Notes: generated from the sequence alone by a model not told the origin. A stretch of DNA of 64,000 nt from a bacterium (GCA_021817945.1 JAKAFL010000003.1:33664-97663), one strand, 5' to 3'. Positions 1-64,000 are shown, counted from the first letter of the stretch. Numbers and translations: made by a program.

Positions 1-2869
1 TCAACATTCCACCGCCAAAAGTCCCGCCGTTGGGCAGGGTCCCGTTCCAGACGGGTCCGCCCACCAAATCCGTCACGGTATTCCCGGAGAGCTGGTTGAA
101 ACTGTAGCGATGCGCCAATGTCACGGGAAGGTATGTCACCTGCACCGCCTGTGTTGCCGAAAGGCCCAATGCGGGATAGCTGGCAATGATGTTCGCGGTT
201 CCCGGACCAATCCCCGTTATGATGCCGTTGATGTCCACTGTGGCCACATTGGTGTTGGACGAGGTCCAAGTGAGGGCGTGGTTGGTATTGGACGTAAGGT
301 CCACCCAACTGCCGGACATGTCACCAAGGACCGTTGAGGCGATTGTCTGGCCGGTGGTGATACCCGGGGAAAATTGAATGGATAGATTGGTGTAGTTTTG
401 AATTCCACCCGCATCCAAGCGCAGGATGGAAAGTGAATTGGCAGGAAGCATTACCGTGAAGTTGGTTCCCGAATTGGGAATCATATTCGTCACGGGAAAC
501 ACATGGGTGGCATTGGCAAAGGAATTTTCATCTGCCGCGCTTCCCGAGGTTAACTGGATCATTGAGGCATTGGGGGAGACAGACGCCACGCCATTCAATT
601 GAAAAGTGGTTTCCATGGGGTTGTTGTAGGGATTCACGGCCTTGACAATAATCTGACCTGAATCATGGGAGTAGGTGGAGGAAACCAGCAACCCCCCGGA
701 GGGATTTGGCAGGGTCACGTCCTGCACCAGGTTGGTGGCCGCCTGTACCTCATTGGTTCCCAGGTAACATTTCGACTCCAGTCCGTTGACCTCAATTTTA
801 ATGTAGTACCATGTGTTGGCAGCAATATATTGCGGCGTCTGCGCATAGGTTGTCTTGCTGCCGCCCACCATCTGTTCAATGCCATCCTGGGTGTTGCCCC
901 ACCCTCCAATATTCCACCAAGTCCAGTCATAATCATCCAGCACGTTGAAAAGAACCAGAAACCCCTCATTCCCGCCTGTTTTCATGGCCTGGAGCGTGAC
1001 CGTGTAGTTCGCCCAGTTTGTGCTGGCCTGGTTAGTGTAGGTCGTGTAACAGTCCGTGGTGATCGCGCTTTGCTGATAAGCGCCTCCAGCCACACTCCAC
1101 GCTCCGTTAAAAACGCTCCAATCCAACGCGCCCTGCTGCGCAAAATCACTCTGGTACAAGGTCACGCCGTTGCTGGTCACCACCACGTTCGTGTATTCCA
1201 CCGAGGTGTTCCAGGATCCCAGCCCGATACTCCCGTGCGTTGTGGCCACAACATTGCTCACCACATCCACCGTGGAGGGCAAAACCGTGTCCCCCCGGTT
1301 TCGCGAAAACATCTGCTGAACATAATAGGAAGGGGTGCCGAAAACCTGTGAATCATTATAATAGATCAAATCCGGATGCCATTGCAGTCCGTTGACGTTG
1401 CCAAACAGGGGCGCATAGGATGCCATCCGCACAATGTCCGAATTGCGCTCGATTCCAGTCATGAACGAGGCCTCACCCAGCGCTGCGGACAAATTGCCGT
1501 AGGTGCCGTAACCCGACGTCACCGCATACTCGCCCACAAACACTTTGGGACCGCTGCGGCTGTAATGATCATACATGGTGGCATAGGAAATGAAGGTTGC
1601 CGGACTTTCGTAATAGTGCTGGTCCTCATATTCGACCGGTGTGGCGGTGGGTATTCCGCCCCAATTGGGCACGATCAAATGCATGGAGGGGTAATTGGAT
1701 TTGATGGCGCTGTAAAACAGGGCGTAACGATCGTTGTAATAAGTCCCGCCATTTTCATTCCCGATCTCCAGGTACTGCATGTTATAGGGATTGGGATGCC
1801 CGTTGGCGGCGCGGACTGCGCCCCAGGTGGTGTTGGTGTCGCCGGTTGCATATTGGATCAAATCCAGCGCATCCTGCACCCACGGCCCCATTTGATCAAG
1901 CGGGACCGTGTTGTTGGTGGATCCATTGAAACCCAAGGCAAGGCCTGCGTTGATGTCATAATGCAGTTCCATTCCCATGTCTTCGCACTGTCGGAAGGCC
2001 TCATCCAAGCCATAACCATCCGTGGACCAGTATCCCCACGCATCATTGTTGTGCCCGGGCCGCTGCGAGATGTCACCAATGGTTTTTTTCCAACGCACAG
2101 AATTCGTGAGGTTATTGGCCTCGATAAAGTTACCGCCGGGGTAGCGAAGAAAGGATGGCTTCAATCCCACCAGCATGCCGGCCAGGTCAGCCCGCAGGCC
2201 GTTCGTGCGGTTGTTGAAGGTGGCGGCGGGGAAAAGGGAAACGATGTCCACCCAAACCGTACCCGGGGCGTTGAGGCTCAAGACAAGTTGCGCGTTGGTA
2301 TCCGTGGCGCTGGAAACCAATGACGCAGAGTATTTCTGCCAGGACCCGGTCAACTGGCCAAACGATGCCTGAGCGTAAACGGTGGTGCCGCTGGAGTTCT
2401 CCAACTGCGCTACGATCGGACCTGTAAACCCATTGGAGCTCATGGCATAAAAACTCAAGTTGTATGACGCCCCTGCCTGCACGTTCATCCCCCAATAACC
2501 GTTATTGGCCGCCCCAACACTGCCAGCACCGGATGTCATGGTCAGCTTCAGCGAGTTGGGCATGTTCGTATTCAACGGCTGGGTGGCATCCACGGCCATG
2601 GCGCCCACAGCCGACCCCTGGGTGACAAAAGTCCAATAGTCCGCGTTGGCGGCATCATAAAAGGAGCGATTCCGAACCATTTCGGCGTAAAGCCCGCCAT
2701 CGCCGGCAAAATTAATTTCCTCAAAAAAAATGCCGAACAAATTTGAACTGACCAAGGCTCCGGGTTGATTGACTTGAATGGTGACATCGGCCGCTGTCTG
2801 GCCCCGAAGCGCCGACCCGGCCAGAATTTCCAAACCAACAAGGATTAATAACAATGGATTGAGCTTCAT
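1..2869 (-). CDS. Glycoside hydrolase family 51 alpha-L-arabinofuranosidase with extra lectin-like, Big_2 and LamG-like C-terminal domains. The C-terminus is cut by the window edge.
   Basis: I translated the minus strand by hand from the ATG at 2869 (plus-strand 'cat' at 2867-2869). It reads MKLNPLLLILVGLEILAGSALRGQTAADVTIQVNQPG...FGIFFEEINFAGDGGLYAEMVRNRSF...RYPGGNF...YLEIGNENGG...GEYAVTS, and stays open to position 1. The GNE motif lies in the same frame (ATG of 'MQYLEIGNE' at 1780; 1780 and 2869 are both 1 mod 3). It is absent from the ORF track, presumably because no stop codon lies inside the window. Confidence 0.85.
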   Translation of the reverse strand, partial: MKLNPLLLILVGLEILAGSALRGQTAADVTIQVNQPGALVSSNLFGIFFEEINFAGDGGLYAEMVRNRSFYDAANADYWTFVTQGSAVGAMAVDATQPLNTNMPNSLKLTMTSGAGSVGAANNGYWGMNVQAGASYNLSFYAMSSNGFTGPIVAQLENSSGTTVYAQASFGQLTGSWQKYSASLVSSATDTNAQLVLSLNAPGTVWVDIVSLFPAATFNNRTNGLRADLAGMLVGLKPSFLRYPGGNFIEANNLTNSVRWKKTIGDISQRPGHNNDAWGYWSTDGYGLDEAFRQCEDMGMELHYDINAGLALGFNGSTNNTVPLDQMGPWVQDALDLIQYATGDTNTTWGAVRAANGHPNPYNMQYLEIGNENGGTYYNDRYALFYSAIKSNYPSMHLIVPNWGGIPTATPVEYEDQHYYESPATFISYATMYDHYSRSGPKVFVGEYAVTSGYGTYGNLSAALGEASFMTGIERNSDIVRMASYAPLFGNVNGLQWHPDLIYYNDSQVFGTPSYYVQQMFSRNRGDTVLPSTVDVVSNVVATTHGSIGLGSWNTSVEYTNVVVTSNGVTLYQSDFAQQGALDWSVFNGAWSVAGGAYQQSAITTDCYTTYTNQASTNWANYTVTLQAMKTGGNEGFLVLFNVLDDYDWTWWNIGGWGNTQDGIEQMVGGSKTTYAQTPQYIAANTWYYIKIEVNGLESKCYLGTNEVQAATNLVQDVTLPNPSGGLLVSSTYSHDSGQIIVKAVNPYNNPMETTFQLNGVASVSPNASMIQLTSGSAADENSFANATHVFPVTNMIPNSGTNFTVMLPANSLSILRLDAGGIQNYTNLSIQFSPGITTGQTIASTVLGDMSGSWVDLTSNTNHALTWTSSNTNVATVDINGIITGIGPGTANIIASYPALGLSATQAVQVTYLPVTLAHRYSFNQLSGNTVTDLVGGPVWNGTLPNGGTFGGGML

Positions 2870-3118
2870 ATTTAATTCGACTTCGCCATGATGCGCGCCG
2901 ATTCGAGGTACGCTTCACATCTGGCTCGATGGAAAATCATCACGAGGGCACAGCGCTTAAAGAAAGAATTGAGACGGCAAGCCCCAAACACCCCCTTTAC
3001 TCCTGCCGGGATATTTACACCAGGCGAGCCTCATGTCGTGAACGTAGCGGTTTATAAATCCAACACACCAAACTGCTTTTGCCTGGGCAACGCCCGGATT
3101 TTTACACATTTCATCAAA

Positions 3119-3919
3119 TCACCACCAAAAGTAAACACCTGCCCCGCCGTTTGGATTTGGAGTCGCCCTTACTATGGTGGGATTGTTATAATTAAACTTT
3201 TGCCAGGCCACATGATTGTCCAAGTAGGTCAAGTTGCCCCCGGCAGGAAGCAGCCCATTCAGATGGGCGGTCTTATGAATAAAGGGCGTGCCATCAGGAT
3301 TCTGAGCGCCACCTGTGATATGGTTCCAAACATCACCTCCGAGATTGGCGCCTGCTTTCTGGGAAATGATGGCACAGGAAAGCACGGGGGTGTCGGTGGG
3401 GATTCGGCCTGGTTGAAGAAAAGACGTGATCATGTTGGTGGAATAGGGAGCCGAAATCTGGGCAAAGGTGTCAGGATAGGCGGCTGCGTAACCGGTCACA
3501 TGAATCAACGGGTTGCCCGCAAAATTCCAGATCAGGTTGTTATCCTGGTCTGAAAACGAGGGATCATACATGATATTGCGCTGGCTGCCGTTTTGGGTGA
3601 GGTTGGTGACAGTGTTATTCGGCACGTCCCAAGGCCAAACTGCAGGTGTGTTTGGCGAACCCGGAAGGCCGCTCGTCACCACCCCGGGCAGTTTGTCATT
3701 GAAATCATTGGCATAAATCCTCAGGGCCATGCCGTACTGCCGCAGATTGCTGGCGCAGGATATTCGTTTGGCTCGTTCCTTGGCGCTGGTCAAAGCCGGC
3801 AGCAAAAGAGCCGCGAGAATGGCGATGATGGCAATCACCACCAACAACTCAATGAGGGTGAACGCTCCGTGGCATTGGATTTCCTTCTTTGCTTTATTTT
3901 TAAAAACTCCCGATTTCAT
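3119..3919 (-). CDS. Prepilin-type N-terminal cleavage/methylation domain protein (DUF1559 / H-X9-DG-like pseudopilin)
   Basis: The N-terminus ...[28 protein letters not shown] is the canonical type IV pilin-like leader and hydrophobic helix. The C-terminal region [16 protein letters not shown] resembles the H-X9-DG tail. Confidence 0.85.
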
Positions 3920-3930
3920 ATTTTTTTGCT

Positions 3931-3974
3931 CCAGCCAGCCCGCGCCCCGTACGCGTGGAGCAGCGGGCTGGCTG
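3931..3974 (-). other. Intergenic hairpin with a 12-bp perfect stem, between the giant gene stop and the pseudopilin start
   Basis: cagccagcccgc (3932-3943) pairs perfectly with gcgggctggctg (3963-3974) around a 19-nt loop. No T-run follows on the minus strand, so this is not a canonical intrinsic terminator. Confidence 0.35.
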
Positions 3975-3992
3975 AATTTTCCTGACAGCCGA

Positions 3993-6900
3993 TTATGGAT
4001 GCCGCAGGCGATAGAACACCGTCGGCGACAGTTTGTTGATGGTGATGTTGGTGGATGTCATGCCGGAAGTTCCGGCCACATCAACCCAGCCATTGGTCCG
4101 AATGCCCACACTCAAGGCATTTGTCTCCGATTGCAGAATCCAGCCAAGATAATTGGCAGGCCATGAGATGGTCAAAACCCCGGCGCTGACACTGTAGGAG
4201 AGGCTGGTCGGGTTGGATGGCACCCCGGACGACACCAGCAAACTGCCTGACCCTGTGATGTAGGGCGCAGCATTCACGCTGTTGTAAACCCCGGGCGGTT
4301 GGTTGACCCCGTTCAAGACCAGGCCTCCAACCGTGTTTGTGGTGGCAAAGCCCAATTGCAGGGCCGCTCCGCTGGCCACAGTCACCACCGAGTTACTGGC
4401 CAGAGTTGGCAAGGAGAGCGCCAAAGTGCCTGCGCTGACCGTGGTGTTGCCAGAATAGGTGTTCAAACCGGAAAGTGTCAGCGTGCCTGTGCCAACCGAG
4501 GTCAAACCGCCGCCGGTGTTGGGCGTGACAGGCGCTCCAGTGATGGTGGCGGCAACCGTTGCTCCGCCACCGCTGACCACAAAGATGGGCGTGGCCGAGT
4601 AGTTGACTCCGGGGCAGGTCATGATGACATTGGTCACCGCTCCAGTCACGGGATTGATTTGCGCGATGGCGGTTGCGCCTGATCCATTGGTGTCACCAGC
4701 CGCATTGGTGATGGTGATCACAGGAGGAGCGATGTAACCAGACCCGCCGGACAGGGTAAGGATGCCGTGCTCACCATTGCCGGTGGGTGCCAGCAAGGGC
4801 TGGGTGACCGTTACGGAGTTGCCATTGTTATCTATGGTTGCCCCACCGCTGTATATGTAGGCGCTGTTTAAACCACCCAAAAACGCGGCGTTTGCAGAGG
4901 CTGCCTGAAGGGTGCCGCCATTGAAGTTCACCGTTCCAGCCCCCCCCACGGCAGTGCCTTCTAGCAGACCGCCATTCAGGTTCAAAATGCCGGTGTCCAG
5001 GCTTCTGAAATAAACACCCTGGTTGGTGCTTGTAATGCTGCCTCCCATTACATTGATAATGGAAGTCTGGCCTGTACCCGATAATTGCCAGTTGCAAGCC
5101 AGGCCCCCACCGGAATATGTAAGCAATCCACTGTACATATTGAGAATGCCGTTTTCAGGCAAGCCGCCACGAGCCAAAACTATCCAGCCAATGTTATTGA
5201 TTGTGGCTCCATGCACCTCAAATATCCCGTCTCCGCTTCCCTGAGGCGGCCAGACATTCGGATTGCTTTCACCACCAATCGAAATGCCATTCAGGTTGAG
5301 AACCCCGCCAATGGCGTCAAAGTATCCATAGCTTCCTGTCACATTGCCGACATTCAATAGATCACCTGTTCCGTTGGTCAGCGATATCGAACCTCCTGTC
5401 TGGTAAACGGCGGCAACCGCGCCGCTGGCATTCCCCACAAACAGGTTGGCAGCACCCAATGAGCCAGCCAAGTCAACCACCGCATTCCCAGCAGCGCTTC
5501 CCACCGTCGCCGCGCTGGGATTGATGGAGCCTGTCAAATTTAAAGTTCCGCCAGCCACCATGGCCGGACCTGTGAAGGTATTGTTTCCAGACAATGTCAC
5601 GACGTGGCTGCCAGTTATGGTCAACCCCCCACCATTGTCCGAAATAACGCCTCCAAGATTGATGTCCCCACTCGAAGCATTAATCGTTTGAGCCGAGGCC
5701 ATCGTTATGGGCACATTAACTATTTGAGCATTCGGAGAATTGTTGACGATGCCACCTGCTGCCAGAGTCAAGGTGCTTTGGTTGGCAGAGCCAATTGTGA
5801 AGGCACCAGCGGTGGGGCCAAACACCAGGCCGCCCACGCTATAGTTCGTGTCCATGTTCGGAGCAAGCCCTGTGGTGCCCGCAAAAACAAGGGTGTCGCC
5901 GCTGAAACCGGGGGCGTATCCGCTGGTCCAATCAGCATTCGCACTCCAATCCTGGCTGGCAGCCGCACCTGCCCAGGTTTCGGTCGAACTATTGATTGTC
6001 AATGGCACAATAGCCGCCCCTGTCTGTGAGGCGCTGTCTGTCACGGTGACCGTCACACTGGAATTGCCCGTGGCGGCCGTGGGGGGAATTACGAACGAAT
6101 TGGTGTAAATGTTGCTCAAATTGGATTGAACCAAGGTGACAATGGATCCGCCAAGCGAACTGAGGTTCACCGTCACAGAACTGATGGATGCGCTTCCAGG
6201 AACCACACTCGCTGTAAGGACGGTCGGCTGGTTCCGCAGCACAGTGGAGGGATTTACTGTTGCGGTGATTGTTGGAGCCGCAGCGGCTGCATTGTAGTGC
6301 AATGTCACCGTGTTGCCACTGGTGACCACCGTGTAGTGGCCTGCGTTCGTGGGGGCCAAATCCCAGTTGGGCGCGGCGGCGAAACTCCCCACAATGGGAT
6401 TCAGCGAGGTGATGAGAACATAATCAGCCGTTGTATCCAAACCGGTATTGGCGCTGGGGGCCTTGAGCCGGAATGAATTCCCGTTCGCGGTCAAGGTGCC
6501 GTTCACCACAATCTGGCTGTTGGCCCCATTATAGGTTGAACCCAAAGCCAGGTCGCAGGTGGCTCCGCCAACCAGTGTCAGGTTGTTGTTGAATGTGTTG
6601 GTGCCGTAAGCAGCGGTGTCATAATCGCCGCCACAAATCCTGGAACCCCCGGAGGTGTTCACCGAACCATTGACATTGCCGAATCCGGACAACTCCTGGC
6701 TGCCCAGCGTATAGCTGACACTGGACACATCCAGTATGCTTCCACTGTCCACGATGATATTGGTGGAAAGAAGGGATCCCGCCAAAGCCAGGGTTGTGTT
6801 GCTCACAATGGTGCTGCCCGTGTAGGTGCAGGCATTGGAAATGGTCGTGGCCACCCCGCTGAATCCCGTGAAGGTCAACCCGCCGCTCACGTTGGTTGCA

Positions 6901-9900
6901 AGGGTCGAGCTGGTGACGGCAGCAGGAGTCACCGCGCCGCCTCCCGAAAAGGTGAATACAGGGGGCACTGTGTAGTTCTGTCCAGGGCAGGTGACAATGA
7001 TATTTGTGACCATGCCTGTTAAAGGATCAACCTGGGCCATTGCCGTGGCACCATGTCCCGTGGTATCCCCGGCCCCGGGGGTGATTATCACAATCGGTGG
7101 CGCAATATACCCCGCACCACCAGTGAAAGCGGTCACCTTGGACAAGCCCATGCCAGCAGGCGCCAGCAGCGGTTGGTTGATGGAGATTGGATATCCATTG
7201 TTGTCAATAATGCCGCCGCCGCTGTACACCGTGGCTGTTGTCACGTGAAGGAACGACAGGGTGTTGACCTGCGACTGAAGATCACCGCCGTTGAAATTAA
7301 CCTGGCCGAAGGTGCCTCCAAAATTACCGCTCACGGCATCCACGCTGGCAAGCCCGCCATCCAGGTTCAAAATGCCCGTATTGCCAGCGCTGCCCAGTTC
7401 GATATTGGCAGTGGAGCTGGTAAGCAAGCCGCCAAGAACATTGATCATGGCGGTCTGCCCGGAACCCCAGTTGCAGACCATGCCGCCACCGGCAAAACTC
7501 AGTGAACCGTTCAGCACATTCACCTCACCCATTTGAGCGTTGGAGTTGCGCGAGATCACAAACCAACCCGAGCAGGTGACACTGCCGCCATTGATGTCCA
7601 TGATTCCGTTGCCGGCAGGGCTGCCAAAGCTCGAAACGTATCCGCTGCTATCCTCCCCCGCCACCGCGATCCCACTGATCGTCGTACTGCCTCCAGCGGC
7701 ATCGTAATAACCGTATGAACCTGAAATATTGCCAATGGCAAGATCGTCGTATGCTCCGGCATGAATATCGGAAACCGTTCCACCCATTTGGTAGAATGCC
7801 GCAACGGAATTGGAGAGGTTGCCAATCAGGAAATTTGTGGCCGTGATTGAGCCGGAGGGGGAAATCTCCATAATTCCAGAGTTCACCCTGACCACACCGG
7901 TCAAGGCCGCAGAGCCTGCCAAAACCAGCGGGCTGCTGCCTGACTTGGTCAAACCACCGCCTGCGTCAGCCAAGGCCATGCTCAGGGTTTGTGCATTGGC
8001 CGATTGGTTGGAAATCAATCCAGCGCCGCTCAGAGTCAGGGTGCTGGCGGACGAAATATTGAACGCCCCGGCCCCGCTGTCAAAAAGAAGCCCGGTGACG
8101 GTGTAGGCATTGTCCATGACAGGCGCGAGACCGGCGCTGCCACCAAATTCGAGACTGTCTCCGACATAGCCGGGAGCCAGTTTGTTTGTCCAATTCAACC
8201 CATCAGAAAAGTTCAGGCTGTTGACTGCGTCGGTGCCATTCCATACATCATTGCCAGTCACCACGGCCAACGGGATGTTGGCTATCCCTGTCAGCGATGC
8301 CGTGTCCGTGACGGTGGCCACCAAAGTATAGCTGCCTGCCAGGGTGGCAGGCGCGACCGCGACGGAATTGGTCCAAACGCTCACGCTGCCATTCACACTG
8401 GCCTCTGTGAGGGCCAAAGCGGAAGCTCCGCCGACCGAGCTGGCGTTAACCGTTACTCCGCTCACTGTGCCACCGGTGCCATTGGTCGCCGTCACCGAGA
8501 TCAACACCGATTGGTTGCGCAAGGCTGGATTGGCAGCGGCAACGCCACCGGCGGACGGCGATGTGAATGCCGCGTAATGCAGCGTCACAGTATTCGCTGA
8601 GGTGACAATCGAGTAATGACCGGAATTGGCCGGAGCCACAATCCAGTTCGGCGACGCAGCGAAAGTCCCAGAGATGGGGGTCGGAGAAGTCATCAGCACA
8701 TAATCCGCGCTGGCATCCAGATTCACTGAAGTGCTCGGGGCGGAGAGGTTTATAATGTTCCCATTGGCGCTCAAGGTGCCACCAACACTGATGAGATCGT
8801 TGGTGCCATTATGCACGGTTCCAACATTCAGAAAAACCGCGGAGCCGGTGGAAAGGGTCAGGTTGCCGGTGATTTTATTCGTGCCGTAACCGCTTCCTGT
8901 GTTGGCATAAATCCCCGAACTGCCGCCGGTGGTGATGGATCCGATGACCGTTCCGCCATTCAATAAATTCTGGAAAGTTCCCAAGGTGATGGAGCCAAGC
9001 GCGGAAACATCCAGCGTGGCGCCAGCGGCCACCACCGTGTTGGTGGAACTGGCAAAATTACCCTGAAGGACCAGATCACCACCATTTACAACGGTGCTGC
9101 CGGTGTAGGTATTGATCCCTGAAAGTGTCAGAGTTCCTGTTCCTGCCTTGATCAAGCTACCCACGCCAGTGATGATGCCGGATTCGGCCGTGCTGGCATT
9201 ATTGCCACCCACGGTGAAGGCTATGGAATCCGTGCTCACACCATAGGTGTTTTCATTGAAACCATTCAGGATAATATTGCCGCTGCCTTCAATGGTGCCA
9301 ACCGTTGCCGAACCCAGCCCGGTGTTGAACACCAAGGCGCTGTAAACACCTCCCAGAGCGGCATATCTGTGGCCACCCGTGTTGTTGGTGAGGTTCAAAG
9401 TGGCATATTGCAATGCGGTGCTGCCATTGATGGCCAGATAGCTGCCTGCGCCAGTGCCGGTCTGGTAAGGAATGACCGTCACCGTCCCGGAATAGGTATT
9501 CGCATTGTTACCGAACGCCACCACCGAGCTGTTGTAGGCATTGCCCCCTGCATTTCCATAGTAATCAAATTCCCCGGCCTGAGAGGACTGTTCCAAATAA
9601 ATCGGGCCTGAACCGCTTACCAACCCATCAACAAACAACTGCTTGTTGCCCGTCGAGGCACTGCCGCCCCCGTCATAGGAAGAACCGAATGTGGCTCCAA
9701 GACCCAGAATCGAGATGGGTCCGCTGATATGTTGATGACCATCATCTTCCAGAGCCTTGCCACCGTTGAACACAAGGCTATTGGTGCAATAATAATCGCT
9801 ATTAGCATTCGCAGTTCCATCACCCATTTCTAAAATGCCCGCAGAATTCACCGTCACCGTGCCGGTTCCATAATTCCCCTGGTTGCCGGCAGTATTGTCA

Positions 9901-11096
9901 AATATGCCCAGCGCGCCGTTATTGATGTACGTCCCGCCGGTGTACTTGTTGTGGTTTTCCAGCATGGTCAAACCCGGTCCATCTTTGACCAAAACTCCAG
10001 GAGTGGTTCCATTATCCGCGATAATAGGCCAGATTCGCCAGTTGCCCGTGGCTGCATCCGGCGAGTGAATAAACAACTCGCCACTGGCCAGTCCAGACAT
10101 GATTTGAGCCGATCCCACGTTGCCGCCGTTATTATCAAGCAGCCATCGGCTTACACCACGCTGAATGATGCCTCCGGCATTAATGGTCAGGGTCACCCCG
10201 TTGTTGACATTGAAGTCGCCTTGTTGAATCAGCGAATTTATAGCTACATTGTTGGTGATGGTGGTGATTTCGTTGGCTCCATTCAGGGCGCCGCTCACCA
10301 GGTTTTGGCCGGCTATGGATGCCAGGCTCGGTGAACTGGAGGCTGCTGCGGACACCGGCAAATAATTCGTGCAGGTAATGATCGAACCGTTGCTCACGGT
10401 TAGAAAATCGCCGGTGGTGGTGGACGAAACATAATTGCCAGTTGTGGCCCATCCATCAATGATTCCAGCACCGTCATTGGTCAAGGTGGTGGAGGTGATG
10501 CCTGTGGAAGTGAAATCCACACCTGCGCCAGCGTTGCGCGTGACCGTGCCATTGATGGCCAGGGTGCTGCCCGCGCCAGCCTGAACCTGCCGCTGCGCCG
10601 AGGTCAACAGCAATGCATTGCTGACTGTCGTTGTGCCACTTGCCAAAACGCTTCCATCTATCCCACCGGCACCCAAAGTCAAAACACCAGTCCCAAAAAG
10701 TGTATATCCCGCAGTGGTAAATTGAAGGTTGGACGTGGTCAAACTGCTGTTAAGGGTCACCACTCCAGCCACCCCACCAAATATGGCGGAATTGGTGCCG
10801 TACAAGGAATTGTCGGCCCATTTTTCATCGAGTGCGGTCGCCGTATTATACCAATTTGCGGTTGTGTTGAAGTCCCATGTGCCGTTCCCCCCAGACCCGC
10901 CGGTCAAAGCCGGATCCCATGTCAAACTATCCGCAGGCGCTGCGCAAATGCCAACCGCAGCAAAGAGTCCTGTCGTAAGCCATTTGGAGTGTTTTCTAAT
11001 GACCTCATAAAGAGGTCCCTGTGCCTTGATATTGTGGGTTTTCATGGAGGAGTTTGAGGGTGTATCTAACAATTTATTTATAAACAACTTGGACAA
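3993..11096 (-). CDS. Giant secreted or surface protein (2367 aa) with autotransporter-associated beta-strand (PATR-type) repeats
   Basis: The ORF is 2367 aa. Motifs such as GTGTLTLSG(I/L)NTY(T/S)G(S/N)T.V..G.L.L recur, and the composition is G/T/S/N-rich. An N-terminal hydrophobic segment ([17 protein letters not shown]) looks like a signal peptide. The true start may be the internal Met at about 11045. Confidence 0.9.
4490..9165 (-). repeat. Internal tandem duplication of a roughly 2.3 kb (760-790 codon) module inside the giant gene
   Basis: Paired motifs sit at constant offsets. [10 protein letters not shown] (8691-8720) matches [10 protein letters not shown] (6411-6440), offset 2280 nt. 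[14 protein letters not shown] (7081-7130) matches [14 protein letters not shown] (4711-4760), offset about 2370 nt. The whole intervening protein is colinear but diverged. Confidence 0.75.
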
Positions 11097-11464
11097 TTTT
11101 TCGTCTGACCGCCCATTCTACTGAACCGACTCTCAGGCCTCTTGCATCGGGCAAAAATCCACGCAAAACAGCTCGCGCTGCTTTTGCCTGATAGGGCTTT
11201 CACTTGTAATACGCTTTCCACCCCTGGTTTTCCGCCAAAATTCTTTTGCCGGATTAAAAACAACGCATCCACCTAAAAATAAACATGTTGCAATCTTTTC
11301 AAGCGTGCCATAGTGGATTCCGCCAAGAATAATCGGGAAGTTTTAACCTGTATTTTCTTAACAAAGCTAATTTATTACGCAACCAATCTTGAGAGTCGTG
11401 CCGGCAATGCCCTGCTTAAAGCCTGCCAGGGCGCGTTGTGAAATAAACCGATCCAGACAGGATC

Positions 11465-13900
11465 TCAATCGTGACTCTGCAATGTCACCTTGCCTGCCAC
11501 CAAACCTGGCGAACTGGCTTGAATGGTGATTTGCCCGGAATCTCCGGTGGTTTGCAAAATGGCCAGTCCCCGCCCCTGAAAGGCGCGATGCCGGTTGGCC
11601 TTCTCATTTTCCACATCATTCAAATCCGCATTTCCAAGCCCCAGCAGCCTGACTGGACCTGTCAGAGCGAAAGTCACCTCCGGCGTGGCATCCGGCACAC
11701 GCACCCCTTGCGCATCCACAATGCGATATTCAAGGTTGCAGATATCCTTTCCGTCGGGGCGCAGGTGCGTGGCATCTGGAAGCAGTTGGATCCTTGCGGG
11801 AGGTCCGGAGGTTTGCAAAGCGTAATGACAGAGGGCTTTTCCACTCATGTCCCTGCCGGTTGCCTCTATTTTTCCAGGTTCATAGGGGATTTCCCAATGC
11901 AAGATGCCTTGGACAGCCTCGGACAATTTTTTATCGCCCACGGTCCTGCCATTCAGGGTGAGGGTGACTTCCGGAGTGTTGGCAAAACAAAGAATGGCCA
12001 CGTCCGAATTCGATGGCCAGTTCCAGCTTTCAACTCCTCCCCACCCCCTCCTTCTGCTCCTTCCGATCATTCCGCAGATGTACACCATGGGTTTGTCGCT
12101 CCAAAGACTTTGCCGGAACCAGCCTGACGGCTTTTTGAATCCGCACAGGTCCAGCAACCCTGGGCCACTTGCCCGGTTGGGCCATTCATTCGCTTCCCCC
12201 AGATAGTCCGCGCCCGTCCAAAGAAATTGCCCTGAAATGTACTCATTATCCCGCACCGCCAGCCAGGCACTGTATTGGTGGCTGGTTTCGCTCCCAAAAA
12301 TGATGCGCCCAGGATAGTTGCGGTGATCCATGGCATACCGCCATTCCTGATAATTATAGCCATCCGCATCCAGCATTCCGGCCAATCCAACCGCATCCGA
12401 CATGGAAACGGTCGCCAATGCAGCCGTGACAGGACGCGTGGCATCCAGCGCCTTTACTGCGGCTATTAAAGGCCGGGCAAGCAAGACCAGGTTTTTCGCG
12501 GAGGGATTGTGAGGACGATATTCCGCGCCAAGCACCGGGTCGGAAAATGGGTCATTGGCAAAATCTATTTCATTGCCAATGCTCCAAAGAATGATGCTGG
12601 GATGGTTGCGGTCGCGCCGAACCATGTCGGAAATATCCGTGACTGCCCACTGGGCAAATTCCTCCCCATAACCGAAATGGCTGGGCTGGCCGCGATTCAC
12701 CCCGGTCACCCATTTGTTTTTCCCCGGGGTCCATTCGTCAAATGCCTCGTCCATCACCAGGAAACCGAGCCGGTCGCACAAATCCAACAAGCCTGGATCG
12801 GGAGGATTATGGCTGGTGCGAATGGCATTCACCCCTATTTCCTTCAAGGCAAGCAGCCTGCGCTCCAAGACCTTGTCCGGAACGGCGGCTCCTATCGCCC
12901 CGGCATCGTGATGCAGGCAGACCCCCTTGATTTTCATGCTTTTTCCGTTCAGGAAAAATCCCCGCTCCGGGTCAAAATGCGCCTCGCGAATGCCGAATAC
13001 CGTCGTCACTTCGTCCACGCATTTGCCGCCCACAGTGATCCTGCTGACGGCGCGGTATAATTGGGGATCCTGCACATTCCACATTTGGGGATGGAGCACG
13101 GTGAGTTGCTGCACGGAATCGCAACTGGATGGATGGCTATTCAAACCGTTTGGCGGGCTGGCTTTTCCACCGCCCCTGGCCGTGGCCACGCAAGAACCGT
13201 CCGGCGCAAGGATTTTTGTTTCCAGCGCAAAAAACTGAACTGTCGGATAATTGTTTTCCACCCTGGTTTCCACGCGCACGGACGCCGCCTCAACGCCGAC
13301 CTGCGGCGTGGTGATACAAACCCCCCAATGAGCCACGTGAAGTTGGTTCGCGACCACCAGCCTGACATTCCGGTAAATGCCGGAGCCGGTGTAATAGCGC
13401 GAATCAGCAAACCGGGAATGATCCACCCGCACAGAAACCACGTTGCCGCCTTCCCCAAAATTCAAGTATGGCGTCAAATCGCACTGAAAACTTGAATAGC
13501 CAAAAGGCCGCGCTCCGACGAACTGGCCGTTGACCCACACCTCCGCCCCCTCATACACACCATCAAACTCGATTGAAACCGACTTGCCAGCCATGCCCTG
13601 GTCCAGCAGGAAATGCTTGCGGTACCACCCTATGCCACCGGGGGCATACCCCGTGCCACTGGCCAGTGAGGCGCTGAAGGGCCCGTCGCTGCTCCAGTCA
13701 TGCGGCAAAACAACCGGTTGCCAGTCACTGTCATCGAATCCTGCCATCATTGCAGATGAAAAATCCCCGAGCTTAAAAAGCCAGCCGCCGTCAAAGTCCG
13801 TCACTTGTCGAACCTCCCCGGCCTGGATTGGATCGGGCAACAAAAACAGCAGTAAAAGGAGCAGAAGGAGCATTGCTTGCGCAAAGGTGGATCGAATCAT
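11465..13900 (-). CDS. Glycoside hydrolase family 2 (beta-galactosidase-like), secreted
   Basis: Signal-like N-terminus (LLLLLLLLLFLLP), then DWQPVVLPHDWS, GIGWYRKHF, FDGVYEGAEVWVNGQFVG, NAIRTSHNPP and HPSIILWSIGNE (GH2 acid/base region). Confidence 0.9.
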   Translation of the reverse strand: MIRSTFAQAMLLLLLLLLFLLPDPIQAGEVRQVTDFDGGWLFKLGDFSSAMMAGFDDSDWQPVVLPHDWSSDGPFSASLASGTGYAPGGIGWYRKHFLLDQGMAGKSVSIEFDGVYEGAEVWVNGQFVGARPFGYSSFQCDLTPYLNFGEGGNVVSVRVDHSRFADSRYYTGSGIYRNVRLVVANQLHVAHWGVCITTPQVGVEAASVRVETRVENNYPTVQFFALETKILAPDGSCVATARGGGKASPPNGLNSHPSSCDSVQQLTVLHPQMWNVQDPQLYRAVSRITVGGKCVDEVTTVFGIREAHFDPERGFFLNGKSMKIKGVCLHHDAGAIGAAVPDKVLERRLLALKEIGVNAIRTSHNPPDPGLLDLCDRLGFLVMDEAFDEWTPGKNKWVTGVNRGQPSHFGYGEEFAQWAVTDISDMVRRDRNHPSIILWSIGNEIDFANDPFSDPVLGAEYRPHNPSAKNLVLLARPLIAAVKALDATRPVTAALATVSMSDAVGLAGMLDADGYNYQEWRYAMDHRNYPGRIIFGSETSHQYSAWLAVRDNEYISGQFLWTGADYLGEANEWPNRASGPGLLDLCGFKKPSGWFRQSLWSDKPMVYICGMIGRSRRRGWGGVESWNWPSNSDVAILCFANTPEVTLTLNGRTVGDKKLSEAVQGILHWEIPYEPGKIEATGRDMSGKALCHYALQTSGPPARIQLLPDATHLRPDGKDICNLEYRIVDAQGVRVPDATPEVTFALTGPVRLLGLGNADLNDVENEKANRHRAFQGRGLAILQTTGDSGQITIQASSPGLVAGKVTLQSHD

Positions 13901-14033
13901 TCCCCACCACGTTTGTCATAGATCAAAAAAAAGACAAGGGGGAATCAATCATAACGGGTTGCCGAAAATTTCCGGCCTCTTCCCGTACCCCACTGGCTTG
14001 ACCTTTTTACATTCCGCGCCAGAGTATGACTGC

Positions 14034-14726
14034 ATGAAAACAGCGCTGGTCACGGGTGCAAGCAAGGGAATAGGACGCGAGGTTGCCTTGCAATTGGCAG
14101 TCAAGGGATTCCAGGTCTTTGTATGCGCCCGGAACACAGATGCCGGAACAGAAACCGCCCGGGCCATTTTGAGCCGGGGTGGAAAAGCCGCTTTTTTGGA
14201 AATGGACGTCGCCAACCCTGGCGTGGTGTCGGAGGCGGCGCGAAATCTTGCAAAACACACGGATCATTTGGATGTGCTCATCAACAATGCGGCCATCAAA
14301 CTGGATGGCGATGCTGAAATGCTGGCCATGAGCGAAGCGGTATTTCAGGAAACCCTGCAGACAAACACCATGGGTCCATGGCGTGTTTGCAAGGCTTTCT
14401 CCGCCTTGCTGGCCAGAAGCAAGGCCCCGCGCATCATCAATGTGTCCAGCGGCGGCGGACAACTTGCTGATGGAGCCGGCGGCTGGGCGCCCGCTTATTG
14501 CATTTCAAAAACGGCCCTCAATGCTGTGACATCACAGTTGGCCGTTGCCATGCCAAATGCCGCCATCAACTCAGTTTGCCCGGGTTGGGTCAGGACGGAC
14601 ATGGGCGGAAATGAGGCACCCCGCTCGGTTCAACAAGGTGCCGACACCATCGTCTGGCTTGCCTCCGAGGCCCCGCAGTCCCTCACCGGCAAATTCCTGC
14701 GCGACCGTCAAATCATCCCCTGGTAA
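14034..14726 (+). CDS. Short-chain dehydrogenase/reductase (SDR)
   Basis: I trimmed the 13530..14726 ORF to the in-frame ATG at 14034 (MKTALVTGASKGIGREV). It carries a TGxxxGxG NAD(P) motif, NNAA, and YCISKTALN (YxxxK). The upstream part of the track ORF is antisense to the GH2 gene. Confidence 0.85.
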   Translation: MKTALVTGASKGIGREVALQLAVKGFQVFVCARNTDAGTETARAILSRGGKAAFLEMDVANPGVVSEAARNLAKHTDHLDVLINNAAIKLDGDAEMLAMSEAVFQETLQTNTMGPWRVCKAFSALLARSKAPRIINVSSGGGQLADGAGGWAPAYCISKTALNAVTSQLAVAMPNAAINSVCPGWVRTDMGGNEAPRSVQQGADTIVWLASEAPQSLTGKFLRDRQIIPW

Positions 14727-14755
14727 TCCATACAGCGGTATCCGGGACATTTTTA

Positions 14756-14916
14756 CCTGAAAAGCGAAATTGAAATGGTCAAGATGCGGCAAGATGCTGG
14801 AGCGGAAACTCTTTGAAATAATCGAAACCATACCCAAAGCGGTCTGGTGAGATTTTTCCAAATAGTTTGCGCCCGGTAGATTGGAGCAGATTGGCCTTTT
14901 GAATTTCATTTTCGGG
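14756..14916 (+). repeat. Palindromic dispersed repeat (MITE/REP-like), copy A
   Basis: cctgaaaagcgaaattgaaatgg...ccttttgaatttcattttcggg. Colinear with copies B-F. It lies between convergent gene ends. Confidence 0.85.
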
Positions 14917-15176
14917 TTAAAAGCGCCCGATGGGAACGTCCCCATCAATACTTGGGCAAAATTTTCTGGCGCTCGTCAAAAGTCGCAGCGGGCATGCGGC
15001 CGCGATACCGTTCTTTCATGGCTGCGCAAGGCCTCATTTTCGGAAAAGAGGCGCGGATAAGGCGACCCGTAGATTGTCGTGGCCACGAAACCGGCCAGCG
15101 GAAGGGCAAAGGAAATCTCCACGCTATGGAAATGATCCCAAAGCCAGCCCATCAGCACCGCCAGAATGGAATTGAA

Positions 15177-15764
15177 TCAGGCCAAATCCGCACTCAGGGC
15201 CACATAGGCCTGTTGCGCAGATGAAAGATCGCCCGTCTGAAGGGCGTTGAGCAAGTTTTGATAATCCGTGCCAATTTGGCTGTTGTTGCCAAAGGAGGAT
15301 GCCTGGATGGCATTCAAGGCTGTCAAGGCGCTGGAAAGATTACCCGATTGCAGGGCGCTCCCAACGCTTTGCAAATATTCCGCCGCCTGGCCCAGGTTTG
15401 CCTGGCTTGAACCAGACTGATTGGCCCCGCTCGTGGAGGACGATTTCGATTTCCTGAGGTCCGTTTTCAAGCTGGTGAGAGCCTTTTCAGCACCGGAAAT
15501 GTTGCCCGACTGAACGGAACTCACCAGGTTCTGATAAGCGGAATTCGCCTGGCTGTTGTTGCCAAAGGGTTGATTCGACGAGGTCTGGGAATTGCCCTGC
15601 AACTGTTTTTGCAGGTTTGCCAGGGCGCTTTGGGCCTCCGAAACATTGCCGGATTCCAATGCGCTGCCCACCGCCTGAAGCCCCTTCATCAAGGGGTTGG
15701 CCGCACTTGTATTGTTAGGCTGGTAAAAATAACCAGTTGAAGACAAGCTAGATACGCTGCTCAT
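15177..15764 (-). CDS. Q/S/N-rich protein with four degenerate repeats of roughly 27 aa (...SALQSGN(L/V/I)S.A..AL..L...); function unknown
   Basis: The repeats are LQAVGSALESGNVSEAQSALANLQ, YQNLVSSVQSGNISGAEKALTSLK, LQSVGSALQSGNLSSALTALNAIQ and YQNLLNALQTGDLSSAQQAYVALS. I prefer the ATG at 15764 (MSSVSSLSS, preceded by AGGAAA) over the track start at 15902. Confidence 0.55.
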   Translation of the reverse strand: MSSVSSLSSTGYFYQPNNTSAANPLMKGLQAVGSALESGNVSEAQSALANLQKQLQGNSQTSSNQPFGNNSQANSAYQNLVSSVQSGNISGAEKALTSLKTDLRKSKSSSTSGANQSGSSQANLGQAAEYLQSVGSALQSGNLSSALTALNAIQASSFGNNSQIGTDYQNLLNALQTGDLSSAQQAYVALSADLA

Positions 15765-16215
15765 AAATTTTTCCTGGTTTTCGTTCAGACCACTTGAGCC
15801 GATTTTTATCCACCACTGCATTTCTGTAATCGGATTAAAAGGTCTAAACTTGAGGGAAAAATGATCTTTGGGCCCACAAAAACTGTCTGAAAATAGAATC
15901 ATTCAACAATCCGCTTATGCCATGGGCAAGATCGGTCCAATAAAACGGAAATCCACATATTTGTTGAAACAGGAAGATCAGCCACAGGATAGCTCTGGAA
16001 GGATGTATTTACACCAAACCCCGCCAAACACCAAACCCACTCGCCCCAACCGCCTGACACGTTTTTTAAAACATTCTCGATCGGGGAAATCCAGAAAAGA
16101 TGGGGACTGGGATTTGACCAAAACCTGGGTGGGACAAACATTACCCAGTAAGGCTGTTCAGTGGAAACGGTGTTCGCCTTGCCGAAAGGCCCGTTGATTG
16201 GCACATTTCAGGGGA

Positions 16216-17388
16216 ATGCGCGATTACTTTCGTGACTGGATTGAAAAGGTGGAGACCTTCATCCTGCAGGTGATTTTTGAGGAACGCCATGATTGGCGGG
16301 CCAGGTGCACCCGGGCAGGGCTCTTTTTGGGATCCAAACTTTTTCAAGTCCTGGTCGTCATCAGGCGCTGGCTTTACAATGTTCGCATCCTGAGGGACAA
16401 AACGCTGGGAGTGCAGGTCATCGCCATTGGCAATCTGACAGTGGGCGGCACGGGAAAAACCCCGGTTGTGGAAAAATTTGCCCGGGAATTGCGCGATGCC
16501 GGTCGAAACGTGGCTATCTTATCGCGCGGCTACCGCTCCAAGCCGGTCGCCCTCCACACCAAATTTTTGAACAAGATTCTACTGCGCGAGGACCAGACAC
16601 CGCCCCGGATCGTGTCCGATGGGAAAAATCTTCTTCTGGATTCCAATATGGCCGGCGATGAACCTTACATGCTGGCATCCAATCTCAAGGATGTGGTGGT
16701 GCTGGTGGACAAGGACCGCGTGAAAAGCGGGCGCTACGCCATTGAAAAATTTGGGTGCGACACCCTGTTGCTGGATGACGGGTTTCAATACTGGGATTTG
16801 CGTGGTCGGAGGCATGATGTGGTCCTGATAGACCGGCAGCAGCCTTTTGGAAATGAACACCTCCTGCCAAGGGGGACCCTGCGCGAGCCCCCCGCGCATC
16901 TTGCACGCGCCCAAACCATCTTCATCACCAAAAGCGATGGCAACACGGCGGCCCTCAGGCAACGCATTGCCCAGTTCAATCAGACGGCCGCCATTATTGA
17001 GTGCGTTCACCAGCCGCTTTATTTTGAGGATGTTTTCAGCGGGGAGCGAATGGGGCTGGATTTTCTGCGCGGACGCAAGGTGGCCTCCCTCAGCGGCATC
17101 GCGCAGCCGGAAAGTTTCGAGCAAAGCCTGGTTCGCCTGGGCAGCGAACTGGTGTACGCCAAACGCTTTGCGGACCATCACCGCTTTACGCAGCAGGAAA
17201 TTTTGAATGCCATCAACCGCGGGAAAAAACGCCTGGCCCAGTTGATTATCACCACCCAGAAAGACGCCGTCCGGTTCCCTAAAATTGATCGCAGGGACCT
17301 TCCCATTTATTTCATGCGCGTGGAAATACGGATCGTGGCTGGCGCCAACGATTTTCAGGATTGTGTGCGCAAGATTTGCTTCCGTTGA
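16216..17388 (+). CDS. lpxK: Tetraacyldisaccharide 4'-kinase
   Basis: [16 protein letters not shown]-loop, followed by AILSRGYRS and LLDDGFQ. The track start at 16198 is a TTG; the first ATG is at 16216. Confidence 0.9.
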
Positions 17389-17396
17389 AAAATCAA

Positions 17397-18266
17397 ATGA
17401 ACCGGCTTCTCTACTGGGCGGGGCGCGCCCTGATAGCCTTCGTGCAGGCGATGCCCCTGCGGCTCGTGGCCCGTGCGGGTCGAGCCGGCGGCATGGCGGC
17501 TTATTATCTGGATGGTCGGCACCGCCGTGTCGTCAGCCACAACCTCCAGCACTGTTTTGGAAGGCAACAATCCCCTGAATCACTCAAAAACCTGGCCCGG
17601 GAACATTTCCGGCGTGTGGGTGAAAATTACCTTTGCGCGGTCAAGACCGCATCCATGTCCGCCCATGACCTGGCCCCTCATTTGGAATTCACCGGCACGC
17701 ATCATCTTCTGGACAAACCAGGATGTCCCCCACTCCAGAGTTGCGTGGTGGCCATTGGTCACTTCGGCAATTTTGAGCTTTATGCCCGCCTGCAACAGGT
17801 GCTTCCCTCCTACTCTTGCGCTGCCACCTACCGGGAGTTGAAGCAACCCGCCATGAACCGGCTCATGATGGAACTGCGCTCTACTTCCGGCTGCCACTTT
17901 TTTGAACGGCGCCGGGATGGCGCAGCCCTCCGCACCCTCTTGAACAAACCCGGAATGATCCTCGGCCTCCTGGCAGACCAAAGTTCCCATGGAGTCCGTA
18001 TCCCCTTTCTAGGCAGGGAATGCAACACATCCACGGCACCCGCAGTCCTGGCCTTGCGTTACAAATGCCCGCTTCATACCGCGATTTGTTATCGGGAAGA
18101 ATTGGCTCGCTGGAAAGTGGAGTTTGGCCCGGAAATCCCCACCCACCTGGCGGACCGGCCCAGGCCGGTGGAGGACATCATGCGCGATGTCAACGCTCGC
18201 TTGGAGCAGGGAGTGCTGCGCGATCCAGCCAATTGGTTCTGGGTGCATCGCCGTTGGAAGGACTAG
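17397..18266 (+). CDS. Lipid A biosynthesis (Kdo)2-lipid IVA acyltransferase-like protein (LpxL/HtrB LPLAT family)
   Basis: HFGNFE (HX4D/E-type acyltransferase motif) and a C-terminal ...DPANWFWVHRRWK typical of HtrB/MsbB-family proteins. The ATG at 17397 lies just after the lpxK stop. Confidence 0.8.
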   Translation: MNRLLYWAGRALIAFVQAMPLRLVARAGRAGGMAAYYLDGRHRRVVSHNLQHCFGRQQSPESLKNLAREHFRRVGENYLCAVKTASMSAHDLAPHLEFTGTHHLLDKPGCPPLQSCVVAIGHFGNFELYARLQQVLPSYSCAATYRELKQPAMNRLMMELRSTSGCHFFERRRDGAALRTLLNKPGMILGLLADQSSHGVRIPFLGRECNTSTAPAVLALRYKCPLHTAICYREELARWKVEFGPEIPTHLADRPRPVEDIMRDVNARLEQGVLRDPANWFWVHRRWKD

Positions 18267-18267
18267 C

Positions 18268-19398
18268 ATGCCCGCCCTACATTCATCCCCTCCCAAACGC
18301 CTGCTGATCCGGGGTGTAAACTGGCTGGGTGATGCCGTGATGACCACCCCGGCGTTGATCCGCCTGCGTGAGGCGCTGCCCGAATCCACGATTATCATGG
18401 CCACACCGCGCAAGCTGGCCGATCTCTGGCAGGACCACCCAGCGGTGGATGAAATCATCCCCTTGGAAACTGGGCAGGGGCTTCTCTCCGTGGCCAGGCT
18501 CTTCCGTGCCGCCCGGCCTGACCATGCTCTCATATTTCCCAACTCTCCCCGTTCAGCATTGGAAACCTGGCTTGCCCTTATCCCCAGGCGCACCGGATTG
18601 GCGCATTCAGGCAGGGGCTTTCTTTTAACCCAGGCCCTGCCACCGCGCGCGGATCGCATCCCCATGCGCAAACGGTCCGTGTCCGAAATCCGCCAACTCA
18701 TTATCCCCGCATCGTCACCGGCCATTCCCAACCCGCCCTGGCCTGCCCATGCCCATCAAATGCATGAATACCTTTACCTGGCTTCTGCTCTGGGTGCAAA
18801 AACCGATCCTCTGCCGCCCCGCTTGGCCGTATCGGATGCCGAGCAAACCGCCGTTCTCAGAAAATTCGGACTGGATCGTCTTTCAAAACCTGTTTTGGGA
18901 CTCAATCCCGGAGCCGAGTACGGACCCGCGAAACGTTGGCCGTTGGAAAAGTTTTTGGCTGCAGCGCGTGAAATACACCGCAAAACAGGCTGTTCATGGA
19001 TCCTGCTGGGTGGATCCAACGACTTGGCTTTGACACGCCCGATGGAAGCCGCTATTGCCACCCAACCCGGCTCGGCGCTAAATCTTGCCGGCAAAACCTC
19101 GTTAAGGGAATTGATGTGCCTACTGGCCCTGTGCCGGGTTTTGCTGACCAACGATACCGGTCCCATGCATGTGGCAGCCGCCCTGGGCACTCCAGTGGTG
19201 GTTCCTTTTGGAAGCACTTCCCCGGTGCTCACCGGCCCGGGCATGCCTGGAGAGGCCCGTCATCATCTCCTTTCCATCCACGCCCCGTGCTCACCCTGTT
19301 TCCAGCGGCAGTGCCCGATTGATTTCCGGTGCCTTCAAACCCTGCCAGAATCCATGGTGGTGTCCGCGGTGCTGGAGTCGCTCTCCCGGCCCTCTTGA
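18268..19398 (+). CDS. waaF: ADP-heptose:LPS heptosyltransferase II (GT9)
   Basis: RLLIRGVNWLGDAVMTTPA, LNPGAEYGPAKRWP and TNDTGPMHVAAALGTP closely parallel WaaF/RfaF motifs. The in-frame ATG at 18268 follows the upstream stop by 1 nt. Confidence 0.85.
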   Translation: MPALHSSPPKRLLIRGVNWLGDAVMTTPALIRLREALPESTIIMATPRKLADLWQDHPAVDEIIPLETGQGLLSVARLFRAARPDHALIFPNSPRSALETWLALIPRRTGLAHSGRGFLLTQALPPRADRIPMRKRSVSEIRQLIIPASSPAIPNPPWPAHAHQMHEYLYLASALGAKTDPLPPRLAVSDAEQTAVLRKFGLDRLSKPVLGLNPGAEYGPAKRWPLEKFLAAAREIHRKTGCSWILLGGSNDLALTRPMEAAIATQPGSALNLAGKTSLRELMCLLALCRVLLTNDTGPMHVAAALGTPVVVPFGSTSPVLTGPGMPGEARHHLLSIHAPCSPCFQRQCPIDFRCLQTLPESMVVSAVLESLSRPS

Positions 19399-19423
19399 AA
19401 TTCAGGAAGGCTTCAAGCGCTGC

Positions 19424-20338
19424 TCATTCCAAGCCCCACACACTTTGCAAATAAGCCACCCCTTTGCGCACGGCCTCCACAGGCAGCTTGGGACTTAATT
19501 CAAACACCTTGATATGCTCCGGCTTGACATGCGGACGCAATGCCGCAAAGTCAATGTTCCCCGAACCCGGCGGACAATGGTCTGTGGCGGGAAACCGCAC
19601 GTCATGTACGTGAAAGCCTGCCAGGCGCGAGCTGAGCGAGGCTAAGAAGGGTTCATGCTGGATGAATCCGAGGTTCTCCTTGATTTGCGCATGCCCACAA
19701 TCATGCCAGTAACAGGCAGTCGCGGCAGGATAGGTTTCCAACAAAGCGGAAAAATCTGATTCCAAGGGAAGTTCATGAACGGCCTCGCGGTTTTCAAAAC
19801 CCAGTTTCAACCCCAATTTTGCGGCCTCTGGAACCAGTCTCTGAAGTGATTCCCGCAGGCTTTTCATAAAGGGTTCCTTGCGAGCCTCGCGACGGGTCTT
19901 GGCCTGGTCCAAAAGCTTGAGGTAACCTGCCGTCCCCTTTTCTCCGCGCTCCAGCAAAGTCTCCAGTTTGCCCCCGTAATCCTTCAAACTCTGGCTTCCC
20001 AAATGCAAAACCACCAGCCTGGCTCCGATGCGTTGGGCAAATTCAAATGTCCTCAAGGTGTGTTTCAACGCCATCTCGCGCTCACGCGCATCCGGTGAGG
20101 TGAATTCATAGAGATTTGGCGCGGACCTGTCCACGCCCACTGGAAGCGGGCAAAAATTATGGACCGTCGCCACCTGCACCACTCCTGCCGCCACTGCATC
20201 CAGAATCCCCGCAACCAGGCTCAAACGCGTGCCGTGGCTCAATTCCACATGGCTGAAACCTAAATCGCGGATTTCTTCCAACATGGCCCGGCCATCGGTA
20301 TGTCGCTGGGAATTCCAGCAGGTCGAGAAAGCGTACAT
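19424..20338 (-). CDS. Sugar phosphate isomerase/epimerase (xylose isomerase-like TIM barrel)
   Basis: MYAFSTCWNSQRH...GFSHVELSHG...VVLHLGS...LGFEN pattern. I prefer the start at the internal ATG at 20338. Confidence 0.8.
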   Translation of the reverse strand: MYAFSTCWNSQRHTDGRAMLEEIRDLGFSHVELSHGTRLSLVAGILDAVAAGVVQVATVHNFCPLPVGVDRSAPNLYEFTSPDAREREMALKHTLRTFEFAQRIGARLVVLHLGSQSLKDYGGKLETLLERGEKGTAGYLKLLDQAKTRREARKEPFMKSLRESLQRLVPEAAKLGLKLGFENREAVHELPLESDFSALLETYPAATACYWHDCGHAQIKENLGFIQHEPFLASLSSRLAGFHVHDVRFPATDHCPPGSGNIDFAALRPHVKPEHIKVFELSPKLPVEAVRKGVAYLQSVWGLE

Positions 20339-20774
20339 GATCGTTTTTGAATCGGTCCATTTGGCCGGTCCCAATGCCGGCTCCCTTGCGGGCCTCACTC
20401 CAATGGCCACAGACCATTCATCAGAACTTGATCCCGTCCAAGGATGAATTTACACAATTCACCATGGCTCTGGGTTTCAGGTTTCCCAAACCTGATGATC
20501 CCGGTTGGCCCCCCTGCCAGCAGCCGGAATTCAACCCTGACAGACACGGCATTTGATGATTGTTTCTGCAACCAGCGGGGATTTTTTGAAACCGGCCGGC
20601 TGGATTCGGTTCTCTAACCAAATTCTGTCCCCCAGGACAGACACTTGCCAGCGCCAGCCAGCCGGTTTCTCCAAAATGATTCCAAGTCGTCCCCGCAAAT
20701 GGCCCTCCGATTTTAAAAACATGGATTTTAACCATGGAATTGGGCCGGGCCAAATGACGGATCACCGTTTCCTT

Positions 20775-20981
20775 TTAATCATCAGCATGCCGTGCGGCGA
20801 GCATGGCGGAGAATCGGGCGACCTTTTCCTTGCGCCGCCGACGTTCGCTCGGCTTTTCAAACTGGCGCCGGTTCCGGATGACTTTGAGCGTGCCTTCGCG
20901 ATCGACTTTTTTCTTAAGTCGCCGCAGGGCACGGTCCACTGGTTCGCCTTTTTTAAGTTTAATCTCTGTCAATTTACTCAC
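20775..20981 (-). CDS. rpsU: 30S ribosomal protein S21
   Basis: SKLTEIKLKKGEPVDRALRRLKKKVDREGTLKVIRNRRQFEKPSERRRRK. GTG start preceded by AAAGGAAG. Confidence 0.95.
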   Translation of the reverse strand: MSKLTEIKLKKGEPVDRALRRLKKKVDREGTLKVIRNRRQFEKPSERRRRKEKVARFSAMLAARHADD

Positions 20982-21354
20982 TTCCTTTCGAGGGACGGAT
21001 GGTGCTGCGTGGCAGACCCCGCCGGTTGTTCAATAGCCGCCCATTATGTCCTTTTACACTTTGAAGTCAAACCCTTTGAAACATTTTGAAAAGGCGCGAA
21101 TGAACGCAAATGGGGAGACACCAGCCAGCCTTTGTGGCAGACCAACAGCGCGACTGCTTGACCCGGGACCGATCGTTGCCATTCGGTTCCCTCAGAATTC
21201 GCGTCCATTGGCGTTCATTCGCGGTTCAAGGCTGCTTTTCTGGAGGCAACGTCAGTTCAATTTGCTCGCGCTCCGTATTCCACGATGTTGCGTTTGACGC
21301 GGCTGAACCCAAAATCCATCGCCGCAGACCCCCGTGGTCATTTCCAGAAAGGCT

Positions 21355-21512
21355 CTTAATGGGTGCTGACCCACAGACATTCCGCAGGTTCTTCGGTAGT
21401 GATGGAGCATTCACCCAGACAGGAGGGCAGCAGGCAAAAAGCACCCATTTTTTCAGATCCCTTGTGCGTATTGGACGGTCATGGTGCCATTGACCACGGC
21501 CAGAAAATGCAT
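21355..21512 (-). pseudogene. Duplicated fragment of the manA 3' end (last ~55 codons and stop)
   Basis: 21355-21440 is nearly identical to 28251-28336 (cttaatggg(t/c)gctgacccacagacattccgcaggttcttcggtagtgatggagc...). Similarity resumes at cgtattggacggtcatgg..cacggccag after a short indel-rich stretch. Confidence 0.75.
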
Positions 21513-21521
21513 ACCGGAATT

Positions 21522-23000
21522 TCATAGAGCCTGGTACTCCTTTGGGTCATCCCAGCCCCCACCCAGGGCTTTGATCGTCTCGATGGTGGTGATGAGTTGT
21601 TGGGAGGTCAATTGAGAGAGTTGCACTTTTGCAGCCGAGCAACCCTGGTTGAATTCCAGGACTTCCATCTGATCCGCCAGACCTGCCTCCTGACGTTTAA
21701 GGCTCAAGGCCAGATTGGCCGTGAATTCGATTACCGTGTTACGGGCGGAATCCTTCTGTTCCGAAACGCGTTGCATGGCGTTCAGACTGTTTTCCACCTC
21801 GCTATAGGCAATCAAAACCTTCTCACGATACTGCGCGAGCGTTTCGGCATAGACGGCTTTTGCACGGCTTAATTCGGCGTGATTTCTGCCACCAAGAAAA
21901 ATGGGTAACGAAACGCTTGGGCCGAAACTCCAGTCGTGACTGGTCCAGTTAAACAGTGAATCTGCGCCTGCCGATAGATAGCCACCTGATCCAGTCAAGG
22001 TGACGACGGGAAAGAAGGCAGCTTTGGCCACACCGATCCGCGCGTTGGCGGCGGCAAGGGTGCGTTCAGCCGAGGAGATATCAGGCCTGCGTTTGAGCAA
22101 TTCCGAGGGTAGTCCCGCCGGGATTGCCGGCACCACTGGATTCCATTGGTTATCCGCCAGCTTGGCCAGATGGAAAATGCTCGGGTTTTCTCCCGCCAGA
22201 ACAGCGATGGCATTTTCCAGGTTCTCACGGCGCAGTTGCAATCCTGCAAGGTTTGCTTTTGCGGCGTCCAAAGGTACTTTCTGACTGTTCAATTCTGTTT
22301 CGCTGGATATTCCATTGGAACGCAACTCCGCCTGAAGTTCGACCTCATAAATGCGATCTTTGACAATTTGCGTCTGGTCGGTGATCTGCTCATCAAGCGA
22401 GCGCAAGGTGAAGTAATCCTCCGCCAAATCAGACGATTGGGTCAGAAGCAAACCGTAATAATCCGCGTCAGACGCCTGAGCTTCGGCCCGGCCGGCTTCG
22501 AAGCTGCGTCGCACCCGGCCCCAAAGGTCCACCTCGTAGCTCAAATCCAGCGGAGTGCCAATCTGGTTGAAAGTGGCATTCGGCGGGCCAATTTTGTTTT
22601 CCTCCGAGGTGTGATAGCGCGTCCAGACTCCATGGGCGTCCACGGTGGGAAGGAGAAAACTGCGATCCACCCTTGCCGTGGCGCGGGCTTGATTCAGACG
22701 GGAAAATGCGGCCTTTAGCGTCTGGTTTTGATTGAGAAGTTTGGTCTCCAATTCATCCAACTGCCCGTCCTGATAAATCATCCACCAGGCTTGTAGTTGT
22801 ATCCTTTCAAGCAACTTTTCATGGCTCAGGTTTCCCGAATTCCCGGATTTGTAGGCGGCGGGCGAGTCATTGGTGGGAGGTTGGTAATCCGGACCGACAG
22901 TCAGCGGGCCGCCGTGAATGGATTGGCAGGCGGTCAACAGACAGGATGTGGCCAAGAGTGTTATAATTCTTCCGGTGAGGTGTTTAAAAGAGATTTTCAT
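21522..23000 (-). CDS. RND efflux outer-membrane factor lipoprotein (NodT family)
   Basis: Lipobox LLATSCLLTACQS, followed by the typical duplicated OMF coiled-coil sequence. The ATG at 23000 lies 7 nt after the RND stop. Confidence 0.9.
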   Translation of the reverse strand: MKISFKHLTGRIITLLATSCLLTACQSIHGGPLTVGPDYQPPTNDSPAAYKSGNSGNLSHEKLLERIQLQAWWMIYQDGQLDELETKLLNQNQTLKAAFSRLNQARATARVDRSFLLPTVDAHGVWTRYHTSEENKIGPPNATFNQIGTPLDLSYEVDLWGRVRRSFEAGRAEAQASDADYYGLLLTQSSDLAEDYFTLRSLDEQITDQTQIVKDRIYEVELQAELRSNGISSETELNSQKVPLDAAKANLAGLQLRRENLENAIAVLAGENPSIFHLAKLADNQWNPVVPAIPAGLPSELLKRRPDISSAERTLAAANARIGVAKAAFFPVVTLTGSGGYLSAGADSLFNWTSHDWSFGPSVSLPIFLGGRNHAELSRAKAVYAETLAQYREKVLIAYSEVENSLNAMQRVSEQKDSARNTVIEFTANLALSLKRQEAGLADQMEVLEFNQGCSAAKVQLSQLTSQQLITTIETIKALGGGWDDPKEYQAL

Positions 23001-23007
23001 GAATTGA

Positions 23008-26000
23008 TTATTTTGAGGGTTGCGCATTGATTTTGAACCAAATGGAATAAAGCGCTGGCAGAAAGAGCAATGTGATGAATGTACCGATGGCAGTGCCACC
23101 AATCAAAACATAGGCCATCGAGCCCCAGAACACCGAACGGGTCAGGGGGATAAAGGCCAGCACGGCGGCAAGAGCGGTAAGGAGCACCGGCCGGGCGCGT
23201 TGGACGGTGGCTTCGACAACGGAATTGAAGGCGGACAGGCCCGCCTCCTGATTGGTTTGAATCTGGCCGATGAGAATCAGGGTGTTGCGCATCAAGATTC
23301 CCGAGAGACCGATGAGGCCCAGGATGGCGTTGAAACCAAACGGCTGGTGAAACAGCAACAAGGTGGGCACGGTGCCGATGAGACCCAAAGGCCCGGTCAG
23401 GAACACCATCCACATCATGGACAGGGAGCGGGTTTGCACGACGATGACAAACAAAGTCATCAGGATCATGATGGGAAACAAGGGTGCGAGGGCGACATTG
23501 GCCTTTGCGGAGTCTTCGATGTTGCCGCCCATTTCAATCCGATAGCCTTGCGGCAGCCGCCCCATCAGCGGCTTGAGGCTTTGATAAATTTCAGACGAAA
23601 CCTGCGGCGGCTGGAAGCGGTCATCAATGTCGCATTCGACCGTAAAAGTGGGGATGCGGTCGCGCCGACGCATGATGGGTTCCTCCATGTCGGTCTTGAT
23701 CTGCACCAATTGGTCGAGCGAAACCGGTTTGCCCTCGCGCGTCTTCAGGGTGAAGTCGCCCAAACGGCTCGGATCCAGACGCTCCTCCCCCATGCCGCGC
23801 ACCACTACATCCACGGTGCGGACATCCTCGCGCATCTGCGTGATAGTACGGCCACTCAACAAAAATTGAAGTTGCTGGGAAACCTCCTCCGGACTCATGC
23901 CGATGGCCTCCAGCCGCTCCTTGTTGAATTGCAATTTCATGGTGGGCTGCAATTCACCCCAATCCACGTGCACGGTCTGGGCATGCGGATTGGCACGGGC
24001 AATCTGTTCCACCTGCAAGGCGAGATCGTGGGCAACCTTCAAGTCGGGCCCCATGACCCGGAAGGTCACCGGAAAATGTGAATACGGACCGAAGACCAAC
24101 TGACTGGCGCGGACGCGCGCTTCGCTGGCGAGGCCGTTTGCCGCCGCAGCCCGCAAGCGGTTTTTGAGGGCGTCACGTTGCTCGGCGCTCGGGGTCAGGA
24201 CCAGGATTTTCGCGAAGGAAGGGTCGGGCAGTTCCGGGTTGTAGGAGAAAAAGAAACGTGGTGCGCCTTGTCCTACATAGGCAGTCACAATTTTAGCCTC
24301 CGGCTGCTGTTGCAACCAGGCTTCGACCTCGCTGGTCGCCTTGCTGGTGACTTCGATGCTGCTACCCTCGGGCATCTGCACTTCAACCAATACCTCCGGG
24401 CGGTCGCTGTTCGGGAAGAACTGCTTTTTGACCAGCGTCATCCCCAGGCCCGCGACCAGAAATATGGCGATCACGCTGAACAGCACTTTGAACTTGTGGG
24501 TCACGGTCCAGACAATGACCTCGCGGAGCTTCTGGTAACGGGGGGTGTTGTAGATGGCCTCATGTCCACCGGCGGTCGCCTTAATGTGCGGCAACATTTT
24601 CACGCCCAGGTAAGGAATAAAGAGAACGGCGACGAACCACGAGATCAGGAGCGCAAAACCCACGATCCAAAAAATGTTCCCGGCGTATTCCCCGGCGGTG
24701 GAGCGGGCGAAGCCAACGGGGATAAAGCCAATGATGGTCACGAACGTGCCAGCCAGCATGGGGGCCGCCGTGCTGGTCCAGGCCTGCGACGCCGCCTTGA
24801 TCCGGTCCATTCCTTCGTGCAGCTTCACGACCATGATCTCGATGGCGATGATCGCGTCGTCCACCAGCAACCCCAAAGCGATGATCATTGCACCCAGGGT
24901 GATGCGGTCGAAAACGCGGCCGGTGAGCATCATCACGACGAACACCCCGGCGAGCGTCAGGGGAACTGCCGTCGCCACCACGATGCCAACACGCCAGCCG
25001 AGGCTCACCAGACTCACGACCATGATCACCCCCAGCGCAACAAAGAATTTGAGCATGAATTCGTCCACGGATTCACGAATGTTGACGGCCTGATCGCAGA
25101 TTTTAGTGAAACTAACCGTCGCCGGGAGGGTGGCTTTGACATCCTGCTCGAATTTGTCCAGCGCCTTCCCCAGGGTCAGCCCATTCCAACCTTCTTTCAT
25201 GACGACACTCAAGACCATGCATGGATCGCCATTGTTGCGGATGAGAAATGTGGCGGGATCCTCGTAGCCACGCGTGATTTCTGCGATGTCCCCCAGCTTG
25301 ATGGTCCTGCCCTGCGAGGAAACGGGCGTGTTGGCCACCGTTTCCTCGTCGGTGAACCCAGCATCCACACGCACGAATACCTGCGGTCCGTCCGTGTCAA
25401 TCGAACCGGCGGGAGTCAGTTGGTTTTGGCGGTTCAGCGACTCGAACACATCATTGGGGCTGATGCCCAACTCCGCGAGCCGCGCATAGTTGAAATCCAC
25501 AAAAATCTTTTCCGGACGTTCCCCCAGAATCTGCACCTTTTTCACCCCGGCGACATGCAAGAGTTGTTCGCGGAGATCCTCGCTGTAACGGGTCAGGGCG
25601 CGCGGCTGCAGTTCCTTGCCCTTCACGGCATAGACCGCGAACGAGACATCGGAATATTCGTCGTTGATAAACGGGCCGGCCACTCCCGCCGGCAGGTTGT
25701 GCGCTTCATCACCGAGCTTCTTCCGCGCCTGGTAGAACTCCGATTGGACCACGGACGGCGGCGTGCTATCCTTCAAAAACAACGTCATCAGCGCCAACCC
25801 TGGACGCGTGAAGGTTTCGACGCGGTCATAATACTGAAGTTCCTGGAGACGCTTTTCGAGCGGGTCAGCCACGAGGTTCTGCATGGTTTCGGCGGTGGCA
25901 CCCGGCCAGACGGCGGTAACCGTAAGGACCTTGATGGTAAAGGCCGGATCCTCGGCTCTTCCGATTTTGAGGAAGGCAAACACACCGGCAGCGACCAGGG

Positions 26001-26067
26001 CGACGATGACAAACAGGGTGATGGCCCGTTCACGGACGGCCCACGCGGATAGGTTGGGGAATTTCAT
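23008..26067 (-). CDS. RND efflux transporter permease (AcrB/HAE1-like)
   Basis: About 1020 aa. The N-terminus MKFPNLSAWAVRERAITLFVIVALVAAG is followed by a 12-TM RND architecture and ...VVEATVQRARPVLLTALAAVLAFIPL. Confidence 0.95.
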   Translation of the reverse strand: MKFPNLSAWAVRERAITLFVIVALVAAGVFAFLKIGRAEDPAFTIKVLTVTAVWPGATAETMQNLVADPLEKRLQELQYYDRVETFTRPGLALMTLFLKDSTPPSVVQSEFYQARKKLGDEAHNLPAGVAGPFINDEYSDVSFAVYAVKGKELQPRALTRYSEDLREQLLHVAGVKKVQILGERPEKIFVDFNYARLAELGISPNDVFESLNRQNQLTPAGSIDTDGPQVFVRVDAGFTDEETVANTPVSSQGRTIKLGDIAEITRGYEDPATFLIRNNGDPCMVLSVVMKEGWNGLTLGKALDKFEQDVKATLPATVSFTKICDQAVNIRESVDEFMLKFFVALGVIMVVSLVSLGWRVGIVVATAVPLTLAGVFVVMMLTGRVFDRITLGAMIIALGLLVDDAIIAIEIMVVKLHEGMDRIKAASQAWTSTAAPMLAGTFVTIIGFIPVGFARSTAGEYAGNIFWIVGFALLISWFVAVLFIPYLGVKMLPHIKATAGGHEAIYNTPRYQKLREVIVWTVTHKFKVLFSVIAIFLVAGLGMTLVKKQFFPNSDRPEVLVEVQMPEGSSIEVTSKATSEVEAWLQQQPEAKIVTAYVGQGAPRFFFSYNPELPDPSFAKILVLTPSAEQRDALKNRLRAAAANGLASEARVRASQLVFGPYSHFPVTFRVMGPDLKVAHDLALQVEQIARANPHAQTVHVDWGELQPTMKLQFNKERLEAIGMSPEEVSQQLQFLLSGRTITQMREDVRTVDVVVRGMGEERLDPSRLGDFTLKTREGKPVSLDQLVQIKTDMEEPIMRRRDRIPTFTVECDIDDRFQPPQVSSEIYQSLKPLMGRLPQGYRIEMGGNIEDSAKANVALAPLFPIMILMTLFVIVVQTRSLSMMWMVFLTGPLGLIGTVPTLLLFHQPFGFNAILGLIGLSGILMRNTLILIGQIQTNQEAGLSAFNSVVEATVQRARPVLLTALAAVLAFIPLTRSVFWGSMAYVLIGGTAIGTFITLLFLPALYSIWFKINAQPSK

Positions 26068-26077
26068 GGGATATTTT

Positions 26078-27238
26078 TTAATTGATGGCTGCGTTGATTT
26101 TTTGACCGTCATTGAGGCGATGGGCGCCGGCGGAAACAATCAGTTCGCTCTGATTTAGCCCCCTAGAAATCACGGCTTCATTTTCCGTGATCCGCACGAT
26201 GTTGACGGCACGGGCTGAAACCATGGAACTGCTTGGATCAAAAATCCACACGGCGTATCCCTGGCCACGATTGATGATTGCACTTAATGGCACCTGGAAA
26301 GCACTGGATTTGCGTGACAACTTGATTGTCACAGTCGCCCCCAATCTGGCGCCTGCAGGATTCTCATCAATGGGAAACCTCGCTTCAAACGTCCGCAGCA
26401 CCGGGTCGGCCTGGGCAGCCAACTGGCGGAGATGGGCTTTCAAGGGAGTCGCCTCGTCGTCTCCGAGGTATGCCGTCGCCGTCGTCTCCGGCTCAAGTTT
26501 ATAAGATTCGGGTAGATCAACCACCGCTTCACGCGTGTCGTTGAAAGCGAGGGTGACAACCGGCTGGCCGGCCGGAACAACCTGGCCCGGTTCGGCCAGG
26601 GTATCAACGACCACGCCATCCTCCTCGGCGTAAATGGTGGTATAGCTGCGGGCATTGTCCGCGATCTCCTGCTGCGCCTGGGCGGCGATTTCATTGGCGG
26701 CACTGGCATCGGCGGCGGCCTTGGCGGCGTCAAAACGCTGCTGTGAGACAGCGCCATCACCTATTACTCCGGCAAACCGCGCTTGATCTGCTTGCGTTTG
26801 AATCTTGATCGCTTCGGAGGCGTGCATCTGTTGATCGGCCACCGTTGCGCTCAAGGTATAATCCGTAGCGTCAAGGCTCATCAGCGGATCGCCTTTTTTA
26901 ACGGTTTGCCCCTTGTCCACGAACCTTTTCACCACCTTGCCGGCCACGCGGAAACCCATGGGCGTCAGGACGCGGGCTTGAATGGTACCGGTAAAGGTGG
27001 AATCGAGGCTGGCTACCGGTTGCACCCTGGCCACCGGTATGGTTTGCACGGCGGCACGCGGATCAGTCGCAGCCTTGCCATTGGCAAAGGCGTGCAAGAC
27101 TTCCACCGCAGTCACGAAAAATCCGATGACCGCCAATGAATAGACAATCGTGCGCCCATGCGAAAAATGGTTGGATGAAGTCGTGCCGGCCGGGCTGTCA
27201 CCGTCTGGCGTTCCTGATGTGTCCTGGTTCTGATTCAT
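26078..27238 (-). CDS. RND efflux periplasmic adaptor (membrane fusion protein)
   Basis: N-terminal TM anchor, lipoyl/hairpin region (GDPLMSLDATDY...) and beta-barrel C-terminus. I prefer the ATG at 27238 because the GTG/ATG starts at 27268/27262 fall inside an operator-like palindrome. Confidence 0.9.
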   Translation of the reverse strand: MNQNQDTSGTPDGDSPAGTTSSNHFSHGRTIVYSLAVIGFFVTAVEVLHAFANGKAATDPRAAVQTIPVARVQPVASLDSTFTGTIQARVLTPMGFRVAGKVVKRFVDKGQTVKKGDPLMSLDATDYTLSATVADQQMHASEAIKIQTQADQARFAGVIGDGAVSQQRFDAAKAAADASAANEIAAQAQQEIADNARSYTTIYAEEDGVVVDTLAEPGQVVPAGQPVVTLAFNDTREAVVDLPESYKLEPETTATAYLGDDEATPLKAHLRQLAAQADPVLRTFEARFPIDENPAGARLGATVTIKLSRKSSAFQVPLSAIINRGQGYAVWIFDPSSSMVSARAVNIVRITENEAVISRGLNQSELIVSAGAHRLNDGQKINAAIN

Positions 27239-27255
27239 AATTATTTTTTGTTTGT

Positions 27256-27269
27256 AGTGCATATACACT
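27256..27269. promoter_or_regulatory. Operator-like imperfect palindrome upstream of the MFP gene
   Basis: AGTGCATATACACT (one mismatched pair). It shares the core AAAGTGTATAT(A/G)CAC with the perfect palindrome at 27757-27774. Confidence 0.45.
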
Positions 27270-27314
27270 TTCTAGGTTGTGTTTCAGTCGTTTGTTTTTT
27301 GATCGGTTAAAATT

Positions 27315-27737
27315 TCAGTTTTTGATGTTCTCCGCCGCTGTCCTCAACTTGTCCAACAGGTCTGCCCACTTCTCCTCGCCCAGCGTCTTTACGATTCTGT
27401 CCTGCGCCGCCCGCCATGCCGGGGTAAACTTCTCCACCTGTTTGCGGCCTTTCTCCGTGATGCTGACCTCCACCTGGACGCCATGGCCGCCACCGCTGCT
27501 TTTCAAAAGGCCATCGCGTTCCAAGGGCCGCAGGTTGCGGACCAGGGTGGTGCGATCCATCCCCAGCCACTCACTCAACTCAACCATCGTCCAGGATTCG
27601 CGGGCGCACAGCGCCTGCAAGATGGGCGTCTGAGTGGAGCGGATACCCTGCCGCCGCAACTCAGAGTCATACTGTTGCGTGATGATCCGCGTCACCCGCC
27701 GCAGATTGAAGCAGACGCAATTTGTCATCACGGTCAT
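27315..27737 (-). CDS. MarR family transcriptional regulator
   Basis: CVCFNLRRVTRIITQQYDSELRRQGIRSTQTPILQAL...WTMVELSEWLGMDRTTLVRNLRPLERDGLL is a winged-HTH MarR pattern. The start is uncertain (ATG at 27755, 27737 or 27728). Confidence 0.85.
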   Translation of the reverse strand: MTVMTNCVCFNLRRVTRIITQQYDSELRRQGIRSTQTPILQALCARESWTMVELSEWLGMDRTTLVRNLRPLERDGLLKSSGGGHGVQVEVSITEKGRKQVEKFTPAWRAAQDRIVKTLGEEKWADLLDKLRTAAENIKN

Positions 27738-27756
27738 GTCACGTTTAACTGTCATT

Positions 27757-27774
27757 AAAGTGTATATACACTTT
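27757..27774. promoter_or_regulatory. Perfect 18-bp palindrome immediately upstream of marR (putative MarR operator)
   Basis: AAAGTGTATATACACTTT is its own reverse complement. Confidence 0.5.
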
Positions 27775-27879
27775 TCACAACCCCTTGTCAACGGTTTTTT
27801 GAACAATTATTGTAATTGTCTGCTCGGGCCCGTGACTTTGCGGTCTTTATTGCCCATAAATCATGGCCAATGCGGCCTC

Positions 27880-28212
27880 AGCGATGCATTGGGACGCCGG
27901 GATAGCAAAAAACCTCATCCATCATGGGAACAACTCAAGCTGCCCTATGTGGTGGTGGCCCAGTTGAGCCAGCCCATTCAGAAACTCATCAAAGGCGATT
28001 TGATTTGGACCGCGACCGAGGTGCCAGGGACGGAAGTGGCCCAGCTCGAATATCAGGCGATGAGCTGGCCGCATCCGCGGCGGCTGGTGTTGCTGCGGCA
28101 TTGCTTCAGCAACCAGGAGGAACGCGACCGGTGGCCACTTTTCTGGGAAAAAATTTTGTCCCCCTTCCCCAACTGCAATGCAGTCGAAAACCAACCCACT
28201 TTCACCGCCTGA
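27880..28212 (+). pseudogene. Internal fragment of a DDE transposase (IS4/IS1380-like); IS remnant
   Basis: The C-terminal part of ORF 27634..28212 reads ...RRDSKKPHPSWEQLKLPYVVVAQLSQPIQKLIKGDLIWTATEVPGTEVAQLEYQAMSWPHPRRLVLLRH. This matches my memory of the '...ADSGF..PYVI.ARLT...W...G.EVAE..YQA.SW...RR.V..R' block of these transposases. No N-terminal or C-terminal catalytic parts and no inverted repeats were seen. Confidence 0.5.
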
Positions 28213-28251
28213 ATCAAGGTGGAAAATCAGTTTCTACTGAATGGATTCGGC

Positions 28252-29229
28252 TTAATGGGCGCTGACCCACAGACATTCCGCAGGTTCTTCGGTAGTGATG
28301 GAGCTTTCACCCAGACAGGAGGGCAGCAGGCAAAAATCCCCTTTTCTTAACTGTTCCCTCCCGTGGGCGTATTGGACGGTCATGGCACCGCTGGTCACGG
28401 CCAGTATTTGCATGCCGCAATCCGGGGTTGGGTGGGTGGCTTGCGCCGGAAAACGCCACAAATACACATCAAACAGCGGATCGCGCACCAGTTCGCGCAC
28501 CTGAATCTGGCCATGGTTTTTGACAGTGGTGGAAACCAGTTTAGGCTCGAAATCCCCAAAATCAATGCTCGCGAGCGACTCAGGAATATGCAGGTCCCGG
28601 GGACGTCCATCCAATCCCTTTCGGTTCCAATCAAAAACCCGGTAGGTGGTGTCTGAGTTCTGTTGAATTTCGAAGATCACCAAACCGGCCCCGATGGCAT
28701 GCACGCGTCCGCTGGGCAAAAACAAGGTGTCTCCCTGCGTAACGGCTATCTTGTGGAAACAATCGGCCACGGTGCCATCCGCAATTTTTCGCTCAAATTC
28801 ACTTTTGGTGACACCGTTTTTCAGCCCTGCATACAATTCGGCGTTTGGGGCGGCATGGGCGATGTACCACATTTCCGTTTTAGGCTCGCCACCCAGTTCC
28901 ACAGCCTTGGACTTGGGCGGATGGACTTGGAGCGAAAGCTTGTCCCGGGCATCCAGAATTTTACAAAGCAATGGAAACCGCCCCTCCGGCGTCGGGCAGG
29001 CCTTGCCCAAAAGTTCAGCCGGACGATGTTCCATGAGCCACCTCAAACTTTTCCCCGCCATCGGCCCATTTCGCACCACGCTCTCATCCCCTGGCCTGTC
29101 CGAAATTTCCCAGGATTCCCCCGTGGGACCATCATGCGGAATGCTTTTTTGGTAAAGATGAAACAGTTCGTGCCCGCCCCAAACGCGATCTTTGAACCGT
29201 GGCTCAAATATAAAAGGATGCATCTTCAT
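28252..29229 (-). CDS. manA: Mannose-6-phosphate isomerase, class I
   Basis: FIFEPRFKDRVWGG, GESWEISDRP, LSLQVHP, KTEMWYI and LPSGRVHAIG (cupin metal-site pattern of type I PMI). Confidence 0.9.
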   Translation of the reverse strand: MKMHPFIFEPRFKDRVWGGHELFHLYQKSIPHDGPTGESWEISDRPGDESVVRNGPMAGKSLRWLMEHRPAELLGKACPTPEGRFPLLCKILDARDKLSLQVHPPKSKAVELGGEPKTEMWYIAHAAPNAELYAGLKNGVTKSEFERKIADGTVADCFHKIAVTQGDTLFLPSGRVHAIGAGLVIFEIQQNSDTTYRVFDWNRKGLDGRPRDLHIPESLASIDFGDFEPKLVSTTVKNHGQIQVRELVRDPLFDVYLWRFPAQATHPTPDCGMQILAVTSGAMTVQYAHGREQLRKGDFCLLPSCLGESSITTEEPAECLWVSAH

Positions 29230-29261
29230 TGGAAGGTTGCTTAAAAGGATGACAGAACCGA

Positions 29262-30263
29262 TCAGACAGGAGCAAGAGGCGTTGCCAGCGCCGTGGGCTT
29301 GGTTTCCTCCAGGAACTGGCCATGAGCGCGAAATTTTTTGTACCGTGCCTTGTGCAGGTCGTCCACGGTCATTCCTTGCAAGGATTCCAGGTTATGCAGC
29401 AAGTGGGCCTTGAGGTTGGCGGCTGTTCCGGCCGGGTCCGTGTGCGCGCCACCCAAGGGTTCCGGGATGATTTCATCCACCAGCTTTAGCTCGAGCAAAT
29501 CCTTGGCGGTGATCTTCAGTGCGGCCGCAGCCTTGGCGGTGTTGGCGCGGTCTTTCCAGAGAATGGCAGCACAACCCTCGGGACTGATCACCGAGTAGTA
29601 GGCATTTTCTAAAATCAAAACGCGGTCGGCCACGCCTATTCCCAACGCGCCGCCGGAGCCACCCTCACCAATGATGGCGGCAATAATGGGCACCTCCAGA
29701 AGGGTCATTTCACGCAGATTAACGGCAATGGCTTCGGATATATGGCGTTCTTCCGCAGCCACGCCGGGATAAGCTCCCGCCGTGTCTATAAGGGTGATGA
29801 CGGGAAGCCCAAATTTGGCCGCCAACCGCATCAAACGCAACGCCTTGCGATACCCCTCAGGATGAGCCGACCCGAAATTTCTGAGGATGTTTTCCTTGGT
29901 ATCCCTTCCTTTTTGGGTGCCTATGACCATGACCGGGTGCGATCCCAGGCGCGCAAAACCTCCCACCATGGCCCGATCCTCGGCAAAAAGCCGGTCCCCA
30001 TGCAATTCTTGAAAATCTGAAAAAGCATGGTGAATGTAATCCAATGTGTAAGGGCGCTTGGGATGCCTGGCCAATTGAATCCGCTGCCAGGGTGTGAGGT
30101 TCTGAAATATCTGGCGCCGCGTTTCCTCCAGCTTTTTCTCAATCAGTTTGAATTCCTCCTCAAAACTAACTCCCAAAGAATGCTTCCCAGGCTGAGCCCG
30201 CAGCTCCTCAAGCTTGTTCTGCAGTTCGATGATCGGTTTCTCGAAATCGAGCTGATGTTTCAT
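29262..30263 (-). CDS. accA: Acetyl-CoA carboxylase carboxyltransferase alpha subunit
   Basis: MKHQLDFEKPIIELQNKLEELR...HPKRPYTLDY...GDRLFAEDRAMVGG...DTAGAYPG...GEGGSGGAL. Confidence 0.95.
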   Translation of the reverse strand: MKHQLDFEKPIIELQNKLEELRAQPGKHSLGVSFEEEFKLIEKKLEETRRQIFQNLTPWQRIQLARHPKRPYTLDYIHHAFSDFQELHGDRLFAEDRAMVGGFARLGSHPVMVIGTQKGRDTKENILRNFGSAHPEGYRKALRLMRLAAKFGLPVITLIDTAGAYPGVAAEERHISEAIAVNLREMTLLEVPIIAAIIGEGGSGGALGIGVADRVLILENAYYSVISPEGCAAILWKDRANTAKAAAALKITAKDLLELKLVDEIIPEPLGGAHTDPAGTAANLKAHLLHNLESLQGMTVDDLHKARYKKFRAHGQFLEETKPTALATPLAPV

Positions 30264-30467
30264 GACAGACCATCGTATCTAATTCCGACTTGGAAGCAAC
30301 TTCATTTCACAGGATTGTTCAATATCCATCCACCCTCAAAATCACATCTAATCAATTGATGGACATTGTATTACGCAATTCCGAGCACATTTTGCGCCTG
30401 GCTGAAAACCCATTAAACCTATTTCCATTGCCGGAGATATCCACAGGATGGGCAAACCGGGCTTTTC

Positions 30468-30629
30468 ACCCGAAAAGCGAAATTGAAAAGGACAAGATAC
30501 GGCAAGATGCCGAAGCGGAAACTCTTCTGAAAAATCGAAACCCTACCCACAGCGGTCTGGTGAGATTTTTCCAAAGAGTTTGCGCCCAGTAGATTGGCGC
30601 AGATTGGCCTTTGAATTTTGTTTTTCGGG
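30468..30629 (+). repeat. Palindromic dispersed repeat, copy B
   Basis: acccgaaaagcgaaattgaaaagg...cctttgaattttgtttttcggg. It lies upstream of accA. Confidence 0.85.
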
Positions 30630-30800
30630 TCGAATGGCGAAACACGAGGAAGGAAAACGCGCCTGCCATGCACTTTCCCTGCACTGCGCCGTTTCGCATC
30701 CCAAGCCAGTATCCCAGTTGGATTTGCAGGTCAACCCTGTCAGGTCAAACTGGGGTGGGATTTGTCGGGCAGGCATAAAAACAACCAGGCTGGAAATAAA

Positions 30801-30830
30801 AAAAGACCGGACTAAAAGTCCGGTCTTTTT
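30801..30830. terminator. Bidirectional rho-independent terminator hairpin
   Basis: aaaaAGACCGGACtaaaaGTCCGGTCTtttt: a 9-bp GC-rich stem and 5-nt loop, with T-runs following the stem on both strands (7 T on the minus strand). Confidence 0.65.
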
Positions 30831-31369
30831 GGTGACAAGGTTTATACGCCTTCACCCAGGCGCTCAGAAGGGCAACGCAGCCAACTTGAGTCGCTGTCCG
30901 AGCTGCGCCGCAAGCAAAACCCCTATGCCAACCCTAAACGGACAGCGAAATTTTCCTCGATCCACTTGGATTCGATTTTAACTATTTTTATATCCAAAAC
31001 TTTTTGCTGCCAACCCGCCCGACTTCAGACACCGCCACTCCCCCAAACACCACTGCCAACCCTGAGTCACTATCTACTTTCCCAATCTCCTCGTGCCGCG
31101 ATCCCCACCCCGATACGTCTAAAAACGGTTCTACTAATCAAAGACGCTTGCCGGTCTCAAAAGGTTCAAAAAAAATCATTGGGAACCTTTATTTTTTAGA
31201 CGCGCTGCCCCAATTCACAAAAGCGCCACTCCAGCCCATTCGCTCCAATCATTTTGCCCGGTTGGCTGTTTCATCCTACCGCTCCCACAGCACTTCAAAA
31301 AACCACCCTACCACCGAACCTTGGCGTCAAAATCGAATACCCATACAATTCACCATTTGGTTACTTTTG

Positions 31370-32110
31370 TCAAACTCCGGGCAGATCTGTATAAATCCGC
31401 GAGGCAGAGCGGACCTTGATGACGCGGGCTAGCGGGGTGTTTCCATTCGGTGACAGGGATGCCTTCAAGGCAGGGGTTTTTCCAGTTCCAGAGGCCAAAA
31501 CCCACACCTGCCGGGCGGCGGCAATGGCCGCAAGGCTCAGGGAGAGCCTTATGGGCGGCGGTTTGGGAGAATCCGTGACCACAATGAACGCATCAGGGGA
31601 TTGCCATAAATCCATGGGGGTATTGGGGAAAAGGGAAGCCACATGCCCATCCTCGCCCATTCCAAGAAACACCCAGTCCAATTGCGACATTGCCCCGCCC
31701 ACGGTGGGCAGGATACTGGCCAGTTCGGCGCATGCTGCAGCAACGGTTTCAGCCGGGTTTGCTTCTCCCCGCAACCGGTGAACGCAACGCGACTGAATTT
31801 GGAGTGGTTTCAACAAAAGCTCATTGGCCAGTTTGAAATTGCTTTCAGCGTCTTCAGGAGGCACACAACGTTCATCCGCCCAAAAAAAGTGACAATTACC
31901 CCAGTTCAAGGGTCTTTTGTGGGCGATATCAACCACCTCGTTGAAAAAGGTCTGGGTGATGCGCCCGCCTGAAAGCGCCACTCCCAAAGGCCTGTCCTGC
32001 TGGGATAAGAGCGCCAGTTCATCCAGCCAATGCTGTGCGGCAGCACGAGCAAGAATCTGGGGTGAGGAGAAATGAATCAATTCATGGTTCATCGGAACAA
32101 TCCTTTCCAC
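31370..32110 (-). CDS. pgl: 6-phosphogluconolactonase
   Basis: GVALSGGRITQTFF...WGNCHFFWADERCVPPEDAESNF...LGMGEDGHVASLFP. The start may instead be the Met at 32092. Confidence 0.9.
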   Translation of the reverse strand: MERIVPMNHELIHFSSPQILARAAAQHWLDELALLSQQDRPLGVALSGGRITQTFFNEVVDIAHKRPLNWGNCHFFWADERCVPPEDAESNFKLANELLLKPLQIQSRCVHRLRGEANPAETVAAACAELASILPTVGGAMSQLDWVFLGMGEDGHVASLFPNTPMDLWQSPDAFIVVTDSPKPPPIRLSLSLAAIAAARQVWVLASGTGKTPALKASLSPNGNTPLARVIKVRSASRIYTDLPGV

Positions 32111-32121
32111 TTATGTTTAAA

Positions 32122-32283
32122 CCCGCAAACCGAAACTCAAAAGGCGAATCCACCCCAATCTACTGGGCGCAAACTCTTTGGGAAAATCCCACCGGACCGC
32201 TTCGGGTATGGTTTCGATTTTTCCAAAAAGTTTCCGCTCCAGCATCTTGCCGCATCTTGACCCTTTCCATTTCGCCTTTCGGG
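32122..32283 (-). repeat. Palindromic dispersed repeat, copy C (inverted relative to A/B/E)
   Basis: It fills the zwf-pgl intergenic space. The reverse complement aligns with the other copies end to end. Confidence 0.85.
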
Positions 32284-32385
32284 TTAAAAGACTCAAAACC
32301 AAGCAAAGAGACTCGCCGCCTCTGGATTCATCCAACCGACGAGATTTGCCAACATCACTGCTTTTGGAACCTCTTCCAGAATTAA

Positions 32386-33945
32386 TCAGGGGTTGATCAA
32401 ATGAGGTTCGTGCCATTCGTGGCCGCTTTGGGCAAGCAAATCCTCTGCAGCGATGGGTCCCCAAGTGCCGGCAGCATAAAACTCGCGGTTGGTCAAGGGT
32501 TTGCCATCCCATGCACTGCGAATCGAATCCACAATTTGCCAGGCCGTCTCCACCTCATCGCGGCGGATGAAAAGCGTCGCATCCCCTGAGATGGCCTCCA
32601 GAAGCAAACGCTCGTAGGCTTCCGGGGTATAGGCGCCAAACTCGGCATCGTAGCTGAAATGCATTCGCACAGGCCGCACACCCAGGCTCATGCCAGGCAC
32701 TTTGCCGTTGAAATGCAGGGAAATCCCTTCATTAGGCTGGAGCCTCAGGGTCAACCCGTTCGCATCCAATTGATTGCCGCATTGGGCTGCAAAAAGAACA
32801 TTCGGAGTCGGGCGAAATTGTATCCTCACTTCGCTCGCGCTCATGGGCAGGTTTTTGCCTGTTCGCAGGTAAAAAGGCACACCGCTCCACCGCCAATTAT
32901 CAATGAACAATTTCAAGGCCACAAAGGTTTCCACGTTGGAATTCAAATTCACCTTCGGCTCCTGGCGGTAGCCGGGTCGCACCTGTCCATCCACCGAACC
33001 CGCAAAATACTGGCCTCGCACCACCTGCCGCGCCACGTCCGCTGGACTTAAGGCACGAATGGATTTGAGCAGTTTCACCTTTTCGTTCCGGACCGATTCC
33101 GCCTCCAACGACACCGGCGGTTCCATCGCTATCAAGGATAAAACCTGAAGCATATGGTTTTGCACCATGTCCCGTATGGCACCGGCTTCCTCGTAATACC
33201 CGCCGCGGTCCCCAACCCCGAGTTTCTCACTCACCGTCAACTGCACATGATCCACCGAGTTCCGGTTCCAAAGCTGCTCAAAAATGGAATTGGAAAAGCG
33301 AAACATCAGGATATTTTGGACTGTCTCCTTTCCAAGGTAATGGTCAATGCGGAAAACCTGCTGTTCGTTGGCAAAGCGAGTGAGTTCCTGGTTCAGGGTC
33401 TCTGCCGAAGCCAGGTCATGTCCAAACGGCTTTTCCACAATGATCCGGCCCATTCCGACGTTGTTGGTTCCCTTTTGCAGCAGTTTGGCCAGGTGTAATT
33501 GTTCCGCAACCACGCCAAATTGACTGGGCTGGGTGGCCAGGTAAAACAGCAGGTTCTCCCTCAAAGCTGGCTTTTGAAACCCGCTCAGCTTCTGCTCCAG
33601 TCTCTGATAAGCGGCAGCATCGGTCATATCCCCGACACAATAAAAAATGTTCTTGGAAAAGACCGACCAAACCTTGTCATCCACCGGTTTGGTGCGCGAA
33701 AATTTGGCGAGGTCGGCACGCAATTCCTGCCGCCACGATTCATCGGTTTTCTCCCGGCGCGCAAAGCCGACAATCCGAAAATCCGCCGGCATCTGTCCGT
33801 CTTTGCAGAGATGATAGAGGGCGGGAATGAGCTTGCGCGCGGTCAAGTCACCACTGGCGCCGAAAATGACGATGGAAAAAGGATCCAAGGTGGTGGCGCT
33901 TCCACTGACCACCGGCAACGCCTCCGAAGTGCTAGAACTATTCAT
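32386..33945 (-). CDS. zwf: Glucose-6-phosphate 1-dehydrogenase
   Basis: IVIFGASGDLTARKLIPALYHL, VFRIDHYLGKETVQN and EKPFG motifs. Confidence 0.95.
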   Translation of the reverse strand: MNSSSTSEALPVVSGSATTLDPFSIVIFGASGDLTARKLIPALYHLCKDGQMPADFRIVGFARREKTDESWRQELRADLAKFSRTKPVDDKVWSVFSKNIFYCVGDMTDAAAYQRLEQKLSGFQKPALRENLLFYLATQPSQFGVVAEQLHLAKLLQKGTNNVGMGRIIVEKPFGHDLASAETLNQELTRFANEQQVFRIDHYLGKETVQNILMFRFSNSIFEQLWNRNSVDHVQLTVSEKLGVGDRGGYYEEAGAIRDMVQNHMLQVLSLIAMEPPVSLEAESVRNEKVKLLKSIRALSPADVARQVVRGQYFAGSVDGQVRPGYRQEPKVNLNSNVETFVALKLFIDNWRWSGVPFYLRTGKNLPMSASEVRIQFRPTPNVLFAAQCGNQLDANGLTLRLQPNEGISLHFNGKVPGMSLGVRPVRMHFSYDAEFGAYTPEAYERLLLEAISGDATLFIRRDEVETAWQIVDSIRSAWDGKPLTNREFYAAGTWGPIAAEDLLAQSGHEWHEPHLINP

Positions 33946-34095
33946 GATCCAAATGATGCCCTACCCCGCGCATAAATCAATGGCGGTTTGAATTCAAAAT
34001 CCAGGATGGATCAATTGGATAATTCCGCCCGGTTTGCAAGGGCACAAACCGATGGTTGAACCGGTAGGAGATGGTTGAGCAACCAGTACTCCAAG

Positions 34096-34257
34096 CCCGA
34101 AAAACCAAATTCAAAGGGCCAATCCGCCCCAATCTACGGGGCACAAACTCATTGGAAAAATCCCACCAGACCGCTTCGGGTAGGGTTTCGATTTTCCCAA
34201 AAAGTTTCCGCTCCAGCATCCTGCCGTATTTTGCCGCTTTTACTTTCGCTTTTTGAG
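34096..34257 (-). repeat. Palindromic dispersed repeat, copy D (same orientation as C)
   Basis: It abuts the stop codon (34258-34260) of the upstream SDR gene. It is the most diverged full copy. Confidence 0.8.
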
Positions 34258-35043
34258 CTAAATGGACATGGCTGCAAACCCGCCGTCCACCACCATTTCC
34301 GTGCCGGTGATGAAGCTGCCGGCATCCGAGGCCAGCAGCAAAGTGGCACCGATCAACTCATGCGCTTCGCCGAATCGTTTCATGGGGGTTTTGGCCATGA
34401 TTTGCGCCACGCGTTCCGGGCTGAGAATCTTTCGGTTTTGCTCAGCCGGAAAGAAACCCGGAACCAGCACATTCACGCGCACGCCGGAGGCGGCCCACTC
34501 GCGGGCAAGGTTGAGGGACAGGTTATGGACCGCAGCCTTGGAGGCGGAGTAGGTAAAGACCCTCGACAGGGGCTTGAGACCGGAGGCGGAGCCCAGGTTG
34601 ATGATGCTGCCGGATTTTTGAGCCAGCATGTGGGCTCCAAAAACCTGGCAACCGAGCATCAATCCCTTCAAGTTGACCGTCAAAATACGGTCGAATTCCT
34701 CCTCGGAAATATCCAGGAAAGGCGTGGCCGAGTTGACACCTGCCCCGTTGACCAGCACATCAGCGCGACCCCAGCGGGCAAGAACCTCGGCCAGCAATTT
34801 TTGCAGGCTGGCGCGCGAGGTGGCATCACAGGCAAAGAAGGTCCCCTCGCCACCGGCGGCGCGGATTCGCTCTACTCGAACACGGGCCTTGGTCTCGTCC
34901 CTGCCGACCAGGGCCACCCTGGCGCCGGCTGCGGCCAATCCTTCCGCCATGGCCCCACACAATTCCCCGGTGCCGCCGATCACCACTGCCACGCGGTCTT
35001 TGAGGGAGAAAAGTTCAGCGTTTTTTTTCATTTTCATGGTCAT
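34258..35043 (-). CDS. SDR family oxidoreductase (gluconate 5-dehydrogenase / mannonate oxidoreductase-like)
   Basis: [21 protein letters not shown] and [12 protein letters not shown] (YxxxK), with C-terminus ...[11 protein letters not shown]. Confidence 0.85.
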
Positions 35044-35046
35044 GAC

Positions 35047-36144
35047 TCACCTCTGCACCCGGGCGCTGCCACCGGCAAATGTTTTTTCCACCTCTTTGCG
35101 TGTCGCCATTGAGGTGTCGCCGGGCGTGGTGGACGCCAAGGCGCCATGCGCGGCCCCATAATCCACCGCTTTCTGGGCGTCATTGAATTCCAGAAAACCA
35201 AACTGCAGGCCGCTGGCAAAACTATCGCCACCGCCCACACGGTCCAAGATTTCCAGGCCTGGGTACTGTCGGCTTTCAAAAAAGCGGCCATCATGCCACA
35301 AGATCGCGCTCCAATCATTCTGAGTGGCGGTGATCACCCGGCGCAAGGTCGTGGCGGCCACCTTGAAATTAGGGTAGGTTTTGACCGCCGTCTCGATCAT
35401 GGCCTTGAATGCATCGGTCTCAATCTGGCTTAAATTGTGATCAGCGCCCTTGACCTCAAAACCCAGGCTGGCGGTAAAATCCTCCTCGTTGCCGATCATC
35501 ACGTCCACATACTTTGCGATTTCCCGGTTCACCTCCTGGGCCTTTTTCAAACCTCCGATGGATTTCCACAGGGAGGGACGGTAGTTCAAGTCGTAACTGA
35601 CCACGACGCCATGCTGTTTGGCGGCCTTGACGGCCTCGATGGTTAAAGCCGCGGTGGTCTCGGACAAGGCGGCGAAAATGCCGCCGGTATGCAGCCAACG
35701 GGTGCCAAGCCGCCCGAAGAGGTGGTTCCAGTCAAAATCGCCGGGTTTCAACTGGGACGCCGCCGAGTTGCCGCGATCTGGCACGCCCACCGCACCGCGA
35801 ATACCGAATCCCCGTTCGGTGAAGTTCAACCCATTGCGAATGCTCCTGCCGATGCCATCATCCGCCCGCCATAAAATGAAATCCGTTCCCACGCCGCCCT
35901 GCATGATGAAATCCTCAATGAGATGGCCCACCTCATTATCCACCAGGGCGGTGCAGACCGCCGTTTTGTAGCCGAAACATTTGCGCAAACCGCGAGAGGT
36001 GTTGTACTCGCCTCCGCCTTCCCAGGCGGTGAAATGACGGGCAGTTCGGATGCGGCCCTCGCCAGGATCCAGGCGCAGCATGATTTCGCCCAGGGAAATC
36101 TGGTCGAAGGCACAGGTTGATTTGTCGCGAAGTTGAATGGACAT
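35047..36144 (-). CDS. PfkB-family sugar kinase (2-dehydro-3-deoxygluconokinase-like)
   Basis: ISLGEIMLRLDPGEG...EGGGEYNTSRGL...DRVGGGDSFASG (PfkB signature region). Confidence 0.85.
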   Translation of the reverse strand: MSIQLRDKSTCAFDQISLGEIMLRLDPGEGRIRTARHFTAWEGGGEYNTSRGLRKCFGYKTAVCTALVDNEVGHLIEDFIMQGGVGTDFILWRADDGIGRSIRNGLNFTERGFGIRGAVGVPDRGNSAASQLKPGDFDWNHLFGRLGTRWLHTGGIFAALSETTAALTIEAVKAAKQHGVVVSYDLNYRPSLWKSIGGLKKAQEVNREIAKYVDVMIGNEEDFTASLGFEVKGADHNLSQIETDAFKAMIETAVKTYPNFKVAATTLRRVITATQNDWSAILWHDGRFFESRQYPGLEILDRVGGGDSFASGLQFGFLEFNDAQKAVDYGAAHGALASTTPGDTSMATRKEVEKTFAGGSARVQR

Positions 36145-36238
36145 ATGGGATGGAATGTTTTTGGTTAAGAAAGTTTGGAGTCGGTGTGGGTCCCGGGCAT
36201 AATCACGAACACATGGGCAGGAGGGCAGGTTTCACAAC

Positions 36239-37336
36239 TCAGAGGGTGACCGACTTGAAATCAGAAAGTTTCCATGGCGTTTCCCCAATCTCCACCGCCA
36301 GATGATTCAGTTCCTCGATTTCCGCCGGTTTGAAGAGAAGCCCTCCGTGCTTGCGGGACAAGCCAGCCCAATGGGCTTCCGGCTGGCCGGGCAAGAGGCA
36401 TTTTTCATTTCCATGCCCCAGGATGTCTTCAATGACAGCCTTGACATTCTGCATCTGGGTGCGGCCTTTGACATAATTCCTGCCCTGCAAAGCTTCAGGA
36501 TGGATGACTTGGAAGAAGAAGGTGGACCCGCGTTTTTCGCCTGAGTCGCCACGAGATGTTCCACGGATTTCGGGCAGTGAACCGCCAATCAAGCCTGCAT
36601 ACAACTCGTCAATCAGGCCGAGACCATAACCTTTATGTGCGCCAAACGGCAACAGGGCCACTGCGCGGCTGGGATCCACGGTGGGATTGCCCTCGCTGTC
36701 CACGGCACAACCCGGGGGCAATTGTTTTCCTTCCCGTTTGAACTGTTGAACCCGTCCCATGGCCACAGTGGAGGTGGCCCAATCTATGACAATCGGAAAC
36801 CCAATGGCATCCTGGGTGGGGAAAGCCCACGAATGGGGATTGGTGCCCATGGTGGGCGTGCGACCGCCGAACGGCACCACTTCAGAGGTGGCTGAAGTGC
36901 AGTTGGTATAGGCGAGATAACCCTTCAAGGCTGCATCCATGACATAACCACCGCCCCACAAGTAATGGGTGGCGTTGTCCACGCTGACCATGCCGACACC
37001 GTATTTATCCGCCAATTTCATGCAGGTGTCCATGGCCTCATAGGCCACAGCCTGACCCAGTTTGTTGTTTCCATTCCATATCTCAGATGCGAGAAAACGA
37101 GAAGGCCACCTTTCAATTTTTGCCCCGGGTTTCCATCGTCCAACCTTGCTGCCGAATAATTCGTCCAAGTGCAATGCCTTGATGGCATTGTGGGTGCGGA
37201 TACCATGATGCGCCGCGCTGGCGCAAAACCTGGCGCCCGCCGCCGCCTCATCGGCATCATATCCCCGGTGCAGATAGGCTTGGGTCACCAGGCGATCGTG
37301 AATTTCTTTGGGAATAACGTGATAAACTTCAGGCAT
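36239..37336 (-). CDS. Ldh_2 family (malate/L-lactate/sulfolactate dehydrogenase-like) oxidoreductase
   Basis: ...AHHGIRTHNAIKAL..., NPHSWAFP, GAHKGYGLGL. The track start at 37387 is a TTG that overlaps the upstream gene; the first ATG is at 37336. Confidence 0.8.
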   Translation of the reverse strand: MPEVYHVIPKEIHDRLVTQAYLHRGYDADEAAAGARFCASAAHHGIRTHNAIKALHLDELFGSKVGRWKPGAKIERWPSRFLASEIWNGNNKLGQAVAYEAMDTCMKLADKYGVGMVSVDNATHYLWGGGYVMDAALKGYLAYTNCTSATSEVVPFGGRTPTMGTNPHSWAFPTQDAIGFPIVIDWATSTVAMGRVQQFKREGKQLPPGCAVDSEGNPTVDPSRAVALLPFGAHKGYGLGLIDELYAGLIGGSLPEIRGTSRGDSGEKRGSTFFFQVIHPEALQGRNYVKGRTQMQNVKAVIEDILGHGNEKCLLPGQPEAHWAGLSRKHGGLLFKPAEIEELNHLAVEIGETPWKLSDFKSVTL

Positions 37337-37379
37337 AAAAAATGCGCGGGGTTGATGGTGTTTCGTCTTTATTTGTTTT

Positions 37380-38357
37380 TCAAACAAACTTCCGCACCGG
37401 CACTGCGGGGTTTACCTGCGCCAGGGGCGGCTCGCCATTCATGGCCAATATCAGGTTTTTGACCGCAGCGGTGGCTTGGCGCACCACGCTTTCATAGGTG
37501 CGGGATCCCACATGCGGTGTCACGACCACGTTGGGTAACTTCAACAAAGGATGATCCGCAGGAGGCGGTTCCTGGTCCAGCACATCGGTTCCATACCCGC
37601 CCACATGTCCGGATTTCAAAGCAGCCACCAAGTCTGGCGTGTTTACGATCTCGCCCCGGGCACAGTTTAAAATCAAAACCCCCTTCTTCATTCTGGCCAG
37701 GCTGCGGGTATTGATGAGGTCCCGCGTCTCGGGAGTCAGGTTGGTGTGAAGAGACAGATAATCACTCACGGCAAAAACATCATCCATTTGGGCAGCGGCC
37801 TCAATGCCGTGTTCGCGTAGGAATGCCTGGTCTGTGCTGCGGTCATAAGCCACCACTCGCATGCCAAAAGCCCTGGCACGAATAGCCACCTCGCGGCCAA
37901 TCCTGCCCAAGCCAATGATTCCCAATGTTTTTCCCAATAACTCGTGCCCGGTTTTCCGTTTCCAACCGCCGGACCGGGTGGAATCGGTGTGAAAAAGGAA
38001 ATTCTTTTCCAACGCCAGTAACAATAGAAAATTATGCTCCGCCACCGTGGTATGGTTTACTCCAGGCGTGAAAAGCAGCGGAATTCCAAACTCGGTGCAG
38101 GCTGCCACGTCAATTTTGTCCACCCCAATGCCATACTTGCTCAGCACTTTGAGTTTAGGGCGGGCTTTTTCGAGCACTTTACGCGTAATGGCATCATCCC
38201 CACACACATATCCATCCACATCACCCACCAGCGCCAGCGTATCAGCCTCATTCAAAGGCCCGCGTGCAGAAATGATTTCCCACCCTGTTTTCTTTAATAA
38301 ATCGTGGTGTTCTCCGGGCGTGTCTTGAAACGAGGTGGTGGTCAGTAAAATTTTCAT
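37380..38357 (-). CDS. D-isomer-specific 2-hydroxyacid dehydrogenase (PGDH/GyaR-like)
   Basis: GKTLGIIGLGRIGREVAIRARAFGMRVVAYD (NAD fold), ...ILNCARGEIV... and TPHVGS. Confidence 0.9.
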   Translation of the reverse strand: MKILLTTTSFQDTPGEHHDLLKKTGWEIISARGPLNEADTLALVGDVDGYVCGDDAITRKVLEKARPKLKVLSKYGIGVDKIDVAACTEFGIPLLFTPGVNHTTVAEHNFLLLLALEKNFLFHTDSTRSGGWKRKTGHELLGKTLGIIGLGRIGREVAIRARAFGMRVVAYDRSTDQAFLREHGIEAAAQMDDVFAVSDYLSLHTNLTPETRDLINTRSLARMKKGVLILNCARGEIVNTPDLVAALKSGHVGGYGTDVLDQEPPPADHPLLKLPNVVVTPHVGSRTYESVVRQATAAVKNLILAMNGEPPLAQVNPAVPVRKFV

Positions 38358-38373
38358 GAACGAGCGATGCTAT

Positions 38374-38404
38374 GAAACGAAAAGCCCCGATGCAATATCG
38401 GGGC
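38374..38404 (-). terminator. Rho-independent terminator downstream of the PilZ-like gene
   Basis: The minus strand reads GCCCCGAtattgcaTCGGGGC followed by ttttcgtttc. Confidence 0.55.
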
Positions 38405-38448
38405 CGACAAAAAAATTGCAGCGTTCTTTGATTTTTCTGCAGTCGCTT

Positions 38449-38838
38449 TTACCCCATTCCAAACGGTGAATGGGCAATCATGGCCAATTGACGCTCGGCT
38501 TGGGGAGTCAAACCTGTGAAAATCATGCTGACGTGGTAGCCAGAATGGCGATTGCCGGTGCAGGCGATAATCACGCCGTGGCAGGTGACTTTATAATCGC
38601 TCTCGGGGGATTGAAGCGTCACGGTCATTTCCGACCATTCACTGAAACCCGTTGGGCTCCTGAACTCGATGCCATTCTTGTGGATGGAGACCGTGTGAGC
38701 GGATAATTCCAACCGGGTTTGGCGAGCTTCCACTGTCACCGAGGGATCAAACCCGCCATCACCGACGAATTTTTTTGCACTCATAATCTGATAAACATTC
38801 TTTCGAGGATAATCTAACACGCGGATGGAATTCGTCAA
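38449..38838 (-). CDS. Small protein, possibly a degenerate PilZ domain
   Basis: EARQTRLEL...VSIHKNGIEF loosely fits the RxxxR ... D/NxSxxG PilZ pattern. Start uncertain (Met at 38784). Weak call. Confidence 0.4.
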   Translation of the reverse strand: MTNSIRVLDYPRKNVYQIMSAKKFVGDGGFDPSVTVEARQTRLELSAHTVSIHKNGIEFRSPTGFSEWSEMTVTLQSPESDYKVTCHGVIIACTGNRHSGYHVSMIFTGLTPQAERQLAMIAHSPFGMG

Positions 38839-38865
38839 ATGGCGAGACCATCCAAATTTTGACCT

Positions 38866-39882
38866 TTACCATTCAATCACCGCCGCGCCCCAGGTCAATC
38901 CTGCGCCAAAAACGACCAAAAGGATAAGGTCTCCGCGGTGAATCCGCCCGGAGGCCACCGCCTCATCCAGGGCAATGGCAACTGATGCGGCGGAGGTGTT
39001 GCCATATTTATGAAGATTTACAAACAACTGCTCCTCAGTGGTTCCGAGCCGTTCCCCAACAGCGCTGATGATTCGCTGGTTGGCCTGGTGGGGGATCACG
39101 CACTTGATTTTGGAAATATCCACCTCACAGCGGCGCATGGCCTCGTTGGCGGCGGAGACCATGGCATTAACGGCATTTTTGAAGGTTTCCTTTCCATCCA
39201 TCCGCAAAAAGTGAAGACCTTGGGCAACCGATTCCGGGGTGGCGGGGCAGGCACTGCCTCCACCTGGCATGGACAACAAATCCGCCTTGTTTCCATCCGA
39301 ACCCATGACTGCGGTGAGCAAACCGTGCGATTGGGGCCGGTTTTGCAAAATGGCAGCCCCGGCTCCATCGCCAAAAAGCACACAGGTGTTGCGGTCCTTC
39401 CAATTGACAATGGAGGACAGTTTTTCCGCCCCGATCACCAACACCGTTTCATAGGTGCGGGAGGCGATGAATTGCATTCCGATCTCGAGGGCGAAAATAA
39501 AGCCCGAACAGGCTGCCTCGATATCAAATGCCGCAGCACGTCCCGCCCCCAGCTTGCGCTGCACCAGGCAGGCAGTGGATGGAAAGGGCATGTCCGGGGT
39601 GAGGGTGGCCACAATAATGAGGTCTATTTGCTCGGGGGTCACTCGGGCCATTTTCATGGCATTACGGGCTGCATGGGTTGCCAGGTCCGAGGTAAACTCG
39701 TTGGCTGCAGCGATGCGCCGTTCCTTGATACCCGTGCGGGTCGTAATCCACTCATCCGTGGTTTCCACCATTTTTTCCAAGTCAGCATTGGTCAGAATCT
39801 TTTCTGGAACGTGGTGACCCACCCCCGTGATGGAGCAGGTTCGACTCAAAAAATCATGGGCTGCACGCGGGTTTTTCATCAA
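38866..39882 (-). CDS. fabH: 3-oxoacyl-ACP synthase III
   Basis: ...DEWITTRTGIKERR..., ACSGFIFAL (active-site Cys), HQANQRI and GNTSAAS. Confidence 0.95.
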   Translation of the reverse strand: MMKNPRAAHDFLSRTCSITGVGHHVPEKILTNADLEKMVETTDEWITTRTGIKERRIAAANEFTSDLATHAARNAMKMARVTPEQIDLIIVATLTPDMPFPSTACLVQRKLGAGRAAAFDIEAACSGFIFALEIGMQFIASRTYETVLVIGAEKLSSIVNWKDRNTCVLFGDGAGAAILQNRPQSHGLLTAVMGSDGNKADLLSMPGGGSACPATPESVAQGLHFLRMDGKETFKNAVNAMVSAANEAMRRCEVDISKIKCVIPHQANQRIISAVGERLGTTEEQLFVNLHKYGNTSAASVAIALDEAVASGRIHRGDLILLVVFGAGLTWGAAVIEW

Positions 39883-40901
39883 ACGATCTCCTTCAGCCGC
39901 AGGTTGGCAGCGGCAATGTCACGGGCTATGGTTTGTCCGATCTGGTTTTGTACTGTTTGGGCAGTCACCCGAATGGCACTGGCGATTGCCCGTTCACGCG
40001 CCGAGGCATGGGCCTTGAAAACCAAGCCGTTGAAACCCAACAGGGGTGCTCCTCCATAGACCTCCGGGTCCATTCTACGACGAATGGCCTGGAAAGCGTC
40101 TCGCGCGAGCAACGCGCCCAATTGCCTCTTGGTGTTTTTGGTCAATTCACGCTTCAACATGGAAAACATGGCCACCGCCAGGCTCTCGGAGGTTTTCAAT
40201 ACAATGTTACCCACGAAACCATCGCATACCACCACATCCACGTGGTCCTTGAACAAGTCGTGCCCCTCCACGTTGCCAATGAAATTCAAATCCAAGCTTT
40301 TGCACAGTTTGAAGGCTGCCAGGGTCAGTTCATTTCCCTTGGAATCCTCGGTGCCGTTGCTCAGGATGCCCACACGGGGACTCTTTCTCTTCAACACTTC
40401 TCGGGAATAGACATTGCCCATCACCGCAAACTGGGCCAGATGCATGGGCTTGCATTCCACGTTGGCGCCGGCATCCAGCAATACAAATTCGTTTCCCTGT
40501 CGGGGAATGACCGTGGCAATACAACCCCTGTCCACCCCCTCGATCCGCCCCACTTTGAACGTGGCAGCGGCAAAAATCCCCGCCGTGTTGCCCAGGGAAA
40601 CCAAGGCATCAGCCTTGCCCTCCCGCACCAGGTCAGCAGCCCTTGATATGGAGGAATCCTTCTTTTTGCGCAACGCCTGAATGGGCTGTTCCTCCTCCAT
40701 TTCAATGACTTCGGAGGCATCCACAACCCTCAGGCGATGATCGCGAAAACCCCGCGCCGGTAGGGCTGCCTGTATGGCGGCACGGTTGCCCACCAAGTAA
40801 AGCGCGGAGATTTGCTTCACTTCCTCCAAAGCACGCTTCACCCCGGCAATGACCACCCCGCAGCCATGGTCACTCCCCATCGCATCCACCGCGATTCGCA
40901 T
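39879..40901 (-). CDS. plsX: Phosphate acyltransferase
   Basis: MRIAVDAMGSDHG... and GFNGLVFKAHAS. The stop overlaps the fabH start (ATGA). Confidence 0.95.
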   Translation of the reverse strand: MRIAVDAMGSDHGCGVVIAGVKRALEEVKQISALYLVGNRAAIQAALPARGFRDHRLRVVDASEVIEMEEEQPIQALRKKKDSSISRAADLVREGKADALVSLGNTAGIFAAATFKVGRIEGVDRGCIATVIPRQGNEFVLLDAGANVECKPMHLAQFAVMGNVYSREVLKRKSPRVGILSNGTEDSKGNELTLAAFKLCKSLDLNFIGNVEGHDLFKDHVDVVVCDGFVGNIVLKTSESLAVAMFSMLKRELTKNTKRQLGALLARDAFQAIRRRMDPEVYGGAPLLGFNGLVFKAHASARERAIASAIRVTAQTVQNQIGQTIARDIAAANLRLKEIV

Positions 40902-40952
40902 TGTCTCAATGTCAGTGCCCCAGCCAGTCAACCCAGCAAGGCATCAACCGAA

Positions 40953-41141
40953 TCAGGGTGCCGAAGAGATGGTCAGTACCTGCCGACCGCGATAAAATCC
41001 ACAGGCCGGACAAACCCGGTGCGGCACATAGGGCGCGTCACATTGTGGACACTTGCTCAGTTGGGGGAGTTTGAGCACGCTGTTGTAAGCCCGACGCATA
41101 CGTTGGCGGCTTGTTGATGGTTTTCGTTTTGGAACACCCAT
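40953..41141 (-). CDS. rpmF: 50S ribosomal protein L32
   Basis: MGVPKRKPSTSRQRMRRA...CPQC...CPACG. Confidence 0.95.
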   Translation of the reverse strand: MGVPKRKPSTSRQRMRRAYNSVLKLPQLSKCPQCDAPYVPHRVCPACGFYRGRQVLTISSAP

Positions 41142-41156
41142 ATTCTTTAGTTCAAA

Positions 41157-41654
41157 TTAAAGTTTTAATTTATCCAGACCCGTCCAAACATCCGAACCGG
41201 CCTGCGGCTTAGGACTCTCGCCGGACCCTGACCGTCGTTCGCGCCCGCGCTCACTGTTTTTTTTCAACCCCGGGCATTCGGGTCGGCACAACGGATGTTG
41301 TGGAAATTCAAGCAGCATATCCTCCCGCACAAATGGAGTCAAGTCCAGCAAATCGTTGCAAAGGCTTACTTTGTCCTCTCCTTCCAAAGGCAGCAACACG
41401 GCCCACTTGGGCAAATGTACTCCGAACTGGAAGGGTCTCAGGCACCGGGCACATTCACAATCCAACACAAGGCGCAAAACACCTTGAACAAGAATGGATT
41501 CCTCCATTTTTTCAAGCTGGAGATCGTATTCCAGAGGCCTTTCCGCCCGGATCAATTCATCCTGTAAATCCAAGCACAACTCCGACACGGGCAGTTCTCC
41601 TTTCAAAAGAACTTCCCTTTCTTCCAAGTGCCTCACGTTTGCGGTCAATGGCAT
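41157..41654 (-). CDS. yceD: YceD/DUF177 family protein
   Basis: Conserved position upstream of rpmF, a CARCL motif and an acidic C-terminal region. Confidence 0.85.
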   Translation of the reverse strand: MPLTANVRHLEEREVLLKGELPVSELCLDLQDELIRAERPLEYDLQLEKMEESILVQGVLRLVLDCECARCLRPFQFGVHLPKWAVLLPLEGEDKVSLCNDLLDLTPFVREDMLLEFPQHPLCRPECPGLKKNSERGRERRSGSGESPKPQAGSDVWTGLDKLKL

Positions 41655-41706
41655 GGTGTTTTTCGAAACCTCCCCTGGCGGCGCCAGAGCGATTTGCGTT
41701 TATTTA

Positions 41707-42189
41707 TTATACCGATTGGAACTTACGCCGCAATGCTGCTTGCACATTCGGACGCACAAAAGCACTCACATCGCCACCCAAATGGGCGATTTCCTTGACA
41801 ATCCGGGAACTCAAAAAGGTGTAGGTGTCCTTGGGCATCATGAAGATGGTTTCTATTCTTTCGTTTAACTTGCGATTCATCAGGGCAAGTTGAAATTCGA
41901 ATTCAAAGTCGGATACAGCCCTTAATCCACGGACAATGGCTTGAGCCTGTTTGTGTTCCACATAATCCACCAGCAACCCTTCAAAAGTGTCCGCCTCCAC
42001 GTTGCCCAACCCCGCCACCTCCTGGCGCACCAACTCTAGGCGTTCCTGATGACTGAACAGCGGTTTTTTTCCCTCATTCCGTGCCACAGCCACAATTACA
42101 CGGTCGAAAAGTTTCGCAGCGCGCTGCACCACATCCAAGTGTCCATTTGTGAGTGGATCAAAACTTCCCGGATAAATGGCAGTTCTCAT
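41707..42189 (-). CDS. coaD: Phosphopantetheine adenylyltransferase
   Basis: AIYPGSFDPLTNGHLDV... and ISSRIVKEI-type C-terminus (LSSRIVKEIAHLGGDV). Confidence 0.95.
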   Translation of the reverse strand: MRTAIYPGSFDPLTNGHLDVVQRAAKLFDRVIVAVARNEGKKPLFSHQERLELVRQEVAGLGNVEADTFEGLLVDYVEHKQAQAIVRGLRAVSDFEFEFQLALMNRKLNERIETIFMMPKDTYTFLSSRIVKEIAHLGGDVSAFVRPNVQAALRRKFQSV

Positions 42190-42258
42190 GGGCTTAGTGA
42201 TTCAGTTGGGAATACCAACCATGCAAATCACCTTAATGCCAATTTCTGAAAAGAAAAC

Positions 42259-44514
42259 CTATTTATTGTTCCACGGCACCTCGTAAACCCTGACTGTTTC
42301 ACGAAAACCCTTCACTTTTTCCGGGGCCAATTCATGACACTGCCGGGCCATTTCGGGATCTTCCTCCAGCAAATGTTCAAATGTGGCTTGGCTGATAATG
42401 ATTCTTCCGCTTCCGGACACGCCCTCCAGACGGCTGGCCAAGTTAACTTCCCGCCCAAACACGGTGTAATTGAAACCATGATCATCGGAACCCATCAATC
42501 CCACAGTAACCCGGCCCGTGTTGATCCCTGTGCCCAAGTGCAGAGGCACATGCAATGGCCGGGGTGGCAACCCGGCATCCTTTCGCTTATGGTTCTCCTC
42601 CACCAATGATGGGTTTTGGGCCAGTCGGTTTACATTTAACTGGTGGATGGCTCTCTGGGCGTCTATGGCGGCCTTCACTGAGGCCAGCGAATGCCGTGGA
42701 GTTTCTGCCGGGGCATTCCAAAACGCCATCACGCAATCACCAATATATTTATCCAGGGTGCCACCATGGCGCTTGACCGCCTCAGCCACCGTGGCCAGAT
42801 ACAAATTTACCGTCTCCAATGTTTCCCGCGCCGAATCTTCAACATGGCGCTCTGCCTCAGACTCTTCCATTTGATGGCTTTGCAGAAACGCGGACACTTC
42901 CTGCTGCGCCTGATCTGTAAATGCGGTGAATCCCCGCACATCAGCAAACAAAACCGTCACTTCGCGGTACGATCCGCCCAAGGCCAGACGTTTGGCCGAG
43001 AGCAATTCATTGACGATTCCCGGCGAAACCAGCTTGGAAAAAATGGATTTCACCCTCCGCTTATCTTGTTCCTCAAACAAAACCAAATGCACCAGCAACG
43101 CTCCGTGCATGGCCAGCACGGCTCCGCCAATGGGATAAACCACCGGAATCCATATTCGTTGGTGGATGAATATTTCCACTGATGCGATGGCATAAGCCAC
43201 ACCCAGCAATAACACAAACAAACTGGCCAACACAGCGCGCATTTCCCATGTGATCAACGCCGTGAGAACCCCTAAAACCAATATGATCCCACATTCCCCT
43301 GCCAAACCAACACGCCGGATGAAATGGTTCGTGATGATGGAATTGGCCACATTCCAGTGTTTGCTCACCAGCAAAGTGTCATTTTCCAGTGAGGTCGCTC
43401 CGCGATCTGTCAGATCATTGCCTTGGGCGGCAGATCCCACCACCACCAAACTGTTGCGAAACGTATTGGGTAAATCATTTGTATCGCCAGAAAGCCGGTT
43501 AATATCCTCCTTCAGCACATCCTCCACGGGTTCCCTGGTCAGGCAAACTCCGTTGGGTCTGATTCTCCAGTCTATGTAAAAATGCCCGGCTGAATCCACT
43601 GGCAGCACTCTCTCCACTCCATCTTTGCCACGCAGGACTACTCGCCCTTGGGCTAAATCCAACTCGGCATGGTCCAAATCCAAGCCCAAATCCAAGGCTC
43701 CCATCACGACACCCATGTCCCAAATCAGGACGTAAGGCTTATCAAATCTTTTCCATCCTTGTGGTAAAGTTTCCCCCACAAAACCTTCCAGGTCAAAGTT
43801 GCCATCTTTATCCAAAGGTACCACCACCTTTTTGCCTCCAGTCGCGTAAAGAGTAATGTGATCGGGCGTAATTTCCGATTTATCCAGATTAATTCCAAAA
43901 TCCTTTGCGGCGCTTTTAAAGGCCGGATGCCATTCCCGGTTGAAAATTTTTACGCGTCTCAAGACGCCATCTGAGTCCTTGTCGGTTGAAATATCTCCCA
44001 ATGCGAGACAATTAGTTTTGAAAAGATCTGGAGGTGTCACCTGGGGTGTTGCCGCCAGCAACACATTCCCTGCCTGGCGCATTTTGTCAGCAAAGAATTG
44101 ATCCGATTCCACGGTGGTCACCCCATCGGCCATTACCACCGGGGGATGGTCAGGGCGGAGTTCTCCAAAAAGGACGTCAAAAGCCACGCATTTGGCGCCT
44201 TCGGCGGATAATTCCTCCACCAATCTGCCGTAAACTTGCCTGGGCCAATAGAGACCATAGGGGCGCCCCAGTAAACCATGACGAATAGCCGCAATACTGG
44301 AGTCTTCCATGGCCACAAACGCCAGATTGGTGGCCGTGGTTTCAGACACTTTGGACGCTTCCCTAACCCTCCAATCGTAGGTCTTGCACTCTAACTCATC
44401 AAAAAAGACCGGGTTCCAACATTGAATCGCGCAAACGCCTGCCAAAACAAAAACTGCCAGGGCAATCGCAGCCGGTTTGGGAATTTTGAATTGCACGTTG
44501 TTGTTTTTAAACAA
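42259..44514 (-). CDS. CHASE2 sensor domain-containing class III adenylate/guanylate cyclase
   Basis: N-terminal TM, a large periplasmic domain, a TM cluster, then a cyclase core VTVLFADVRGFTAFTD...GDCVMAFWNAP...GINTGRVTVG. The start is TTG at 44514 or GTG at 44496. Confidence 0.9.
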   Translation of the reverse strand: MFKNNNVQFKIPKPAAIALAVFVLAGVCAIQCWNPVFFDELECKTYDWRVREASKVSETTATNLAFVAMEDSSIAAIRHGLLGRPYGLYWPRQVYGRLVEELSAEGAKCVAFDVLFGELRPDHPPVVMADGVTTVESDQFFADKMRQAGNVLLAATPQVTPPDLFKTNCLALGDISTDKDSDGVLRRVKIFNREWHPAFKSAAKDFGINLDKSEITPDHITLYATGGKKVVVPLDKDGNFDLEGFVGETLPQGWKRFDKPYVLIWDMGVVMGALDLGLDLDHAELDLAQGRVVLRGKDGVERVLPVDSAGHFYIDWRIRPNGVCLTREPVEDVLKEDINRLSGDTNDLPNTFRNSLVVVGSAAQGNDLTDRGATSLENDTLLVSKHWNVANSIITNHFIRRVGLAGECGIILVLGVLTALITWEMRAVLASLFVLLLGVAYAIASVEIFIHQRIWIPVVYPIGGAVLAMHGALLVHLVLFEEQDKRRVKSIFSKLVSPGIVNELLSAKRLALGGSYREVTVLFADVRGFTAFTDQAQQEVSAFLQSHQMEESEAERHVEDSARETLETVNLYLATVAEAVKRHGGTLDKYIGDCVMAFWNAPAETPRHSLASVKAAIDAQRAIHQLNVNRLAQNPSLVEENHKRKDAGLPPRPLHVPLHLGTGINTGRVTVGLMGSDDHGFNYTVFGREVNLASRLEGVSGSGRIIISQATFEHLLEEDPEMARQCHELAPEKVKGFRETVRVYEVPWNNK

Positions 44515-44547
44515 AAAAACCGACGCAACTCAAGGTCGCGTCGGTTT
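44511..44547 (-). terminator. Rho-independent terminator after the FecR-like gene
   Basis: The minus strand reads ACCGACGCgaccttgagttGCGTCGGT followed by ttttttt. It overlaps the TTG start candidate of the cyclase. Confidence 0.55.
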
Positions 44548-44563
44548 GAAAATAGAAATCTTC

Positions 44564-45433
44564 TTAATAGACCGGGGGCTTGCTTATCTTATTGTAGCCA
44601 TCGCCAGTCACAGAGGAAATGTACAAATTGTTGTCATTATAGTCGTAGTTGACCACCACGTTATAGGTGCTGTTCAAGGTTTTGAAAACATTGGACAACA
44701 AAGTCATGATAGGGTCCGTGATTGGCTGGGTGCCTGAGCTGGATCCGTTGGATCCGGAGATTGTTCCGGGCTCAACCATTTGACCAGGTGTAACATTAAA
44801 AGTAATGGTCTGGCCGTTGACATAGAGCACCAGCGTCAAACCACCTGACTCCGAGGAATAACAAGCAACCGAGTCATCAGCTCCCAGCTCAAATTCTGTT
44901 CCACGAATTCCTGCGATTCCATTCGGAATCTTGACCAAGTATTGGGAAGCTGCGCTGAGCTTCTTCACCGACCCGAAAAGCCGTCCTTTGGTGAGGTTCA
45001 GTTCAGTATCACTGACAGTATCGGCACCGGTGTCGTTGATGGACAATTTGTCAATGGCCATTTCCGAACCAGGAGTCAGACGAATTGCATTTTGCTGGGC
45101 AGAAGGAACGTCCGAAATGAAACCCCTCACGGCAGCATCGGGCGCAGGAGAAATGCGGCTGGGAATGCCTTGGGACTGCGGAAAAGGAATTTTTTTACCC
45201 AAAATGATGTCCACGGTACCGTTTTCGCCGGTACGGATGGTGGATCCGGCTGCCAGCGCCTTGCCGGCCACCAGAGGATGCCACATTCCATCTCCCAAAT
45301 TGTAGCTCGCTATGCCTTGAACGCGCACCACTGTTGCAAATCCTGGATGATCGTCTTGGGCGTAACTGATGCTGCCCACGCCAACAACCGAGGCAAACAC
45401 CGCTGATGCAATGACTTGTGTGAGTTTTTTCAT
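44564..45433 (-). CDS. Secreted FecR-domain protein
   Basis: Signal peptide MKKLTQVIASAVFASVVGVGSISYA (ATG at 45433), ...LAAGSTIRTGENGTVDI... and ...GIRGTEFEL, typical of the FecR fold. Confidence 0.7.
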   Translation of the reverse strand: MKKLTQVIASAVFASVVGVGSISYAQDDHPGFATVVRVQGIASYNLGDGMWHPLVAGKALAAGSTIRTGENGTVDIILGKKIPFPQSQGIPSRISPAPDAAVRGFISDVPSAQQNAIRLTPGSEMAIDKLSINDTGADTVSDTELNLTKGRLFGSVKKLSAASQYLVKIPNGIAGIRGTEFELGADDSVACYSSESGGLTLVLYVNGQTITFNVTPGQMVEPGTISGSNGSSSGTQPITDPIMTLLSNVFKTLNSTYNVVVNYDYNDNNLYISSVTGDGYNKISKPPVY

Positions 45434-45574
45434 AGCTATTGTTGTTTTTATCAATCCTCGTCGAATATAGCTGGAAACATGCCGCTTTGTCAACCAACTA
45501 TTTACGATAATTTTAAATTTTAAAAGCCCCGTCCCTTCGCCCGTCCCCAATGCTAAATCCAACACCGGCCTTTT

Positions 45575-47545
45575 TCAAGGGAAAACCCACTTTCCAGACG
45601 CCTTGTCCCGCAATTTTTCCTCGCAAATGGCCAAATAATTGCCCGCAAAGGCGCTTTCATTCGATAATCCCATGGACCTCATAAAATATTCCCGCCCCAA
45701 GGCATAATCCCCGGACTGAACGTAGTGCCAACCTATATTGGCCACCATGAAATACCCGTTCCAATCCAGTTCTTCCGCACGCTGGTAGTAATACTTTGAG
45801 GCGGAAACATTTCCCAACCAATCCAAGCACATTCCGTATCGCAGATACCCATACCCGTCATAGGGATTCAAATCCACTGTTCGCGCATACCAAACCATCG
45901 CCTCGCGAGCGAGGCGGGCATAGTCATCCCCACCTTGGAAGCTCCTCATTCTCAAGGTTTCGCCCAAATTATAGGCCACATCAAAGTCGCGAGGCTCGGC
46001 CTGATAGGCTTTTTCCAAAAGAACAGCGCGGTTTGGCGCAAAAACATCGGCTTCATTGGCTCTGGCCATCCAATACACCTCATGCCCGCGCCGCCATCCA
46101 TCCACCAATAGGCATAAAACCACTGCCCCGATCACTCCAGTCACGGGCCAAAGCATAGGACGATTGACTTTCCGCCAACCACCCGGCACAACGTCCCCTG
46201 AAACGCTTGATAACAAGGCCAACCAAGTCACCCCAATCAATGCATTGGCGGGAATGTGAAGGTTGAAATCAAACATCGAATGGACCATGAGAGACGTCAA
46301 GCCGCCGGTTGCCCCCAGGAATATTGGATACATTTGGCCTTCGGGTAGGATTCCAGGCTGTTCCGCCACGTCATGGCATTCACGAATCAAAGGCCAGGCG
46401 CGCAGCCAACCCCACGCCATGGTGACCGCACCGCCCAAGACGAGCAAGCCCCCAAGGGCACCCCAATCAGCAAGCAGGTTTAAATAATCATTGTGAGCTC
46501 GGTTGGGTCGCTTTTGGATGCTGGCTGGACGGTAAGCCGGAAATCGCGCATCGAAGTGAGCCGGACCCACTCCGATCCAGAAGTGGTCCAGCCACATGGC
46601 TTCAGCAGCCCGCCACAAGGCAAATCGGGTATCAAAATCCAATACTCCCTGCCCGCCGGATCCCTTGCCGGAAATCCGTGCTTGAAAGGTTTGGTTTTTA
46701 GCGAGGTAGTGCGAGACAAAAAACCCGCCACCGATCAACATGGCGGCAAGGCAGGTTATTGCTGCAAGGCGATGCTTGCGATGGAGTGTCATGAGGGCAA
46801 GCATCCAGACAATGCCAGTCACTGAAGCAAACCAACCGGCTCTTGAAAATGTGGCCGCCAAGCCTGCCATCATGCAGGCGGCGCCCATGCCCAGCGTCAC
46901 ACGACCCCACCAGGGCATTTTCGCCGACAGCATCAGGGCAAGAGCCATGGGCAAAGCCAACCCCAGCATGCCCGCAAGGTCGTTGGGTGAAATGAAAGTG
47001 CCCCCCGCCCGGCCGGGATAACCAGAATCCACATTCCAGACCCGTTCAGAATGGGTTAGCATCTGAAAAATGGCGTAGCCGGAAATCGCCACAGCCACCG
47101 CCGTCACTCCCAGGACTATAACCCAGGCATCCATCCGATGGTGCAAGTCAGACGCAACCACCCAAAAAACCGTTGCAAATAAAACCACCTGGATAACTTC
47201 CCCCCGGGCGGTCAACTCGATATCTGCGGTCAGATACCTGGCCACTGCGTAGATCACAAATAAAACCACCGCCCAAGCCAGCGGGGGCCAGCGCAGTTTC
47301 AGGTCGGCATCCAGCCAGAGGCGCCAAACCCAAAGCAGCATGAAAAGCACACCCAACCCCTGCAGGACGAGAAAAGCCCATTCATCCACAGCCCCAAATG
47401 CCAGCGGCGCAAAAACAAGCATGGACAACAGCGCGGCGAGCAAGCCGGCGCGACAGGCTTGAACACGCGTTGGCAGTGGGCCATTCATCCACGCACAATG
47501 ACCTCTCCGCACATCGGAGTAAAGCGGCGTTTGAGGGGTTTTCAT
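45575..47545 (-). CDS. O-antigen ligase (Wzy_C)-like polytopic membrane protein with C-terminal TPR repeats
   Basis: About 10 TM segments, a SRAGW loop motif, ...AHNDYLNLLADWG..., and a C-terminal TPR-like YYQRAEELDWNGYFMVANIGWHY. Confidence 0.8.
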   Translation of the reverse strand: MKTPQTPLYSDVRRGHCAWMNGPLPTRVQACRAGLLAALLSMLVFAPLAFGAVDEWAFLVLQGLGVLFMLLWVWRLWLDADLKLRWPPLAWAVVLFVIYAVARYLTADIELTARGEVIQVVLFATVFWVVASDLHHRMDAWVIVLGVTAVAVAISGYAIFQMLTHSERVWNVDSGYPGRAGGTFISPNDLAGMLGLALPMALALMLSAKMPWWGRVTLGMGAACMMAGLAATFSRAGWFASVTGIVWMLALMTLHRKHRLAAITCLAAMLIGGGFFVSHYLAKNQTFQARISGKGSGGQGVLDFDTRFALWRAAEAMWLDHFWIGVGPAHFDARFPAYRPASIQKRPNRAHNDYLNLLADWGALGGLLVLGGAVTMAWGWLRAWPLIRECHDVAEQPGILPEGQMYPIFLGATGGLTSLMVHSMFDFNLHIPANALIGVTWLALLSSVSGDVVPGGWRKVNRPMLWPVTGVIGAVVLCLLVDGWRRGHEVYWMARANEADVFAPNRAVLLEKAYQAEPRDFDVAYNLGETLRMRSFQGGDDYARLAREAMVWYARTVDLNPYDGYGYLRYGMCLDWLGNVSASKYYYQRAEELDWNGYFMVANIGWHYVQSGDYALGREYFMRSMGLSNESAFAGNYLAICEEKLRDKASGKWVFP

Positions 47546-47800
47546 CCGGTCTTCAGCCAGGGGGGGCGGGAATCAGGAAATGCCTTGCCAGCTTTGGATG
47601 CATGCTTTTTTGCCCTCCCGCCGGAATTTCACGCATATCGACCAATCCACCAATCAGACATCCATTTCCCATTGGAAATCCCCCTTGTTTTTCACGGATT
47701 TCCGGGTCAGCCAAAAACTGGAATGCTCCCGGCGGCTTTTCAAACACACCAGAGCCGCTTGCATTCCCACGTTTTTGAATTAATATGTCGAACTTCGATC

Positions 47801-48946
47801 ATGCAATTGAACAACGATGAAATCCGGCGCTATTCCCGCCACCTGATTTTGCCTGAGGTGGGTTTGGCGGGTCAGAAACGCATCAAGGCCACCAGTGTCC
47901 TCTGCATTGGCGCAGGCGGTTTGGGTTCGCCCATCGCCATGTACCTGGCTGCCGCGGGCGTGGGGCGGATAGGGATCGTGGATTTTGACACGGTGGACTA
48001 CTCCAATCTGCAACGGCAGATTTTGCATACGGATGCGGATGTGGGCCGCTCCAAGGCAGAATCGGCTCGCGAAACCATCCATGGCATCAATCCTCATTGC
48101 GAGGTGGTGATCCACAACACGCGCATTTCGTCGGAGAACGCCCTGGATTTGATCCGGCCCTACGACATCGTGGTGGATGGAACCGATAATTTTCCCACCC
48201 GTTACCTGACCAACGACGCCTGTGTGTTGTTGAAGAAACCCAATGTTTACGGGTCCATATTCCGGTTTGAGGGTCAGGCCAGCGTGTTTGCACCGCATTT
48301 GGGGGGGCCTTGTTACCGCTGCCTGTATCCCGAACCGCCGCCGCCCGGAATGGTGCCCAGTTGCGCCGAGGGCGGGGTGCTGGGTGTGCTACCCGGCATT
48401 ATTGGCTGCATTCAAACCACGGAAATCCTCAAGCTGGCTTTGGGCAAGGGTCAGTCCCTGGTAAATCGGCTCCTCTTATTCAATGCCTTGGACATGAAAT
48501 TCAGGGAGTTGAAGCTGCGCCGCGATCCCCAGTGCCCCATTTGCGGGGATCACCCCACCATCACTCAGCTCATTGATTACGAGCAGTTCTGCGGCATCGT
48601 CCCGGAGCCTGAACCCTCTGCCAATCCGGATGAGGTTTCCGTGCAGGAAATGAAAAAGGCCCTGGACCAGCCCAGTCTCGGAATCAAGGTGGTTGACGTG
48701 CGCGAACCTGACGAATACGAAATCGCCAAAGTGGCAGGCGTGCCTTTGTTGCCGTTGAGCCAGTTGCCGGAGCGATTCACTGAATTGGATCCGAATCAGC
48801 AATACTATCTTCATTGCAAGGCGGGTGTGCGTTCCTTGAAAGCCCTCTCCTTCCTGCGCCAGCAGGGATTCAAATACGTCAAAAGCGTGCGGGGCGGGAT
48901 TACCGCGTGGTCGGAGGAAATTGATTCACAGGTGCCTCGCTATTGA
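47801..48946 (+). CDS. MoeB/ThiF-type adenylyltransferase fused to a rhodanese domain (MoeZ-like)
   Basis: Trimmed to the in-frame ATG at 47801: RYSRHLILPEVGLAGQKRI...IGAGGLGSP, CYRCLYP and CPICG zinc motifs, and a C-terminal rhodanese HCKAGVRS. Confidence 0.9.
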   Translation: MQLNNDEIRRYSRHLILPEVGLAGQKRIKATSVLCIGAGGLGSPIAMYLAAAGVGRIGIVDFDTVDYSNLQRQILHTDADVGRSKAESARETIHGINPHCEVVIHNTRISSENALDLIRPYDIVVDGTDNFPTRYLTNDACVLLKKPNVYGSIFRFEGQASVFAPHLGGPCYRCLYPEPPPPGMVPSCAEGGVLGVLPGIIGCIQTTEILKLALGKGQSLVNRLLLFNALDMKFRELKLRRDPQCPICGDHPTITQLIDYEQFCGIVPEPEPSANPDEVSVQEMKKALDQPSLGIKVVDVREPDEYEIAKVAGVPLLPLSQLPERFTELDPNQQYYLHCKAGVRSLKALSFLRQQGFKYVKSVRGGITAWSEEIDSQVPRY

Positions 48947-49095
48947 ACCCAGTCCGGCGCGCCTAATCCCCGAGGCTTCCAGGGATACCACAGCGGGACA
49001 TTGCCTGGACAGGCCCTTATCCGGCCTTTGATTGGATCCAATGATAAACACTGGATGCTTGTATTGCCCGGGCTGTTCCGGCCTTGAATGGCCGG

Positions 49096-50205
49096 TTATT
49101 TCAATCCTGCGGGATTTAGCCCCTTCAATTCCTTGACCACAAAAAGCCCGTCCTTGCGGATTAATCTGCCATCAAACCAAACCTCCCCGCCGCCCCACTC
49201 CTTGCGTTGGATCAATACCATATCCCAATGGATGGCGCTTTTGTTTCCGTTGCCGCAGTCCTCGTAGGCCTGGCCGGGTGTGAAATGCAGTGAACCCGCA
49301 ATTTTTTCATCAAATAAAATATCGCACATCGGGTTTTGAATATGGGGATTGAAGCCCAGTGAAAATTCCCCGATGAACCGTGCGCCGGCATCGGTGTCCA
49401 ATATTTCATTGATCCGCTTGGAGTTATTTGCAGTGGCAGAGACTATCTTTCCGCCTTTGAGTTCCAACCTCACATTTTCAAATTTTGTGCCGGAGTAGAG
49501 TGTGGGGGTGTTGAACTGGATGGTTCCCTCCGCCGAATGGCGCGTGGGGCACGAAAAAACCTCCCCATCGGGAATATTGCGGTCGCCCTTGCACATTTTG
49601 GCGCCAATGCCCTTGATGCTGAAGGTCAGGTCGGTGCCGGGTCCCTTGATGTGAACACGGTCTGTGCGGCTCATCAGTTTTTCCAGCGGCACCATGGCGC
49701 GCGCCATCCGCGCATAGTCCATGGTGCAGACGTCGAAGTAGAGGTTTTCGAAGGCCTCCGTGCTCATTCCGGCGGCCTGGGCCATGCTTGGCGTGGGCCA
49801 ACGCAGCACGCACCAGCGGGTTTGATTAACCCGGTAATCCTGCACCGGCCGGATCACGCGCGCGTACATCTGCATCTTGTCGCTGGGCACATCAGCGTTC
49901 TCGGTCATGTTGTCCGCCCCACGAATGGCAATGTAGGCCTGCATTTTTTTCATGCGATGCATTTCCATGTCCCGCACGTCAGAAGCCTGGTCGGGCGTCA
50001 TTCCCAAAAGCTGCTCGCGCCCCACGCGGGTATGCCGCGTTTCCACAAAGGGCGTGGCGCCCGCCGCCCGGACCGCCCGGATCAATTCCACGGTGAATTC
50101 ATCCGGCACGTCTATCATGTCCAAAAGAATCCGGTCGCCCCGTTTCAACGCGGTGGAGTAGTTGACTAGAAGGTGTGCCAATTTTTTATAACGTGGATCA
50201 TTCAT
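49096..50205 (-). CDS. M29 family aminopeptidase (AmpS/PepS-like)
   Basis: MNDPRYKKLAHLLVNYSTALKRGDRILL... and ...HWDMVL... near the C-terminus. I prefer the ATG at 50205. Confidence 0.9.
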   Translation of the reverse strand: MNDPRYKKLAHLLVNYSTALKRGDRILLDMIDVPDEFTVELIRAVRAAGATPFVETRHTRVGREQLLGMTPDQASDVRDMEMHRMKKMQAYIAIRGADNMTENADVPSDKMQMYARVIRPVQDYRVNQTRWCVLRWPTPSMAQAAGMSTEAFENLYFDVCTMDYARMARAMVPLEKLMSRTDRVHIKGPGTDLTFSIKGIGAKMCKGDRNIPDGEVFSCPTRHSAEGTIQFNTPTLYSGTKFENVRLELKGGKIVSATANNSKRINEILDTDAGARFIGEFSLGFNPHIQNPMCDILFDEKIAGSLHFTPGQAYEDCGNGNKSAIHWDMVLIQRKEWGGGEVWFDGRLIRKDGLFVVKELKGLNPAGLK

Positions 50206-50375
50206 ATATAATTGCGCCCACCAGAATAAACCAAACCCCGGCCAATGACCACCGAAGAAATGCCACCCCAAATCGCCGTCTCGGGTTCATTCTATCCAGC
50301 CTGGCCCCCGCGGTTCATGCGCCCGTCCGCTCATTTTGCCTTTCTACCTCCCCGCGGCCATGCTAAAAGGGACCC

Positions 50376-51191
50376 ATGGCATCCCAGTATAAAATCGGTT
50401 TCCTTGGAGCGGGCAAAATGGCATGCGCCTTGGCCAAGGGATTCATCAATGGCGGCCTTATGTTTCCCCGTGAGATACTGGCTGCCGATCCTGCGGAAGC
50501 CGCCCGAAAGCATTTCGCGGAAGGGACCGGCGGTTCGTTTTCCGGATCCAACCGCGAGGTGGCGGCAGCGGCGCGAGTCCTCGTCCTGGCCACCAAGCCA
50601 GACCAGACGGCGTCGGTTCTGGATGAAATCGCATCGGCCTTCACTCCAGATCATTTGCTGGTCTCAATTGCTGCAGGCGTCCCCCTTTCCCGCCTGGAAA
50701 ATGGGCTTCCTGCGGGAGCCAGGGTTGTGCGTGTCATGCCCAACACCCCGGCGTTGGTGGGGGCGGCAGCCTCGGCCTATGCCATGGGCCGGCACGCCAC
50801 GGTGGCCGATGGCGACCTGGTCTGCAAACTTTTCTCGTCCGTTGGAATGGCGGCTGCCGTGAAGGAGAGCCTGTTGGATGCGGTGACCGGCTTGAGCGGC
50901 AGCGGCCCGGCCTATGTTTTCCAATTCATCGAAGCGCTCAGTGATGGCGGCGTGGCCGCAGGGTTGCCCCGGGACTTGGCCACACGCCTCGCCGCACAGA
51001 CGGTATTGGGCGGTGCCCAGATGGTGCTGGAAACAGGTTTTCACCCCGGCGTGCTCAAGGACCAGGTCACCAGCCCGGGTGGCACCACCATTGAGGGCTT
51101 GCATGAGCTTGAGAAAGGCCAGTTCCGCGGCTGCGTCATAAGCGCCGTGCGGGCCGCCACCGAACGGTCCCGGCAGCTCGGGAAACCCTGA
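50376..51191 (+). CDS. proC: Pyrroline-5-carboxylate reductase
   Basis: IGFLGAGKMACALAKG, RVMPNTPALV and VTSPGGTTIEGL. Confidence 0.95.
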   Translation: MASQYKIGFLGAGKMACALAKGFINGGLMFPREILAADPAEAARKHFAEGTGGSFSGSNREVAAAARVLVLATKPDQTASVLDEIASAFTPDHLLVSIAAGVPLSRLENGLPAGARVVRVMPNTPALVGAAASAYAMGRHATVADGDLVCKLFSSVGMAAAVKESLLDAVTGLSGSGPAYVFQFIEALSDGGVAAGLPRDLATRLAAQTVLGGAQMVLETGFHPGVLKDQVTSPGGTTIEGLHELEKGQFRGCVISAVRAATERSRQLGKP

Positions 51192-52390
51192 TGAATCCTG
51201 ATCCTGAATCACCCTCGCCCGTCCAGCGCCGATTGCTGTGGCTTTCTCTCACCTGCCTGGGGTTGGCCTCCCTGGCGGCGCTGGCTGCCGGCATGGTCTG
51301 GGCCCTGGCGCGGTTGATCCATGTTCTAAGCCCCGTTCTCTGGCCCCTGGCCGTCGCTGCCATTCTGGCCTGCCTCCTCTCGCCTGTGGTCGCAGCATTG
51401 GAACGCCGGGGGCTGGCGCGGGTGCCCGCCATTCTTCTCGTTTTCCTGGCCGGAATTATCATTATTTCCGGAACCTTGGCCAGTGTTCTTCCCCAACTGA
51501 TTGGCGAAACCCGGCAGTTGGCAGGCAAATTGCCGGAGTATTCAGAGCGCCTGACCCTGGCCGTGGATGGTTTTTTGAACCATCCCCACGCCTTCGTTGC
51601 CCACTGGCTCCCTGCCGCACCCGGCCCCCCAGGCCCCTCCACGGCAGGTTCCACCCCTGCATCCAACCCGGCCACGGATATGTCTGCAATGAATGGTTTC
51701 GTTCACTGGTTGAGCACCCAATTGCCCAGGTTGGGAACCTGGCTGCTGAACCGTCTCCAGCAGGTCGCCTCCGGCTTTGCCATTCTGGCCGGGCTGTTTT
51801 TGGTGCCTGTTTACACTTTTTATTTTCTCCTGGAACAACGCTCCATTCTGGCCCGCTGGCGCGATTGCCTGCCGGTTACCCACCCCGCCACCCGCGCTGA
51901 ACTGATTTTCATCCTCGAATCCATCCAACAGTATCTCGTGGCCTTTTTCCGCGGCCAGGTGCTGGTTGCCATGGCGGATGCAACACTTTATACAATTGGT
52001 TTTCTCATGGTGGGCATCAACTACGCTTTTCTACTGGGTTTCATGGCCTTGTTCCTCACCATGATCCCTTTCCTCGGCGCCATTATCATTTGCGCCACCG
52101 CAGTGCTGCTGGCCTTTGTGCAGTTCACCGATTTTTTCCATCCGGCCTGCACTATCGCGTTGTTTGCCGCTGTCCAAGCCATGGAGGGGTTGTTCATCTC
52201 ACCCAGAATCATGGGCAACCGCGTGGGGCTCCATCCCCTCGCCATTATTGTGGCTGTGATGACCGGAACCACCCTGCTGGGAGGGCTGCTTGGCGGAGTG
52301 CTGGCCATACCTCTCGCTGCCGCCCTGCGCGTGATTGCGGCCCGGCACCTGGCCAAACCAGCCCCCTCTCACACTGTCTCCAATGACTGA
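51191..52390 (+). CDS. AI-2E family transporter (PerM/UPF0118)
   Basis: Multi-TM protein with ...IPFLGAII... and GLHPLAIIVA.. motifs. The start overlaps the proC stop by 1 nt. Confidence 0.9.
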   Translation: MNPDPESPSPVQRRLLWLSLTCLGLASLAALAAGMVWALARLIHVLSPVLWPLAVAAILACLLSPVVAALERRGLARVPAILLVFLAGIIIISGTLASVLPQLIGETRQLAGKLPEYSERLTLAVDGFLNHPHAFVAHWLPAAPGPPGPSTAGSTPASNPATDMSAMNGFVHWLSTQLPRLGTWLLNRLQQVASGFAILAGLFLVPVYTFYFLLEQRSILARWRDCLPVTHPATRAELIFILESIQQYLVAFFRGQVLVAMADATLYTIGFLMVGINYAFLLGFMALFLTMIPFLGAIIICATAVLLAFVQFTDFFHPACTIALFAAVQAMEGLFISPRIMGNRVGLHPLAIIVAVMTGTTLLGGLLGGVLAIPLAAALRVIAARHLAKPAPSHTVSND

Positions 52391-52595
52391 AGACCTCCCC
52401 AATCGCCTCCAGCAGATCGAGCAGCACATCGCCCACCTGGAACATCACGTGGACCAGATGAACACCATTTTACTGGAACAACAGAATGTGCTGATGCGCC
52501 TCAAAAAAGAGGTTCAACGCCAGACCCAAACCCTCCAAACCATGGAACTGGAGCGGATCAAGGCCAACATCACCAAGCCTCCTCATTATCAATGA
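52383..52595 (+). CDS. slyX: SlyX family protein
   Basis: A 70-aa coiled coil, RLQQIEQHIAHLEHHVDQMN..., ending KPPHYQ (SlyX-like PPHY tail). The ATG at 52383 overlaps the upstream stop. Confidence 0.75.
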   Translation: MTEDLPNRLQQIEQHIAHLEHHVDQMNTILLEQQNVLMRLKKEVQRQTQTLQTMELERIKANITKPPHYQ

Positions 52596-52610
52596 TTCGG
52601 CCTGTTTAAG

Positions 52611-52771
52611 CCGAAAAGCGAAATGGAAAGGGTCAAGATGCGGCAAAATGCTGGAGCGAAAACTCTTCGGAAAAATCGAAACCATACCCGAAGCGGTCTG
52701 GTGGGGTTTTTCCAAAGAGTTTGCGCCCGGTAGATTGACGCAGATTGGCCTTTTGAATTTCGTTTTTAGGG
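52611..52771 (+). repeat. Palindromic dispersed repeat, copy E
   Basis: ccgaaaagcgaaatggaaaggg...ccttttgaatttcgtttttaggg, flanked on both sides by gtttaagcc. Confidence 0.85.
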
Positions 52772-52916
52772 TTTAAGCCGCAGCGAGTCCGACCAGGATG
52801 CAGCCCGTCATCGAGTCCCTGGCACAATCATACTCCCTCCCCTGCGCCTCTCCCAATCCCGGACACGCCTCCATAAATTTGTAGTTATTTAGGGGCGTCT
52901 GCGCTAGGCTGGCAGG

Positions 52917-54116
52917 GTGAGTTTCGTTTCTGAATTGAATGCCCTGCCGCTTCAGGACCTGCTTCGTCATTCCTTGGAGGCGGATCAGGCTGCTGTGCTT
53001 TCCGTCTTGTCCAAAAGACAGGTTCCGCTCCACGATTTTGCCACCCTCATCTCTCCGGCTGCCGCAGGTTTCCTCGAGCCCATGTCACAAAAAGCGCGCG
53101 CCCTCACCCAGCAACGCTTTGGCAAGGTGATCCGGCTTTTCGCGCCGCTGTACGTTTCCAACGAATGCATCAATAATTGCAAGTATTGCGGGTTTTCCCG
53201 GGATAACCCCATCCTGCGCGTCACGCTGTCCATGGATGAAGTCCGGCAGGAGGCCATTGCCTTGCGCTCCGAGGGTTTTCGAAACATCCTCATCGTTGCC
53301 GGCGAACATCCACGCTTTGTTTCGAACCATTACCTGGCTGATTGCATTCGCACCGTCCGTTCGGAGGTGCCTGGCGTGTCGCTGGAGGTGGGGCCCATGG
53401 AAAAAGAGGATTACGTTCCCTTGGTGGATGCCGGGGCGGATGGTTTGGTGGTGTATCAGGAAACCTACGACCGGCAGGTGTACGAGGCCATGCACACGGC
53501 GGGTCCAAAGAAAAATTTTGATTGGCGCTTGGAAACCCCCGAGCGGGCCTATGCGGCCGGGTTCCGTCGCCTGGGCATTGCCGCCTTGTACGGGCTGGCC
53601 GACTGGCGGGCGGAGGCGCTGTGCGTGGCTGCCCACGCCAGCTACCTGCTCCGACACTGCTGGAAGGCCCAGGTTACCCTGTCCCTGCCACGGCTGCGAC
53701 CCTGCGCGGGCGAGTTTCAACCCCTCACCCACGTCTCCGACCGTGACCTGACCCAATTGGTTTGCGCCTTTCGCCTGATGTTCCCGGATGCTGGCATCGT
53801 GCTCTCCACACGCGAGACACCGCGCCTCCGCGATGGGCTCATGCCCCTGGGCATCACCCTGATGAGCGCGGGCAGCCACACGGAGCCCGGTGGCTACACC
53901 GGCGCCGGGCGACAGAATATCCATCGCACCGTCCAGGGCCGCCAAGTGGCCCTCGAACCGGATTCGCCGGAATGGCAGGCTGGTTCCCAATCCACTTCCG
54001 CCACCGTGCAATTCCAGATTTCGGATGGCAGGTCCGCAGGAGAAATCGCCTCCCGCATCCGGCAGCAGGGCTACGATCCCGTCTGGAAGGACTGGGATAC
54101 CGCGCTCACATCCTGA
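52917..54116 (+). CDS. thiH: 2-iminoacetate synthase (radical SAM)
   Basis: LYVSNECINNCKYCGFS cluster motif, ...LISPAAAGFLE... colinear with E. coli ThiH, and LMSAGSHTEPGGY. GTG start. Confidence 0.9.
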   Translation: MSFVSELNALPLQDLLRHSLEADQAAVLSVLSKRQVPLHDFATLISPAAAGFLEPMSQKARALTQQRFGKVIRLFAPLYVSNECINNCKYCGFSRDNPILRVTLSMDEVRQEAIALRSEGFRNILIVAGEHPRFVSNHYLADCIRTVRSEVPGVSLEVGPMEKEDYVPLVDAGADGLVVYQETYDRQVYEAMHTAGPKKNFDWRLETPERAYAAGFRRLGIAALYGLADWRAEALCVAAHASYLLRHCWKAQVTLSLPRLRPCAGEFQPLTHVSDRDLTQLVCAFRLMFPDAGIVLSTRETPRLRDGLMPLGITLMSAGSHTEPGGYTGAGRQNIHRTVQGRQVALEPDSPEWQAGSQSTSATVQFQISDGRSAGEIASRIRQQGYDPVWKDWDTALTS

Positions 54117-54141
54117 CCCCACCCTCCCCCACTCCCAGCCC

Positions 54142-54348
54142 ATGTCACCCCAGGTAGTTGCCAATGGCCAGCGGATCGAAACTTCGTTTCCGTGCAGCTT
54201 GGAAACCTTTTTGGTGGGTCAACACCTGTCCCCGCGGTGTGTGGTGGTGGAACTCAACGGACAGGCCGTGGCTCCATCTGAGTTCCAGCAGAGACAACTC
54301 CAGCCCGGCGACCGTTTGGAAATCGTCAAAATCGTGGCTGGCGGCTGA
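54142..54348 (+). CDS. thiS: Sulfur carrier protein ThiS
   Basis: 68 aa, MSPQVVANGQRIE...VELNGQAV...GDRLEIVKIVAGG, ending in Gly-Gly. The in-frame ATG at 54142 lies inside track ORF 53890..54348. Confidence 0.85.
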   Translation: MSPQVVANGQRIETSFPCSLETFLVGQHLSPRCVVVELNGQAVAPSEFQQRQLQPGDRLEIVKIVAGG

Positions 54349-54385
54349 GGTGAAATTCCACGGGGATGAACGCACCACGGGCCAA

Positions 54386-55672
54386 ATGCCGCCGCGCAAG
54401 ATCATGAAGGATCGTTTTACAGGATTATACCGGGTTTTTTTGGGCATTCTGGCAGCCCTGGCCTGCTGGTTTACCTGGTCCGCTCTGGCAGCGGATCCCG
54501 GGGTTGAAAACCTCCAACCCGCGAATGGCGCCAATCCTTACACCAATCTCCCCCGCATCCTCGTCCACTTGCACAACCAGCCGCTGACGTTCCAATTGGA
54601 CCAGGTGCCGGCGCTGCGCAACCATGATTTCCTGGGACAGCCCCTGTGGAAATACGCCGCTTCATGCATTTATGTCGCGCTCGCCTTCGCCCTGGCCTGG
54701 CTCATTGACCAGTGCGTGAAATTCTGGCTGCGGCGCCGGGCCTCGCGCTCCGGCAATCCCGGCGACGTTTTGCTGCTCAATGTGCTGGGCGGCCCGCTCA
54801 AGGTCATCATTTTCGTTTTCTTCCTCAATGTCGGCCTCAATATTTTTGAATGGCCCGAGCAGGCGGATGTCTTTCTTTCACGCATTTTCATCATCGGCGC
54901 CGCGCTGGCCGTCACGTTTCTCCTGGTCAAGTGCATGGACCTTTTGATCGCACTCTGGCGCCAGCGCCTCACAACCGCCCACGACAAGGTTTTTGCTGAT
55001 CAACTCCTGCCACTCGTCAGCAAACTCGGAAAAATCCTCGTCATCGTCGCCGCCGCCCTTCTCACTGCGGATAATCTCCATATTCGCATTGGTAGCGCCC
55101 TGGCCGGACTTTCCATTGGCGGCCTCGCACTGGGCTTGGCAGCTCAGGACACCGTGGCCAACCTCTTTGGCGCCGTCGCCGTGTTCCTGGATAAGCCTTT
55201 CAACATCGGCGACCGCATCCGCGTCCTCAACGTGGATGGCATAGTGGAATCCATTGGCCTGCGCAGCACCCGCGTGCGCAACCTCGATGGCCATCACGTC
55301 ACCATCCCCAACAAAACCATGGGCAACGAGGTCATCACCAACATCACCCGGCGACCCGGCATCAAGACCGAAATGAACATCGGCCTGACCTACGATACCC
55401 CCGCCCCGCGCATCCGCCAGGCCATCGCCATACTCCATGATATTCTTGGCTCCCATCCCCGCACCTCCTCCCTCACCATCAGCTTCAACCGGTTTGCCGA
55501 TTCCTCACTGAACATCCTCGTCGTCCATAATTGGAACGGAACCGATGCCCAGGAGCACTTTGACGATCTCCAGGAACTCAACCTGCGCATCAAGGAAAGG
55601 TTTGATGCGGAAAAAATCGAGTTTGCCTTTCCATCCCAAACCATTTACCTCAAAAATCCGGCGCCCGCTTGA
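54386..55672 (+). CDS. Mechanosensitive ion channel (MscS family)
   Basis: Signal/TM N-terminus (ATG at 54386) and an MscS core ...LANLFGAVAVFLDKPFNIGDRIRV...G.VESIGLRSTRVRNLDGHHVTIPN. Confidence 0.9.
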   Translation: MPPRKIMKDRFTGLYRVFLGILAALACWFTWSALAADPGVENLQPANGANPYTNLPRILVHLHNQPLTFQLDQVPALRNHDFLGQPLWKYAASCIYVALAFALAWLIDQCVKFWLRRRASRSGNPGDVLLLNVLGGPLKVIIFVFFLNVGLNIFEWPEQADVFLSRIFIIGAALAVTFLLVKCMDLLIALWRQRLTTAHDKVFADQLLPLVSKLGKILVIVAAALLTADNLHIRIGSALAGLSIGGLALGLAAQDTVANLFGAVAVFLDKPFNIGDRIRVLNVDGIVESIGLRSTRVRNLDGHHVTIPNKTMGNEVITNITRRPGIKTEMNIGLTYDTPAPRIRQAIAILHDILGSHPRTSSLTISFNRFADSSLNILVVHNWNGTDAQEHFDDLQELNLRIKERFDAEKIEFAFPSQTIYLKNPAPA

Positions 55673-55726
55673 CGCGCGGCTCATCACCACGCTGACACTC
55701 GCGCTCATCATCACCAATTTATATTC

Positions 55727-56143
55727 ATGGCTTCCTTCTGGCAGAATCTTCTCTGGCATCACGGGCATTTCCTGGGCATATCCTGGAGCGTGTGGAAACT
55801 CCTGGGCTGGGGCGGCAACCTCACCTTTTCATCCCGCTTCATTGTGCAATGGTATGCCACGGAGAAAAGCCGTCAGGTGGTTGTTCCCGTGCTTTTTTGG
55901 TGGCTCAGCCTGCTTGGCTCGCTGCTCCTTTTGATTTACGCCTTTAGCAAGACCGATTCCGTGTTCATTTATGCCTATCTCTTTCCATGGGTCCCTTACG
56001 TGCGCAATCTCATCATTCATTACCGCCACCAAAAAGCCCACATGGACTGTCCCGGCTGTGGTGAAAAAATTCCGCCCCACGCCAATTTTTGCCCCCAATG
56101 CGGGGCCAGGGCAGAACTTGCACCGCAAAACATCCCGAAGTGA
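55727..56143 (+). CDS. Lipid-A-disaccharide synthase N-terminal domain (LAB_N) membrane protein with a C-terminal zinc ribbon
   Basis: GWGGNLTFSSRFIVQWYATEKSRQVVVPVLFWWLSLLGSLLLLIYA, then CPGCGEKIPPHANFCPQCGA. Confidence 0.75.
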   Translation: MASFWQNLLWHHGHFLGISWSVWKLLGWGGNLTFSSRFIVQWYATEKSRQVVVPVLFWWLSLLGSLLLLIYAFSKTDSVFIYAYLFPWVPYVRNLIIHYRHQKAHMDCPGCGEKIPPHANFCPQCGARAELAPQNIPK

Positions 56144-56157
56144 GATGGTTCGTTAAT

Positions 56158-56248
56158 CCCGGAAAGCGAAATGGAAAAGGTCAAGATGCGGCAAGCTGCT
56201 GGAGCGGAAACTCTTTGGAAAGATCGAAATCATACCCGAAGCGGTCTG
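56158..56248 (+). repeat. Palindromic dispersed repeat, copy F (left half only)
   Basis: cccggaaagcgaaatggaaaagg...cccgaagcggtctg. Similarity stops abruptly just past the palindrome apex. Confidence 0.8.
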
Positions 56249-56345
56249 AAATTGTCTTCCTTAGCGAAGCTGCTGCGTCTGGATTTAGGTTCAATCCATT
56301 TCAAACAATGTGCCCAAGTCATATCCAAATGAGCGTGACTGTGGG

Positions 56346-56373
56346 TTGACATTGATTGAAAATCTGATAATCT
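56346..56373 (+). promoter_or_regulatory. Sigma70-like promoter for vapBC
   Basis: TTGACA (56346-56351), a 16-nt spacer, then an extended -10 TGaTAATCT ending at 56373. The ATG at 56380 lies only 6 nt downstream. A tandem AATCTGA TAATCTGA repeat overlaps the -10. Confidence 0.4.
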
Positions 56374-56379
56374 GATTTT

Positions 56380-56652
56380 ATGCGAAAGATGACTATCAGT
56401 GTCACGGATGCCGCGCGCAATTTTGCCGATTGCGTCAACCGCGCCCATTATCAAAACGTGACCTTTGTCCTGCTCAAGAATGGCTCGCCCGTTGCCCGGT
56501 TGGTGCCGGACAGCGAAAAGGTCTGCGCGGGCCGGGACTTGGCTGCGGCACTGGCCAAAACTGAATTAGCCGAAGATGAAGCCGCCGTCTGGCATCGTGA
56601 TTTGCAAACCGCCCGTAAAACCCTCAAAACCCCGACGGACAAATGGCGATAA
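56380..56652 (+). CDS. vapB: Type II antitoxin (Phd/YefM-like; VapB role)
   Basis: MTISVTDAARNFADCVNRAHYQNVTFVLLKNGSPVARLVP. It overlaps the PIN gene by 10 nt. Confidence 0.85.
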   Translation: MRKMTISVTDAARNFADCVNRAHYQNVTFVLLKNGSPVARLVPDSEKVCAGRDLAAALAKTELAEDEAAVWHRDLQTARKTLKTPTDKWR

Positions 56653-57044
56653 TTCTGGATGCGGATGTCATTATTCGCGGCGAGAAAGGCACGTTTGATC
56701 TCCAGCTTTGGGTGGCCGCTCGACCGGACGAACAATTTGAAGTGGCCGCCGTCACCGTGGCCGAACTTTGGCATGGCGTGGAACGGGCTACGGGGGCGCA
56801 CCGGGCAAAGCGCCAGCATTACCTCCAAACCGTTCTGGCTTCGCTGCCCGTCATTCCTTACACGGAGCAAACGGCCTATGAACATGCCCGCGTTTGGGCG
56901 AAATTGAAATCGTCCGGCAAGATGTTTGGATATTATGACCTCATCGTAGCGGCGACGGCCTTGGAACGCGGCAGCGAAGTGGCCACATTTAACCAACGGC
57001 ATTTTGCCCAAGTAAAGGGGCTGAAAGTCATCGAGCCGAAATAA
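56643..57044 (+). CDS. vapC: PIN-domain ribonuclease toxin
   Basis: IILDADVII..., ...TVAELWHG..., ...YDLIVAATALERG..VATFNQRHF (PIN acidic residues in the expected order). Confidence 0.9.
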   Translation: MAIILDADVIIRGEKGTFDLQLWVAARPDEQFEVAAVTVAELWHGVERATGAHRAKRQHYLQTVLASLPVIPYTEQTAYEHARVWAKLKSSGKMFGYYDLIVAATALERGSEVATFNQRHFAQVKGLKVIEPK

Positions 57045-57166
57045 GACGGCTTCTATTCCATCCTGTTCATTCCTTTATTCCCGATTTTCTGAGAATCTCA
57101 TTGTGTTGAAGGAGATATTCGTATCGCATTGCCAAATCTTCCCATTGACTGGGCTTGGGCTTGAGC

Positions 57167-57256
57167 GCTTCGCTGCAGGACGAGGAAACCAGAGTCATTC
57201 GATTGTTGAATGCTCTTGAAATGGGCGCCCACCTTCAAGGCACGGAATGGTTTAAG
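57167..57256. repeat. 90-bp direct repeat, unit 1
   Basis: gcttcgctgcaggacgaggaaaccagagtcattcgattgttgaatgctcttgaaatgggcgcccaccttcaaggcacggaatggtttaag. Confidence 0.7.
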
Positions 57257-57410
57257 ACCCTATTGAACCTGCCGTCTTTTTCTCCCTCTCCATCAATCCC
57301 CATTGATGGGGAGGGCCGGGGAGGGGTGGCACTGAGTTTTCAGGAAATGAAATGGTTCGCTTTTCGCACTGGATGTTTGCGATTTCCCCTCTCCTTAATC
57401 CTCTCCCCCC

Positions 57411-57500
57411 GCTTCGCTGCGGGGCGAGGAAACCAGAATCACCGGATTGTTGCATGCTCTTGAAATGGGCGCTCAGCTTCATGGCACGGAATGGTTTAAA
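57411..57500. repeat. 90-bp direct repeat, unit 2 (244 nt downstream of unit 1)
   Basis: gcttcgctgcggggcgaggaaaccagaatcaccggattgttgcatgctcttgaaatgggcgctcagcttcatggcacggaatggtttaaa. Colinear with unit 1, with scattered substitutions. Confidence 0.7.
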
Positions 57501-57567
57501 GCGGTTTCAAACCAATCGCTTCACCCTCCATCCACACCAACTTCCCCAGCCGCCCCTCACTGGGCTT

Positions 57568-57873
57568 TTAACGACTGTTAGTAGAAGAGGTGGGCTTCGC
57601 CCCACCAAGACCATACTTCCTCAAGACGGTGCGGGTGAAATCGGGATGAGTTTGCCCATAAGCCACCAGTTCATTGAGCAGGTTGATGATGGCCGGTTGC
57701 TCCTGATTATACGAGGCTATCACCTTGCCGGCTTGGGCGAGTTGCTTGCCTTCCATGCTGGCCTGGCGGTACAAATAAACCGTCAGGCACATGGCCAGGA
57801 CCACCAATGCCACCAACATCGCAAAAACCTGCGTGCGCAGTGCGGAAAGCTCAGGATTATTTTCAGTGCTCAT
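57568..57873 (-). CDS. Small single-pass membrane protein, unknown function (paralog of the next gene)
   Basis: 101 aa. N-terminal TM VFAMLVALVVLAMCLTVYLY, then ...PAIINLLNELVAYGQTHPDF. Confidence 0.5.
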   Translation of the reverse strand: MSTENNPELSALRTQVFAMLVALVVLAMCLTVYLYRQASMEGKQLAQAGKVIASYNQEQPAIINLLNELVAYGQTHPDFTRTVLRKYGLGGAKPTSSTNSR

Positions 57874-57878
57874 GAATG

Positions 57879-58148
57879 TCAGCGGGTTGCCGGCTTTTGC
57901 TGCGCAGAATTAAGTATCCGCGCCAGCTCAGGATCTTTTGCCGTGGCGTTGTAGGCGGCCGTGTCATTGAGGATGGCATTCACCTTCATCAAGTTATTGT
58001 TGTCCTGGAGCGCCGTTGCGGCAAAGACCGGCACCCTGGGCTCCCGCCAGATCACCAGCAGGGTGAATCCAATGCACAAGAAAACCAGCCCCGCGAGGGC
58101 TAGGTTCAAAAAGGCGGCTGCCAGATTGTTCTTCATAAACTCCCACAA
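57879..58148 (-). CDS. Small single-pass membrane protein, unknown function
   Basis: 89 aa. TM LNLALAGLVFLCIGFTLLVIW, then ...LMKVNAILNDTAAYNATAKDPEL. Same layout as 57568..57873, from which it is separated by 5 nt. Confidence 0.5.
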   Translation of the reverse strand: MWEFMKNNLAAAFLNLALAGLVFLCIGFTLLVIWREPRVPVFAATALQDNNNLMKVNAILNDTAAYNATAKDPELARILNSAQQKPATR

Positions 58149-58296
58149 AAACTAGCCATCCCACACAATTTGTCCATCCCGTTTTTCCATATCCGAATGG
58201 CCGCCACCCCGGTTCTTGAAGATTCTTCAGACCGCATGAGCCGTGCCTGCCGCACATTGCCGCCCTGTCTGGCGTTCAAGACGTGGGTTTTCCTTT

Positions 58297-58857
58297 TTAT
58301 TTTTTCAAATCCTCGGCTATCGAGGCAAATTGCTCAAGCGCTGCCTCCAGATCGTCGGTGATTTCCTGGGCGATGATGTCCGGTGCGGGCAGGTTTGCCG
58401 ATTCTTCCAGCGCATCATCCTTCAGCCAGAAAATATCAAGATTCGCCTTGTCGCGCTTCGTTAATTCTTCATAGGTGAACGGCTTGAACCGCTCGCTTTC
58501 TTTTCGCTCATGGCGGTTCTTTGGATTGTAGCAAGCGAGGAACTCGTCAAGGTCGCTGCGCTTGAGGGTGTTTTCCTTGAGCGTGAAATGCTTGTTCGTG
58601 CGCAGGTCATAAATCCAGAGCTTCTGTGTCCAAGGCTTTTCCTGCGCGGGCTTCCGATCAAAGAAAAGCACGTTTGCCTTCACGCCTTGCGCATAGGAGA
58701 TGCCGGTGGGCAGGCGCAGCAACGTATGCACGTCCGCCATTTTCAGGAACAGCAAAAACGTCAACTGCTCCACATAATCGCCGTAGGACAAACCGTCATC
58801 GAGGAGAATGTTGCAGTAGTTCTAAAATTTTTGGACGAGGGCGCTGGGATTGCTCAT
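58297..58857 (-). pseudogene. hsdM: Decayed type I restriction-modification methylase subunit (hsdM): premature stop and a large internal deletion
   Basis: The minus strand from the ATG at 58857 reads MSNPSALVQKF*NYCNILLDDGLSYGDYVEQLTFLLFLKMAD, an HsdM N-terminal domain with TAG where Trp is expected. It is joined directly to the extreme C-terminal block HTLLRLPTGISYAQGVKANVLFFDRKP...LWIYDLRTNKHFTLK...NLDIFWLKDDALE. The methyltransferase core is missing. Confidence 0.8.
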
Positions 58858-59261
58858 TTTGCTTTGGGCAATAATTTCCCCAACTGCTGCGTGGCTTCAT
58901 CTCTGTCAATCGCACTGGCCGCCACCGCGAACGTCAATTCTTCCCATTCCGGTCCGTCGGTGGTTGGCTCGATGCCATTCAGCCGCAAAAACACGATGCA
59001 CGCGCCCAGCGCCGTCCGCTTATTGCCGTCAACGAACGGATGATTCTTGCAGAGATAAAATAAATACGCCGCCGCCATTTCGGCGATGTCCCGGTAAGGC
59101 GACTGCCCGCCGAAACTCGCCTGCGGCGCAGCCACCGCCGATTCCAGCAACGCCAGTTCCCGCACCCCGTCCGAGCCGCCAAATTTCGCGATGGTTTCCG
59201 CGTGAATCTCCCGCACGATTTCCACCGTCAGGTGAAAACTATTTTCCGGCGTGGCCTTCAT
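58854..59261 (-). CDS. doc: Doc/Fic-family toxin (death-on-curing)
   Basis: HPFVDGNKRTAL (Fic/Doc HxFx(D/E)GNKR motif), in 135 aa. Confidence 0.9.
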   Translation of the reverse strand: MKATPENSFHLTVEIVREIHAETIAKFGGSDGVRELALLESAVAAPQASFGGQSPYRDIAEMAAAYLFYLCKNHPFVDGNKRTALGACIVFLRLNGIEPTTDGPEWEELTFAVAASAIDRDEATQQLGKLLPKAK

Positions 59262-59485
59262 GCCAGCTTCTTCATCGTCCGCGCGTAATCCTTCATAGTC
59301 GCCTTGATGACTTTGGACACCTCCTCGCGCGACGGGCGCGGGCGGATGGGCGTGAGCGTGAGCGTGCCGCCCGCGTGAACCTCCACGTTCACCTTGTCGC
59401 CGGCCTTCAAGTGCGCCAGTTCCATCAGCGCCGCGTCAAACATCAACCCCTGCGAGTTGCCAATCTTGGAAATTGTTTTAATCAT
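59258..59485 (-). CDS. AbrB/MazE/SpoVT-type antitoxin
   Basis: MIKTISKIGNSQGLMFDAALMELAHLKAGDKVNVEV (looped-hinge-helix SpoVT/AbrB pattern). ATGA overlap with doc. Confidence 0.85.
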   Translation of the reverse strand: MIKTISKIGNSQGLMFDAALMELAHLKAGDKVNVEVHAGGTLTLTPIRPRPSREEVSKVIKATMKDYARTMKKLA

Positions 59486-59491
59486 GCTGTT

Positions 59492-59520
59492 AAACTATGT
59501 TTTACACCCGGTTTTGTCAA
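59492..59520 (-). promoter_or_regulatory. Sigma70-like promoter for the antitoxin-doc operon
   Basis: On the minus strand: TTGACA (59520-59515), a 17-nt spacer, then TAGTTT (59497-59492). The ATG at 59485 follows after 6 nt. Confidence 0.4.
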
Positions 59521-59590
59521 GCCACTCAGCCTGTGAATGCTTTTTCGGAGGATGGACTGGTGGAGGCCGTGTCAGTGCGCGGGCAATGAA

Positions 59591-60490
59591 TCAGAATACC
59601 TCGGCTTTCAAGCCGCTGGTCTCGCGAACGCGCTGGGCGATGCGGGCGAGACTTTTGAGAGGGAGATGGCCGCAGTGGGGATGGGAGGATGGACGATCTG
59701 CCGAATAAATTTGAACCAAAGGTATCTGCGCCCCCGCCATTCTTAAATCCCGCAACCGCCCGGCGTAGGCATCAATTTCACCGGGGGATGGCTCCTGGTG
59801 ATTCAACAAGGGGAAAAGGCTTTGGATGATCACCGGACGCTTGCGAGCCACCAACTGGATGTTTTGAATGATTTTATCAATCATGCAGTTGGGGTGATTG
59901 ACGCATTGCAGGTAGCTTTCAGAGCCGGCATCAAGTTTTGCCCAAATTTCGTCCTGCGGGGTGAACAACATGAGGCCCGCCTGGACGCGGGGCAGGTCCA
60001 ATGCGGTGGCGTTGGTGATCAGCGCCAGCTTGAAAAACGGGAATTTCCCGAGGGCGCGCACATGGATGACAGCGCGCAAGGCATCCTGAAAATTGGGGCA
60101 CAAAGTCGGTTCACCATCACCGCTCAGCGCGACATGGCGCAATTGCATCAGGTCCCGGGGGATTTTGTGGTATTGTGGAAACGAGGAAAGCTCCCCGGAA
60201 TGGGCCAATTCGAGCATTCGCTGCAATTCCACGGCCATGGTCTCCACGTCCAACTCCTTTTCCACCGCTGGCACCGCCCGGTTAACCTCGCAATACTCGC
60301 AATCAAAGTTGCAGAACTTGTCCGGGTTCATGTTGACGCCAATGGACAGGCCGGATGCGCGGGGGGAAATGACCGCGTAAACAAAACGATTGCCAAAGAA
60401 TTCCCGGGCATTGCCATGCTCAACCGATCCCGGGAAGAAACAAAGCGACGGGGGCAGTCCCGGATTTTCGCCTGGCAGGGTTGAAATCAT
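59591..60490 (-). CDS. Radical SAM protein (COG0731-like; function unknown)
   Basis: CNFDCEYC (CxxxCxxC) preceded by VYAVISPRASGLSIGVNMNP, then SGDGEPTL. Confidence 0.85.
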   Translation of the reverse strand: MISTLPGENPGLPPSLCFFPGSVEHGNAREFFGNRFVYAVISPRASGLSIGVNMNPDKFCNFDCEYCEVNRAVPAVEKELDVETMAVELQRMLELAHSGELSSFPQYHKIPRDLMQLRHVALSGDGEPTLCPNFQDALRAVIHVRALGKFPFFKLALITNATALDLPRVQAGLMLFTPQDEIWAKLDAGSESYLQCVNHPNCMIDKIIQNIQLVARKRPVIIQSLFPLLNHQEPSPGEIDAYAGRLRDLRMAGAQIPLVQIYSADRPSSHPHCGHLPLKSLARIAQRVRETSGLKAEVF

Positions 60491-61107
60491 GGCGGGATGG
60501 CGCCGGCCGCCCCGGCATGAGCCTGGATGGACGGGGCCTTGGATTGCGGGCTTGGGGAAAAAACGTTACCCGACCCATGGACAACCAGCACGGGACAAGG
60601 CGCCAGGCGGGTGACGTCTGCCGCCACGCTGCCCACAAGGGAATGAATGCGCCCGGTGCGCCCGCGGGTGGACATGATGATCATGCCGACATTTTCCTCC
60701 CGGGCGGCATTGATAATCTCGATGGAGGTGGCGCCCCGCCGCAGCGCCAACTTTTTTTGCACCCCGGAAGGAACGCATTTTTGAACCCATGCCGCCAGTT
60801 GCTTTTTCATCCGGGCGCGCAACTCGTCCTCCTGCAATGGATCATAGCCATCCATCTCAAATGCCCACGGCAGGTCATAATGAGGCGCCAGAACATGCAG
60901 AAAAATGATTTGCGCCCCGAACAGTTTGGCGAATGGAAGGGCGTATTCCAAAGCCCGCGAGGAGCAATCCGAAAAATCCACCGGCACCAGAATGCGCTTC
61001 AAATGAAAACCTGAAAACGCGGGGACAGCATGGCGGCAACATTTCAAATTGGGGCAAACATCGCGGTTTGGCAGCGGCTGTCCCCGTTTTTTGGAAATAG
61101 TCCTCAT
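60487..61107 (-). CDS. Universal stress protein (UspA family)
   Basis: KRILVPVDFSDCSSRALEYA...IIMSTRGRTGRIHSLVGSVAADVTRLAPCPVLVV. ATGA overlap with the radical SAM gene. The N-terminal extent is uncertain. Confidence 0.85.
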   Translation of the reverse strand: MRTISKKRGQPLPNRDVCPNLKCCRHAVPAFSGFHLKRILVPVDFSDCSSRALEYALPFAKLFGAQIIFLHVLAPHYDLPWAFEMDGYDPLQEDELRARMKKQLAAWVQKCVPSGVQKKLALRRGATSIEIINAAREENVGMIIMSTRGRTGRIHSLVGSVAADVTRLAPCPVLVVHGSGNVFSPSPQSKAPSIQAHAGAAGAIPP

Positions 61108-61447
61108 GTTTTTAAATCAATGTCAGCCTTGAAACACCACAGAAGAGGGGCACATGGCGGAGGACTTGGATGGTCGCCCGGCGACGCCCAACTTCCGAGC
61201 GAGTCACGTGTTGGCCTGTTTGTCTCTGAAACGATTTTGGTCAAGGCTCTCATGATTGTTTTGCGCCTGCCCATTCCACGGATTCACTGCCTGATGGTAC
61301 ACTGCCTGCGATTGGCAGAACCGGCTTCCCGCTTTTTGCCGGGGATGCATCGTTATTTGGCGAATTTGAAGCTTATGGCCTGTCTGAAAAATGGGAAGGG
61401 TGCTGCGGCCGGGGATTTTGGCCCCGGGCGAGGCGGAGCCGCAGTCA

Positions 61448-62908
61448 TCATCTGGGCGGCTGCTGCGGAGTGACGGCGGGGCTTTGCGGAGTTTGTTCGC
61501 GCCAGCCACCTCCCAGGACCTGATAAAGGTTGATCAAACTTGTCAGGCGGGCATATTGGGATTGAATCAAATTTTGCCTTGCGGCATCCAGTGTTTGGCG
61601 GGCGGCCAGGACATCCAAGGCGCTGTTAATGCCACTGTGGAGCCCGGCGCTGGTCAATTGATAGGTTTGTTCGCTGGCCCTCAATTGGGCTTGGTTGGCT
61701 TCAAGTTGCGTCCTGACCGTGGCACGCACCGCCAAGGCATCTGCGACCTCCCTAAAGGCGCTCTGGACGGCAGATTTATAATTGGCCACGTCCATTTGTT
61801 CGACAGCGCGGGAGGCTTTGAGTTGATTCCAGATCGTGTCGGCGCTGAAAATGGGCCAGTTCACCTGGGGCGCAAATGTCCAGGTCTGGGAACCAGGCGC
61901 AAACAGGCTGCCGAGCGCGGTGCTGGAGGTGCCTCCCGAGCCTGTCAGGGTGATGGATGGAAAAAAGGCTGCACGCGCGGCGCCAATGTTGGCGTTGGCG
62001 GCCTTGAGTTGGTGCTCGGCCTCCAGGACATCCGGTCGGCGGACCAGTAAATCCGAGGGCAAACCCGACGGAATATCGGCAAGGCATGACTGGGGGTCAA
62101 AAGAGCTTTGCGCGGGAATGTTCCCAGGCAAGGGCTGGCCGACCAGGAGAACCAGGTTGTCCTGGGCCAGGGCGAGCTGTTGGGTGTAGGCAGCGACCTG
62201 GTTGCGCGCCGTTTGCTCCTGATTGACTGCGGAATTCACATCCACTTGCGTGAGCACGCCCGATTCAAAACTCCTTCGCGTCAGAAACAGCGCCTGATGG
62301 GCTGCATTCAATCCACCGCGGGCCACATTTAATTGGCGGGTGGCCTGCTGCACCGTAAAATAGGCCTCCGCCACTTGGGCCACCAGGGCTATCTGCGCGC
62401 TTCTCCGCGCTTCCCGGCTGGCAAAATAAGTTTCCAAAGCCTGTTGATTCAGGCTGCGGACCTGGCCAAACAAATCCAATTCATAGGAAGTGACACCCAA
62501 ATCCACCGTGTATTGATTATAAGAAATGGCTTGTCCGCCGCCGAAAATATTGGGGATGCGCTGGCTCTCCTCCGAGGCACCCGCCATCACGGAGGGGATC
62601 AGGTTATTGCGCTGCACCCGGTAGAGGTCCCGGGTTTGTTCCACGTTGAAGGTGGCCGCCTGCAAATTGGGATTATTGGTCAAGGCCAGTCCAATCAACT
62701 CCTGGAGCCTGGCATCACGAAAAAAATCGCGCCAGCCAATGTCTGCTGCCGGCCCGTGCGAAGCGCGGTCAGGTTCCGGCGCATATCCGGGAACCTTGGG
62801 CCAGGCCGGGGCCAGGCCTGGTTCGGGACGGTGATAAGCTGGCACCATGGTGCAACCGGCAGTGGCCAGCAAAAGCAATGCAATGATGGGTATTGGCGTA
62901 GGTCTCAT
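61448..62908 (-). CDS. RND efflux outer-membrane factor lipoprotein (NodT family), second system
   Basis: Lipobox LLLLATAGCTMV. OMF repeat structure, paralogous to 21522..23000. Confidence 0.9.
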   Translation of the reverse strand: MRPTPIPIIALLLLATAGCTMVPAYHRPEPGLAPAWPKVPGYAPEPDRASHGPAADIGWRDFFRDARLQELIGLALTNNPNLQAATFNVEQTRDLYRVQRNNLIPSVMAGASEESQRIPNIFGGGQAISYNQYTVDLGVTSYELDLFGQVRSLNQQALETYFASREARRSAQIALVAQVAEAYFTVQQATRQLNVARGGLNAAHQALFLTRRSFESGVLTQVDVNSAVNQEQTARNQVAAYTQQLALAQDNLVLLVGQPLPGNIPAQSSFDPQSCLADIPSGLPSDLLVRRPDVLEAEHQLKAANANIGAARAAFFPSITLTGSGGTSSTALGSLFAPGSQTWTFAPQVNWPIFSADTIWNQLKASRAVEQMDVANYKSAVQSAFREVADALAVRATVRTQLEANQAQLRASEQTYQLTSAGLHSGINSALDVLAARQTLDAARQNLIQSQYARLTSLINLYQVLGGGWREQTPQSPAVTPQQPPR

Positions 62909-64000
62909 GACTTGCCGGGGTTGGCCATTTCATTTCCTGCTCCTCCGGACTGACTTGAAAAATCCCTCTCCTGCCGGCTCTTGAAAACACGCCGGACGAG
63001 AACGTAAAATGCCGGAACAAAAAACACGGCGAGGAGGGTGGCAGACAGCATGCCGCCAATCACACCGGTGCCGAGGTCATGACGGCTGGCAGCCCCGGCA
63101 CCCGTGCTCACCGCCAAGGGCATCACCCCGAGGATGAAGGCAAAGGAAGTCATCAGGATGGGCCGCAAACGCAGGCGGACTGCGGTGAGTGTGGCTTCCC
63201 TCAAAGCCATTCCCTGGGCCTGAAGATCCTTGGCAAACTCCACAATGAGGATGGCGTTTTTGGCGGAGAGACCAATGATGGTAAGAAGTCCGACCTTGAA
63301 AAACACGTCATCAGGCAGCCCGCGCACTGTGGCTCCCAGCAATGCGCCAATGACCCCCAGGGGAACCACGAGAATAACAGCCAGCGGAATGGCCCAATTC
63401 TCATAAAGGGCGGCCAAAGCGAGATAAACCACCAGGATGGACAGGGAAAGCAGCAGGGGCGCCTGCCTGGCTGACAATTGTTCCTGAAAAGATTGACCGG
63501 TCCATTCGTACCCGAAACCGGCAGGTAATTTTGCAACCAGACCGGCCATGTCATCCATCGCCTGGCCCAGGCTGACATGCGCCGCAGGGTTGCCGATGAT
63601 TTCGAGCGCAGGAAATCCATTGTAATGCTGCAAGGCCGGCGAGGCATGTATCCAGTGAAAAGAGACCAACTCCGAGAGGGGCACCATGGCGCCATTGGCG
63701 GCCCGGACAAAAGCTTTGCCCAGGTCCTGCGGCAACATCCGGTACGGGGCATCCATTTGCGCAATGACCTGATCCACGCGGTTGCCATTGATAAAATTAT
63801 TGATGTAAAAGGATCCGAAATAAGTGGTGAGGGCGGTGTTCAAGTCCGCATAGGAGACACCCATGGCGCCGGCCTTGATCTTGTCCACGTCCAGTTTTAA
63901 TTCCGGTGTATCCTCCAGCCCCTGCATTTGCACCTGAACAAGGTCCTGGTTGGTGGCAGCCATGGCGAGCAGTTGGTTTTTGGCCAGCATCAATTGGGCA
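62905..64000 (-). CDS. RND efflux permease, C-terminal part (N-terminus beyond the window)
   Basis: ...LSARQAPLLLSLSILVVYLALAALYENWAIPLAVILVVPLG...GLSAKNAILIVEFA... is a typical AcrB C-terminal half. The frame stays open to the window edge. Confidence 0.9.
   Translation of the reverse strand, partial: AQLMLAKNQLLAMAATNQDLVQVQMQGLEDTPELKLDVDKIKAGAMGVSYADLNTALTTYFGSFYINNFINGNRVDQVIAQMDAPYRMLPQDLGKAFVRAANGAMVPLSELVSFHWIHASPALQHYNGFPALEIIGNPAAHVSLGQAMDDMAGLVAKLPAGFGYEWTGQSFQEQLSARQAPLLLSLSILVVYLALAALYENWAIPLAVILVVPLGVIGALLGATVRGLPDDVFFKVGLLTIIGLSAKNAILIVEFAKDLQAQGMALREATLTAVRLRLRPILMTSFAFILGVMPLAVSTGAGAASRHDLGTGVIGGMLSATLLAVFFVPAFYVLVRRVFKSRQERDFSSQSGGAGNEMANPGKS

Follow-up and report, generated by a model that had tools for sequence, protein, structure and literature searches.

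The ~160-nt repeat that recurs in this 64,000-nt stretch of bacterial DNA (hereafter the window) is, in our judgment with a probability of about 0.9, a MITE, a non-autonomous element of 162 bp that encodes no protein and derives from a DDE-type (cut-and-paste) transposon; its one half copy is secondary. Specifically, i) the element inserts at T-T-N-A-A/G and duplicates exactly 5 bp; ii) insertions are polymorphic between close strains, and the next relatives lack them; iii) inserted copies decay at the neutral rate, base pairs are not preserved, and no host function is evident; and iv) the element shows features by which MITEs are recognized, being small and non-coding, with terminal inverted repeats, a target-site duplication and corresponding empty site, and dispersed copies. 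The host is an uncultured Limisphaerales-like (Verrucomicrobiota) bacterium, and the family is new: it is of a known MITE kind, but nothing in Rfam, in plasmids, in viral contigs, or in the literature we searched matches it.

Six intergenic copies in the window

The sequence-only reading had placed the repeat at six sites, and all of them were confirmed at those coordinates: one half copy and five full copies of ~162 nt each, 89–96% identical to the consensus with BLAST E-values of 1e-35 to 1e-72. No seventh copy was found in the window, either by word-7 blastn or by an nhmmer --max profile search with all filters off.

14756-14916, plus strand: copy A, full, 161 nt; 93.8% identical to the consensus
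30468/9-30629, plus strand: copy B, full; 91.4% identical to the consensus
32122-32283, minus strand: copy C, full; 92.0% identical to the consensus
32117..32288, minus strand: copy C with its target-site duplication, a perfect 5-bp TTTAA at 32284-32288 and 32117-32121
34096-34257, minus strand: copy D, full; 89.2% identical to the consensus
52610/1-52771, plus strand: copy E, full; 95.7% identical to the consensus, the least diverged copy
52605..52776, plus strand: copy E with its target-site duplication, a perfect TTTAA at 52605-52609 and 52772-52776
56158-56248, plus strand: copy F, element positions 1-91 only (left arm and apex); 93.4% identical to the consensus

All copies are intergenic, as had been proposed: the flanking genes are supported by Pfam, the ORFs that overlap copies are not, and a 77-aa database gene call inside copy B has no Pfam match; the element, at 161-162 nt below the ~500 bp that bounds MITE size, has no coding capacity. 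Its neighbors are core housekeeping genes (zwf, pgl, accA, dnaK-like, and sucC). Copy A lies 29 nt 3′ of the stop codon of an SDR gene (plus strand), with a convergent gene 260 nt away, and is present in every strain recovered; one lineage has a ~19-nt internal duplication in it. Copy B lies within a 1.1-kb non-coding gap between pgl and accA (both minus strand), antisense to both; no other copy between co-oriented genes is antisense. Strain L014 has an identical copy B, and one assembly contig (L001) ends inside it. Copy C lies in sense orientation between zwf and pgl, while copy D, also sense and upstream of zwf, starts directly after the TAG stop codon of an SDR gene (34258-35043, minus strand).

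Insertion duplicates a 5-bp target

The TTTAA-like sequences described earlier at most ends are indeed there, but are in fact a true 5-bp target-site duplication. Copy E is insertion-polymorphic between strains of one species: the empty site in L024–L026 reads ...CTG-TTTAA-ACCGCAG with a single TTTAA, and the filled site in the window and in L021–L023 reads ...CTG-TTTAA-[162 nt]-TTTAA-GCCGCAG. Copy C is missing from a relative with 96% G6PD identity (L017), in which the zwf-pgl gap is 120 nt rather than 294 nt; intergenic DNA of L017 is too diverged for base-precise alignment, and the empty site used here is that of copy E. At the F site, strains L024 and L025 carry a full 162-nt copy between perfect TTAAT/TTAAT repeats. 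Other independent sites likewise have perfect 5-bp direct repeats (ATAAG, TTGAA, TTCAA, and three times TTTAA), and the flanks match at 4 of 5 positions at three more. Counting against the MITE reading, only 2-3 of the 5 flank bases match in four copies: A (TTTTA/TTAAA, 3/5), D (TTTAG/CTTGG, 3/5), B, and L005b. Over 14 independent full copies, 47 flank matches were observed vs 36.4 ± 3.3 (p = 0.002) when flanks were permuted among copies, a control that retains target preference. The flank consensus on both sides is T-T-N-A-A/G, and the 5-bp duplications, being direct and not inverted, are not extensions of the palindrome.

The duplication bears directly on whether the repeat could be a REPIN/REP or an IS200/IS605-derived PATE, which a Y1 (HUH) transposase such as RAYT would move in single-stranded form. 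The whole element does form one long hairpin of strand-asymmetric stability, its apex is conserved, and its right arm contains the tetranucleotide GTAG; such systems, however, leave no target-site duplication, whereas a direct 5-bp duplication is demonstrated here by both the empty site and the flank statistics. Moreover, the termini read CCCG...CGGG and carry no GTAG/CGTC tag, the unit, at 162 nt, exceeds the 20-40 nt of such repeats, and no Y1 gene was found in any locus table examined. An IS200/IS605-derived PATE in particular, which should insert 3′ of a fixed tetra- or pentanucleotide and have neither target-site duplication nor terminal inverted repeats, was rejected, as the 5-mer positions that vary are duplicated on both sides (ATAAG, TTGAA, TTCAA, and TTAAT). 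We regard movement of this kind as highly improbable.

The MITE's choice of target also accounts for where copies are found. Many surviving copies abut stop codons, and gene 3′ ends are enriched, because the target contains TAA, TGA, or TAG and the duplication regenerates it: the gap to the stop codon is 0-1 nt at copy D and at four copies elsewhere (L003, L004, L006, and L007), and 8 of 17 sites lie in convergent regions, vs a background of 18-24%.

Copy F is a rearranged full copy

The half copy is present at 56158-56248, but not as a primary form of the repeat: it is derived from a full copy that was secondarily rearranged and broken just past the hairpin apex. The locus in the window lineage is laid out as follows.

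56153..56248, plus strand: left target-site duplication (TTAAT at 56153-56157) and copy F, 14 nt after the stop codon of a LAB_N gene
56249..57347, plus strand: 1.1-kb segment in place of the inner right arm of copy F
56380-56652, plus strand: vapB-like gene, within the segment
56643-57044, plus strand: PIN/vapC gene, within the segment
57166-57296, plus strand: partial copy of a second repeat, within the segment
57348..57366, plus strand: right-terminus remnant of copy F, TGAAATGGTTCGCTTTTCG, at the junction of the replacing segment

The remnant contains an 11-mer, TTCGCTTTTCG, that complements the left terminus exactly; it occurs 3 times in the window vs 0.08 expected, and the one in the remnant lies exactly at the junction. 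Relative to L024, a deletion of 9 nt has removed the element's final 2 nt and the right-hand target-site duplication from the remnant. Sister strains have a full copy at this very site, so the allele reflects rearrangement in place and does not constitute a new unit of transposition. Nor is the idea supported that vapBC is mobile cargo delimited by the ends of the element, because vapC was found at the copy F locus only. A second half copy (L010) breaks at the same position as copy F.

The joining of copy F at its apex to a toxin-antitoxin cassette, the identical breakpoint in L010, and the placement of an imperfect palindrome just 3′ of genes, mostly in sense orientation, would also suit a recombination site, either integron attC-like or an integrase attachment hairpin marking gene-cassette boundaries. 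Yet the copies lie between housekeeping genes rather than in cassette arrays, with no integrase nearby; the empty site records simple insertion with target-site duplication; the vapBC segment is confined to one locus; and the flanks (G-TTTAA) are unlike the GTTRRRY core. We therefore give such a site very little chance. A broader proposal, that the repeat represents an undescribed transposon lineage (with a TTNAA target, CCCG termini, a duplication of 5 bp, and transposition that depends critically on the apex and not on the termini) in which the apex, as a favored point of breakage or integration, may also let foreign modules in, strikes us as doubtful. The entry-point proposal cites the vapBC pair here and the second, independent half copy broken at the same nucleotide.

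Hairpin structure and decay after insertion

The description of each copy as a near-perfect palindrome was overstated, though the hairpin itself is borne out. Copy E folds at -81 kcal/mol (z = -10.3), and the 14-copy consensus at -99 kcal/mol with 66 pairs (62 Watson-Crick and 4 G.U), but Watson-Crick pairing extends to ~77% of positions (48-62 such pairs in single copies), and the hairpin is interrupted by three 2x2 internal loops, all purine-purine on the consensus strand. The termini CCCGAAAAGCGAAAT and ATTTCGTTTTTCGGG pair, and as complementarity runs over the 66 pairs, the element has terminal inverted repeats. The consensus strand folds better than its complement (-81 vs -56 kcal/mol for copy E, -99 vs -72 kcal/mol for the consensus). 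Conservation is lowest in the terminal 10 nt and highest at the apex, where it is twice that of the arms. A conserved apex with variable termini is the reverse of the usual pattern for elements that depend on terminal inverted repeats, and counts against the MITE reading.

REP, ERIC, and Correia elements have been reported as mRNA 3′-end stabilizers, terminators, or RNase III targets, and the repeat could likewise be an exapted RNA element, its hairpin serving one of these roles at mRNA 3′ ends and its mobile origin being secondary to host function. The far better fold of the consensus strand, the purine-purine loops on that strand, and the conserved apex are all consistent with this, as are the sense orientation of 5 of the 6 copies between co-oriented genes and the position of most copies just 3′ of a stop codon. 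The 5:1 bias is not significant, however (p = 0.22; the count uses validated genes and leaves out copy F, whose co-oriented context is derived, having been 6/6 before), and adjacency to stop codons is explained by the TTNAA target. Nor do the copies covary: the share of paired cells, 90.1%, is no different from that of a shuffled control, with no compensatory changes; copy-specific G.U (~24) is about as frequent as A.C (30), and conservation does not differ between the two arms. RNA-level selection was accordingly rejected as an indication of function, the apparent G.U excess being the 4 G.U pairs of the master sequence, with copy-specific changes symmetric and covariation absent. Orthologous copies, apex included, diverge by 6.8%, which is the neutral rate (non-coding DNA on the flanks diverges by 4.7-6.9% and third codon positions by 6.5-8.3%), and we found no consistent promoter or terminator signal at copies and no Rfam match. 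Divergence among copies is star-like, with ~86% pairwise identity both within and between genomes. An exapted RNA thus seems unlikely to us. The earlier characterization as a MITE/REP-like mobile or structural element holds in its first part, given the empty/filled pair, the target-site duplications, and the absence from close relatives; the REP-like or structural part is not supported, given these same duplications, the missing tag, the want of covariation, and neutral drift.

Distribution and search for a transposase

Another 13 copies reside at loci with unrelated flanks in one Limisphaerales MAG, so that the 6 window sites and these 13 make up multiple dispersed copies in both orientations. 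The mobile-element proposal had been made contingent on further copies and on a sequence that does not encode protein; copies do occur outside the window, and the sequence is never coding. Among the collections searched, the family was seen only in the host species complex and in this one MAG, and copies are lacking in relatives with 96%, 88%, and 85% G6PD identity. In JGI metagenomes, a left-arm pattern gave 0 matches and an apical pattern 1, in intergenic DNA (L012); the latter shares only the 27-nt apical core and was set aside, one match being about the chance expectation for a 19-base pattern at that collection size. Neither a collection of 72,556 plasmids (blastn) nor viral contigs yielded a match; Rfam gave 0 hits at gathering thresholds for the whole window and 0 at E <= 5 for copy E, in agreement with the initial failure to recognize a named family; and we found no description of the family in the literature on MITEs in Verrucomicrobia and 5-bp-TSD MITEs. 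Six contigs (L001, L002, L016, L026, L030, and L031) end inside or beside copies.

The window also lacks a transposase partner, as first reported: no IS was detected there by inverted-repeat pairs or Pfam annotation of genes, and neither the window nor ~240 kb of related loci nor the plasmid and viral collections yielded an element that shares these termini and encodes a transposase. Our searches turned up no IS1380-type transposase, nor any other. Mobilization in trans and DDE chemistry we infer from the fixed-length target-site duplication alone. A transposase encoded elsewhere, or now lost, would recognize the CCCGAAAAGCGAAAT termini, may also recognize 10-bp-spaced subterminal motifs and the conserved apex, and would cut the palindromic target with a stagger of 5 bp. 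Inverted duplication of one transposon end may have given rise to the whole-length palindrome itself.

Comparison with known systems

Like the Correia elements/NEMIS, which are ~100-160-bp MITEs of Neisseria, the present element is non-coding and intergenic, has inverted-repeat ends, forms long hairpins, exists in many copies, and is flanked on both sides by a duplicated AT-rich target. Correia/NEMIS, whose center carries a conserved host-factor site, nevertheless duplicate TA (2 bp), have unrelated 26-bp terminal inverted repeats, and are found only in Neisseria, whereas here a 5-bp duplication (TTNAA) goes with CCCGAAAAGCG termini in a verrucomicrobial host, and no sequence similarity was found. 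The ERIC/IRU and REP/BIME/REPIN sequences of Proteobacteria are similarly intergenic, imperfectly palindromic, located in transcribed regions, and enriched at gene 3′ ends; but REP/REPINs lack a target-site duplication and depend on RAYT, while the duplication and empty site of the present element bespeak classical transposition, and ERIC is 127 bp long and unrelated in sequence.

Tn3-family inverted repeats start GGGG, whereas the present element begins 5′-CCCG at both ends and is complementary over its whole length. TIMEs, which are Tn3-derived MITEs, have a 5-6-bp AT-rich target-site duplication and 38-bp inverted repeats homologous to those of the Tn3 family (PMC4133298). The resemblance to TIMEs lies in the non-autonomous habit, the 5- (or 6-) bp AT-rich duplication, the small size (262 bp for TIMEs), and cargo-bearing derivatives (toxin-antitoxin, resolvase); the present element shares the AT-rich 5-bp duplication, but had no blastn match in a plasmid collection rich in TIMEs and Tn3 elements. 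The IS1380 family (ISEcp1, ISPme1) has 4-5-bp target-site duplications and CC-type termini (ISfinder family table), and the duplication length and CC ends of the present element fit these traits. IS1380 elements mobilize adjacent DNA by way of imperfect alternative ends (PMC9330008). The copy F allele, whose left end is authentic and whose right end is degenerate, looks similar, but differs in being a local rearrangement at the site of a full copy.

Significance

Our understanding of transposition is unchanged by this family. Few mobile elements have been catalogued from uncultured Verrucomicrobiota, however, and the family provides a documented example, with boundaries, target-site duplication, target motif, empty site, and neutral decay rate. 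The element explains MAG assembly breaks of the lineage at its copies, and offers strain-level insertion markers, copy E being polymorphic. If the apex were indeed an entry point, MITE copies would be landing pads seeding strain-variable defense or toxin-antitoxin islands in Verrucomicrobiota. More generally, a target motif that contains a stop codon can mimic functional association with gene 3′ ends, and bias in the orientation or position of a repeat should not be taken as evidence of regulation.

Copies, Fold, and Termini

Alignment and BLAST confirm the six-site repeat that the sequence-only reading had described: all six intervals belong to a single ~162-nt family (89-96% identity to the consensus, E-values 1e-35 to 1e-72), and neither sensitive blastn nor an unfiltered profile search found a seventh copy within the window. 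As that reading had also held, the copies are intergenic, none lying inside a Pfam-supported gene.

Copies of the element in the window, from alignment of the six intervals
14756-14916, +, copy A
30468-30629, +, copy B
32122-32283, -, copy C
34096-34257, -, copy D
52610-52771, +, copy E
56158-56248, +, copy F, consensus positions 1-91 only

The full copies each form a single long hairpin on folding (copy E, -81 kcal/mol, z = -10), and a 14-copy consensus folds at -99 kcal/mol with 62 Watson-Crick and 4 G.U pairs. The hairpin originally proposed is thus real, but "near-perfect palindrome" is too strong, as only ~77% of element positions form Watson-Crick pairs, self-complement identity is ~72%, and three 2x2 internal loops are each purine-purine. 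The element begins and ends with CCCGAAAAGCGAAAT at one terminus and ATTTCGYTTTTCGGG at the other, and each arm carries a pair of 8-nt motifs at 10-bp spacing (CAAGATGC and YAGATTGG) which are candidate protein-binding sites.

Arm motifs of the element
element ~25-42, e.g. window 52634-52651 (copy E), CAAGATGC-gg-CAAGATGC
element ~121-139, e.g. window 52731-52748 (copy E), GTAGATTGG-gg-CAGATTGG

Both arms have the central GA of these motifs on the same strand, which accounts for the three purine-purine loops and stabilises the hairpin of one strand over that of the other by ~27 kcal/mol.

Target-Site Duplication and an Empty Site

When all copies are turned to the consensus orientation, direct 5-bp repeats flank them; being direct rather than inverted, these repeats lie outside the palindrome.

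Flank repeats (L003-L011 are copies in the Limisphaerales MAG DAIDJC01; L024 and L025 are strains of the window's species complex)
ATAAG, perfect, L004
TTGAA, perfect, L007
TTCAA, perfect, L009
TTTAA, perfect, L005a, copy C, and copy E
TTAAT, perfect, full F copy in L024/L025
4/5 match, L003, L008b, and L011

Both flanks share the target consensus T-T-N-A-A/G, and in a control which permuted right flanks among copies while preserving this target preference, 47 flank matches were observed vs 36.4 +/- 3.3 expected (p = 0.002). The target-site duplication (TSD) that the sequence-only reading had suggested looking for is therefore present, and copy E adds an empty site: L024-L026, which are of the same species as the window (~96% identity across 3.5 kb), read ...GGGCTG-TTTAA-ACCGCAG..., while the window and strains L021-L023 read ...GCCTG-TTTAA-[162-nt element]-TTTAA-GCCGCAG.... 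This empty/filled pair is decisive for identifying the element as a transposon. Copy E also has the highest identity with the consensus (95.7%), in keeping with a later insertion; the B, C, D, and F sites are filled in both lineages, and the A site is filled in every strain recovered, the A orthologue in another lineage (L027:3487-3665; L028/L029:1348-1526) having an internal duplication of ~19 nt at consensus ~41-60. Six assemblies (L001, L002, L016, L026, L030, and L031) stop within or beside a copy, indicating that the element breaks short-read assemblies.

Half Copy F and Its Surroundings

One of the six copies is indeed a half copy, but it is not a primary half-element, since L024/L025 carry a full copy with a perfect duplication at the F site. 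Aligned with the L024/L025 allele, the window lineage is homologous up to element position 91 and again from the final base of the right TSD onward; the 1,115 nt in between contain a vapB/PIN-vapC pair and a fragment of another repeat. TGAAATGGTTCGCTTTTCG is retained at the right junction, and its 11-mer, which complements the left terminus exactly, occurs only 3 times in the window vs 0.08 expected. The inner right arm (~positions 92-143) was thus replaced, and the last 2 nt and the TSD were lost. The MAG has a half copy of its own (L010, contig DAIDJC010000148.1), independent of F, which stops at position 92; a shared breakpoint just past the apex has a chance of ~2% under uniform breakage; breakage at the palindrome centre is the simplest reading. 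Nothing indicates that the vapBC segment is a mobile cargo element, vapC having been found only at the F locus.

The region downstream of F (window 56380-59800, compared with L021-L025) is mosaic between strains and looks like a strain-variable toxin-antitoxin and restriction-modification island: i) vapBC is present in some strains and absent in others; ii) HsdM is a full 486 aa in L021-L023, the window and L025 having only an N6_Mtase fragment of 164 aa; and iii) L025 has an additional Fic gene. There is also a second dispersed repeat family of ~130-190 nt, unrelated to the MITE, one partial copy of which sits within the vapBC segment.

Second repeat family (L-handles are loci compared with the window)
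window 57166-57296 and 57410-57540; L002:1-73; L004:36-93
L024:3594-3785 vs 4473-4654, inverted, enclosing two small (-) genes (101 and 85 aa)

Position Relative to Genes

Convergent-gene regions hold 8 of 17 classifiable sites vs a window background of 18-24% (p = 0.006-0.03); another 6 lie between co-oriented genes, and at most 3 lie in or adjoin divergent promoter regions. The target T-T-N-A-A/G contains the stop codons TAA, TGA, or TAG, and duplication restores them, which is why D, L003, L004, L006, and L007 begin 0-1 nt from the stop codon of a validated gene. The gene-end positions need no explanation beyond target preference and the disappearance of insertions harmful to genes or promoters.

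Copy B lies in the pgl-accA gap (window 30264-31369), which is unusually long at 1.1 kb, lacks a Pfam-supported ORF, and contains a strong bidirectional terminator-like hairpin at ~30800-30833 (aaaaaagaccggactaaaagtccggtcttttt); the homologous gap in the relative L020 is 377 nt.

No Sign of Host Function

Our first impression was that the element acts at the RNA level, because one strand of the hairpin folds ~25 kcal/mol better and the window copies all seemed to be sense-oriented behind a gene. This explanation did not survive tests of pairing, drift, and orientation. Specifically, i) the strand asymmetry belongs to the master sequence (4 G.U pairs plus purine-purine loops), whereas copy-specific changes are symmetric (~24 new G.U vs 30 A.C) and the two arms are conserved equally; ii) on 20 sequences 90.1% of cells are paired, exactly as in column shuffles (237/500), and double-sided changes are at or under shuffle level; iii) orthologous C and D copies diverge 6.8% between two lineages, much like neighbouring neutral sites (4.7-6.9% in flanking non-coding DNA, 6.5-8.3% at third codon positions of adjacent genes); and iv) the orientation bias which the sequence-only reading had proposed checking is not significant, with 5 sense copies to 1 antisense (copy B) between co-oriented genes (p = 0.22). 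Nor could a consistent promoter or terminator motif be found in the element, and a host function is not evident.

Comparison of paralogous copies shows a per-site divergence of 4.5% in the apical ~33 columns, half that of the arms (9.9%, p = 1.5e-4); variability peaks at the extreme termini. Subfamily differences located in the arms (e.g. TTGAAAA vs TGGAAAG), or dependence of transposition on the apex, are more likely causes than host selection, given that orthologous copies drift neutrally.

Other Features of the Window

Strains L013/L014 lack a 6.7-kb segment (21521-28250) that encodes RND efflux components (OEP, AcrB-type pump, HlyD-type adaptor, and MarR-like regulator). It is bordered on either side by direct repeats of ~170 nt (21355-21520 and 28251-28421, 79-93% identical), a duplication of the PMI gene's 3' end. 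Pfam gave no match to three consecutive ORFs at 665-3553 (228, 315, and 221 aa), even at E = 0.01; these adjoin a 2,367-aa ORF with many internal repeats (3993-11096, -).

Distribution and Classification

Judged by the proteins encoded beside the copies, the window belongs to a verrucomicrobial lineage; the nearest named homologues of its G6PD are labelled 'Verrucomicrobiae bacterium'. Further copies, sought outside the window with the apical core as a pattern and one genome per prokaryotic species, came from a single genome, the fragmented MAG DAIDJC01 (11 pattern matches; 13 copies by blastn), where flanks unrelated to those in the window imply independent insertions. Relatives with 96% (L017), 88%, and 85% G6PD identity lack the element at orthologous sites and in the rest of the fetched DNA, and pattern scans of JGI metagenomes revealed no true copies; an isolated intergenic 27-nt match to the apical core (25/27, arms absent) in an unrelated metagenome contig (Ga0272443_10004809, L012:8552-8578) is probably a chance hit. 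The distribution is narrow. The sequence-only reading had recognised no named family, and we agree: viral contigs, plasmids, and Rfam gave no matches, and the family is not described in the literature searched.

Of the earlier label "MITE/REP-like", the first half holds, by virtue of the TSD and the empty site at copy E, but the second does not: REP/REPIN sequences, IS200/IS605-derived elements, and attC sites all lack a TSD, and the element, with its 5-bp TSD, fails the defining tests of each. An IS1380-like parent would suit the 5-bp TSD and the CC termini, members of that family having 4-5-bp TSDs and CC-type ends; a Tn3-like parent is compatible with the TSD alone, and the GGGG ends of Tn3 do not fit. 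Assignment to a parent family is not justified. The element passes every definitional test of a MITE other than identification of an autonomous partner, and is a transposon working like a classical bacterial MITE, as do Correia elements and TIMEs. We conclude that the family is a new, narrowly distributed example of a well-known kind of element.
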